Source: Cyanophora paradoxa CCMP329
Taxonomy: Eukaryota; Plantae; Glaucophyta
Direction: 5' to 3'
Assembly: GCA_004431415.1 (NCBI GenBank)
Contig: QPMI01000105.1
Coordinates: 1 to 47,925 of the forward strand
DNA: 47,925 bases
Under the pieces are notes generated by a model. That model searched no databases. It worked only from the letters and a program-made list of their open reading frames with translations, and was not told the DNA's origin. A program made the translations under genes and the position numbers. The first letter of the stretch is position 1. Each line of letters begins with the position of its first letter. Positions 1 through 47,925 of this stretch are shown here, in pieces.

Positions 1-2940
1 AGCATCAGTTTTGAGAATGAAAGACTTAGAGAAATCAGGAAGCGAAAGAATGGGAGCAGAACAAAGCAACTCTTTTAAATTTCGAAAAGCCAGATCCTCT
101 CGAGCAGTCCAATGAAAATGTGAACTCTTGGCGCAAAGATCATAGAGTGGCGCCGCAAGAACTGCATATAAAGGTACAAAGATTCTATAATATCCAGTCA
201 TGCCAAGAAAAGTCCTAACTTCTGATACAGATTTGGGGGTCGCAAACTTGCGAACAGCCTCCACCTTTGTGGCAGAGGGCTTGATGCCCTGTCTAGTAAC
301 TACAAATCCAAGATACTCCAATTCAGCCTTGAAGAATTTCGATTTCTTGGGCTTAAAGAAGATGTTTGCCCGTCTCATAGCATCAAACACCCACTGAAGA
401 TCAGCAAGGTGTTGCTTCAAGGATTTCGAAAATACACAGATATCATCCAAATATACCAAAATGAATACATATAAATAAGTGCCAAGAACGCTGTTCATCA
501 TCATCTGAAAAGTGGCAGGGGCCGTCTTCAGGCCTTGGGGCATAACATTCCACTCAAAAAGTCCAAGGGGAGAACGGAAAGCAGTCTTCTCCTTGTCCTC
601 CTCCTCCATTTCAACACCCCAGTAGCCATCAGGGGCATCCATGCCAGTAATATAAATAGCTCCAGTCAAAGCTTCAAGAGCATCATCAATTCTAGGCAAA
701 GGATAGGCGTCGTCCGCAGTAACTGAATTCAATTTGCGGTAATCAATACAAAATCGAAGAGATCCATCCTTCTTGCGCACAAGGACCACAGGAGCGGCCC
801 AAGGTGAGCGAGAGGGACGAATAAGATTGCGAGAAAGCAACTTTTTGGTCTCATCGATAATTAATTCTCGTTCAGTCTGTGAGTGCCTCCGAGGGGGTTC
901 CGCGATGGGGCGGGCGTCCCCAGTCTTGATCGAGTGCTTGATCGGGGGATGAGGCGCACTTGGGTCGTACGGAGGAAGCGCAGCCTTGGCCAAGTCCCAG
1001 TTCTGTGCAAGGAAGTCAGCCATGACAGCACGCTCCGCAGGCGTATCATCCCGACTGCCAATGTCGACGGCTCGGAGAGCATCAATAATGTCGGCGCCAT
1101 ACCGTTGCCGCAACTCATCGAAAATAACAGTCGAAGCTTGATCGATCGGAACAGCGTTCAAATGCGAAAAACTACCTAACTTCTCCTCATATGGATATGA
1201 ACACTCGGGAAGACCTACTCTATCAGAAACATTTTTAAAAGCATTCTCGGACCCCGGTAAACATTTTGGAGGCGCGATTTCCACAGAAGAATTGCCAACA
1301 ATTTTGGCATCGGCAGAGTTGACTTGCAATGAGTCTGCGCAAGTGTACTGAGCAGAGTATGTTGGTACCGAAGGTGTCGAGGCCTCGCCAGGCCGGTCGA
1401 CCTTCACATGCTTGCCTTTCCCATCTTGATCATAACTCAAATTGAGAGCCAAGTCAAATACTTCAGCTTCGAGATTTTTTCCAGGGACAAATCGTGCGAT
1501 TGCACGGCCCTTCTTCAAAACAACTGGTCGTTCTGAAAAACGATTGCTCAAATTCGAAACTTAAGCATATACTTTGCCTCCACGACACGCAGCAAGCCCG
1601 TTTGCCACACGGACTTCCTGATTGTCGTCCCATTTGTAGAAGTTGACAAGAAAACCTTCACAATCCGGCAAATAGCGGTTGCCTCCGACTTGCAGTTCAA
1701 CCTTCCGTTGCACACCAGGTTCAATTTTAACTTCCCTTGCGACCTCCAGAATATGACCATGTTCCTTGGACACTCTGCGAGTGCTGGAGTCGTCCGAGGG
1801 GTCAGATTCCGGTGTCTCCGGCGACAGAGAACTCGGCTGCGTAGAGGTGCCAGGTAAGAAAGAGATTCCATCAGTTCGGATATATTTAAGAGAAGTGGTA
1901 GAACCATCATCCCCTCCGGAACCGATATTATGCGAAAGAATATCACACTTAACTGGCTTGTCTGGGTGCTTGGCGAGGACCACAAATCGGTTGTCAGCGT
2001 CCTTATTGCAATAGGTGACTGCATTATCAGAAAAGAAATCTTGGCCTAAAATGCCATCGAATGCGTATCCCGGGAAATCAACCACAAGAAAAGGAAAACT
2101 CCGGGTGAGGGGCCCAATAGTAGCAGCCACATGAACCTCACCAGGAACAGCCACCAATGCAGAATTCGGGAGCTTGACAGAAGGAGTGTGAATAGTTCTA
2201 AACACCTTATTTTGAAGTCCAAGAGAAGAGATTGTAGAAGAAAGAATGAAAGAGACATCTGCCCCACTGTCAAGAAGGAATTTGTGATGTTTGCCCTGAA
2301 TGACAACGTCCAGAGTTGACCTCCCCGGAGCTGAGGTCATGAAGCGACGCGGCCCTGCGAATGCAGGCTCAGCAGGAGGGCTCTGGGAGTCCAGAGAACA
2401 AATTTCAATTGAGGCTCGGCCATTATCATCAAAAGACAACTTCAGGGAAACCGGCTTCGAATTGTTTGTAGATGATATAAAATGCTTTTTAGCAGGGGTA
2501 TCTCGTTTCCATCGCAGCTCATCAGAAAAGAAATTCGAAAATGACTTCTGTTCCAATTTTCCACGATCTCCACTAACTACCACTACTCTACTAGCACTTT
2601 TTGAATCATCCAAAACATTTTCAATTCCACGCGAATGCGCTTGACCATAACCAGGACGAATGTCTGGGCGAATTTCCACTGAAGCAACCTCATGGATAAT
2701 GGGATAATTCTCTTGAAGGGTAACATCGGGACCAGAAGAAGAAATAGGAGCAGAAGATTGAGAAGCATCCAAGGAAGGGAAAGGGAAAGCGCGAGCGACC
2801 GACAGCGACTGCCGCTTCAAGAACTCATTGAGAGTAATCAAAGGCAGCAACGATCGCAGTCCATTCGCTGCGCCGAAAATGGCTGGTTTCTTGGCCGCCC
2901 CAGCCTGGCGGGCAACAACAGGCTGGGTTAGGCTTTTCCC
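1..2940 (-). pseudogene. pol: pol of element A (protease, dUTPase-like spacer, RT, start of RNase H) with one in-frame TAA at 1561-1563
   Basis: LLDSGAD and ILGQDF protease motifs. Manual translation past the TAA stays open to base 1: SPWAAPVVLVRKKDGSLRFCIDYRKLN, MPQGLKTAPATFQ, YLDD, FILKTDA. Confidence 0.93.
2899..2940 (-). promoter_or_regulatory. -1 programmed ribosomal frameshift signal (gag-pol)
   Basis: G GGA AAA heptamer in gag phase (2940-2934), 6-nt spacer containing the gag TAA, then a 9-bp stem CCCAGCCTG/CAGGCTGGG. pol is in the -1 frame and open from the heptamer. Confidence 0.85.
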
Positions 2941-4187
2941 GCCGGGCGGGGCTGCGAACCGCCCCGACCCTTAGGGTCAGCCGACGACCCACGGCGCTCA
3001 GCAGAGCGACCGCGATAACCACCAGAAGAATTTCCAAAATTGCGAGAATCATTTCCAGAATTACCAAATTTGTCATTCGAACGATTGCGATCAAAATTAT
3101 AAGATCCACGAGGCTGGTCACGCCAGCTATCACCGCGAGGGCGATACTGCAACTGGCGAGACAACTGATCCATGCGATCCAAAATAATCGAAGAAGTGCG
3201 ACGAGAGTCATCGCGCAACTCATCAAACTGCTGGCGAGCTTCGTGCCGAATCTCGCTTAATTGGCGACGAGTTTCGTCACGAAGTGAATCGAGCTTATCA
3301 TCCACCTTCAAAGAGAACTGTTTGAGCTTCGATTCAACTCGCTCATCAATCAGAGACTCAATACGCTCCGAAGTGAGAGCGTTCAATCCAGAAACATTTT
3401 TCGGCGATCCAAAAGGAAGAGAAGCAATTCCAAAAGGAGAAACCGAAGAAAAAGAGGAAGTGCGATCTGTCCAGAGACTGCGCAGCCGACGCAAAAAGCG
3501 AAGTTTGTTGTCGTCCAATTCAGCAGGCAGTTCACCCAACTTCAGATCATCACTCCAAATTTGTTTCACCACAACCTTCTCGAGAATGCCAGCTTCCTCC
3601 GCTCGCTTCATCTTCTCCACAGCGAAGTCCTCAAAATTGACTTGAGTACCAGCCTGGAGACAAGCATTCTGGTATGTGTAGGACCAGAAATTGCGAGCAG
3701 AGTCCGTCTGGACATCCGAATGCATAAAGTGATCCTCGAACTTCTTGAGAAAAGTAGTCCAATTGTCACATTCAAGGACCACTTGAGAAAAGTCATGGGC
3801 CCCCGCTGCCTCATTGAAGACAGACTGGAGTTTCAACTGCACATGGGGCCAAGCATAGTCGAAATCAGCCTTTGCCTGAGCCGTCCATGTGGAGTAAGGA
3901 GTGGTGTCCACAGTGGGAAGGACATAGATCGCCTTCAGCACATCGCGAACATTTTTAAGGAATCTAGAAGGAGCAGAGTACTCAAACTTGGGAAGAAGAA
4001 GATTGCGCAGGAGCGGCTTACTCAAGTCCACCCTAGGCTGGGCAGCCATGATGTCCTCCTGGTCAATGTCCACAGAGACGTTGTCCTCGTCGGCCAGCCT
4101 TCCTGCTTGTGCGGAGAGCAGGATAGCTTTATTAATACAGTCGTTAACTAAGGACCTAGCGAAGGGCCCAAGCCTACGACGGTACAC
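2928..4187 (-). CDS. gag: gag of element A (first in-frame ATG at 4049; no CCHC knuckle, R/G/S/N-rich tail)
   Basis: 419-codon ORF between the LTR and pol, with a coiled-coil-like segment and a basic low-complexity C-terminus. Confidence 0.85.
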   Translation of the reverse strand: MYRRRLGPFARSLVNDCINKAILLSAQAGRLADEDNVSVDIDQEDIMAAQPRVDLSKPLLRNLLLPKFEYSAPSRFLKNVRDVLKAIYVLPTVDTTPYSTWTAQAKADFDYAWPHVQLKLQSVFNEAAGAHDFSQVVLECDNWTTFLKKFEDHFMHSDVQTDSARNFWSYTYQNACLQAGTQVNFEDFAVEKMKRAEEAGILEKVVVKQIWSDDLKLGELPAELDDNKLRFLRRLRSLWTDRTSSFSSVSPFGIASLPFGSPKNVSGLNALTSERIESLIDERVESKLKQFSLKVDDKLDSLRDETRRQLSEIRHEARQQFDELRDDSRRTSSIILDRMDQLSRQLQYRPRGDSWRDQPRGSYNFDRNRSNDKFGNSGNDSRNFGNSSGGYRGRSAERRGSSADPKGRGGSQPRPAGKA

Positions 4188-4617
4188 AGCACGAATAGTG
4201 TTGCTTGACGAGGCCAGTGTTCAAGAAAACATTTCAGATCGTTCCAAAAGAAAGAAAGAGAGATTTAGAGAGATTCCAAAAGGAAAGAAAAGAGACAACT
4301 CCGGAAACTCGCGGGATTCCACGGAAAACGGAGGTATCACAAGCAAACGACCTCGGCCAGCCGGCCAAGAGCGCACACAGCTTCGAAAATGAGATCCATG
4401 AGTGAATCGCGATGCAACAAGCTTATGTTCTCCGCAAAATGGCGGAATCGACAATGAAAGGTCGCAGTGCGCAAATCGCTGCAGAACGCACTGGAAGCGT
4501 ATACGCAATCAGAAGAACGATGCGCAGACGCTATGAGACCGCTGTGTCGAAAACTTTGCGTCGAACATTCCACCGCTGCCACGAAATGCAATGGCTTCCG
4601 GCGGCAGCCCCGCTGAA

Positions 4618-4814
4618 AAGAAGCTGTTACAAGCTATACGATGGGTTCTCAGCCACTTCCGCACACGGCGCAGTGCCGTGCCGGGACGCACGCGCGCACA
4701 CGCGTAATATCCGCGTATGATTGAATGACATACCCCTACACGAGGACGGGGTAGCACTAACGTACATGCTACATTCGCTACGGCGAAAGGGAAGGGGAAC
4801 TACGCATCGCGAAA
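4618..4814 (-). repeat. 5' LTR of element A (minimum extent; 3' boundary unresolved)
   Basis: Starts TTTCGCGATGCGTAG versus TGTCGCGAAGCGTAG at 42693. Colinear with that copy except for an 86-bp indel. Confidence 0.85.
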
Positions 4815-5187
4815 GAATCATCTTCCCACGCGGACCCAAACTTTTCAAATAAGCTGAAGGTCAAGAATTTGTCTACCAAGGACTGGTCTTCTCGTTCAAG
4901 AATGGTATAAGGAAGACGCCATAGATCATTCTTGTCCATGGTTACATTTATCTCGTTTGATCTCCCGTTTGACAAGACTTGAATCAGAAGAGTGTGCGCA
5001 AATATGTCAACATTGAATCCCTCTTTCTCTAGAGCGCCGATTATATTTTTTTTGATAGATTCTGCAGTATATTTCAGTGATCTGTGCACGAGGCCGAACA
5101 TACATATTGCCACTCGCACAGACTTCGAATCCGAGCAGACGTCTGATTTATACATTTCGACAGCATTGTGACGACAGCATTTCTTCC
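4815..5187 (-). pseudogene. N-terminal half of an uncharacterised, possibly glycosyltransferase-like gene, cut by LTR A
   Basis: RVAICMFGLVHRSLKYTAESIKKNI...DIFAHT...GSAWEDDS. The frame runs into the LTR start exactly at 4814. Function is inferred only from recalled motif pattern. Confidence 0.7.
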
Positions 5188-5333
5188 ACTGAGTGACTTG
5201 CTGGTGGGTGGGTTCATCTGCCTAAGGATAGCACCTTGCATGTTCCCCCAAAGAGATTTGGAGTGCCTCTTTCTTCTATTTTGTGTCAGATTGGAAACCT
5301 GGGGTTGACTGAGTGACTTGCCGGTCGGTAGAC
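5188..5333 (-). repeat. S2 satellite fragment
   Basis: Reverse complement of the 124-bp monomer. Confidence 0.9.
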
Positions 5334-5539
5334 AACCACCACTGCCGCACATTCAGCTTCAGTAGCCGGCATATTCTTTTCCGAATTCTTCCATTTCCTG
5401 CTGTAGAAATAAACTGGCTTGAGTATTCCATCATGCTCTTGTGACAATATTCCACCAATGCCTTTATCACAAGCATCAGTTTCTAAAACGAAAGCTTTAT
5501 TAAAATCTGGATAATGCAACATCGTTGCTGCTTATAAAT
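5334..5539 (-). pseudogene. Gypsy RNase H fragment (relative of family C)
   Basis: PDFNKAFVLETDACDKGIGGILSQ...YSRKW...TEAECAA, similar to 26190-26345. Confidence 0.85.
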
Positions 5540-8280
5540 CACAAAAACATTCCAGGGGGAACATGCACAAGGCGCTAGCCTTAGGCTGGTGCACCCTGCC
5601 GAGCAGAGCCCCTGTAAGACGCTCTGCCCTTCCAAGTGGGAGCCCCCCCAGTGTTTGGGGACTTGAATGTTTCCTGCGTTCACTCCCTCTTAGCCCTGGT
5701 CAGTTTGAATTCCCATCGGGCCCACAAAACCAAGGTCAGGTGCACACAAAACCTTTCTAGGGGGAACATGCACAAGGCGCTAGCCTAAGGCTGGTGCACC
5801 CTGCCCAGCAGAGGCCCTGTACGAGGCTCTGTTCTTCCATGTGGGATCCCCGCCAAGTATTTGGGAGGGTAGGCAGGTGCACCCTGCCCAGCAGAGGCCT
5901 GGTACGAGGCTCTGCCCTTCCAAGTGGGTTCCCCCCAGTGTTTGGGGATTTGAATGTTTCCTGGGTTCACTCCCTCTTAGCCCTGGTCACTTTGAATTCC
6001 CGTCTGGCCCACAAAAGCAAGGTCAGGTGCACACAAAACCTTTCCAGGGGGAACATGCACAAGGTGCTAGCCTTAGGCAGGTGCACCCTGCCCAGCAGAG
6101 CCCCTGTAAGACGCTCTGCCCTTCCAAGTGGGAGCCCCCCCAGTGTTTGGGGACTTGAATGTTTCTTGGGTTCACTCCCTCTTAGCGCTGGTCAGTTTGA
6201 ATTCCCGTCGGGCCCACAAAAGCAAGGTCAGGTGCTCACAAAAACATTCCAGGGGGAACATGCACAAGGCGCTAGCCTTAGGCAGGTGCACCCTGCCCAG
6301 CAGAGCCCCTGTAAGACGCTCTGCCCTTCCAAGTGGGAGCCCCCCCAGTGTTTGGGGACTTGACTGTTTCCTGGGTTCACTCCCTCTTAGCCCTGGTCGG
6401 TTTGAATTCCCGTTGGGCCCACAAAAGCAAGGTCAGGTGCACACAAAACCTTTCCAGGGGGACCATGCACAAGGCGCTAGCCTTAGGCTGGTGCACCCTG
6501 CCCAGCAGAGCCCCTGTAAGACGCTCTGCCCTTCCAAGTGGGAGCCCCCCCAGTGTTTGGGGACTTGAATGTTTCCTGCGTTCACTCCCTCTTAGCCCTG
6601 GTCAGTTTGAATTCCCATCGGGCCCACAAAACCAAGGTCAGGTGCACACAAAACCTTTCTAGGGGGAACATGCACAAGGCGCTAGCCTAAGGCTGGTGCA
6701 CCCTGCCCAGCAGAGGCCCTGTACGAGGCTCTGTTCTTCCATGTGGGATCCCCGCCAAGTATTTGGGAGGGTAGGCAGGTGCACCCTGCCCAGCAGAGGC
6801 CTGGTACGAGGCTCTGCCCTTCCAAGTGGGTTCCCCCCAGTGTTTGGGGATTTGAATGTTTCCTGGGTTCACTCCCTCTTAGCCCTGGTCACTTTGAATT
6901 CCCGTCTGGCCCACAAAAGCAAGGTCAGGTGCACACAAAACCTTTCCAGGGGGAACATGCACAAGGTGCTAGCCTTAGGCAGGTGCACCCTGCCCAGCAG
7001 AGCCCCTGTAAGACGCTCTGCCCTTCCAAGTGGGAGCCCCCCCAGTGTTTGGGGACTTGAATGTTTCTTGGGTTCACTCCCTCTTAGCGCTGGTCAGTTT
7101 GAATTCCCGTCGGGCCCACAAAAGCAAGGTCAGGTGCTCACAAAAACATTCCAGGGGGAACATGCACAAGGCGCTAGCCTTAGGCTGGTGCACCCTGCCC
7201 AGCAGAGGCCCTGTACGAGGCTCTGCCCTTTCAAGTGGGATCCCTGCCAAGTGTTTGGGGACTTGACTGTTTCCTGGGTTCACTCCCTCTTAGGGCTGGT
7301 CAGTTTGAATTCCCGTTTGGCCCACAAAAGCAAGGTCAGGTGCACACAAAACCTTTCCAGGGGGACCATGCACAAGGCGCTAGCCTTAGGCTGGTGCACC
7401 CTGCCCAGCAGAGGCCCTGTACGAGGCTCTGCCCTTTCAAGTGGGATCCCTGCCAAGTGTTTGGGGACTTGACTGTTTCCTGGGTTCACTCCCTCTTAGG
7501 GCTGGTCAGTTTGAATTCCCGTTTGGCCCACAAAAGCAAGGTCAGGTGCACACAAAACCTTTCCAGGGGGAACATGCACAAGGCACTAGCCCTGTGAGAG
7601 GCTCTGCCCTTCCAAGTGGGATCCCCTCCAGTGTTTGGGGACTTGAATGTTTTCCTGGCTTCACTCCCTCTTAGGGCTGGTCAGTTTGAATTCCCGTCGG
7701 GCCCACAATAGCGAGGTCAGGTGCACACAAAACCTTTCCAGGGGGAACATATACAAGGCGCTAGCCTTAGGCAGGTGTACCCTGCCCATCAGAGGCCCTG
7801 TACAAGGCTCTGCCCTTCCAAGTGGGAGCTCCCCCAGTGTTTGGGGACTTCAATGTTTCCTGGGTTCACTCCCTCTTAGCCCTGGTCATTTTGCATTCCC
7901 GTTGGGCCCACAAAAGCAAGGTCAGGTGCACACAAAACCTTTCTAGGGGGAACATGCACAACGGGGTAGTTTTAGGCAGGTGCACCCTGCCCAGCAGAGC
8001 ACCTGTAGGAGGCTCTGCCCTTCCAAGTGGGATCCCTGCCGAGTGTTTGGGGACTTGAATGTTTCCTGGGTTCACTCCCTCTAAGCCCTGGTCAGTTTGA
8101 ATTCTTGTCGGGCCCACAATAGCGAGGTCAGGTGCACACAAAACCTTTCCTGGGGGAACATGCACAAGGCGCTAGCCTTGTGCATGTTCCCCCTGCCCAG
8201 CAGAGGCCCTTTAAGAGGCTCTGCCCTTCCAAGTGGGACCCCCACCGAGTGTTTGGGGACTTGAATGTTTCCTGGGTTCA
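5540..8280 (+). repeat. S1 satellite array (~205-206 bp monomer, ~13 copies) with a 902-bp higher-order duplication
   Basis: Recurring monomer at 205/206 spacing. Identical ORF starts at 5785/6687, 5794/6696 and 5841/6743. Confidence 0.97.
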
Positions 8281-9797
8281 GCTCCGAACGTAATCATAGA
8301 CATCGCGACGCAAGTTCTTCCAATAGTAACGAGATGAGACAAGATCGATCAACTTGGTCACTCCAGGATGTCCGAAATTGTCATGAAGAGCCCGAAGGAC
8401 CTGTTGAGTCATGGAGTACGGAACAACGACTTGAAAAGAATCAGCTCCAGTTCGTTGGCGACAAAGAACATCGCACTTCAGTACGAATTTCCCACTCTTG
8501 AGTGTTCGCTCCACTGACTTGTCCACGCCCTCAGGCAGGACAAGCACATCATCTTCAAGATACCTGATGATGGTGTTGAGCAACGGATCCTCAAGTTGAG
8601 CAGCTCTAATATCAGAAGCAGAAAGAGATAAGTCAAGCTCAACTGCATTCACAAGAATAGGGATGGGAATGATAGGAGAAATGAGAGACAACTCCTCAAT
8701 CTTGGCAACAACTCGCTTCACAAGTCTTGAAAGTGCATCGGCATCAGCATTCAGGGTACCAGACTTGTGCGAAATTTCATAATTGTACTCCTGCATTCCA
8801 AGAATGCAGCGGGCAATCCGAGCATTTGGGAACTCCTTATTCGACTTCATATACTGGAGAGCACTGTGATCCGACTTGATGAAGAACTTGGGGCCTTTCA
8901 GATAATGTGAGAACTTTTTAGTCACAGCCCAGTAAACAGCATGTAACTCCTGCTCAGTAACTGTCCACTTCTGTTGCTCATCTGATAATGGTTCAGCAGC
9001 ATATGCAATAACAACCTCCTTGTTCCACTTGCACTCAGCTGGGGTGAGTGTCTTAGAAGCAAATGAAATGACTCGCTCCTGACCATTGTCATCCAGCTGC
9101 GACAAGACAGCACCAATGCCAGTTTTCGAAGCATCTGTTTTGAGGATAAAAGGCTTCTTGAAATCTGGAAATGCCAGAAGAGGAGAGGAACATAACAACT
9201 CCTTAAGCTTCCCGAAAGCAAAGTCTTGTGATTCTCCCCATACAAACAAATTCTTGGATTTCAGCAAATCATATAATGGAGAAGCAATGATTGCACATGA
9301 AGGTATGAAGACCCTGTAGTAATTGACAAGACCTAGGAAAGACCTGACTTCTGATACAGATGTTGGAGTCTTGAAATTCTTCACAGCCTGAACTTTGCTG
9401 TCACAAGGCTTGATTCCTTCTCGGCACACAACAAATCCAAGGTACTCAGCTTCAGCCTTGAAGAACCAACACTTGCGTGCTTTTAACCACAGGTGAGCAG
9501 CAATCAGCTGATCAAAAACCCATTCAAGATGTTCGAAATGTTCTGTCAGACTCCTAGAAAAGACACAATATCATCAAGATACACAAGAATAAAGATATAG
9601 AGGTACGCTCCTAACACTCCATTCATCAACATCTGAAATGTCGCAGGGGCTGTTTTGAGGCCCTGCGGCATGACATTCCACTCATACAAACCAGTTGGTG
9701 TCCTAAAAGCTGTCTTCAACCGATCCTTTTCACTCATCTTGACATTCCAATATTTATCATCACAATCTGCAACAGAAATATATATGGATCCAGAAAG
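8281..9797 (-). pseudogene. pol: Gypsy pol fragment, family D (RT-RNase H-start of integrase), frameshifted near 9560
   Basis: MPQGLKTAPATFQ, YLDD, LKTDASKTGIGAVL, NADADALSR, LHDNFGHPG. Truncated by satellite at both ends. Confidence 0.92.
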
Positions 9798-10131
9798 AGC
9801 AGGGTGCACCTGCCTAAGGCTATCCCCTTGTGCATGTTCCCCCTGGAAAGTTTTTGTGTGCATATTCCCCTAGAGAGATTTGAGGCGGATCTTTCTTTCA
9901 TTTTCTGGCAGATCAGAAACCTGGGGCCTTTGACTGAGTGACTTGCTGGTGGGTGGGTCATCTGCCTAAGGCTAGCGCCTTGTGCGTATTCCCCCAGAGA
10001 GATATAGGGGTGCTTTTTTTCTATTTTCTGGCAGAATGGAAACCTGGGGCCTTCGAGAGAGTGACTAGCTGATGGGTGGGTCATCTGCCTAAGGCTAGCG
10101 CCTTGTGCTCTTTCCCCCTGAGAGATTTGGG
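9798..10131 (-). repeat. S1-to-S2 satellite block
   Basis: Partial S1 monomer then ~2 S2 monomers, reverse orientation. Confidence 0.9.
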
Positions 10132-10315
10132 GATGCCTGGGGGTGCCCTTCTCGGGATGGCGGTAGGGCTGCAGCTCTGCGGAGCCAAAGCCAAAGGCTA
10201 GCACCCTGTGCATTTTTGTCTGAAAGTTTTTTCCCACCAACAACTTTTCAGGGGGCCAGACAGGGTCCAACCCCCTGTTTTTCAAAAACCGGCGAAAGAC
10301 TGTTTTTCGGTGAAA

Positions 10316-11527
10316 ATGGATTCTTTTGGGTTTTTTTCAAAACAGCCTCATTTTCCGTCGAAGATGCTCGTCGGACGTCCCAACCTGGGATCTTTCGAGC
10401 GCTTCCAGCAGTATCTGCATTCGATTTGGGATTCAAGGATTTTGACGAACCAAGGCCCTCTTCTACAAGAATTCGAAAAGAAGCTCTGTGATTTTTTAAA
10501 TGTGAAGCATTGTATTTGCGTTTGTAATGCCACCGTTGGCCTGGAATTGGCACTAGAAGCCTGCGATGTTAAAGGCGAGGTCATAGTCCCCGCCTATACA
10601 TTTATTGCCAGTGTCCACGCAATCCACGCTCGCAAACTGAACGTGAAGTTTTGTGACGTTGATCCCGTGACACACGTTATAGATGTGGAAAGAGTTCGAG
10701 AATTATTGAATCCAGCAACTTCAGCTGTTCTTGGAGTCCATTTGTGGGGAACAGCGTGCGATGTTGATGGGCTTCAAGAGCTCGCGAGAGAGCATAATCT
10801 GAAATTGATTTTTGATGGTGCGCATGCGTTCGGATGTTCAACGAAAGGTAAACCTCTGGGGAGTTTTGGTGATTGCGAAGTCTTCTCTTTTCACGCAACG
10901 AAATTTTTGAATTCATTTGAAGGTGGTGCCATCACAACAAACTCCGATGAACTAGCCAGAAAACTGAAACTGCTGCGCAATTTTGGATTTGTTGGCACCG
11001 ATCAAGTCATATCTTGGGGAACAAACGCGAAAATGACAGAGATTTGCGCTGCAATGGGTCTTACATCGCTTGACGGTATTCAAGATTTTATAACCATGAA
11101 CAAGAACAATTATCTTCTTTACAAAAAGCACTTGGCTGATGTTCCTGGGATCCGTCTTTATGATTACCCGTTGGACACGCCGCATAATTATCAGTACATT
11201 GTCCTTGAGGTCTCAAAAGAAGAGTTTGGAATCAACAGGGATCAGCTCGTCCAGCTTCTCGAATCTGAAAATGTTTTCGCAAGGCGATACTTCTTCCCCC
11301 CATGTCACCAAATGGAACCTTTTGCAAGCCAAGGATTCGACAAAGTACACTTACCCTCCACTGAAATTCTCAGCCAGAAAACTCTATGTCTCCCTAATGG
11401 CACGTCTGTGACACAAGGAGATGTAGACGAGATATGTTCAATTATTAAGCTTGCACACAAACAATCGCAAAGCCTTGTGTCTGTGATTCCTTCAAAATGT
11501 TTTTACCCGATGAACAAACTTGTTTGA
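10316..11527 (+). CDS. DegT/DnrJ/EryC1/StrS PLP-dependent sugar aminotransferase (DesI/VioA-like NDP-4-keto-6-deoxyhexose aminotransferase)
   Basis: VGRPNLG, EVIVPAYTFIAS, DGAHAFG, FSFHATK (PLP lysine), EGGA, NAKMTEICAAMGLTSL, RRYF. Intact and intronless. ATG 10316 is preferred over GTG 10208, which lies in a decayed satellite core. Confidence 0.93.
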   Translation: MDSFGFFSKQPHFPSKMLVGRPNLGSFERFQQYLHSIWDSRILTNQGPLLQEFEKKLCDFLNVKHCICVCNATVGLELALEACDVKGEVIVPAYTFIASVHAIHARKLNVKFCDVDPVTHVIDVERVRELLNPATSAVLGVHLWGTACDVDGLQELAREHNLKLIFDGAHAFGCSTKGKPLGSFGDCEVFSFHATKFLNSFEGGAITTNSDELARKLKLLRNFGFVGTDQVISWGTNAKMTEICAAMGLTSLDGIQDFITMNKNNYLLYKKHLADVPGIRLYDYPLDTPHNYQYIVLEVSKEEFGINRDQLVQLLESENVFARRYFFPPCHQMEPFASQGFDKVHLPSTEILSQKTLCLPNGTSVTQGDVDEICSIIKLAHKQSQSLVSVIPSKCFYPMNKLV

Positions 11528-11643
11528 TACAATTTAGGAAAGTGCTAACGAAGCTCATCAAGGAGGTGCTTGAAGGGCAACTGTGTGTGCCGGGAGCATT
11601 CATCAAGACACTGAACATTCGTATACATTCAAAAACATCCAAC

Positions 11644-13336
11644 CGCTAGCCTTAGGCAGGTGCACCCGGCCCACATGAGGGCAGGATGCACCTGCCTTCC
11701 CACTTGGAAGGGCAGAGCCTCGTACAGGGCCTCTGTTGGGCAGGGTGCACCTGCCTAAGGCTAGCGCCTCGTGCACGTTCCCCATGGAAAGTGTTTTTGT
11801 GCACCTGACCTCCTGTTGTGGGCCCGACGGGAATTCAATTCAAACTGACCAGGGCTGAGAAGGAGTGAACCCAGGAAACATTCAAGTTCCCAAACACTTG
11901 GTGGGGGCCCCACTCCGAATGGTCCCACAGGAATGGCTAAGCCTCTTGTGGGGCCACAGCTGGGAAGGGTGTACCTGCCTTGGCTAGCGCCTTGTGCATG
12001 TTCCCCCTGGAAAGGTTTTGTGTGCACCCGACTTCCTGTTGCTAGCCTGAGGAAGATGACCCGCCCACCTGCAAGTCACTCAGTCGAATGCGCCTTGTGC
12101 ATATTCCCCCAGAGAGATTTGGGGTGCATTTTTCTTCTTTTTTCTGGGAGATTGGAAACCTGGGGCCTTCGACTGAGTGACTTGCAGGTGGGTGGGTCAT
12201 CTTCCTAAGGCTAGCGCCTTCTGCATATTCCCCCAGAGAGATTTGGGGTGCATCTTTTTTCGATTTTGTGGCTGATTGGAAACCTGGGGCCTTCGACTGA
12301 GTGACTTGCAGGTGGGAGGGTCATCTTTGTAAGGCTGGCGCCTTCTGCATATTCCCCCAGAGAGATTTGGGGTGCATCTGTTTTCGATTTTGTGGCTGAT
12401 TGGAAACCTGGGGCCTTCGACTGAGTGACTTGCAGGTGGGTGGGTCATCTGCCTAAGGCTAGCGCCTTGTGCATATTCCCCCAGAGAGATTTAGCCGATG
12501 GCTAGCGCCTTGTGCATATTCCCCCAGAGAGATTTGGAGTTCATCTTTCTTCTTTTTTCTGGCAGATTTGAAATCTGGGGCCTTAGACTGAGTGACTCGC
12601 AGGTGGGTGGGTCATCTTCCTAAGGCTAGCGCCTTGTGCACATTCCCCCAGAGAGATTTAAGGTGCATCTTTCTTCTGTTTTGCCACAGATCGGAAACCT
12701 GGGGCCTTCGACTGAGTGGCTTGCTGGTGGGTGGGTTCATCTTCCTAAGGCTAGCGCCTTGTGCATATTCCCCCAGAGAGATTTGGGGTGCATCTTTCTT
12801 CTATTCTCTGGCAGATTGGAAATCTGGGGCCTTCGACTGAGTGACTTGCTTTGAGGTGGGTCATCTGCCTAAGGCTAGCGCCTTCTGCATACCAAGAGAG
12901 ATTTTGGGTGCATTCTTTTTATATTTTGTGGCCTTCGACTGAGTGACTTGCACGTGGGTGGGGCATCTGCCTAAGGCTAGCGGCTTGTGCATATTCACCC
13001 AGGGAGATTTGGGGTGCATCTTTTTTCTATTTGGTCACCTGAGCAGAAACCTGGGGCCTTTGACTGAGTGACTTGCATTTGGGTGGTTCATCTCCTTAAG
13101 GCTAGCGCCTTGTGCATATTCTCCCAGAGAGATTTGAAGTGCATCTTTCTTCTATTTTGTGGCGGATCAGAAACCTGGGGCCTTTGACTGAGTGACTTGC
13201 TGGTGGGTGGGTCATCCTCCTAAGGCTAGCGCCTTGTGCATATTCCCCCAGAGAGATTTGGGGTGCATCTTTCTTCTTTTTCCTGGCAGATTGGAAACCT
13301 GGGGCTTTTGACTGAGTGACTTGCAGGTGGGTGGGT
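11644..13336 (-). repeat. S1 (to ~12040) then S2 satellite, mostly reverse, with short forward patches at 11644 and 12041
   Basis: Monomer matches. Both forward patches begin at the core GCTAGCC. Confidence 0.93.
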
Positions 13337-13339
13337 TGG

Positions 13340-14393
13340 GGGGCGTGGCCAACGTTGATGTATACGTATGTCTAACGCCCTCGCACGCTTCGTCAGTTTG
13401 CCTGTCGCGATCCACGCTGGTTTTGCCAGCATGTGCACCCTAGCGTCCTTTGCGTCTCTGTAGCCCGCAGCTGGCAACTTTTGCGAGATGAGTGGTGCGC
13501 ATGTCTTGTTTCCCGGGACTCGTCACTAAGCTTACTCGTCGAGTCGTGCAGATGGGCTGTGCCCCGAGCGGAAGATGCCCTGCCCCGAGACGCATGCGGG
13601 CCGCTGTAAGTGATCCAGTGATTGATCGAGCCACCCGTAATACACCCCGCAGACACCAAGCGGCTGAAGAGACAGAAAACCTCTGAATCTGACTACGTGC
13701 ACCCTTTCGATGCCGGCGAACTTTTGGTTGGCCTTGCGAGGTCACTTGCAACCTTTTGGGTTCTTCTTCAAATCATTACTCAGACCAACGTACCGCCGAG
13801 GCCGAGGCCACCAGGCCTTCTGAGTCGTGAGCGACTGAAAGCTGTTTTTATCGGCTTTCTGCTTATTCTTTGTGGTGGATTGCAGCCGCGGGCAAAGAAC
13901 GTCTCCACTGCAGAAGCCGTGCACACTCACGGCCTGCGAGCCTGCCACGTTGCTCTCGCCAAGGCCATGGCGCAGTTTTGATCTCAGTAGGCGCAAGTGG
14001 AGTTGTGCCGCCTGGTCAAGCAGCATGGGTGCCGGTGAGCGACGAGGGATGCTCAAAAATTGAGCACATTCCTGAGAAGGAACGGAGTGCTGTCAAACAT
14101 CTCATTGTGAAGTCCCAGCTCAAAGCAACTGAAGCTCAACTGTCAGCGTCTGCCTACCATGGGGTTCTCAGAGCATTCCAGAGTCAGCTCTACACCTTTG
14201 CTGGCAAGTTCTCTTTCGAGTTCGGTGATTGTGAAGAAATGGTTCAGCTAGAGCAAAAGCTGCACATTGCTGGTCTGGAGGATCTCGCCAGTCTGCAGCC
14301 AAATCTTCACGTCGTTTTCTGTCGTTGTGTTTCCGACATCTGGCCCGCATCACACTTCACGTGCCCCAGCTTCACACAGCCTCTGATGCCACT
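13340..14393 (+). other. Unique ~1-kb island, possible gene fragment
   Basis: Non-repetitive. The frame 13870-14406 reads protein-like in its second half, but no family was recognised. Confidence 0.25.
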
Positions 14394-15030
14394 CCCAGGT
14401 ATCTGATCTGCCACATAATACAAGAAAGATGCACCCCTCATCTCTCTGGAAGAATATGCACAAGGCCCTTGCCTGAGGCAGATGGCCTACCCATCAGCAA
14501 ATCACTCAGTCGAAGGCCCCAGTTTTCTGATCTGTGATAAAATAGAAGAAAGATGCACCCCAAATCTCTCTGGGGGAATATGCACAAGGCCCTAGCCTTA
14601 GGAAGATGAACCCACCCACCAGCAAGCCACTCAGTCAAAGGCCCCAGGTTTCTGATCTGCCAGGTTTCCGATCTGCCACAAAATAGAAGAAGAATGCACC
14701 CAAAATCTCTCTGGGGGAATATGCACAAGGTGCTAGCCTTAGGCAGATGGCCTACCCACCGGCAAATCACTCAGTCAAAGGCCCCAGGTTTCCAATCAGC
14801 CACAAAAAAGAAGAAAGATGCACTCCAAATCTCTCTGGGGGAATATGCACAAGGCGCTAGCCTTAGGAAGATGAACCCACCCACCAGCAAGCCAATCAGT
14901 GAAAGGCCCCAGGATAAGGATCTGTGACAAAAAAAAGAAAGATGCACCCCAAATCTCTCTGGGGGAATATGCACAAGGCACAATCCTTAGGAAGATGACC
15001 CACCCAAAAGGAAGTCACTCAATCAAAAAC
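14394..15030 (+). repeat. S2 satellite array
   Basis: About 5 monomers. Confidence 0.95.
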
Positions 15031-15314
15031 CCCAATTTTCCGGAAACAGGAGAGACGACTGTTCAATCCATGGCGGTTTTTGAGTTCCGTGGAGGTCACA
15101 CGTCTCAGACAAGAAGAGTCTGCCTGAAAAACCTTCGAGCAGCCTGAACGCTGTCTTTCGTGGCAAGAGTTCCAAAAGTTATGAAACAGCTCTGCCAGAT
15201 GGATGCTTGCAAAGGCTTTGCACAGGAATCGTAAAAAGAAGGCGACGCAAAGCCGGTGAGGAACAGAATGAAAACTCCTAGTTTGGGTTTGGGGGTCCTG
15301 TCATTGTCCCCGCC

Positions 15315-15505
15315 CTGTCAGCCTCTTACCGGGTCACAGCTGGGCAGGGTGCACATGCCGATGGCTAGCGCCTTTTGCATTTCCCCCTGGAAAGTTTTTG
15401 TGTGTACCTGACTTCCTATTGGGCACCCGATGGGAATTCGAAATCAGCCAGGTGAGCAGAGGGAATAAACCCAGGAAACGTTTTAATCCCTAAACACTCT
15501 GTAGA
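15315..15505 (-). repeat. Highly diverged S1 monomer
   Basis: ggctagcgccttttgcatttccccctggaaag core and downstream blocks are recognisable. Confidence 0.75.
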
Positions 15506-15785
15506 AACCGCAGCCCAATGCAGCCAGGAAGTGAGTGCGGATTGAGAGCGCTGCAAAAGCTCATCTAGATGTGCATGCAGTTTTCTGGGCTCAAGGCCTC
15601 AAGAGAGGGTGTGCTGCTGGCATGCCGGAGCTCACTGGACCAGGCAATCGAGGTCCATCGAACCCAGGCCCAGGGCCCGAAGCAGCCAGCGACCGAGAGC
15701 CGTGAAGCTCATCTGCATTCCGTTTCCAGGGCTTGATGGCTTGAGAAAGGGCGCGCTGCAGGCATGCTTGAGCTCACCAGACCAG

Positions 15786-16061
15786 GCAGCAGAGGCCCTG
15801 TAAGAGGCTCCACTGTTCTGAGTGGGACCCCCACCGAGTGTTTGGGGACTTGAATGTATCCTGAGTTCACTCCTTCTCAGCCCTGGTCAGTTTGAATTCC
15901 CGTTGGGCCCACAACAGGAAGTCAGGCGCACACAAAACCTTTGCAGGGGGAACGTGCACAAGGCGCTAGCCTTAGGCAGATGCACCCTGCACTGCCCAGC
16001 TGCGGCCCTGCAAGAGGCTCAGTCTTTCCGAGTGGGACCCCCACCGACTGTATAGGGACTT
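15786..16061 (+). repeat. S1 satellite
   Basis: About 1.3 monomers directly upstream of the GT17 gene. Confidence 0.9.
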
Positions 16062-16160
16062 CGGTTATTATTATTTATTTCTTTATTTCGGTTCTCCACT
16101 TCTGTTGCGGGATCGACCTGTAAGCCGCTCATTTCCAGCTTGCGACAGATCGAATTGGAA

Positions 16161-17231
16161 ATGCTTTGGATATGGCAACAAAAACGTACCAAGATTAGAT
16201 TATGCACCATTGCGACCTGTATACTTCTGTATGTTGTATTCCAATTTCTTTATGCGATTCAAAGCAAGCAAGTTGTTGAGCACCTGCAGCAAGATTTCGC
16301 CACGTCGGCGTCCATCGCGTATGCCGATTCTTTCCCTGATGGATTGACGGATCGTCGCCCAGTAATTCTCGGATTCCCTTTCTTGCACGAGCTCGATCTG
16401 CTACACGTCAAGCTCGAAATCCTGCAGCATGTCGTAAGTATCTTCATTGTGTCTGAATCGTGTTACACACAGAGAGGTTTGCCTAAACCTTTGCATTTCT
16501 TCGAAGCCAGGCATGAACCTCGATTTGTGAAGTTCCACAACCGCATTGTTCATGTAAATGATTGCGACCCACCTGGTGCAGTCGATGACGCACTGGGGTG
16601 GAGACATGAACGCAAGGTGAAAAGCAATATTGTCTTAGCGCTTCGAAACCTGTCATTTACGGAAGGGATTGTGATTATTGGTGATGCAGACGAGATTCCC
16701 TCCCCAGAAGCCGTACTTTGGCTCCAGAAACACCTCAATTACTCCGATACTTTTGAGTTCGCGACAACTATGCATCATTTTGTTTATGGATTCATGTGGA
16801 TAGCAAGAGACCACCACTATTCCACTATGACAGCAAGAACGTTGCAGCAAGAATTGAGATTCTGGGCTTCGAAATTTCATAACCGACCGTTTTCCCAAAA
16901 TGTACGACCGCTTGGAATGCATCCTAGTGGTTGGCATTGCTCGTATTGCATTGAGGAAAATCTGATTTTAGAGAAAATACAGTCTGCAAACACTGTTGAT
17001 GGCCCTCTTATCTTAAGTTCTTTAGATTGGACTCTACTCGATATTCAGGAATTCAAGTCTTGCGGAAAAACTTTACAGGGAATGATACTTACGCCTACAA
17101 AGATTCAGCTGAACTCCTCCTCCCTGTCTTTGTACCCCTATCTTACATCTTTGCCCTCGCCAATTTCAATTGACTGCCAGAATTTGCGACTACCAAAAAA
17201 GATGGCGAAGAAGCCCAAGCAGTACTCGTAA
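16161..17231 (+). CDS. Glycosyltransferase family 17 (MGAT3/GnT-III-like), type II membrane protein
   Basis: Short basic tail plus TM helix, ELDLLHVKLEIL..VVSIFIVSES..T.RG.PKPL, IIGDADEIP (DxD), GWHCSYC. Intact and intronless; first ATG at 16161. Confidence 0.88.
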   Translation: MLWIWQQKRTKIRLCTIATCILLYVVFQFLYAIQSKQVVEHLQQDFATSASIAYADSFPDGLTDRRPVILGFPFLHELDLLHVKLEILQHVVSIFIVSESCYTQRGLPKPLHFFEARHEPRFVKFHNRIVHVNDCDPPGAVDDALGWRHERKVKSNIVLALRNLSFTEGIVIIGDADEIPSPEAVLWLQKHLNYSDTFEFATTMHHFVYGFMWIARDHHYSTMTARTLQQELRFWASKFHNRPFSQNVRPLGMHPSGWHCSYCIEENLILEKIQSANTVDGPLILSSLDWTLLDIQEFKSCGKTLQGMILTPTKIQLNSSSLSLYPYLTSLPSPISIDCQNLRLPKKMAKKPKQYS

Positions 17232-17247
17232 TTTGTAACTGTTTCGA

Positions 17248-17745
17248 AAAGAAAAGAAAGAGATCAATCAGGGTCCCTTCATGGCTGGAGCCAAGAGGCA
17301 TGGACCATCTGGCGGCAGCCCTCAGCAGGCGAACCACACTCCTTAGGACCAGCAAGAAAGTAACTCCCTTGCCGTGAGAAACGTCTTTGAGCTCAGTCCA
17401 TGGTCCAGTGAAACGATGGGAAAGCTTATCAGACCGCCAATTGGAAGGGGTCTTTACAGCAACAACTTCGCCAGGTATGAAAACTGATGGAGGGACAATG
17501 CTGCTGCTTGGCGAGGTACTTCTCTTTAGCTTGCTGGATATCACTATAAATCCGAGAGAAACGCCGTGCCAGCGTAGCTGGACAACCAGAAGGCTCTGAA
17601 GTTGTCACTTGAACTTCAGGAGTTGCCAGCAAGTCTACTGGAAGAGAAAAAGGTTCTCCATACAACCTTTCGAAAGAATTATAGCGAAGAGAGCGAACGG
17701 GAGAGAGAGCCCGTGTCGAAGCATTTTTGTCAATATAGCCTCCAA
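17248..17745 (-). pseudogene. Deleted integrase C-terminus/3' end of an A-like element
   Basis: LPVDLLATPEVQVTTSEP, SDKLSHRFTGPW; homologous to 42110-42640. Confidence 0.88.
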
Positions 17746-18057
17746 CAGGGCCACAGCTGGGGGTCACAGCTGGGCGGGTTGCACCTCCCCAAGGCTAGCG
17801 CCTTGTGCATTCTCCCCCTGGAGAGGGTTTTGTATGCACCAGACTCCCTGCTGTGGGCCCACCAGGAATTCAAAATGACCCGGGCCAGGAAGGAGTGAAC
17901 CCAGGAAATTCAAGTCCCCAAACACTCGGTGCAGGTCCCACTTGGATTGGCAGAGCCTCTTACAGGGCCTCTGCTGGGCAGGGTGCACCTGCCTAAGGCT
18001 AGCGCCTTGTGCATGTTCCCCCTGGAAAGGTCTCGTGTGCACCTGACCTTGCTGTTA
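17746..18057 (-). repeat. S1 satellite
   Basis: About 1.5 monomers, reverse. Confidence 0.92.
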
Positions 18058-18154
18058 GCTGAGCTTGGCAAGGTGTCTCCAACAATTAAATCCGCGAATT
18101 CTTACGATTCACCGCAACAGCATCGAATCTAATCGAAAATCACCGTAAGGATCA

Positions 18155-20158
18155 GTCTGTATCAGAAGTTAGGACTTTTCTTGGAATGACTGGATATTAT
18201 AGAATCTTTGTACCTTTATATGCAGTTCTTGCGGCGCCACTCTATGATCTTTGCGCCAAGAGTTCACATTTTCATTGGACTGCTCGAGAGGATCTGGCTT
18301 TTCGAAATTTAAAAGAGTTGCTTTGTTCTGCTCCCATTCTTTCGCTTCCTGATTTCTCTAAATCTTTCATTCTCAAAACTGATGCTTCTAAGACCGGAGT
18401 TGGTGCGGTCCTTTCTCAATTGGATGAATTTCGGAATGAAAAAGTTGTTTCCTTTGCCTCTCACAAATTCTCATCTCCTGAGAAGAAGTGGAATCGTGAA
18501 GTTGTTATCGAATATGCAGCTGAGTCCCTTTCTGATGAGCAGCAGAAGTGGACGGTCACGGAGCAGGATTTGTATGCAATTTGGTGGGCGGTCACCAAGA
18601 AGTTCCCTCAGTATCTCCATGGCAAGAAGTTCATTATCAAGTCTGATCACTCGGCTCTTCAATATTTGAAATCGGCTAAGAAGTTGCCCAGTGCTCTCAT
18701 CACTCGCTGGATTATGGATACGCAAAAGTTTGACTTCGAGATCCAACACAAGCCTGGCAAGTCTAATGCCGATGCGGATGCTCTTTCTCGCCTTGTGCGA
18801 GTAGCAGTTCTTTCCTTGGAAGCGATGGAGTTTTCTTCTAATTTTTCGAGCGCTTTCTTGGATGCAATTGAGTTGCAGTTGAGTTTGCCCCCGGCTCGAA
18901 TTCGGGATGAGCAAATAAATGATGTTAATTTTGGCGGATATGATTAAGTATTTAGAATCAGATATTACTATTGAACCACAAGGTGTCAACAAGGAGGCCG
19001 AACGCCAACTCAAGAGCGGCAAGTTTTCTGTGCAAGATGGCGTTCTCGTCCACACTCGGCCTTCGGACAAACTTGTGCGTATTTGCGTACCAGATCATCT
19101 TAAATCAACTATTCTGTCATCGGTACACCGCACGCTCGGACATCCTGGAGTCGGCAAAATGTACAATCATCTCAAGCGGCGGTACTACTGGCGGAGTATG
19201 TTTTCTGATGTCGCTGCATTTGTTTCGACATGTGCCGATTGTCAACGTGTCAAGAATTCCAAGACTGTACAAGCAATTCCTCAATTTGAAATTCATCCTG
19301 ACCGGCCGATGCAGCACTTGGAAATTGACATCGTCGGGCCTTTTCCGAAGTCGAAGCAAGGCAACAAATATCTGATTACTATTATCGATGTTTTGACGCG
19401 TTGGTGCCATGCGGTGCCCGCGCGAACGAAGTCAGCTATGTCCGTCGTTCGGGCGTTGTTCGACCACTGGATTCCCCTTCATGGAGTCCCCGCCAAGATT
19501 TGGTCGGATCAGGGCGGCGAATTCAAGAATTTGCTTCTTAATGAACTGGAGCGTCTTTTCGGAATAAAGGCGGTCTTTTCTTCTTCCTATCATCCGCAGT
19601 CGCAAGGAGCTGTGGAAAAATTGAATGACACTTTGGTCACTCGCCTACGGTTTTATATTGACAAGAACGCTTCGACATGGGATCTCTCTCTTCCGTTCGC
19701 TCTCTTCGCAGTTCGCAATTTCGTTAATCCTATTACTGGACACACTCCTTTTGAAATGTTGTATGAGAGGCCTTGTACTCTTCCTGTGGACTTGCTGGCT
19801 ACTCCTGAGCTTCAAGTGACTACTTCAGAGCCTTCTAATTATCCGGGTACGCTGGCACGGCGTTTCTCTCGGATTTACACTGATATTCAGCAAGCTAAGG
19901 AGGAATATCTTGCCAAGCAGCAGCAGCGGCCTTCTCAACCAGTTTTTAATTCTGGGGAAGTTGTTGCTGTGAAGACCCCTTCCACTCGGCGGTCTGACAA
20001 GCTTTCCCATCGTTTCACTGGGCCTTGGACTGTGCTCAAAGATGTTTATCACGGCAAGGGAGTTACTTTCTTGCTGGAGTATTCTGGTCCTAAGGAGCGT
20101 GGTTCCCCTGCTGAGGGCTCGCGTCAAATGGTTCATGCCTCTCGGCTCAAGCCTTGGA
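18155..20158 (+). pseudogene. pol: Family A pol fragment: RNase H (18186-18947) plus integrase in the +1 frame (from 18919)
   Basis: Near-identical to the reverse complement of 1-230. HHCC (HRTLGH..CADC), DDE (IDIVGP, SDQGGEF, AVEKLN) and GPW motifs. Confidence 0.93.
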
Positions 20159-20230
20159 GTGCTAGTTGTCAAACTCGAGCGGAATCCAGATGCCAGCTTA
20201 ACGTTCACTCGCGATTAACAGGGCCGGGCC

Positions 20231-20923
20231 AAATCCCTCTGGGCGAATATGCACATGGCGCCTTAGGCAGATGAACCCACCCACCAGAAAGTCACTGGGT
20301 CGAAGGCCCCTGGATAAGGATCTGTGACAAAATAGAAGCAAGATGCACCCCAAATCTCTCAGGGGGAATATCCACAGGGGGCTAGCCTTAGGCAGATGAT
20401 CCCACCCACCAGCAAGTCACTGAGTCGAAGGCCCCAGGTTTCCGATAAGCCAGTGCTTTTGTTTGCATGACTTCGAACTGCAAACAATGCAGGAGAAATG
20501 AACTTGTCCCAGTCATTGCGATCCTCATTGACATAGTTGTAGATGATATCTTTAAAGGATTGATTAAAACGCTCAACCTTTCCAGTAGCCATGGGCCGAT
20601 AACCAGTGTTGAGAACGGACTTGGTTCCAAGCTTGCGACATAAGTGTTTGATGACATGGCTTGCAAATGCACCGCCTCAATCTGTGTAAATCATTCGAGG
20701 CACTCCATGACGGCAGACAATGTCTTCATACAGTAGATTTGCTGCTGCTTTGGCTGACATAGTCGGATAGGCCTGGAACCTTCAACACACATTTATGCAG
20801 AAGACAAATATGAAATATTTAATATTGAGATCTCCTTATCAAATGATGTAAAGCAGATTTATAATGAGGCCATCTGCGTAAGGATAGCGCCTTGTGCATG
20901 TTCCCCCAGAGAGATTTGGGGTG
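20231..20923. other. Patchwork: S2(+) 20231-20445, family C integrase piece (-) 20446-20772, family C piece (+) 20774-20868, S2(-) to 20923
   Basis: Pieces match ~27115-27440 (reverse) and ~26532-26626 (forward). Confidence 0.85.
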
Positions 20924-22300
20924 AGGAGCATTGGTCAGCCCCATGGGCATAACATTCATTTCAAATAGTCCAAATGGAGTTTTAAACGCAGTTTTCTCTC
21001 TATCAGACTTTTTCATCCGCACTTGCCAGAAGCCGCTAACCAGATCCATGTTTGAAAAGAACTGACTTCCTTGCAAAGCATCCAACATATCTTGTATGTT
21101 GGGAAGTGGATAGACATTCTTTTTTGTAACTGCATTCAAATTCCTGTAATCCACAACAAGTCGCATATCTGTAGTATCATGTTTACTTACACAAAAAGCT
21201 GGTGACGACCACGAACTCTTTGATGGAATTGCCAAATTTCGAATTAACAAATCTATTAAAGTCTTCTTGAACAAATCCCGATCTCTTGGAGAATAGTGAA
21301 TCGGATGGGACTTAATAGGTGGATGATCCCCGGTATCAATCGTGTGTTCTCCTGGTAAACACTTGTCCTCTTCAAAAACAAAGTTTTCGACAAACAGATC
21401 GCAGTTATTTCGAAACAGCTCCCTCATGATAGACTTTTCAATGTCAGATGCTCCCTCAAACCCGAAATCTATAATAGCTTCGATTTTCTCAAAGTACTTT
21501 TTATCAAAGAGTGGATCAATAGTTGATCTCTCATTGGTGGGCTCTGACAGCTGCAAAGAATGGATTTCATACGTGGATTCTTCTTGCCAATTGGCTATGT
21601 GATCTCCTTTTTGCAATGTCACATCTGTTGTAGAAATATTGAAAATAAGAGCCCACGTTTTTCCTTGCTCAGCACATTGTTGTCCATTTATTCCATGCAG
21701 TGAATACATGTTCAATTTAGGTGCATTGAAAATAACACATCCGGGTCCGTTTAGTTCAGTGTGTGCACGAAGGGGAACAAATACGCCTTGCTCTGCTGGG
21801 ATAGTGATATCAGTATCCGTGAATAAGTGAACATCATGATCTTCCGTCAACAAAAGAGGGACCGTCATATCAGGGTGGATTGCTGATGTGACAACACCTT
21901 TTGAATGTGAAATATCGATTGCATTCTTGACACAATAATCACGTCCCAGAATAACATCCTGACTTAGGTCGTCAAGAACAATTAACTTTTCTTTTGTTTG
22001 CATTGGCCCAAGGGAAACATCTGCTATTTTCATACATAAAGGAGAAATGGATTCATGCGTGAATCCCTTTAACTCAGGTAATTTCTCATGTGATAACTCG
22101 ACTTTGGGGTCAGCCTTTTGCAAAACTGACATCTTTGTCAAGGAAACATCAGCGCCTGTATCAATCATTGCACGGGTTTGGATTCCATCAATTTCTATTG
22201 GCACAGTTCCCACCTTAGGGCCCTATTGGCACAGTTCCCACCTTAGGGCCCTTAAGGGATTCTCTAGAATAGACTAACTTAGGACGCAGACAAGGGTACT
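20924..22300 (-). pseudogene. pol: 5' half of family C pol (protease, dUTPase-like spacer, RT N-half)
   Basis: MIDTGAD, ILGRDY, SSWSSPAF, VDYRNLN, MDLVSGFWQ, MPMGLTNAP, then satellite. A 28-bp tandem duplication at 22195-22250 shifts the frame. Confidence 0.92.
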
Positions 22301-23304
22301 CAGGTTTGTTTGTATTGATCACATGCGGGCACTTCAATCACATTTTGAAGTTCACCTTCAACCCTTTTTCCATTGTCAAGAAGGATCTGCACTCGTCTTG
22401 TTGGACCAGATCTAGGAAAAGACTGCTGCCGGCGTATATCCTCCGCTCGCTGAGGACAGAAACGTTGAATGTGCCCCTGTTTCTTGCAGTAATAACAATT
22501 TGGAGGACGATAGGCATTGGAGTCCAAATTTGGAAGCCGAGAACCCATTTGGGCAGCACTAGAAACATCAATTGGAGGTGAGAAGTTCAGTCCCCCAGTG
22601 TTCAGTCTATGACGTTCTGCATCATCAACCCGTACCATGAAATCCGAAAGTTGCATAATTGGCAGATGATTGAAATGAGTGTAAGCAGGTTTAATCTTCT
22701 GATTCAAATGTTCCATTATACGATCGACTAAATTGCGCTCTTCTTCTCCGGGATAGGCAAGCTTGGCCAATTTCAAGGACTCTGCCAAGAAGCTATGAAT
22801 GTCGCAGTGGACCCCTGTGGAGTCCCGCTTATTTGGCGAAAGCGCATCGAACACTTTGCGCACTTCAATTTTAGAAGGGCAGCAATTTTGTTTAATGTCA
22901 TGCAGTACTGTGGTTATGAAGTTCGCGGGTAAGGGATTAGGTTTCACATAATTTCGAAGGTAGGCGCGTGCTTTCCCAGTACTAGAAAGGAATAGAATGG
23001 TGAATTTTTCGGAAACACTTAGTGTCGAGTCGCGCGCATATGCGATTTCTAACTCCTTTTCAAAATCGTCAACAGAATAGTATTTTTCGTCGCGGTGAAA
23101 TTCCGCAGAAAATTTTTGAACCTCTTGAGCTAACTTATTGATATGACCCGTGCGCGCGGCATCAGCACCGCCGTTATCACCCATTTCAAGGTTGTCTATG
23201 ATAACCTCAAAATCGTCGTTGTCAACGTCGTCGTCTTCAACTCGCTGCAGGCGCCCGTCAGAACGCCTTTGCCAACTCAGTTTGATAGCTACCGATGCTA
23301 CCAA
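22300..23304 (-). CDS. gag: gag of element C with CCHC zinc knuckle
   Basis: CYYCKKQGHIQRFC. Lies between the PBS and pol; the true start is probably the ATG of MGDNGG. Confidence 0.9.
   Translation of the reverse strand: MVASVAIKLSWQRRSDGRLQRVEDDDVDNDDFEVIIDNLEMGDNGGADAARTGHINKLAQEVQKFSAEFHRDEKYYSVDDFEKELEIAYARDSTLSVSEKFTILFLSSTGKARAYLRNYVKPNPLPANFITTVLHDIKQNCCPSKIEVRKVFDALSPNKRDSTGVHCDIHSFLAESLKLAKLAYPGEEERNLVDRIMEHLNQKIKPAYTHFNHLPIMQLSDFMVRVDDAERHRLNTGGLNFSPPIDVSSAAQMGSRLPNLDSNAYRPPNCYYCKKQGHIQRFCPQRAEDIRRQQSFPRSGPTRRVQILLDNGKRVEGELQNVIEVPACDQYKQT
23290..23303 (-). promoter_or_regulatory. Primer binding site, initiator tRNA-Met type (second copy at 29008-29021)
   Basis: TGGTAGCATCGG lies 3 nt after the LTR end; TGGTAGC is the iMet-type PBS start. 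Confidence 0.75.
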
Positions 23305-23306
23305 GT

Positions 23307-23438
23307 TAACACGCTAACAGCACAAGACGCATATATCAACACAACCACACACACTCCAAACACACCAGATCCCACAACACACCCGAACAGCTTCCGCCCT
23401 GCCCCCTCTAAGCCTCTGATTCCCCTGCTACCCTATCA
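23307..23438 (-). repeat. 5' LTR of element C (132-133 bp, TGATA...TGTTA)
   Basis: Matches 27836-27968; followed by the PBS. Confidence 0.93.
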
Positions 23439-25734
23439 CCCAGGTTTCTGATCTGTGACAAAATAGAAGAGAGATGCACCCCCAATCTCCCTGGGGGAAT
23501 ATACACAAGGCGCTAGCCTTAGGCAGATGAACCCACCCACCAGCAAGTCACTCAGTCAAAGGCCCCAGGTTTCTGATCCACCACAAAATAGGAGAAAGAT
23601 GCACCCAAAATCTCTCTGGGGGAACATGCACAAGGCGCTAACCTTAGGAAGATGACCCACCCACCAGCAAGTCACTCAGACAGAGGGCCCAGGTTTCTGA
23701 TCCATGACAAAATAGAAGAAAGATGCACCCCAAATCTCTCTGGGGGAATATCCACAAGGCGCTAGACTTATGCAGATGGCCTACCCACCAGCAAATCACT
23801 CAGTCCAAGGCCCCAGGATTCTGATCTGTGACAAAATAGAAGAGAGATGCATCCCCAATCTCCCTGGGGGAATATGCACAAGGCGCTAGCCTTAGGAAGA
23901 TAAACCCACCCACCAGCAAGCCACTCAGTCAAAGGCCCCAGGTTTCCAATCCGCCACAAAATACAAGGATGCACCCCAAATCTCTCTGGGGGAACATGCA
24001 CAAGGTGTTAGCCTAAGGAAGATGACCCACCCACCAGCAAGTCACTCAGTCAGAGGCCCCAGGTTTCTGATCTGTGACAAAAAATAAGAAAGATGCACCA
24101 AAAATCTCTCTGGGGGTATGTGCGCAGGGCGCTAGCCTTGGAAAGATGACCCACCCACCAGCAAGCCACTCAGTCAAAGGCCCCAGGTTTCCAATCCCAC
24201 AAAATGGAAGAAAGATGCACCCCAAATCTCTCTGGGGGAATGTGTACAAGGCACCAGCAAGTCGCCAGAACATACAAGAAAGATGCACCCCAAATCTCTC
24301 TGGGGGAACATGCATAAGGCGCTAGCCTTACACAGATGGCCTACCCACCGGTTAATCACTCAGTCGAAGGCCCCAGGTTTCCGATCTGTGACAAAATAGA
24401 AGAAAGACACACCCTCAATCTCCCTGGCGGAATATGCACAAGGCGCTAGCTTTAGGCAGATGAACCCACCCACCAGCAAGTCACTCAGTGAAAAGGTTCA
24501 GGTTTCTGATCCGCCACAAAATAGATGAAAGACTCACCCCCCATCTCCCTGGGGAATATGCACAAGGCGCTAGCCTTAGGAAGATGAACCCACCCAAAAG
24601 CAAGCCACTCAGTCAAAGGCCCCAGGTTTCCAATTCACCACAAAATTGAAGACAAATGCACCTCAAATCTCTCTGGGGGAATATGTAGAAGGCACCAGCA
24701 AGTCGCCAGAAAATTCAAGAAAGATGCACCCCAAATCTCTCTGGGGGAACATGCACAAGGCGCTATCCTTACGCAGATGGCCTACCCACTGGTTAATCAC
24801 TCAGTCGAAGGCCCCAGGTTCAGGATCTGTGACAAAATAGAAGAGAGATGCATCCCCAATCTCCCTGGGGGAATATGCACAAGGCGCTAGCCTTAGGAAG
24901 ATGAACCCACCCACCAGCAAGCCACTCAGTCAAAGGCCCCAGGTTTCCAATCCGCCACAAAATAGAAGGATGCACCCCAAATCTCTCTGGGGGAACATGC
25001 ACAAGGTGTTAGCCTAAGGAAGATGACCCACCCACCAGCAAGTCACTCAGTCAGAGGCCCCAGGTTTCTGATCTGTGACAAAAAATAAGAAAGATGCACC
25101 AAAAATCTCTCTGGCGGTATGCCCCAGGTTTCCAATTCACCACAAAATTGAAGACAAATGCACCCCAAATCTCTCTGGGGGAATGTGTAGAAGGCACCAG
25201 CAAGTCGCCAGAAAATACAATAAAGATGCACCCCAAATCTCTCTGGGGGAACATGCACAAGGCGCTAGCCTTAGGCAGATGGCCTACCCACTGGTTAATC
25301 ACTCAGTCGAAGGCCCCAGGTTTCTGATCTGTGAAAAAATAGAAGAGAGATGCACCCCCAATCTCCCTGGGGGAATATGCACAAGGCGCTAGCCTTAGGA
25401 AGATGAACCCACCCACCAGCAAGCCACTCAGTCAAAGGCCCCAGGTTTCCAATCCGCCACAAAATAGAAGGATGCACCCCAAATCTCTCTGGGGGAACAT
25501 GCACAAGGTGTTAGCCTAAGGAAGATGACCCACCCACCAGCAAGTCACTCAGTCAGAGGCCCCAGGTTTCTGATCTGTGACAAAAAATAAGAAAGATGCA
25601 CCAAAAATCTCTCTGGCGGTATGCCCCAGGTTTCCAATTCACCACAAAATTGAAGACAAATGCACCCCAAATCTCTCTGGGGGAATGTGTAGAAGGCACC
25701 AGCAAGTCGCCAGAAAATACAAGAAAGATGCACC
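23439..25734 (+). repeat. S2 satellite array with 502-bp higher-order repeat
   Basis: ~124-bp monomers and deletion variants. Same ORFs at 25075/25577. Confidence 0.96.
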
Positions 25735-27835
25735 ACGTTTCAAGCTATTATGGAAAATATTTTTAATGACTATCTATGGATGTTTGTGCTGGTATTCATT
25801 GACGATCTTATTACTTTTTCGAAAACTTTTGATAACCATTGTCGTGACCTTCAGAAGACATTCAACCGTCTGCGTGAAAACAATGCGAAGTTGAAACCCA
25901 ACAAATGCCATTTCTTTAAAAAGCAATTAAAGTTCTTGGGTCATGTTATTGACAAAAATGGCAGACCGCAGACAGCCAATGTTATTGACAAAAATGGCAT
26001 GCTATCGAAAAAATTCCTATTCCAACAGATGCATCACAGCTCCGATCATTCCTCGATAATGTTGAGCGGTTTTCGATAATAACTTCAAACTTATATGACT
26101 TGACTCAGAAAGATGTTCCATTTGTCTGGACAGATGACCATACTCAAAGTTTCAAGACTCTCAAACAAGAGTTGGTTAAAGCTGTTGCCCTTCGTCATTG
26201 AAACAGATGCCTGCAAAAAAGGAGCATCTGGGATTCTATCCAAAAATGTTGATGGAGTTTTGAAACCAGTTTGCTTTTACAGCCAAAAGTGGAGAGGCTC
26301 AGAAAAGCAAATGCCTCCTACTGAAGCTGAATGTGCTGCTCTCGTGGAATTTGCTTGGTGCTCCCAAATCAACTGTTTACACTGATTGCGAGGCGTTGGA
26401 GTGGTTACTTAGTCGAAAAGCTGGAAAAGGGAAGCTTGCCAGATGGGCTGCGCTTATACAGCAATATGATATCGACATTCAGCACAGAAAAGGTACTTTA
26501 AATCGTGCTGATGGGTTTTCTCGAGTCCCAGTGGAACCTTCAACACACATTTATGCAGAAGACAAATATGAAATATTTAATATTGAGATCTCCTTATCAA
26601 ATGATGTAAAGCAGATTTATAATGAGCAAAGGAAAGATAAAGATCTGGCGAATATAATTGATGTATTAGAAGGAGTTGAGACTGTAAGTGACAAGCTCAA
26701 ACGGACAGCAAAGTTCTACAGTTTGAACAAAAATGGAATCCTATACTTTTCTCCACCTTCATTACGACCTCGGATTGTTGTTCCTACTTCTTTGCAACTG
26801 GATTTAATCAATGATGCACATGACAACCCTTTGGCTGGACACCGAGGTGTAGACAAAGTGTTGCATAATTTGAAGAAGAAATATTTTTGGGAATCCATGA
26901 ATAGTGATGTTAAGAAATATGTCGAGCAATGCCAGAAGTGTCAGTTTCGTAAACCTTTGACTGGACGTTCTCCAGCCCCTCAGCAGACTGTGCCTGCAAC
27001 ACGGCCTTTCGAAGTGATTGAGTTGGATTTTATCGGGCCTCTTCCCATTACATCTCGTGGAAATCGATTTGCATGTACAGCAATTTGTGTTTATTCCGGT
27101 TGTCCTGAAGCCAACGCCTATCCAACTATGTCAGCCAAAGCAGCAGCAAATCTACTGTATGAAGACATTGTCTGCCGTCATGGAGTGCCTCGAATGATTT
27201 ACACAGATCGAGGCGGTGCATTTGCAAGCCATGTCATCAAACACTTATGTCGTAAGCTTGCAACCAAGTCCGTTCTCAACACTGGTTATCGGCCCATGGC
27301 TACTGGAAAGGTTGAGCGTTTTAATCAATCCTTTAAAGATATCATCTACAACTATGTCAATGAGGATCGCAATGACTGGGACAAGTTCATTTCTCCTGCA
27401 TTGTTTGCAGTTCGAAGTCATGCAAACAAAAGCACTGGAATGTCTCCTTTCTTTGTGGTCCATGGACGAGATCCAGCGCTTCCTTACGATTTATCACTGT
27501 CCGAATTGGAGTCAGTGCCGAATTATTTAGAGCAAATGGTGGCAAACTTGAATTCAGCAACTGCTGCTGTTGATTCAATGTTTGACAAAAAGAAACAGCG
27601 GATTTCCGAGGAGAATCTAAAGGATGATTGGACAGAGTTCAAGACGACATGGTCCTTTTCGTGACTTTGGATCATCAGGATTGGAACCCTGTTTTTCTGG
27701 TCCCTACGCAGTGCTCAAGAGGACGTCGGCTGTGAACTATCTTCTTTGGGATCCAGACAAGCCCAAGTTTCCTTTTATAACACATGTGGATCGCATGTGG
27801 CCCTACGTGGCACCTCTCTTAAGTGGAGAGGGAGT
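25733..27835 (+). pseudogene. pol: 3' half of family C pol (RT C-half, RNase H, integrase, GPY), several frameshifts and deletions
   Basis: TFQAIM..FIDD, ETDACKKG, HDNPLAGH..CQKC, LDFIGP, TDRGGAF, VERFN, GPY. PPT GGAGAGGGAG precedes the LTR. Confidence 0.93.
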
Positions 27836-27968
27836 TGATAGGGTAGCAGGGGAATCAGAGGCTTAGAGGGGGCAGGGCGGAAGCTGTTCGGGTGTGTTGT
27901 GGGGATCTGGTGTGTTTGGAGTGTGTGTGGTTGTGTTGATATATGCGTCTTGTGCTGTTAGCGTGTTA
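27836..27968 (+). repeat. 3' LTR of element C
   Basis: Follows the PPT; flanked by TGGG and S2 satellite. Confidence 0.93.
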
Positions 27969-28093
27969 TGGGGCCTTCGACTGAGTGATTAACCAGTGGG
28001 TAGGCCATCTGCGTAAGGATAGCACCTTGTGCATGTTCCCCGCCGTGAGAAACGAGAGAAAAACGCCGTGCCAGCGAGAGAAAAACTCGATGC

Positions 28094-29022
28094 TCAAGAA
28101 GGATCTGCACTCGTCTTGTTGGACCAGATCTAGGAAAAGACTGCTGCCGGCGTATATCCTCCGCTCGCTGAGGACAGAAACGTTGAATGTGCCCCTGTTT
28201 CTTGCAGTAATAACAATTTGGAGGACGATAGGCATTGGAGTCCAAATTTGGAAGCCGAGAACCCATTTGGGCAGCACTAGAAACATCAATTGGAGGTGAG
28301 AAGTTCAGTCCCCCAGTGTTCAGTCTATGACGTTCTGCATCATCAACCCGTACCATGAAATCCGAAAGTTGCATAATTGGCAGATGATTGAAATGAGTGT
28401 AAGCAGGTTTAATCTTCTGATTCAAATGTTCCATTATACGATCGACTAAATTGCGCTCTTCTTCTCCGGGATAGGCAAGCTTGGCCAATTTCAAGGACTC
28501 TGCCAAGAAGCTATGAATGTCGCAGTGGACCCCTGTGGAGTCCCGCTTATTTGGCGAAAGCGCATCGAACACTTTGCGCACTTCAATTTTAGAAGGGCAG
28601 CAATTTTGTTTAATGTCATGCAGTACTGTGGTTATGAAGTTCGCGGGTAAGGGATTAGGTTTCACATAATTTCGAAGGTAGGCGCGTGCTTTCCCAGTAC
28701 TAGAAAGGAATAGAATGGTGAATTTTTCGGAAACACTTAGTGTCGAGTCGCGCGCATATGCGATTTCTAACTCCTTTTCAAAATCGTCAACAGAATAGTA
28801 TTTTTCGTCGCGGTGAAATTCCGCAGAAAATTTTTGAACCTCTTGAGCTAACTTATTGATATGACCCGTGCGCGCGGCATCAGCACCGCCGTTATCACCC
28901 ATTTCAAGGTTGTCTATGATAACCTCAAAATCGTCGTTGTCAACGTCGTCGTCTTCAACTCGCTGCAGGCGCCCGTCAGAACGCCTTTGCCAACTCAGTT
29001 TGATAGCTACCGATGCTACCAA
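28094..29022 (-). pseudogene. gag: gag C, duplicate truncated near the C-terminus
   Basis: Identical to the 22300-23304 protein up to RRVQILL. Confidence 0.9.
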
Positions 29023-29024
29023 GT

Positions 29025-29157
29025 TAACACGCTAACAGCACAAGACGCATATATCAACACAACCACACACACTCCAAACACACCAGATCCCCACAACACA
29101 CCCGAACAGCTTCCGCCCTGCCCCCTCTAAGCCTCTGATTCCCCTGCTACCCTATCA
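29025..29157 (-). repeat. LTR C (duplicate 5' LTR)
   Basis: Reverse complement of 27836-27968. Confidence 0.92.
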
Positions 29158-31453
29158 CCCAGGTTTCTGATCTGTGACAAAATAGAAGAGAGATGCACCC
29201 CCAATCTCCCTGGGGGAATATACACAAGGCGCTAGCCTTAGGCAGATGAACCCACCCACCAGCAAGTCACTCAGTCAAAGGCCCCAGGTTTCTGATCCAC
29301 CACAAAATAGGAGAAAGATGCACCCAAAATCTCTCTGGGGGAACATGCACAAGGCGCTAACCTTAGGAAGATGACCCACCCACCAGCAAGTCACTCAGAC
29401 AGAGGGCCCAGGTTTCTGATCCATGACAAAATAGAAGAAAGATGCACCCCAAATCTCTCTGGGGGAATATCCACAAGGCGCTAGACTTATGCAGATGGCC
29501 TACCCACCAGCAAATCACTCAGTCCAAGGCCCCAGGATTCTGATCTGTGACAAAATAGAAGAGAGATGCATCCCCAATCTCCCTGGGGGAATATGCACAA
29601 GGCGCTAGCCTTAGGAAGATAAACCCACCCACCAGCAAGCCACTCAGTCAAAGGCCCCAGGTTTCCAATCCGCCACAAAATACAAGGATGCACCCCAAAT
29701 CTCTCTGGGGGAACATGCACAAGGTGTTAGCCTAAGGAAGATGACCCACCCACCAGCAAGTCACTCAGTCAGAGGCCCCAGGTTTCTGATCTGTGACAAA
29801 AAATAAGAAAGATGCACCAAAACTCTCTCTGGGGGTATGTGCGCAGGGCGCTAGCCTTGGAAAGATGACCCACCCACCAGCAAGCCACTCAGTCAAAGGC
29901 CCCAGGTTTCCAATCCCACAAAATGGAAGAAAGATGCACCCCAAATCTCTCTGGGGGAATGTGTACAAGGCACCAGCAAGTCGCCAGAACATACAAGAAA
30001 GATGCACCCCAAATCTCTCTGGGGGAACATGCATAAGGCGCTAGCCTTACACAGATGGCCTACCCACCGGTTAATCACTCAGTCGAAGGCCCCAGGTTTC
30101 CGATCTGTGACAAAATAGAAGAAAGACACACCCTCAATCTCCCTGGCGGAATATGCACAAGGCGCTAGCTTTAGGCAGATGAACCCACCCACCAGCAAGT
30201 CACTCAGTGAAAAGGTTCAGGTTTCTGATCCGCCACAAAATAGATGAAAGACTCACCCCCCATCTCCCTGGGGGAATATGCACAAGGCGCTAGCCTTAGG
30301 AAGATGAACCCACCCAAAAGCAAGCCACTCAGTCAAAGGCCCCAGGTTTCCAATTCACCACAAAATTGAAGACAAATGCACCTCAAATCTCTCTGGGGGA
30401 ATATGTAGAAGGCACCAGCAAGTCGCCAGAAAATTCAAGAAAGATGCACCCCAAATCTCTCTGGGGGAACATGCACAAGGCGCTATCCTTACGCAGATGG
30501 CCTACCCACTGGTTAATCACTCAGTCGAAGGCCCCAGGTTCAGGATCTGTGACAAAATAGAAGAGAGATGCATCCCCAATCTCCCTGGGGGAATATGCAC
30601 AAGGCGCTAGCCTTAGGAAGATGAACCCACCCACCAGCAAGCCACTCAGTCAAAGGCCCCAGGTTTCCAATCCGCCACAAAATAGAAGGATGCACCCCAA
30701 ATCTCTCTGGGGAACATGCACAAGGTGTTAGCCTAAGGAAGATGACCCACCCACCAGCAAGTCACTCAGTCAGAGGCCCCAGGTTTCTGATCTGTGACAA
30801 AAAATAAGAAAGATGCACCAAAAATCTCTCTGGCGGTATGCCCCAGGTTTCCAATTCACCACAAAATTGAAGACAAATGCACCCCAAATCTCTCTGGGGG
30901 AATGTGTAGAAGGCACCAGCAAGTCGCCAGAAAATACAATAAAGATGCACCCCAAATCTCTCTGGGGGAACATGCACAAGGCGCTAGCCTTAGGCAGATG
31001 GCCTACCCACTGGTTAATCACTCAGTCGAAGGCCCCAGGTTTCTGATCTGTGAAAAAATAGAAGAGAGATGCACCCCCAATCTCCCTGGGGGAATATGCA
31101 CAAGGCGCTAGCCTTAGGAAGATGAACCCACCCACCAGCAAGCCACTCAGTCAAAGGCCCCAGGTTTCCAATCCGCCACAAAATAGAAGGATGCACCCCA
31201 AATCTCTCTGGGGGAACATGCACAAGGTGTTAGCCTAAGGAAGATGACCCACCCACCAGCAAGTCACTCAGTCAGAGGCCCCAGGTTTCTGATCTGTGAC
31301 AAAAAATAAGAAAGATGCACCAAAAATCTCTCTGGCGGTATGCCCCAGGTTTCCAATTCACCACAAAATTGAAGACAAATGCACCCCAAATCTCTCTGGG
31401 GGAATGTGTAGAAGGCACCAGCAAGTCGCCAGAAAATACAAGAAAGATGCACC
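29158..31453 (+). repeat. S2 satellite array (duplicate)
   Basis: Copy of 23439-25734. Confidence 0.95.
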
Positions 31454-33553
31454 ACGTTTCAAGCTATTATGGAAATATTTTTAATGACTATCTATGGATG
31501 TTTGTGCTGGTATTCATTGACGATCTTATTACTTTTTCGAAAACTTTTGATAACCATTGTCGTGACCTTCAGAAGACATTCAACCGTCTGCGTGAAAACA
31601 ATGCGAAGTTGAAACCCAACAAATGCCATTTCTTTAAAAAGCAATTAAAGTTCTTGGGTCATGTTATTGACAAAAATGGCAGACCGCAGACAGCCAATGT
31701 TATTGACAAAAATGGCATGCTATCGAAAAAATTCCTATTCCAACAGATGCATCACAGCTCCGATCATTCCTCGATAATGTTGAGCGGTTTTCGATAATAA
31801 CTTCAAACTTATATGACTTGACTCAGAAAGATGTTCCATTTGTCTGGACAGATGACCATACTCAAAGTTTCAAGACTCTCAAACAAGAGTTGGTTAAAGC
31901 TGTTGCCCTTCGTCATTGAAACAGATGCCTGCAAAAAAGGAGCATCTGGGATTCTATCCAAAAATGTTGATGGAGTTTTGAAACCAGTTTGCTTTTACAG
32001 CCAAAAGTGGAGAGGCTCAGAAAAGCAAATGCCTCCTACTGAAGCTGAATGTGCTGCTCTCGTGGAATTTGCTTGGTGCTCCCAAATCAACTGTTTACAC
32101 TGATTGCGAGGCGTTGGAGTGGTTACTTAGTCGAAAAGCTGGAAAAGGGAAGCTTGCCAGATGGGCTGCGCTTATACAGCAATATGATATCGACATTCAG
32201 CACAGAAAAGGTACTTTAAATCGTGCTGATGGGTTTTCTCGAGTCCCAGTGGAACCTTCAACACACATTTATGCAGAAGACAAATATGAAATATTTAATA
32301 TTGAGATCTCCTTATCAAATGATGTAAAGCAGATTTATAATGAGCAAAGGAAAGATAAAGATCTGGCGAATATAATTGATGTATTAGAAGGAGTTGAGAC
32401 TGTAAGTGACAAGCTCAAACGGACAGCAAAGTTCTACAGTTTGAACAAAAATGGAATCCTATACTTTTCTCCACCTTCATTACGACCTCGGATTGTTGTT
32501 CCTACTTCTTTGCAACTGGATTTAATCAATGATGCACATGACAACCCTTTGGCTGGACACCGAGGTGTAGACAAAGTGTTGCATAATTTGAAGAAGAAAT
32601 ATTTTTGGGAATCCATGAATAGTGATGTTAAGAAATATGTCGAGCAATGCCAGAAGTGTCAGTTTCGTAAACCTTTGACTGGACGTTCTCCAGCCCCTCA
32701 GCAGACTGTGCCTGCAACACGGCCTTTCGAAGTGATTGAGTTGGATTTTATCGGGCCTCTTCCCATTACATCTCGTGGAAATCGATTTGCATGTACAGCA
32801 ATTTGTGTTTATTCCGGTTGTCCTGAAGCCAACGCCTATCCAACTATGTCAGCCAAAGCAGCAGCAAATCTACTGTATGAAGACATTGTCTGCCGTCATG
32901 GAGTGCCTCGAATGATTTACACAGATCGAGGCGGTGCATTTGCAAGCCATGTCATCAAACACTTATGTCGTAAGCTTGCAACCAAGTCCGTTCTCAACAC
33001 TGGTTATCGGCCCATGGCTACTGGAAAGGTTGAGCGTTTTAATCAATCCTTTAAAGATATCATCTACAACTATGTCAATGAGGATCGCAATGACTGGGAC
33101 AAGTTCATTTCTCCTGCATTGTTTGCAGTTCGAAGTCATGCAAACAAAAGCACTGGAATGTCTCCTTTCTTTGTGGTCCATGGACGAGATCCAGCGCTTC
33201 CTTACGATTTATCACTGTCCGAATTGGAGTCAGTGCCGAATTATTTAGAGCAAATGGTGGCAAACTTGAATTCAGCAACTGCTGCTGTTGATTCAATGTT
33301 TGACAAAAAGAAACAGCGGATTTCCGAGGAGAATCTAAAGGATGATTGGACAGAGTTCAAGACGACATGGTCCTTTTCGTGACTTTGGATCATCAGGATT
33401 GGAACCCTGTTTTTCTGGTCCCTACGCAGTGCTCAAGAGGACGTCGGCTGTGAACTATCTTCTTTGGGATCCAGACAAGCCCAAGTTTCCTTTTATAACA
33501 CATGTGGATCGCATGTGGCCCTACGTGGCACCTCTCTTAAGTGGAGAGGGAGT
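31452..33553 (+). pseudogene. pol: Family C pol 3' half (duplicate)
   Basis: ORF 32051-33382 is identical to 26333-27664. Confidence 0.93.
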
Positions 33554-33686
33554 TGATAGGGTAGCAGGGGAATCAGAGGCTTAGAGGGGGCAGGGCGGAA
33601 GCTGTTCGGGTGTGTTGTGGGGATCTGGTGTGTTTGGAGTGTGTGTGGTTGTGTTGATATATGCGTCTTGTGCTGTTAGCGTGTTA
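33554..33686 (+). repeat. LTR C (duplicate 3' LTR)
   Basis: Same as 27836-27968. Confidence 0.92.
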
Positions 33687-34248
33687 TGGGGCCTTCGACT
33701 GAGTGATTAACCAGTGGGTAGGCCATCTGCGTAAGGATAGCACCTTGTGCATGTTCCCCCAGAGAGATTTGGGGTGCATCTTTCTTGTATTTTCTGGCGA
33801 CTTGCTTGTGCCTTCTACACATTCCCCCAGAGAGATTTGGGGTGCATTTGTCTTCAATTTTGTGGTGAATTGGAAACCTGGGGCCTTTGACTGAGTGACT
33901 TGCTGGTGGGTGGGTCATCTTCCCAAGGCTAGCGCCTTGCGCACATACCCCCAGAGAGATTTTTGGTGCATCTTTCGTATTTTTTGTCACAGATCAGAAA
34001 CCTGGGGCCTTTGACTGAGTGACTTGCTGGTGGGTGGGTCATCTCCCTTAGGCTAACACCTTGTGCATGTTCCCCCAGAGAGATTTGGGGTGCATCTTTC
34101 TTCTATTATGTGGCGGATCGGAAACCTGGGGCCTTCAACTGAGTGACTTGCTGGTGGGTGGGTCATCTTCCTAAGGCTAGCGCCTTGTGCATATTCCCCC
34201 AAGGAGATTGAGGGTGCGTCTTTGTTCTATTTGTTTTTGGAAACCTGA
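33687..34248 (-). repeat. S2 satellite
   Basis: Reverse monomers. Confidence 0.94.
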
Positions 34249-34249
34249 A

Positions 34250-35044
34250 CGCTAGCCTTAGGCTGGTGCACCCTGCCCAGCAGAGTGGGAGCCCCCCCAG
34301 TGTTTGGGGACTTGAATGTTTCCCTGGTTCACTCCCTGTAAGCGCTGGTCAGTTTGAATTCCCGTCGGGCCCACAAAAGCAAGGTCAGGTGCACACAAAA
34401 ACTTTCCAGGGGGAACATGCACAAGGCGCTAGCCTAAGGCAGGTGCACCCTGCCCAGAAGAGGCCCTCTAAGAGGCTCTGTCCTTCCAAGTGGGACCTCC
34501 ACCGAGTGTTTGGGGGCTTGAATGTTTCCTGGGTTCACTCCCTCTTAGCGCTGGTCAGTTTGAATTCCCGTTGGGCCCACAACAGGAAGGTCAGGTGCAC
34601 ACAAAACCTTTCCAGGGGGAGCATGCACAAGGCGCTAGCCTTAGGCTGGTGCACCCTCCCCAGCAAAGGCCCTCTAAGAGGCTCTGCCAATCCAAGTGGG
34701 ACCCCCACCAAGTGTTTGGGGACTTGAATGTTTCCTGGGTTCAATCCCTGTTAGCGCTGGTCAGTTTGAATTCCCGTCGGGCCCACAAAAGCGAGGTCAG
34801 GTGCACACAAAAACTTTCCAGGGGGAACATGCACAAGGCGCTGCCTTAGGCAGGTGCACCCTGTCCAGCAGAGGCCCTGTACGAGGCTCTGCCCTTCCAA
34901 GTGGGATCCCCCCGATTGTTTGGGGACTTGAATGTTTCCTGGGTTCACTCCTTCTTAGCGCTGGTCAGTTTGAATTCCCGTCGGGCCCACAAAAGCAAGG
35001 TCAGGTGGACACAAAAACATTCCAGGGGGAACATGCACAGGGCG
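34250..35044 (+). repeat. S1 satellite
   Basis: About 4 monomers, beginning and ending at the core hairpin. Confidence 0.95.
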
Positions 35045-35081
35045 GGCTGAGATTCAATGAGATTCTTCAATGGCAATTCAA

Positions 35082-36257
35082 TCACTGCGGATGTACTTTT
35101 TGCTCGGAGATAGAGTCAACTAAAGTTATCGTGTTCAGATTTTCCTGTGCGATTTCTTCTTGCAAGTCCGTCGTGTCTAAGAAATTGCGAATGTTAATAC
35201 CGTCAACTGGTCCCTGGTACTTCTTCTGTATATCTTCGAGGTCAGCTTTTACCATAATTTCAGCTAGATCATCGAGAGAAGTTGCTGATTTCCAACCGAG
35301 CAATGTATTCGCCTTCTGGCAATCCCCCAGCAAAAATTCAACCTCAGCAGGTCTGAAAAAATCCGGTGAAACTTTTACTACCTCCTTCCCAGTGCTTATG
35401 TCAATTCCAACTTCGTCAATACCACTTCCTTTCCAAAGTATATCAATACCAGCATGCTTGAATGCCAGTGCTGCAAAATCCCTCACAGATGCAGATCTTC
35501 CAGTTGCAAGCACGAAATCATCGGCCTCTTTGTGTTGGAGAATCATCCACATGCCATGAACGTAATCTTTAGTGTAGCCCCAGTCACGTTTAGCATTCAA
35601 ATTTCCGAGAGTTATGTGCTCTTGAAGGCCCAGTTTGATTCTCGCCACAGCCCTCGAGATTTTTCTGGTAACAAAGTGAGTGCCTCGCCGAGGACTTTCA
35701 TGATTGAAAAGAATGCCGTTGGAGGCGAACATGCCGTATGCCTCCCGGTAATTAACGACAGTCCAGTATGCAAATACTTTCGCGCATCCGTAAGGGGATC
35801 GAGGATGAAAAGGTGTTGTTTCGGATTGTGGAACTTCGCGCACTTTACCATACATTTCTGATGTTGAGGCTTGGTAGAATTTCACACCGGGCCTGCGCTG
35901 TCTTATCACTTCCAAGATGTTTTGTACTGCGGTGCCGTTTGCAGCAGTTGTATATTGAGGATTGTCAAACGAGACTTTCACGTCACTCATTGCCGCAAGA
36001 TTGTAGAACTCATCGGGCATACAAAGAGTAATGATTCTCTCGATGCTGGTTACGTCGAGGAGATCACCGTAATGAAGATGTAAACGACGGCCGAGGAGAA
36101 CCGGGGTCAGAAGATGTTTGATACGCGAACCGTGCATGTCACTCGAATGCCTGACAATTCCGTGTACAATGTAGTCCTTCTCAAGCAGTAGCTCAGCCAA
36201 ATAGCTTCCATCTTGCCCAGTGATACCTGTGATGACTGCAACTTTCCGATGGGCCAT
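35082..36257 (-). CDS. gmd: GDP-mannose 4,6-dehydratase
   Basis: ITGITGQDGSYLAELLL, YQASTSEMYG, PRSPYGCAK (YxxxK), NGILFNHESPRRG, LGNLNAKRDWG, RPAEV. Intact, intronless, with a ~45-aa C-terminal extension. Confidence 0.97.
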   Translation of the reverse strand: MAHRKVAVITGITGQDGSYLAELLLEKDYIVHGIVRHSSDMHGSRIKHLLTPVLLGRRLHLHYGDLLDVTSIERIITLCMPDEFYNLAAMSDVKVSFDNPQYTTAANGTAVQNILEVIRQRRPGVKFYQASTSEMYGKVREVPQSETTPFHPRSPYGCAKVFAYWTVVNYREAYGMFASNGILFNHESPRRGTHFVTRKISRAVARIKLGLQEHITLGNLNAKRDWGYTKDYVHGMWMILQHKEADDFVLATGRSASVRDFAALAFKHAGIDILWKGSGIDEVGIDISTGKEVVKVSPDFFRPAEVEFLLGDCQKANTLLGWKSATSLDDLAEIMVKADLEDIQKKYQGPVDGINIRNFLDTTDLQEEIAQENLNTITLVDSISEQKVHPQ

Positions 36258-36386
36258 TGTTGAATCAGTTTTGCCAATCAGTCTGGGTTACGCCGCAAGT
36301 GTAAAAGTCAGGAACGCCCCGAATGCGCCCAGCAGAGCGGCTTTTTTCTGGCTTCACGTGGCCCTGTTCAAATCGTGCCCTATCAT

Positions 36387-36639
36387 GGGGGAACATGCAG
36401 ATGGCGCTAGCCTTAGGCAGGTGCACCCTGCCCAGCAGAGGCCCTCTAAGAGGCTCTGTCCTTCCAAGTGGGATCTCCACCGAGTGTTTGGGGACTTGAA
36501 TGTTTCCCTGGTTCACTCCCTCTTAGCGCTGGTCAGTTTGAATTCCCGTCTGGCCCACAAAAGCAAGGTCAGGTGCACACAAAACCTTTCCAGGGGGAAC
36601 ATGCACAAGGCGCTAGCCTTAGGCAGGTGCACCCTGCCC
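36387..36639 (+). repeat. S1 satellite
   Basis: About 1.2 monomers starting at the core. Confidence 0.93.
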
Positions 36640-37690
36640 TAGAGATTGTACGGTCGTCCGCACAAGTCTGGACAGAGCGTCGGCGTCGGCATTTGCCTTG
36701 CCGGGCTTGTACTCCAAATCAAAATCAAATTCTTGCATTCCCAAAATCCATTAACTAGCATTCGGCAAATTCTTGGCCGATTTCAAATATTGAAGAGCTG
36801 AGTGATCAGACTTGATCACAAACTTCTTGCCACGAAGATAGTGGGGGAACTTCTTGGTCACAGCCCACCAGATCGCATACAACTCCTGCTCTGTGACAGT
36901 CCATTTTTGCTGCTCCTCAGTAAGTGGTTCAGCTGCATACTCAATAACAATTTCTCGACTCCAGTTCTTCTCCGCAGATGTAAACTTGTGGGAGGCAAAA
37001 GAAACAAACTTTTCATTTCCATCCTTATCCATCTGAGAAAGCACCGCCCCTACTCCAACTTTTGAGGCGTCGGTCTTCAAAATGAAAGGCTTGCTGAAGT
37101 CAGGAAGTGCCAATATAGGTGCTGAACACAATAACTCTTTAAGTCTCCGAAATGCAAAATCTTCTCGAGGACCCCAATAAAAGGGAGATCCTTTGGAGCA
37201 CAAATCATGTAAAGGAGCCGCAATCAATGCGCAGCTCATGATGAAAATTCGATAATATCCTACCATACCTAGAAAAGTGCGAACTTCTGATACAGATTTT
37301 GGTGTGGGAAATTTCCTAACTGCTTCAACTTTTGCTGGAGAAGGCTTGATTCCAGTTCCAGTTCTGCCTTGAAGAATTTTGACTTCTTGGGCTTAAAGAA
37401 CAAGTTAGCCCGTCTCATAGCATCAAATACCCACTGAAGATCAGCAAGATGCTGCTTCAGGGATTTCGAAAAGACACATATATCATCAAGGTAGACCAGA
37501 ACAAAACTATATAAATAAGTCCCTAATACTGAATTCATCATAGTTTGAAACGTCGCCAGGGCCGTCTTCAATCCTTGGGGCATAATATTCCACTCAAACA
37601 GCCCCAGGGGAGTCCTGAAGGCAGTTTTCTCCTTATCCTCCTCCTTCATCTCAACTCCAAAATAACCATCTGGTGCGTCCATAGCTGATA
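36640..37690 (-). pseudogene. pol: Gypsy pol fragment, family E (A-related RT-RNase H), with deletions
   Basis: MDAPDGYFGVEM, MPQGL, YLDD, LKTDASKVGVGAVL, NADADALSRLVR. Confidence 0.9.
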
Positions 37691-38096
37691 TTTTTTCAGG
37701 ATAGCCCAATTCTTGGGCGATGGTTTTATTCTCAGACCACTGACTTCAACGTATGCACTACCGGTTCGGAATGGGCCGAGCTCTGGGTCAGCTCATGACC
37801 TGTGGCCGGTACACAGGGATAGGCGCTTCGACGCTAACTCTAAGCGTTCAGTGTGGCCTTGGGGGAGAGCTTGGGCGGGGTGTCCTTCTTGGGCACGTGT
37901 TGGCGGTACGTAGTCGGTAGGGGGGGTGGGGGGGTGGGGTGGGGTGGGGGGTAGTACAGACCTAGGGCGGTTGCACATCCCCCCTATCTTTGGGCGTGAG
38001 GGGCGCGGGGCGGGTGTCCCGGGGAGCCGGGATGGGGCGAGGTACGTAGGGGAGGGGTGAGCACAGGCTAGGTGGGCCCCGGGGGCCCAGCTGGGC

Positions 38097-39402
38097 CTCT
38101 TGGCCTTGTCCAGGAAACAATTGTCCATGTTAACTCATCCTCGAAGTAGGTGACAAGGAGAGCCTGTCCTTGTCAACGCTACTACTCCATTCAAATGGTC
38201 TTCACTCCTCCAATCACTAGTGTGTAGTGATTAACCCGCTCCATCCAACTCCAGACTCCAAGGACACTTTTAACAGATGAACCACTGTCCAGCAAATCTT
38301 GGAATCCTCTGGTCTCCTGCAAATGCTGGGAGTGCACCAAAGAGGAAGATGTGCTGGGAGCTTGGCTGACTCGTGAGTAGCGCACTGTGCATCATTGCAT
38401 GTCCAGAGTCCAGCAATTATAGATGAAGGTAGGCAACTTCTTGTACATGTCCAACAGTGGTGACCCTTCTGCACCAAGAATACAGTCCTGCGATTCCAGC
38501 TTTGGCAATCCAGGAAAAACAAATCATCGAATGTGACATCCTGGGAAAACAAATCTCCGACATGCACCAAGAAATAAGAGAAGCTTTGAGCTGCAAGTAG
38601 TACACAGAGGAAACACTGTGCTGCAAGACAATTCTTAGGCCTTTTCAAGTGTACATCTACGTTCGGAAGCAGAAAGACTACGAGCACCTAGAAGACATCT
38701 AGCAGGAACCACTGCGAAGGGAAAAGTGCCAATGCACTACCTGCGAATGCAGGCCACAGCAGTGTGCATACGTCTCGAAGTACTCGTTGTCAATCCTTCC
38801 CGTGTGAAACGCGACAGCCCTTTCGAGAATATTCCCAGTTTCGCGAAATGCGAATGCACTTCCCCAGCGACTGGTATGAAGAACAACGTGCGAATGCACG
38901 GACCATCCCTGTCAAAACAGAGACATGGGCTTGTCGAGCCAGCACGAGAACCACGGCTTCAATAATGAAAACGTGATATAGCGGAATGTAATCCATGCGA
39001 AACCAGAGCGTCGCTCGCTCTGTGGTAGAAAAAAAGAAGACGATGGCCGACAACGGAAAGTGAAGCGTACGACATACGAGTATGGGAAAGCATTCCAATG
39101 AGCCTAGCACGGAAAAAAATAGGTAGCTGTATTTTGTGCACACCTGTTCGAAGGAATAAAAAAAAAACAGCATGTGCACGGGAATCGTTCCGCGGCGGCC
39201 CCCAATTGAGATGAAGCAGCTGGATGAATGTGGCTGCGATAAGCTGCTGCATCCCAAGGTGTGCTAGACTACATTAGAGATGCATTCATTTATTCATGGG
39301 ACAACCCAAGACTAACCCTCACACCAAGACACTGCAAGGGGAAAGGGGGAGAACTAGGTACACTAAAGAGGGAACAGGGGAGAGTCACTACGCTTCACAA
39401 CA
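38097..39402 (-). mobile_element. Element B, partial copy (5' LTR start at 39402 plus internal region)
   Basis: Starts TGTTGTGAAGCGTAGT, like LTR A; duplicate of 43553-44857. Confidence 0.7.
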
Positions 39403-39804
39403 ATTCAACAAGATTTTCATCTTTACATAATCTTCTTCGTCAACTGTATTCTTTGGAGAAGTCGTGGAATCTGATGGCTCGATATTCTAGTGCATGCAAG
39501 ATTACGTCTGATTGCTTGTATGAAGAACCAATCAGCCTGAAGCAACTAAACATTCATGAAAACGATCTTTTTATCCCCCCATTCACACCAGACGATCAGT
39601 ATAATGACCGTCTTGCAATAGGAAGCAGTTATTCAACATTTTTAGCTGCTAACAGAAGGTTTTCCACACTTGCTTTTTGCTCTGCGCAAACTCCTGCAAG
39701 ACCATTGCATTCCGAAATTCTTTTGTATAACAACCTGCAGCACCACAATGTGACTGTTCGTAGATCCCATTTAAGGTTCTGCAGGGTGAGATCAACAGGA
39801 ATTG
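39403..39804 (+). pseudogene. C-terminal half of the split glycosyltransferase-like gene (copy 1)
   Basis: STRFSSLHNLLRQLYSL...IPPF..YNDRLAIG...PLHSE...RFCRVR. Starts at ATTC right after the LTR B terminus. Confidence 0.7.
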
Positions 39805-39857
39805 GCGTAGCACCACAATGTGACTGTTCGTAGATCCCATTTAAGGTTCTGCAGGGT

Positions 39858-40986
39858 GTCATCTCCCTAAGGCGCTAGCCTTAGGGAGATGACCCACCCA
39901 CCAGCAAGTCACCCAGTCAGAGGCCGCAGGTTTCCGATCTGCCACAAAATAGAAGAAGGATGCACTTCAAATCTCTCTGGGGGAATATGCACAAGGCGCT
40001 AGCCTTAGGCAGATGACCCACACAAAACCTTTCCAGGGGGAACATGCACAAGGCGCTAGCCTTAGGCTGGTGCACCCTGCCCAGCAGAGGCCCTGTACGA
40101 GGCTCTGTTCTTCCATGTGGGATCCCTGCCTAGTGTTTGGGGACTTGAATGTTTCCTGGGTTCACTCCCTCTTAGCGCTGGTCAGTTTGAATTCCCGTCG
40201 GGCCCACAAAAGCAAGGTCAGGTGCTCACAAAAACATTCCAGGGGCAGATGACCCTCCCAAAAGCAAGACACTCAGTCAAAGGCCCCAGGTTTCCGATCT
40301 GCCACAAAATAGAAGAAGGATGCACTTCAAATCTCTCTGGGGAATATGCACAAGGCGCTAGCCTTAGGCAGATGACCCTCCCAAAAGCAAGACACTCAGT
40401 CAAAGGCCCCAGGTTTCCGATCTGCCACAAAATAGAAGAAGGATGCACTTCAAATCTCTCTGGGGGAATATGCAAAAGGCGCTAGCCTTAGGCAGATGAC
40501 CCTCCCAAAAGCAAGTCACTCAGTCAGAGGCCCCAGGTTTCAGAAAGATGCACCCCAAATCTCTCTGGGGGAATATGCAAAAGGCGCTAGCCTTAGGCAG
40601 AGGACCCACCCACCAGCAAGTCACTCAGTCCAACTCCGCAGGTATCCGATCTGCCACAAAATAGAAGAAACATGCACCCCAAATCTCTCTGGGGGAATAT
40701 GCACAAGGCGCTAGCCGTAGGCAGATGACCCACCCACCAGCAAGTCACTCAGTCGACGGCCCCAGGTTTCCGATCTGCCAAAAAGAGAAGAAAGATGCAC
40801 CCCAAATCTCTCTGGGGGAACATGCACAAGGCGCTAGCCTTAGGCAGATGACCCACCCACCAGCAAGTCACTCAGTCATAGGCCCCTGGTTTCTCATCTG
40901 CCAGAAAATAGAAGAAAGATGCACCCCAAATCTCTCTGGGGGAATATGCACAAGGCGCTAGCCTTGGGCAGATGACCCACCTACCA
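39858..40986 (+). repeat. Mixed S2/S1/S2 satellite
   Basis: One S1 monomer (40021-40245) embedded in S2. Confidence 0.95.
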
Positions 40987-42620
40987 GCAGCAGAAGTGGA
41001 CAGTCACGGAGCAGGAGTTGTATGCAATTTGGTGGGCGGTCACCAAGAAGTTCCCTCAGTATCTCCGTGGCAAGAAGTTCATTATCAAGTCTGATCACTC
41101 GGCTCTTCAATATTTGAAATCGGCTAAGAAGTTGCCCAGTGCTGGCATCACTCGCTGGATTATGGATATGCAAAAGTTTGATTTCGAAATCCAGCACAAG
41201 CCTGGCAAATCTAATGCCGATGTGGATGCTCTTTCTCGCCTTGTGCGAGTTGCAGTTCTTTCCTTGGAAGCGATGGAGTTTTCTTCTAATTTTTCGAGCG
41301 CTTTCTTGGATGCAATTGAGTTGCAGTTGAGTTTGCCCCCGGCTCGAATTCGGGATGAGCAAATAAATGATGTTAATTTTGGCGGATATGATTAAGTATT
41401 TGGAATCAGATATTACTATTGAACCGCAAGGTGTCAACAAGGAGGCCGAACGCCAACTCAAGAGCGGCAAATTCTCTGTACAAGATGGCGTTCTCGTCCA
41501 CACTCGGCCTTCGGACAAACTTGTGCGTATTTGCGTACTTGATCATCTCAAATCAACTATTCTGTCATCGGTACACCGCACGCTCGGACATCCTGGAGTC
41601 GGCAAAATGTACAATCATCTCAAGCGGCGGTACTACTGGCGGAGTATGTTTTCTGATGTCGCTACATTTGTTTCGACATGCGCCGATTGCCAGCGTGTCA
41701 AGAATTCCAAGACTGTACAAGCGGTTCCTCAATTTGAGATTCATGCTGACCGGCCGATGCAGCACTTGGAAATTGACATCGTCGGGCCTTTTCCGAAGTC
41801 GAAGCAAGGCAACAAATATCTGATTACTATTATCGATGTTTTTACGCGTTGGTGCCATGCGGTGCCCGCGCGAACGAAGTCGGCTATGTCCGTCGTTCGG
41901 GCGTTGTTCGACCACTGGATTCCCCTCCATGGAGTCCCCGCCAAGATTTCGTCGGATCAGGGCGGCGAATTCAAGAATTTGCTTCTTAATGAACTAGAGC
42001 GTCTTTTTGGAATAAAGGCGGTCTTTTCTTCTTCTTATCAACCGCAGTCTCAAGGTGCTGTGGAAAAATTGAATGACACTTTGGTCACTCGCCTACGGTT
42101 TTACATTGACAAGAACGCTTCGACATGGGATCTCTCTCTCCCGTTTGCGCTCTTCGCAGTTCGCAATTTCGTTAATCCTATTACTGGACACACTCCTTTT
42201 GAAATGTTGTATGGGAGGCCTTGTACTCTTCCTGTGGACTTGCTGGCTACTCCTGAAGTTCAAGTGACAACTTCTGAGCCTACCGGTTACCCAGCCGTGT
42301 TGGCTCGGCGGTTCTCTCGCATTTATACCGATATTCAGCAAGCTAAGGAGGAATATCTTGCTAAGCAGCAGCAGCGGCCTTCTCAACCAGTTTTCATTCC
42401 TGGAGAAGTTGTTGCTGTTAAGACCCCTTCCACTCGGCGGTCTGATAAGCTTTCCCATCGTTTCACTGGACCTTGGACGGTGCTTAAAGATGTTTCTCAT
42501 GGCAAGGGAGTTACTTTCTTGCTGGAGTATTCTGGTCCTAAGGAGCGTGGTTCCCCTGCTGAGGGCTCGCGCCAAATGGTCCATGCCTCTCGGCTCAAGC
42601 CTTGGAAGGACCCTGATTGA
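40986..42620 (+). pseudogene. pol: Family A pol 3' fragment: end of RNase H plus complete integrase ORF (41367-42620)
   Basis: HHCC, DDE and GPW motifs; ends HASRLKPWKDPD with no chromodomain; followed by PPT GGAGGAGAG (42683-42691). Confidence 0.93.
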
Positions 42621-42692
42621 TCTCTTTCTTTTCTTTTCCTTCCTTGGACTTGGCCAGCGCGGACGTGGCCTTTTTCTTACTTGGAGGAGAGT

Positions 42693-42976
42693 TGTCGCGA
42701 AGCGTAGTTCCCCTTCCCTTTCGCCGTAGCGAATGTAGCATGTACGTTAGTGATACCCCGTCCTTCGTGTAGGGGAACAGCGGCGCGTGGGGCGGGGGGC
42801 AACCCCCTCCCTGCCTGGCCGGACCTATCCGAGCAAATTTTTTTTTTCCTTCGTGTAGGGGTATGTCATTCAATCATACGCGGATATTACGCGTGTGCGC
42901 ACGTGCGTCCCGGCACAGCACTGCGCCGTGTGCGGAAGTGGCTGAGAACCCATCGTATAGCTTGTAACAGCTTCTT
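42693..42976 (+). repeat. 3' LTR of family A, truncated
   Basis: TG start after the PPT; homologous to 4814-4618. Confidence 0.88.
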
Positions 42977-42984
42977 ATCATCAT

Positions 42985-43183
42985 TGTTGTGAAGCGTAGT
43001 GACTCTCCCCTGTTCCCTCTTAGTGTACCTAGTTCTCCCCCTTTCCCCTTGCAGTGTCTTGGTGTGAGGGTTAGTCTTGGGTTGTCCCATGAATAAATGA
43101 ATGCATCTCTAATGTAATCTAGCACACCTTGGGATGCAGCAGCTTATCGCAGCCACATTCATCCAGCTGCTTCATCTCAATTG
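42985..43183 (+). repeat. Partial LTR B, inverted relative to 43184-43278
   Basis: Reverse complement of ~39203-39402. Confidence 0.85.
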
Positions 43184-44857
43184 CAAGACTAACCCTCACA
43201 CCAAGACACTGCAAGGGGAAAGGGGGAGAACTAGGTACACTAAGAGGGAACAGGGGAGAGTCACTACACTTCACAACAATCGCTCTGTGGTAGAAATGCC
43301 CACGTCCTCGCTGGCCCAATGATAATAGAAGAACAGCTACAATGCTCTAAGATGCGAATGCATCGATACTCTGCACATCTTCACTCGCACTGACCATGTG
43401 GACTTCAGATGAGAGGACATCACTCAGCAATGAGAAGAAGCACAACCAAAGCTGGCCTGTTGTCAAAACAACCTTTGACCATACAATCAACTCCAGAGCG
43501 AGAAAACAGCATGCCCATCATGCGACAGAGCCTGTAACATCAATCTTGGCAACTCTTGGCCTTGTCCAGGAAACAATTGTCCATGTTAACTCATCCTCGA
43601 AGTAGGTGACAAGGAGAGCCTGTCCTTGTCAACGCTACTACTCCATTCAAATGGTCTTCACTCCTCCAATCACTAGTGTGTAGTGATTAACCCGCTCCAT
43701 CCAACTCCAGACTCCAAGGACACTTTTAACAGATGAACCACTGTCCAGCAAATCTTGGAATCCTCTGGTCTCCTGCAAATGCTGGGAGTGCACCAAAGAG
43801 GAAGATGTGCTGGGAGCTTGGCTGACTCGTGAGTAGCGCACTGTGCATCATTGCATGTCCAGAGTCCAGCAATTATAGATGAAGGTAGGCAACTTCTTGT
43901 ACATGTCCAACAGTGGTGACCCTTCTGCACCAAGAATACAGTCTGCGATTCCAGCTTTGGCAATCCAGGAAAAACAAATCATCGAATGTGACATCCTGGG
44001 AAAACAAATCTCCGACATGCACCAAGAAATAAGAGAAGCTTTGAGCTGCAAGTAGTACACAGAGGAAACACTGTGCTGCAAGACAATTCTTAGGCCTTTT
44101 CAAGTGTACATCTACGTTCGGAAGCAGAAAGACTACGAGCACCTAGAAGACATCTAGCAGGAACCACTGCGAAGGGAAAAGTGCCAATGCACTACCTGCG
44201 AATGCAGGCCACAGCAGTGTGCATACGTCTCGAAGTACTCGTTGTCAATCCTTCCCGTGTGAAACGCGACAGCCCTTTCGAGAATATTCCCAGTTTCGCG
44301 AAATGCGAATGCACTTCCCCAGCGACTGGTATGAAGAACAACGTGCGAATGCACGGACCATCCCTGTCAAAACAGAGACATGGGCTTGTCGAGCCAGCAC
44401 GAGAACCACGGCTTCAATAATGAAAACGTGATATAGCGGAATGTAATCCATGCGAAACCAGAGCGTCGCTCGCTCTGTGGTAGAAAAAAAGAAGACGATG
44501 GCCGACAACGGAAAGTGAAGCGTACGACATACGAGTATGGGAAAGCATTCCAATGAGCCTAGCACGGAAAAAAATAGGTAGCTGTATTTTGTGCACACCT
44601 GTTCGAAGGAATAAAAAAAAAACAGCATGTGCACGGGAATCGTTCCGCGGCGGCCCCCAATTGAGATGAAGCAGCTGGATGAATGTGGCTGCGATAAGCT
44701 GCTGCATCCCAAGGTGTGCTAGACTACATTAGAGATGCATTCATTTATTCATGGGACAACCCAAGACTAACCCTCACACCAAGACACTGCAAGGGGAAAG
44801 GGGGAGAACTAGGTACACTAAAGAGGGAACAGGGGAGAGTCACTACGCTTCACAACA
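43184..44857 (-). mobile_element. Element B: non-autonomous LTR element (5' LTR from 44857, decayed internal region, truncated 3' LTR from 43278)
   Basis: Two same-orientation LTR starts 1579 bp apart. The 3' UTR motif GGCCAGCGnGGACGTGG is shared with A. Relic knuckle and LLDSG motifs inside. Confidence 0.72.
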
Positions 44858-45260
44858 ATTCAACAAGATTTTCATCTTTACATAATCTTCTTCGTCAACT
44901 GTATTCTTTGGAGAAGTCGTGGAATCTGATGGCTCGATATTCTAGTGCATGCAAGATTACGTCTGATTGCTTGTATGAAGAACCAATCAGCCTGAAGCAA
45001 CTAAACATTCATGAAAACGATCTTTTTATCCCCCCATTCACACCAGACGATCAGTATAATGACCGTCTTGCAATAGGAAGCAGTTATTCAACATTTTTAG
45101 CTGCTAACAGAAGGTTTTCCACACTTGCTTTTTGCTCTGCGCAAACTCCTGCAAGACCATTGCATTCCGAAATTCTTTTGTATAACAACCTGCAGCACCA
45201 CAATGTGACTGTTCGTAGATCCCATTTAAGATTCTGCAGGGTGAGATCAACAGGAATTGT
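44858..45260 (+). pseudogene. C-terminal half of the split gene (copy 2)
   Basis: Duplicate of 39403-39804, ending in S2 satellite. Confidence 0.7.
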
Positions 45261-47925
45261 AAATCTCTCTGGGGGAATATGCACAAGGCGCTAGCCTTAG
45301 GGAGATGACCCACCCACCAGCAAGTCACCCAGTCAGAGGCCGCAGGTTTCCGATCTGCCACAAAATAGAAGAAGGATGCACCCCAAATCTCTCTGGGGGA
45401 ATATGCACAAGGCGCTAGCCTTAGGCAGATGACCCACACAAAACCTTTCCAGGGGGAACATGCACAAGGCGCTAGCCTTAGGCTGGTGCACCCTGCCCAG
45501 CAGAGGCCCTGTACGAGGCTCTGTTCTTCCATGTGGGATCCCTGCCGAGTGTTTGGGGACTTGAATGTTTCCTGGGTTCACTCCCTCTTAGCGCTGGTCA
45601 GTTTGAATTCCCGTCGGGCCCACAAAAGCAAGGTCAGGTGCTCACAAAAACATTCCAGGGGCAGATGACCCTCCCAAAAGCAAGACACTCAGTCAAAGGC
45701 CCCAGGTTTCCGATCTGCCACAAAATAGAAGAAGGATGCACTTCAAATCTCTCTGGGGGAATATGCACAAGGCGCTAGCCTTAGGCAGATGACCCTCCCA
45801 AAAGCAAGACACTCAGTCAAAGGCCCCAGGTTTCCGATCTGCCACAAAATAGAAGAAGGATGCACTTCAAATCTCTCTGGGGGAATATGCAAAAGGCGCT
45901 AGCCTTAGGCAGATGACCCTCCCAAAAGCAAGTCACTCAGTCAGAGGCCCCAGGTTTCAGAAAGATGCACCCCAAATCTCTCTGGGGGAATATGCACAAG
46001 GCGCTAGCCTTAGGCAGATGACCCACCCACCAGCAAGTCACTCAGTCGAACGCCCCAGGTTTCCGATCTGCCACAAAATAGAAGAAACATGCACCCCAAA
46101 TCTCTCTGGGGGAATATGCACAAGGCGCTAGCCTTAGGCAGATGACCCACCCACCAGCAAGTCACTCAGTCGAAGGCCCCAGGTTTCCGATCTGCCAAAA
46201 AGAGAAGAAAGATGCACCCCAAATCTCTCTGGGGGAATATGCACAAGGCGCTAGCCTTAGGCAGATGACCCACCCACCAGCAAGTCACTCAGTCATAGGC
46301 CCCTGGTTTCTCATCTGCCAGAAAATAGAAGAAAGATGCACCCCAAATCTCTCTGGGGGAATATGCACAAGGCGCTAGCCTTGGGCAGATGACCCTCCCA
46401 AAAGCAAGACACTCAGTCAAAGGCCCCAGGTTTCCGATCTGCCACAAAATAGAAGAAGGATGCACTTCAAATCTCTCTGGGGGAATATGCACAAGGCGCT
46501 AGCCTTAGGCAGATGACCCTCCCAAAAGCAAGACACTCAGTCAAAGGCCCCAGGTTTCCGATCTGCCACAAAATAGAAGAAGGATGCACTTCAAATCTCT
46601 CTGGGGGAATATGCAAAATGCGCTAGCCTTAGGCAGATGACCCTCCCAAAAGCAAGTCACTCAGTCAGAGGCCCCAGGTTTCAGAAAGATGCACCCCAAA
46701 TCTCTCTGGGGGAATATGCACAAGGCGCTAGTCTTAGGCAGATGACCCACCCACCAGAAAGTCACTCAGTCGAAGGCCCCAGGTTTCCGATCCGCAACAA
46801 AATAGAAGAAAGATGTACCCCAAATCCCTCTGGGGGAATATGCACAAGGCGCTAGCCTTAGGCAGAGGACCCACCCACCAGCAAGTCACTCAGTCCAACT
46901 CCGCAGGTTTCCGATCTGCCACAAAATAGAAGAAACATGCACCCCAAATCTCTCTGGGGGAATATGCACAAGGCGCTAGCCGTAGGCAGATGACCCACCC
47001 ACCAGCAAGTCACTCAGTCGACGGCCCCAGGTTTCCGATCTGCCAAAAAGAGAAGAAAGATGCACCCCAAATCTCTCTGGGGGAACATGCACAAGGCGCT
47101 AGCCTTAGGCAGATGACCCACCCACCAGCAAGTCACTCAGTCATAGGCCCCTGGTTTCCAATCTGCCAGAAAATAGAAGAAAGATGCACCCCAAATCTCT
47201 CTGGGGGAATATGCAAAAGGCGCTAGCCTTGGGCAGATGACCCTCCCAAAAGCACGACACTCAGTCAAAGGCCCCAGGTTTCCGATCTGCCACAAAATAG
47301 AAGAAGGATGCACTTCAAATCTCTCTGGGGGAATATGCACAAGGCGCTAGCCTTAGGCAGATGACCCTCCCAAAAGCAAGACACTCAGTCAAAGGCCCCA
47401 GGTTTCCGATCTGCCACAAAATAGAAGAAGGATGCACTTCAAATCTCTCTGGGGAATATGCAAAAGGCGCTAGCCTTAGGCAGATGACCCTCCCAAAAGC
47501 AAGTCACTCAGTCAGAGGCCCCAGGTTTCAGAAAGATGCACCCCAAATCTCTCTGGGGGAATATGCACAAGGCGCTAGTCTTAGGCAGATGACCCACCCA
47601 CCAGAAAGTCACTCAGTCGAAGGCCCCAGGTTTCCGATCCGCAACAAAATAGAAGAAAGATGTACCCCAAATCCCTCTGGGGGAATATGCACAAGGCGCT
47701 AGCCTTAGGCAGAGGACCCACCCACCAGCAAGTCACTCAGTCCAACTCCGCAGGTTTCCGATCTGCCACAAAATAGAAGAAACATGCACCCCAAATCTCT
47801 CTGGGGGAATATGCACAAGGCGCTAGCCGTAGGCAGATGACCCACCCACCAGCAAGTCACTCAGTCGAAGGCCCCAGGTTTCCGATCTGCCAAAAAAGAG
47901 AAGAAAGATGCACCCCAAATCTCTC
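45261..47925 (+). repeat. S2 satellite array (one S1 monomer at ~45437-45661) with 724/848-bp higher-order periods
   Basis: 124-bp spacing with a recurrent ~105-bp variant. ORF offsets 45913/46637 and 46142/46990. Confidence 0.97.

Follow-up and report, generated by a model that had tools for sequence, protein, structure and literature searches.

Glycan enzymes are common cargo of giant viruses, and descriptions of genes imported into algae from viruses or bacteria usually portray them as methylated and silent. Giant-virus insertions have been published for Cyanophora paradoxa, where the viral genes are reportedly mostly methylated and silent and prokaryote-derived genes silenced less often than viral ones (PMC12344493). 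The giant endogenous viral elements (GEVEs) described in algae, including this species, comprise clustered, intronless genes of foreign composition among methylated repeats (PMC12344493). In viral and bacterial surface-polysaccharide clusters (IMG/VR L050, L077, L080 and L130), genes for GMD, DegT and GT2, GT11 or GT17-like proteins lie together in compact, co-directional operons, and bacterial contingency loci bring surface-glycan enzymes together with repeats. Functional genes located in heterochromatin or in 'two-speed' compartments are surrounded by satellites and transposons and are subject to rapid rearrangement.

Here, we analyzed a stretch of 47,925 nucleotides (contig QPMI01000105.1 of C. 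paradoxa CCMP329; hereafter the window), which contains a field of satellite repeats and broken gypsy retroelements. Four small intronless glycan-pathway genes are embedded among these repeats, three of them intact and one broken. Profile matches confirmed the families, and thus the coherent set of genes for deoxy- and amino-sugar synthesis and glycosyl transfer that the original prediction had recognized in the field. The genes resemble those of GEVEs in their composition, their lack of introns and their clustering among repeats. However, Pfam searches with the window ORFs of at least 150 aa and the smaller non-TE ORFs revealed none of the giant-virus hallmarks (capsid, packaging ATPase, polymerase), recognizing solely gypsy domains and the glycan genes in the 48-kb window. 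Moreover, there are four genes only, each isolated by satellites, and at least two of them are expressed, whereas methylation and silence prevail among the reported GEVE genes. With the polysaccharide clusters, the field shares three families that are found together within 10 kb in 16 of 80 viral loci, and the nearest relatives of the aminotransferase and the GMD reside inside bacterial operons. However, the window genes are scattered among eukaryotic repeats across 30 kb and singly transcribed, and the GT17-like proteins of the clusters are short (~275 aa) and without a membrane anchor, sharing only ~30% identity with the window protein. The fast-rearranging surroundings of satellites and transposons are reminiscent of heterochromatic and two-speed compartments; in contrast to the genes known from there, those of the window are tiny, intronless, apparently foreign and devoted to one biochemical theme, with repeats 14-130 bp from the coding sequence. 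Finally, bacterial contingency loci differ from the field, whose repeats are long satellites that do not enter the genes; hypermutable tracts are absent from the genes and their leaders, and there are no on/off frame variants or variant copies.

Self-comparison resolved two satellites. The 206-bp satellite S2 forms its largest array at 5540-8285 (plus strand; CpG observed/expected 0.21), with further pieces at 11645-12041, 15320-15498, 15787-16061, 17769-18053, 34251-35044 and 36386-36639. The 124-bp satellite S1 occupies 45261-47925 (plus strand; CpG observed/expected 0.31), with other arrays at 9802-10136, 11975-13336, 14394-15042, 23439-25734, 29158-31453, 33687-34235 and 39869-40987. Between them lie unique islands of 1.2-1.6 kb, whose edges are formed by S1, S2 or a gypsy fragment. 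The short unique flanks noted in the original prediction were recovered, measuring 14 to ~176 bp, and its observation that all TE pol copies are damaged likewise proved correct: the pol-type ORFs are fragments of 146-464 aa, each with only part of the PR-RT-RH-IN set, and no whole gypsy pol copy is present in the window. Recent rearrangements comprise a 5.7-kb duplication, a duplicated segment of 2.9 kb (each 99.9% identical) and at least one inversion.

The first intact gene, at 10316-11527 on the plus strand, encodes a DegT-family (DesI-like) sugar 4-aminotransferase of 403 aa without introns, as indicated by Pfam, PDB and RNA comparisons. Its island spans 10140-11697, with unique flanks of ~95-176 bp (5') and 118-170 bp (3'). 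The protein matches DegT_DnrJ_EryC1 (PF01041; 3.8e-101, 339 bits) from position 5 to position 359 of the 360-position profile, contains the PLP-lysine motif SFHATK and retains 113 of the 126 columns that are highly conserved in the family. Its nearest relative (55% identity) lies within a bacterial polysaccharide operon, and exact-sequence look-ups of this protein and of the window GMD in the contig collection gave no match. The best solved relative is DesI, the dTDP-4-keto-6-deoxyglucose 4-aminotransferase of Streptomyces venezuelae (PDB 2PO3; 358 bits), while the GDP-perosamine synthases 3BN1 and 3DR4 score only 186-189 bits. All of these enzymes share the DegT/PLP fold and the conserved lysine motif with the window protein. 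The best family is TIGR04427 (dTDP-4-dehydro-6-deoxyglucose aminotransferase); yet, in contrast to DesI, the window protein stays below the equivalog cut-off (466.3 versus 650 bits). Since the enzyme is far nearer to DesI than to the perosamine synthases (358 versus 189 bits), it is possible but not indicated that GMD feeds the aminotransferase, and the perosamine link proposed in the original prediction was not borne out.

The GDP-mannose 4,6-dehydratase (GMD) gene lies on the minus strand at 35082-36257 in an island of about 35045-36385, with unique flanks of 128 bp (5') and 37 bp (3'). It is intact and intronless and encodes 391 aa, including a C-terminal tail of ~46 aa. The assignment is based on Pfam, TIGR01472 and PDB comparisons: GDP_Man_Dehyd is matched from position 2 to the end of its 332-position profile (1e-134), and the NCBIfam gmd equivalog TIGR01472 scores 489.9 bits, above the cut-off of 415. 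The SDR motifs GITGQDG, STSEMYG and YGCAKVFAYW (GxxGxxG, catalytic Thr/Glu and YxxxK) are present, and 130 of 138 highly conserved columns are retained, with a change from RR to RH in the cofactor loop. Relatives with 62-64% identity reside in bacterial operons.

The third intact gene (16161-17231, plus strand) encodes a GT17-like glycosyltransferase of 356 aa with an N-terminal membrane anchor, likewise without introns, as judged by Pfam, motifs, tree and RNA. Its island (16063-17245) has own flanks of ~99 bp (5') and only 14 bp (3'); 14 bp past the stop codon begins an inverted gypsy integrase fragment (17246-17768, minus strand) that is 84% identical to 19654-20153 and 42102-42638. Glyco_transf_17 (PF04724) is matched with 75.6 bits against a threshold of 26 (4.8e-21). 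The motifs GDADEIPS and GWHCSYC are conserved, and D175, D177, E178, P180, H259, C260 and C263 are invariant or nearly so in 18 family members including the window protein. Hence, the three intact intronless genes are present where the original prediction had placed them. The PDB contains no sequence relative of the GT17-like protein. Its nearest relatives (40-51% identity) are found on uncultured contigs that are gene-dense and rich in ORFans and glycan genes; these contigs are of unassigned origin, and their virus-like status derives from gene density and ORFan content only. Single-protein scans of IMG/VR returned no relatives of the window GT17, of P0262 (see below) or of two ORFans from these contigs. 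In the tree, the window protein falls within a clade of uncultured proteins with 100% support, which is sister (91%) to a clade from viral contigs and is not nested in the GT17 proteins of cellular eukaryotes. Correspondingly, the protein is not part of the MGAT3-type clade and shares 24-28% identity with animal, fungal and plant GT17. With regard to the phylogenies proposed in the original prediction, GT17 thus gave a placement outside the cellular eukaryotes and beside a viral-contig clade, whereas the GMD, on a long terminal branch (0.92), has no supported sister.

The broken GT-like gene of the original prediction is real as well. Its N-terminal half was detected by tblastn on the minus strand at 4823-5155 (ORF 4778-5155), with 50% identity to residues 37-143 of P0262 (1.7e-31), and lacks the membrane anchor that its relatives have. 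Copy 1 of the C-terminal half lies on the plus strand at ~39405-39833 (ORF 39414-39803; tblastn and Pfam DUF7796) and matches residues 150-294 of P0262 with 41% identity. A second copy at 44860-45294 (plus strand; match 44869-45285) is part of a tandem duplication (38097-40978 and 43553-46395, 99.9% identity) that carries both C-terminal halves. Exact-sequence look-ups of P0262 and P0263 in the contig collection gave no match. The AlphaFold model of the relative P0262 (pLDDT 89) has GT6 enzymes (BoGT6a, GTA/GTB, alpha-1,3-galactosyltransferase) as its best PDB matches (probability 1.0, TM 0.40-0.55), and one relative carries a fused Nucleotid_trans domain. According to the predicted structure, the broken gene belongs to a family of DUF7796-like transferases with a GT-A fold.

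The two halves are mutually inverted. The broken end of the N-terminal half, at 4814, adjoins the start of a gypsy LTR (TKT...TCA; 4614-4813, minus strand), downstream of which gag and protease ORFs follow at 4187-1561 on the minus strand; the same LTR is also found after an integrase at 42695-42980. The broken end of copy 1 of the C-terminal half, at 39405, adjoins the start of a second gypsy-type LTR running leftwards, and the retroelement next to this half has three different neighbors in the window. A single clean inversion of 34.6 kb was considered as the whole cause of the split and rejected, since both broken ends coincide with the 5' start of a gypsy-type LTR. Together with the three neighbors of the element, the LTRs at both ends suggest that retroelement insertion or integration was also involved. 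The two C-terminal copies are 99.9% identical and differ exactly at the satellite border, where copy 2 has 65 bp less unique 3' sequence and 24 bp more S1.

In RNA-type contig sets of four studies, a fraction of 0.91-1.00 of the words of the aminotransferase island is present. The aminotransferase contigs (1494-1649 nt) are unspliced and all stop at 11727. The GT17 contigs are unspliced and gap-free (16032-17275 and 16042-17275), extending 30 nt into the inverted integrase fragment, and the depth is zero across unique non-genic sequence at 15100-15699. GT..AG splice joints nearby indicate that at least two of the four contig sets are RNA. As assemblies break at repeats, contig ends are not usable as transcript starts. 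The 5' leaders of the three intact genes contain no upstream ATG, and inspection by eye revealed no shared promoter-like motif in the gene flanks. Regarding the question of whether the genes are silent copies, the mRNAs provide a negative answer for the aminotransferase and GT17 genes.

In addition, RNA contigs of two studies revealed a low-level spliced transcript at 13349-14457 (plus strand), which sits between inverted S1 arrays, contains four GT..AG introns (~13494-13550, 13606-13652, 13726-13782 and 13827-13885) and belongs to no recognized family; when the exons were examined singly, the ORF of the last exon (13870-14406) had no Pfam or PHROG match. Hence, not all transcribed non-TE units of the field are intronless glycan genes. 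The original prediction, that every non-TE gene of the field is of this kind, therefore holds for the recognized genes, while it overlooked this transcript.

The genes have a GC content of 44-46% and a GC3 of 0.42-0.47, as compared with 67.6% GC and intron-rich genes in the C. paradoxa genome (PMC6704402). Judged by GC content, the lack of introns, the bacterial or virus-like relatives and the long terminal branches, the glycan gene set was very likely acquired horizontally, as the original prediction had considered possible. For the aminotransferase and the GMD, bacterial proteins are closer than any IMG/VR protein (43-55%). Among 80 IMG/VR loci, picked solely for a GT17-like gene, a true GMD occurs within 10 kb in 16 cases and a DegT aminotransferase likewise in 16. 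Viral contigs on which a GT17-like gene is accompanied by GMD look phage-like or bacterial (co-directional overlapping ORFs, PhoH, 6PGD), and their GT17-like proteins are only ~30% identical to that of the window.

We consider it slightly more probable than its contrary that the genes are what is left of a single glycan gene cluster, acquired horizontally and eroded by repeats to working islands. With three genes intact and at least two transcribed, they look like the surviving, working part of a single import. A large DNA virus would be the most likely vehicle, and the enzymes would in the end be of bacterial type. Expansion and rearrangement of satellites and retroelements around the imported genes may then have eroded unique DNA down to the units under selective protection, such that three genes would be left as minimal islands, two of them with unspliced mRNAs ending at or inside repeats. 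The fourth gene would have been cut at a retroelement junction, leaving halves 34.6 kb apart, one of which was presumably duplicated later. As to function, the GMD would produce GDP-4-keto-6-deoxymannose and the aminotransferase a 4-amino-4,6-dideoxyhexose nucleotide sugar, either of the viosamine type from dTDP- or UDP-4-keto-6-deoxyglucose or, with lower likelihood, perosamine derived from the product of GMD. Sugar transfer in the secretory pathway may be the role of the GT17-like enzyme. The data directly establish that three genes are intact, the islands, their composition and relatives, the transcription of two genes and the split of the fourth; single origin, viral vehicle, selective erosion and substrates are what we infer. 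The loss of 65 bp and the gain of 24 bp of S1 at the satellite border of the C-terminal copies speak in favor of erosion. Counted against this explanation are the absence of hallmark genes, the closer bacterial relatives of the aminotransferase and the GMD, the virus-like status of the contigs with GT17 relatives by gene density and ORFan content only, the phage-like or bacterial appearance of the viral contigs with both GT17-like and GMD genes, the gypsy-like GC content, the loss of more conserved columns in the window proteins than in any family member tested, and an S2 repeat at the GMD island.

The latter bears on an alternative that we regard as improbable, namely that the genes landed separately in existing satellite arrays as cargo of mobile cassettes, of satellite-bearing transposons or by other insertion, which would explain the short flanks. 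At the GMD island, an S2 array of a single orientation is interrupted, and S2 phase 178-197 recurs on both sides as an imperfect direct repeat of 20 bp, identical at 17 of 20 positions, which resembles a target duplication. This repeat fits insertion into an existing array better than erosion. However, with a unit of 206 bp, an overlap of 20 bp would arise by chance with a probability of roughly 10%, and there is no poly-A tail at the 3' end of the GMD gene. Moreover, when S1/S2 phase continuity was tested at all four islands, only the GMD island displayed it; the other three have neither continuity nor a flanking duplication. Separate insertions would also leave unexplained why all four genes fall into one functional and one composition class.

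It is similarly improbable that the genes are ordinary long-resident host genes, either native or ancient bacterial transfers, in a repeat-rich compartment, where a local mutation regime lowered their GC content. The gypsy ORFs of the field are as low in GC and GC3 as the glycan genes, so that foreignness is not proven by composition alone. Expression of the aminotransferase and GT17 genes, the GMD score above a strict equivalog cut-off and the less frequent silencing of prokaryote-derived than of viral genes (PMC12344493) are also in line with residency. On the other hand, CpG is not depleted in the genes (observed/expected 0.93-0.95 versus 0.21-0.31 in the satellites), so that methylation-driven decay does not explain their GC content. 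The genes lack introns in an intron-rich genome, yet the neighboring transcript has four. The GT17-like protein groups outside the cellular eukaryotes, and among GMDs of solved structure, the plant enzyme is furthest from that of the window (342 bits versus 412 for the human one). Lastly, four glycan genes in one place are unlikely by chance.

The original prediction had instead envisaged a contingency-type surface-glycan locus that is actively shuffled or amplified in satellite DNA, with a route from GMD via the aminotransferase to perosamine. DesI-type enzymes set the C4 amine equatorial, as in perosamine, and the duplications and the inversion are recent; nevertheless, such a locus is very unlikely. 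Each intact gene occurs once in the window, outside the duplicated segments. Amplification of a gene piece is confined to the dead C-terminal half, and rearrangement destroyed a gene rather than diversifying it. Neither coding regions nor leaders contain tandem repeats or hypermutable simple-sequence tracts, the aminotransferase is DesI-like rather than perosamine-synthase-like, and the RNA contigs of four studies show no variant letters in GT17 or in the 428 bases compared of the aminotransferase gene and its 3' flank (11300-11727). A silent, decaying and now functionless relic of a viral insertion is extremely improbable. In its favor, methylation and silence reportedly prevail among the viral genes of C. 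paradoxa (PMC12344493), the broken gene is one of four already lost, and the window proteins are altered at conserved positions more often than their relatives. Yet unspliced full-length RNA contigs of the aminotransferase and GT17 genes occur in several studies, the catalytic motifs are intact, the frames are open while every neighboring pol is broken, and CpG is undepleted.

Taken together, the eroded remainder of a single imported cluster best accounts for this locus, in which at least two imported genes are transcribed with CpG-depleted satellites and damaged retroelements as close as 14-130 bp, in contrast to the silence usually described. To our knowledge, little is known about the glycans of glaucophytes. 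A further-reaching idea, which we consider quite unlikely, is that the satellite and retroelement compartment holds a dispersed reservoir of virus-derived glycan genes, with several such sets genome-wide and satellite monomers serving as promoters, whose quickly rearranging repeats would let the alga gain, lose or reshuffle surface-sugar enzymes in an evolutionary arms race against viruses or predators. If true, this reservoir would be to the alga what repeat-rich effector compartments are to plant pathogens. Irrespective of this, the arrangement provides a test case for how single small genes can stay active in the heterochromatin-like DNA of a eukaryote, for satellites as a possible source of promoters, and for imported glycan enzymes that may alter the cell surface of a glaucophyte.

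The 47,925 bases of the window have a GC content of ~49%; the published C. paradoxa genome has one of 67.6%, and its genes are intron-rich (PMC6704402). Tandem Repeats Finder and self-comparison revealed a pair of related satellites, one of 124 bp (S1) and one of 206 bp (S2), with a shared core of 50-75 bp; they are interspersed with gypsy-type retroelement fragments in both orientations. The largest pol ORF in the window comprises at most 464 aa, and none of the window's pol ORFs contains the full set of protease, reverse transcriptase, RNase H and integrase. In addition, self-comparison indicates two very recent segmental duplications with 98.8-99.9% identity, namely 22376-28041 with 28094-33759 and 38097-40978 with 43553-46395.

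The same comparison yielded a few islands of sequence unique within the window, three of which are nearly filled by a single ORF each. These encode a DegT-family aminotransferase (10316-11527, plus strand; Pfam 3.8e-101), a GT17-like transferase with a hydrophobic N-terminal anchor (16161-17231, plus strand; Pfam 4.8e-21) and a GDP-mannose 4,6-dehydratase (GMD; 35082-36257, minus strand; Pfam 1e-134), the latter scoring above the NCBIfam equivalog cut-off (489.9 vs 415). The catalytic motifs, SFHATK of the aminotransferase, GDADEIPS and GWHCSYC of GT17, and GITGQDG, STSEMYG and YGCAK of GMD, are all present. The GT17 gene has flanks of its own of ~99 bp upstream and 14 bp downstream, followed by an inverted integrase fragment. 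The Pfam matches and the self-comparison hence bear out the original prediction of intact, intronless glycan genes lying as short-flanked islands; the observation is real and non-random. The window proteins retain 89-94% of the highly conserved columns of their families, lower than every relative tested likewise, which is compatible with a fast-evolving lineage. GMD also carries a C-terminal tail of ~46 aa (35082-35220, minus strand) that is missing in its relatives, and its cofactor loop (residues 36-44) is altered from the conserved RR to RH and from FNT to MHG. The CpG observed/expected ratio is 0.93-0.95 in the three genes versus 0.21-0.31 in S1 and S2, as if the genes were unmethylated islands in methylated repeats.

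The aminotransferase island was found in every DNA-size contig set of C. paradoxa. Moreover, four studies contributed a total of six small contig sets, of 6-33 million letters and classed as RNA by an automatic guess, that contain 0.91-1.00 of its words. When four of these six were mapped on 11300-17299, GT..AG splice joints were observed in two, indicating that at least these two represent RNA, and the depth over the unique non-genic stretch 15100-15699 was zero in 4/4 sets, which argues for RNA in the other two as well. Thus, the aminotransferase and GT17 genes are transcribed and unspliced, and the ends of their messages lie at or inside the repeats. The aminotransferase contigs (1494-1649 nt) all stop at 11727. 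In two studies a single contig without gaps spans GT17 (16032-17275 or 16042-17275), and the other two cover it in pieces. Since assemblies break at repeats, contig ends do not equal transcript ends, and promoters within the satellites are therefore not claimed. The leaders of the three intact genes contain no upstream ATG. The RNA contig sets also contain S1 words at high depth. In two of these sets another contig starts precisely at 17246, within the integrase fragment, preceded by GC-rich letters foreign to the window; it may be chimeric, or a spliced transcript from elsewhere that contains the same integrase fragment.

The RNA contigs also revealed a low-level spliced transcript at 13349-14457 (plus strand), which belongs to no recognisable protein family and whose four introns (47-59 nt) are of the GT..AG type. 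It coincides with a 1-kb island (13338-14390, GC 55%) flanked by inverted S1 arrays, and its exons have a GC content of 0.51-0.73, above that of the foreign genes. A 178-codon ORF in the last exon has no Pfam or PHROG match, the exons being viewed singly. Consequently, the statement that every recognisable gene outside the transposable elements is an intronless glycan gene holds for the three intact genes and a broken transferase, and had overlooked this transcript.

The broken transferase is visible as an ORF at 39261-39833 (duplicate 44716-45294) with a sub-threshold DUF7796 match. An exhaustive profile-free search yielded 48 relatives, the best being P0262 (305 aa) and P0263. Searching P0262 against the window placed its residues 37-143 at 5143-4823 on the minus strand (50% identity; N-half) and its residues 150-294 at 39414-39803 on the plus strand, with a second copy at 44869-45285 (C-half); the break is confined to ~5 codons. 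In the PDB, the AlphaFold model of P0262 (pLDDT 89) matches GT-A glycosyltransferases of the GT6 type with probability 1.0, and one of the relatives carries a fused nucleotide-diphospho-sugar transferase domain, so that the earlier label "GT-like" is right. Both broken ends show 2-4 letters (TTC or ATTC) and each adjoins a gypsy-type LTR at its 5′ start. For the N-half, this LTR runs from 4813 to 4614 and recurs after an integrase at 42695-42980; for the C-half, it is of a second type and runs left from 39404 toward reverse transcriptase and RNase H fragments. The halves are on opposite strands and separated by 34.6 kb of sequence that includes all three intact genes. Taken together, the break involved retroelement integration and an inversion, and the later duplication copied a C-half that was already broken. 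Within the window, one gypsy-type LTR is bordered at its start by three different sequences, namely the transferase C-half, the end of another LTR and unique DNA (junctions 4813/4814, 39404/39405, 42980-42983, 43183/43184 and 43280/43281), with a 98-bp fold-back at 43183/43184. Such junctions suggest that retroelements were joined end to end or integrated at targeted sites.

The three intact genes lack introns and have a GC content of 44-46% (GC3 0.42-0.47), but the gypsy ORFs of the same field are equally low in GC, so composition alone is no proof of origin. For the aminotransferase, the nearest relatives show 49-55% identity, and the best lies inside a bacterial polysaccharide operon, next to a PglD-type acetyltransferase and several glycosyltransferases. 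The nearest GMD relatives (60-64% identical) are likewise in bacterial operons; in the tree the window GMD sits on a terminal branch of 0.92 (median 0.18) and lacks a supported sister, and among solved GMDs that of plants is the most distant from it. GT17 is usually regarded as a eukaryotic family. Close relatives of the window's GT17 number only 13 in 5.8 billion proteins (39-50% identity, all uncultured). They form a clade with it at 100% support, joined at 91% to a clade from IMG/VR viral contigs and separate from tick, chytrid and water-lily GT17. The contigs of these relatives are gene-dense and mixed-strand, and encode mainly ORFans and further glycan enzymes (GT61, GT8, GH5, an MGAT2-GT17 fusion and a 1603-aa GT25-LicD-Stealth-STELLO protein), a virus-like pattern that would suggest a putative viral source. 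The latter two proteins and a PEP-mutase/decarboxylase fusion are found on the metagenome contigs L106 (L106:94-1701, L106:3157-7965) and L105, an unusually rich glycan toolkit of putatively virus-like origin. Giant-virus insertions have been described in C. paradoxa, with viral genes mostly methylated and silent and prokaryote-derived genes less so (PMC12344493).

IMG/VR and metagenome loci were chosen solely for a GT17-like gene and then searched with the other window proteins. A true GMD (39-56% identical over at least 280 aa) lies within 10 kb in 16/80 viral loci, and a DegT aminotransferase is present in 16/80 viral GT17-like loci. Three such loci, when scanned for families, proved to contain sugar-nucleotide and transferase clusters with GMD, epimerases, GT2, GT11, GT17 and DegT; one set also contains PhoH and 6-phosphogluconate dehydrogenase, presumably marking cyanophage-like genomes. 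Short GT17-like genes (~275 aa) are common in viral contigs (228 confirmed stretches), where they are often clustered co-directionally with genes for GMD, GT11, GT2, radical-SAM and DegT proteins (IMG/VR and metagenome loci L130, L050, L077 and L080). The window's combination is thus a known kind of cluster in viruses and bacteria, and joint arrival would be the simplest reason for all four recognisable genes being glycan genes.

GMD is predicted to yield GDP-4-keto-6-deoxymannose. The best solved relative of the aminotransferase is DesI (358 bits), which acts on dTDP-4-keto-6-deoxyglucose, and the DesI equivalog is its top NCBIfam match, but under the cut-off; GDP-perosamine synthases reach 189 bits. 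Its product is therefore most likely a 4-amino-4,6-dideoxyhexose, and the proposed perosamine pathway finds no support, nor does the idea of a contingency-type locus.

As to how the islands were formed, the evidence points in different directions. The two dead C-half copies, 99.9% identical, differ only at their satellite border (39804-39868 vs 45260-45284), where 65 bp of unique sequence are missing from copy 2 and its S1 extends 24 bp further. The difference directly shows the satellite border to be mobile and unprotected unique DNA to be lost, and supports erosion down to selected units. The GMD island, in contrast, interrupts a single S2 array and has a 20-bp S2 direct repeat on both sides (35026-35045 and 36386-36405; S2 phase 178-197, 17/20 positions match), which looks like an insertion with target-site duplication. 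To our knowledge, this repeat is far longer than the target-site duplications of known cut-and-paste elements, and the other islands have no such flanking S2 duplication. Taken together, we lean towards a reading in which C. paradoxa would have acquired a glycan gene cluster horizontally, probably by a virus, of which minimal islands, at least two of them expressed, are now left in a field of satellites and retroelements that is being rearranged, with one member destroyed.

Follow-up and report, generated by a model that had tools for sequence, protein, structure and literature searches.

The satellite arrays in a 47,925-nt stretch of the Cyanophora paradoxa CCMP329 genome (hereafter the window) share a short hairpin core, and the question raised by this locus is what happens to the DNA at that core. 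A preliminary description regarded it as a recurrent break and fold-back point, proposed that it is a nick site, a rolling-circle (HUH-type) origin or a recombinase site, and on that basis saw the satellite as an active cargo-capturing platform. The patterns described below suggest that the core is probably a structure-driven rearrangement hotspot, where template switching or breakage at a quasi-palindrome would occur without a special enzyme.

A quasi-palindromic core shared by two satellite families

Two related satellite families are present in the window, S1 with a 205-nt unit and S2 with a 124-nt unit, with homology over approximately 90 nt. Within this homology lies their sole near-identical stretch (approx. 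38 nt with one mismatch), which is centred on the 14-mer AAGGC-GCTA-GCCTT, itself the middle of a conserved quasi-palindrome of approximately 42 nt common to S1 and S2. The sequence AAGGCGCTAGCCTT occurs 92 times in the window at no more than one mismatch, against 0.01 expected. The core had been described as the best-conserved part shared by the two families; this holds for the comparison between S1 and S2, but in neither family alone is the 14-mer the top stretch, its rank being 68 of 205 in S1 and 9 of 124 in S2.

The perfect stem is only 5 bp long and the extended hairpin is imperfect, with 10–14 of 19 arm positions paired in 98 of 100 copies; the sole outliers are the two fold-backs described below. 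The predicted hairpin energy as single-stranded DNA is −14.2 kcal/mol for S1 (z −3.3) and −10.0 kcal/mol for S2 (z −2.1). No exact match to the 21-nt core was found in JGI metagenome contigs, and a lone 18-mer match in IMG/VR was discarded as chance, its flanks being unrelated.

The features discussed here are collected in table 1. The main S1 array contains both fold-back 1 and a deletion starting at the loop (7588/7589), the largest S2 array extends beyond the window end, and the diverged S2 array is enclosed by a 5.7-kb tandem duplication (22376–28041 = 28094–33759, 99.9% identity). A transposon with fixed internal arrays was rejected, as the non-satellite flanks of the arrays are unrelated except in recent duplicates.

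Table 1. Coordinates of satellite arrays, rearrangements at the hairpin core and sugar-gene ORFs in the window.
Feature	Position	Strand	Details
Main S1 array	5540–8285	+	205/206-nt unit plus 83-, 175- and 287-nt variants (TRF, segmentation)
Diverged S2 array	23439–25734	+	441-nt higher-order repeat (TRF)
Largest S2 array	45660–47925	+	124-nt unit, 105-nt variant, 248/476-nt higher-order periods (TRF)
Fold-back 1	8152–8193	+	arms 8152–8170/8175–8193, 19 nt, 100% complementary, 4-nt loop GCTA
Fold-back 2	39858–39893	+	arms 39858–39873/39878–39893, 16 nt, 100% complementary, 4-nt loop
Unrearranged paralogue of fold-back 2 site	45261–45309	+	normal S2 left arm
S1 block	34250–35044	+	both ends in loop (start at phase 3, end at phase 4)
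Inverted tract	11644–11766		arms 11644–11680 and 11730–11766, 37 nt, 89% complementary, 49-nt spacer
Inverted tract	12041–12215		12041–12088 (S2 phases 4–51) = reverse complement of 12168–12215
Deletion of S1 phases 8–38	7580–7597	+	approx. 31 nt, 175-nt variant; break 7588/7589
Deletion of S2 phases 3–28	24240–24263	+	26 nt, part of 68-nt variant; break 24251/24252, 5' stem/loop border
S1-to-S2 joint removing entire hairpin	40236–40252	+	joint between S1 phase 191 and S2 phase 14
Loop micro-deletion	20250–20270	+	four loop bases lost between 20260 and 20261; stem arms abut
One-base loop deletion	34835–34847	+	between 34842 and 34843; possibly sequencing error
DegT/DesI-type sugar aminotransferase ORF	10208–11527	+	intronless; Pfam PF01041 E 4e-101; PDB 2po3 E 4e-104
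GT17-like glycosyltransferase ORF	16140–17231	+	intronless; Pfam PF04724 E 5e-21
GDP-mannose 4,6-dehydratase (GMD) ORF	35082–36257	−	intronless; Pfam PF16363 E 1e-134; PDB matches E 1e-122

Two perfect fold-backs centred on the loop

Perfect hairpins with arms of at least 14 nt occur only twice in the window (chance expectation 0.001). These are the two fold-backs on GCTA of the preliminary description, recovered here with fully complementary arms; comparison of the arms also agrees with the donor sides given there, the left side being mirrored in fold-back 1 and the right in fold-back 2. Fold-back 1 (core copy 8166) can be aligned gap-free with other S1 monomers and carries five substitutions clustered in 14 nt, each of which brings the right arm into complementarity with the canonical left arm. 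To the right of the stem, 14 nt have been exchanged, at unchanged length, for the canonical left arm in reverse complement, and the DNA fold reaches −26.2 kcal/mol, against −14.2 kcal/mol for the ordinary S1 core.

In fold-back 2 (core copy 39869), a mirror image of the right arm has taken the place of the left arm, and the right arm is identical to that of the paralogue; a 50–55-nt direct duplication of unique flank (39739–39793 and 39809–39863) lies immediately upstream. The paralogue sits in a near-identical duplicate (38097–40978 versus 43553–46395, 99.9%/98.8%). Because the paralogous site at 45261, with a flank 99.9% identical, is normal, fold-back 2 is recent and postdates the duplication. 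Judged from their sequence, both fold-backs bear the signature of template-switch mutation, and fold-back 2 is a recent, complex event, comparable to multi-step template switching or snap-back end joining. The donor arms are opposite in the two cases, left in one and right in the other, and there is therefore no polarity.

It is highly unlikely that the fold-backs and odd joints are assembly or sequencing artefacts arising from chimeric reads or polishing errors in repeats. The 99.9% identical tandem duplicates could be mis-joined haplotypes, and the one-base loop deletion resembles an error. However, known fold-back read artefacts are kilobase-long palindromes, unlike a 14-nt in-register mirrored patch that returns to normal monomer, and the two fold-backs have a common centre in one biological quasi-palindrome. 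Amplification in higher-order repeats shows, moreover, that several variants are old and real.

Block ends, inverted tracts and deletions at the loop

Segmentation confirmed that satellite blocks begin or end in the loop at the four places first reported: forward S1 blocks start at 11644 and 34250 (both phase 3), a forward S2 block starts at 12041 (phase 4) and a forward S1 block ends at 35044 (phase 4). The S1 block bounded by the loop on both sides is preceded by reverse S2 broken at phase 57 and followed by the 3' end of the GDP-mannose dehydratase gene. Such a block, starting and ending at the same phase, might recall RNA-level units (ribozyme-bearing satellites or retrozymes), where the loop would be a self-cleavage site and blocks would derive from cut RNA. 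This origin is scarcely credible: Rfam gave no family at gathering score across the whole window, none at E up to 1 for representative S1 and S2 stretches and no self-cleaving motif, and the fold-backs and inverted tracts are signatures of DNA synthesis.

Both arms of the inverted tract at 11644 have their outer ends in the loop, and its left arm adjoins the 3' flank of the DegT-type gene; nested in the tract is a zero-spacer fold-back centred near 11675/11676, away from the loop. The tract at 12041, whose two copies match at 46 of 48 positions (counted by eye), has its left end in the loop, and the reverse S2 array to the right of its first copy starts at 12090, again in the loop (phase 5). 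This break at 12089/12090, together with those at 7588/7589 and 24251/24252, brings three loop breaks beyond those previously listed. The 7588/7589 deletion lies between two GCC triplets and starts at the loop's 3' edge. That at 24251/24252 has been amplified in the higher-order repeat (24692/3, 25194/5, 25696/7 and the 29158–31453 duplicate), with a reverse-orientation copy near 33799–33810. The S1-to-S2 joint, which lies between short AGG repeats, has a duplicate at 45659/45660, and the deletions that start at the loop or remove the hairpin are flanked by 3-nt repeats. The loop micro-deletions noted earlier near 20260 and 34840 were also found, with losses of 4 nt and 1 nt, respectively. As the partner sequences differ between the loop joints, these are separate events; at 11644, 34250 and 35044, neither microhomology nor templated sequence is present to prove that template switching, rather than simple breakage and joining, took place.

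How strongly junctions favour the loop

When the junctions in the window were mapped onto the monomer, loop phases 2–7 accounted for 7 of 71 independent junction sides against 2.8 expected, with P ~0.02 for a test that is in-sample and post hoc and draws on a hand-curated junction list from one 48-kb window. The overall enrichment of breaks at the loop is modest, and S1 phases 29–36 (8/32 sides) and S2 phases 51–58 (9/39), both on a GCCC(C)AG motif, are hotter. Changes of orientation, in contrast, cluster at the loop. Five of the six direct flips between satellite segments have a side there (8170, 39868, 12041, 12090 and 34250; P ~4e-5, a generous estimate), and in the sixth, a complex flip at 11644–11697, the inverted arm ends in the loop. 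The core therefore appears to be a non-random site of rearrangement, chiefly for inverted joins (these five flips and both fold-backs), but it is not the strongest break site. An AGGC/GCCT microhomology rule for all hotspots gave exploratory enrichment only (z ~3, with 1-nt padding) and failed to predict the real joints at 12089 and 34249.

A more cautious reading is that the hairpin caused the two fold-backs only, with the block ends in the loop being chance events in a heavily rearranged region rich in junctions, their number partly inflated by inherited old junctions and post hoc choice of site. The enrichment is only about 2.5-fold, with the in-sample P given above, and vanishes when the counting interval is widened to the entire hairpin; GCCC and CCCAG motifs are enriched equally or more; and the events are partly dependent, since 12041 and 12090 bound a single tract and the 68-nt variant was amplified. 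We nevertheless consider this unlikely, given that nearly all orientation flips are at the loop, that the differing partners of the loop joints point to separate events, and that two inverted tracts terminate exactly in the loop.

Sugar-gene islands and the case for a dedicated enzyme

Three intronless sugar-pathway genes lie in islands within the satellite DNA. The DegT/DesI-type ORF occupies a 1.4-kb island between satellite blocks, whose right border is at the loop (11644). A degenerate core upstream of the ORF (10188–10211) was rejected as a second loop border: it belongs to a longer, decayed reverse S1 piece, so the left border of this island is not at the loop. The 1.3-kb island with the GDP-mannose 4,6-dehydratase ORF has one border at the loop (35044) and the other 22 nt before the stem (36379), while neither border of the GT17-like island (16061 and 17737) is at the loop. 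With two of six borders in the loop, the case for an active cargo-capturing platform is weak. Neither the GMD nor the DegT ORF gave a record in exact-protein look-ups.

A dedicated enzyme (HUH/Helitron Rep, tyrosine recombinase or specialised hairpin nuclease) could in principle nick or recombine the core, which would then serve as an origin or attachment site through which satellite blocks are moved and genes captured. The confinement of loop breaks to a narrow zone (phases 2–7), the S1 block with both ends in the loop and the contact of two of the three single-gene islands with the loop would all fit. We nonetheless regard it as improbable. Among the 20 ORFs of at least 150 aa in this window, Pfam matched only Ty3/gypsy domains and sugar enzymes, and no Rep, helicase or tyrosine-recombinase domain was found; break positions differ by 3–5 nt rather than falling on one phosphodiester bond; the fold-backs have opposite donor arms; four of the six island borders lie outside the loop; and other break sites are hotter. 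Somewhat more doubtful again is a specific version, whereby a dedicated enzyme from elsewhere in the genome (a nuclease recognising structure or sequence, or one of HUH type) would cut the loop near its 5'-side GCGC, moving whole-monomer blocks and helping to lodge intronless sugar-pathway genes in the arrays. If true, dedicated loop cutting would represent a eukaryotic counterpart, based on satellite DNA, of a cassette-capture site.

Comparison with known enzyme-driven systems points the same way. Helitron termini have a 3' hairpin with a CTRR end within approximately 10–12 nt, a 5' TC and insertion between A and T. The core resembles a Helitron 3' end or an HUH Rep origin in being a hairpin associated with DNA ends, but differs from them in the absence of CTRR or TC termini, a nonamer loop, a nearby Rep and polarity, and in its variable break position. 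As a Helitron terminus it was rejected: the breaks fall inside the loop, with no junction cluster downstream of the hairpin, no CTRR end after the hairpin is conserved between S1 and S2, the flanks lack the pattern of insertion between A and T, and Pfam found no RepHel gene among the same ORFs. HUH Rep origins (CRESS, geminivirus or rolling-circle plasmid) have a loop of approximately 9–13 nt with a conserved nick motif, a fixed nick, polarity and a Rep nearby; here, the 4-nt loop is too small for a nonamer-type nick site, breaks are spread over phases 2–7, donor arms are opposite and the window holds no Rep. In integron-like platforms, the cassettes are each bounded by an attC hairpin site and a tyrosine recombinase/integrase is present, a pattern at odds with two of six island borders in the loop and no recombinase domain in the window. 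The nuclease, origin and cargo-capture readings are thus unsupported.

Proposed template switching at a folded core

The fold-backs can be explained by ordinary template switching during replication or repair at a quasi-palindrome, with no special enzyme needed. Quasi-palindrome template-switch mutation is an established mechanism (PMC7202029), and in the genomes of apes and humans inverted copies arise through short-range template switches (PMC7954356, PMC9435742). Under the structure-driven reading that we favour, the core would fold into a hairpin once the DNA becomes single-stranded, during replication or break repair. DNA synthesis would stall or release at the hairpin, and the free 3' end could prime on a wrong template. 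Priming on its own nascent strand would produce perfect fold-backs, and priming on the opposite strand, some tens of bases away, would produce inverted tracts ending in the loop. The deletions that start at the hairpin or remove it might stem from slippage across it, and breaks at stalled hairpins, opened by general hairpin-processing nucleases and followed by end joining, could leave the loop joined to unrelated DNA. We infer that replication or repair synthesis is the process at work and that general rather than dedicated enzymes act. We take the locus as a clear natural example of a recognised type of DNA fragility rather than as a sign of a special cutting enzyme, and it establishes no new mechanism.

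Comparison with known satellite and quasi-palindrome systems

The closest parallel is quasi-palindrome template-switch mutation as described in E. coli and yeast reporters (PMC7202029) and in apes and humans (PMC7954356, PMC9435742), where an imperfect inverted repeat is likewise perfected in one step. Here too, the imperfect inverted repeat pre-exists, and the changes are clustered, raise complementarity and are templated from the other arm, the donor arm remaining canonical. The copy at 8166 changed without a change in length, and that at 39869 resembles the complex, multi-switch variant, with a nearby templated duplication. In contrast to those systems, the substrate here is a conserved box present in approximately 100 copies in 48 kb of satellite, one class of site being hit repeatedly.

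Among satellites, abrupt transitions to other DNA cluster in a short monomer palindrome in phBglII400 of molluscs, where 13 of 16 breakpoints lie inside a 12-bp palindrome (PMC5139131), a pattern that the loop may share; on the Nasonia PSR chromosome, repeat junctions also have palindromes (Reed et al. 1994, as cited in PMC5139131). Compared with those phBglII400 figures, the loop excess here is weaker, at 7/71 sides, and is surpassed at other sites. The fold-backs and orientation-flip bias, on the other hand, are direct mechanistic signatures, of which we found no mention for phBglII400 in the portion of that account consulted (PMC5139131). In Meloidogyne, diverged satellites share conserved boxes that are obligatory parts of monomer junctions (PMC3694981). 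As there, one short motif is kept by diverged families and is involved in rearrangement joints, but the Meloidogyne motif is CENP-B-box-like and was tied to a suggested transposase-type cut-and-paste (PMC3694981), whereas the motif here is a hairpin with signatures suggestive of template switching.

Such sites should not be taken as enzyme targets without genome-wide junction maps. With that caution, the window offers an unusually clean natural record of one short quasi-palindrome shaping satellite evolution, with two apparent template-switch events that are independent and perfectly preserved, and of which one is dated by its unrearranged paralogue, together with inverted tracts and deletions at the same 4-nt loop. 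It supports the view that conserved satellite boxes can act via DNA structure as sites of rearrangement, and extends this picture to a glaucophyte alga.

The hairpin core and its setting

The window (G+C approx. 48%) is a mosaic of three components: the satellites S1 (205/206 nt) and S2 (124 nt), truncated Ty3/gypsy fragments that encode protease, RT, RNase H and integrase domains, and three intronless sugar-pathway ORFs (table). The satellite core, a 14-mer hairpin with a 5-bp stem and GCTA loop, occurs 92 times in the window at one mismatch or fewer. The preliminary description regarded it as the best-conserved part shared by S1 and S2. It does lie at the centre of approximately 38 nt that are almost identical between the satellites, within a homology spanning approximately 90 nt (S1 has approx. 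115 extra nt), but it is not the most conserved part of either family: the 14-mer is approximately 95% conserved, and other monomer parts are conserved better. The stem forms the middle of a longer imperfect palindrome, with 10–14 of 19 arm positions paired in 98 of 100 copies, and the predicted single-stranded DNA folds reach −14.2 kcal/mol (z −3.3) for S1 and −10.0 (z −2.1) for S2. The commonest core variants are C-to-T and G-to-A at the core CpG (monomer phases 3 and 4; e.g. 6061, 6963, 14727, 28015 and 7580), which fits the expected decay of methyl-cytosine. No compensatory stem changes were seen among the core copies.

Coordinates of features in the window
Feature	Position	Counterpart	Strand	Remarks
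Fold-back 1	8152-8193			core copy 8166
Fold-back 2	39858-39893			core copy 39869
S1 break points, phases 29-36	e.g. 9799, 11673, 15787, 36639
S2 break points, phases 51-58	e.g. 14394, 23439, 25121, 27969, 34247
Inverted copy	11644-11680	11730-11766		far end in loop
Inverted copy	12041-12088	12168-12215		far end in loop
DegT/DesI-type aminotransferase ORF	10208-11527		+	intronless; DesI/perosamine-synthase-like
GT17-like transferase ORF	16140-17231		+	intronless
GDP-mannose 4,6-dehydratase ORF	35082-36257		-	intronless
Segmental duplication	22376-28041	28094-33759		tandem, 5.7 kb, 99.9%
Segmental duplication	38097-40978	43553-46395		tandem, 2.9 kb, 99.9% and 98.8%
Similar segments	5540-6687	6442-7591		97%
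190-aa ORF	39261-39833	44716-45294	+ (both)	weak DUF7796 match
ORFs without family assignment	38217-38687, 38790-39257			opposite strand to 190-aa ORF
133-nt segment	23307-23438	27836-27968	opposite	99.2%

Junctions at the loop

The window was phased against the S1 and S2 consensus monomers by jumping Viterbi alignment, and every break was inspected by eye. Recent segmental duplications were discounted in event counts; collapsing recent duplicates and higher-order-repeat copies left a curated list of approximately 71 junction sides from this one window. Seven of these fall in the loop (phases 2–7), against 2.8 expected (P approx. 0.02, in-sample test): the block starts at 11644, 12041 and 34250 and the block end at 35044, all present as first described, the deletions beginning at 7588 and 24251, and 12090. 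The reported loop micro-deletions are also present, with all four loop bases gone at 20260/1 and one at 34842/3; at 40243/4 the whole hairpin is deleted between AGG repeats. The loop excess fades once the test window is widened to the entire hairpin, and two hotspots are stronger, S1 phases 29–36 (8/32 sides; scan P approx. 0.001) and S2 phases 51–58 (9/39; P approx. 0.04). Both lie on GCCC(C)AG, which in S1 marks the 3′ foot of another hairpin, of 6 bp (phases 14–30); breakage there may reflect retrotransposon target preference or microhomology.

The signal at the loop is much sharper for orientation flips than for junctions overall. Six places show a direct flip from one satellite segment to another; at five of them a side lies in the loop (P approx. 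4e-5, a generous estimate), or at four of five (P approx. 4e-4, by hand) if both ends of the 12041-12088 tract are taken as a single event. Two of the starts at the loop mark the distal ends of short tracts that repeat neighbouring sequence in inverted orientation, and the S1 block 34250-35044 has both ends in the loop.

Origin of the fold-backs

Both perfect fold-backs are present, with 19- and 16-nt arms around the 4-nt loop, and no other hairpins of this type occur in the window (chance expectation 0.001). No gaps are needed to align core copy 8166 with other S1 monomers, from which it departs by five clustered substitutions within the 14 nt 3′ of the stem, every one making the right arm exactly complementary to the canonical left arm, after which the monomer is back in register. 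Core copy 39869 shows the reverse direction, its left arm mirroring the right, and is adjoined by a 50–55-nt direct duplication of unique flank. The paralogue at 45261, otherwise 99.9% identical in context, has a normal S2 left arm, so fold-back 2 postdates the duplication, and the normal arm represents the ancestral condition. Among core copies in the window there are no intermediates between normal cores and perfect fold-backs. For fold-back 2, a complex event, snap-back synthesis during end joining would fit too. Judged by their arms, both fold-backs are template-switch mutations, bearing the signature that published work ascribes to template switching at quasi-palindromes or over short ranges (PMC7202029, PMC7954356, PMC9435742).

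The core had instead been proposed as a nick, HUH/rolling-circle origin or recombinase site. We found no Rep, helicase or recombinase domain in any ORF of at least 150 aa in the window, and no ribozyme; a nonamer-type nick site would not fit in the 4-nt loop. Break positions spread over 3–5 nt and the donor arms of the two fold-backs are opposite, which also argues against a dedicated nick or origin. The case for the satellite as a cargo-capturing platform is weak, since only two of six gene-island borders lie in the loop.

Gene islands and duplications

The three sugar-nucleotide/glycan genes are intact, each alone in its own 1.3–1.7-kb island flanked by satellite blocks; the dehydratase and aminotransferase could act together in a GDP-4-amino-6-deoxy-sugar pathway. 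Upstream of the DegT ORF lies a decayed core; it was rejected as a loop border, being part of a longer decayed S1 piece. The sequences flanking the arrays are unrelated, which rules out that the arrays form the constant inside of a single transposon.

The 5.7- and 2.9-kb duplications contain satellite and gypsy fragments, and are either very recent or haplotypes joined in assembly. The 190-aa ORF (DUF7796, E 4e-5, below the Pfam cut-off) abuts, with its end, the satellite border that gave rise to fold-back 2; two further ORFs lie on the opposite strand of its duplicated unit. Between them, the two copies of a 133-nt segment are bordered by S2 phases 58 and 55, one on either side. This would fit a single small insertion into S2 that made a 4-nt target duplication and was later separated in two by inversion or duplication.

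Comparison with known systems

Satellite junctions cluster in a palindrome in molluscs (13 of 16 breakpoints, PMC5139131), and in palindromes on the Nasonia PSR chromosome, as cited in that paper; in Meloidogyne, conserved boxes lie at satellite joints (PMC3694981). Given these precedents, the S1/S2 core is a further example of a known phenomenon: its rearrangements belong to an established type, with unusually clear mechanistic footprints here.
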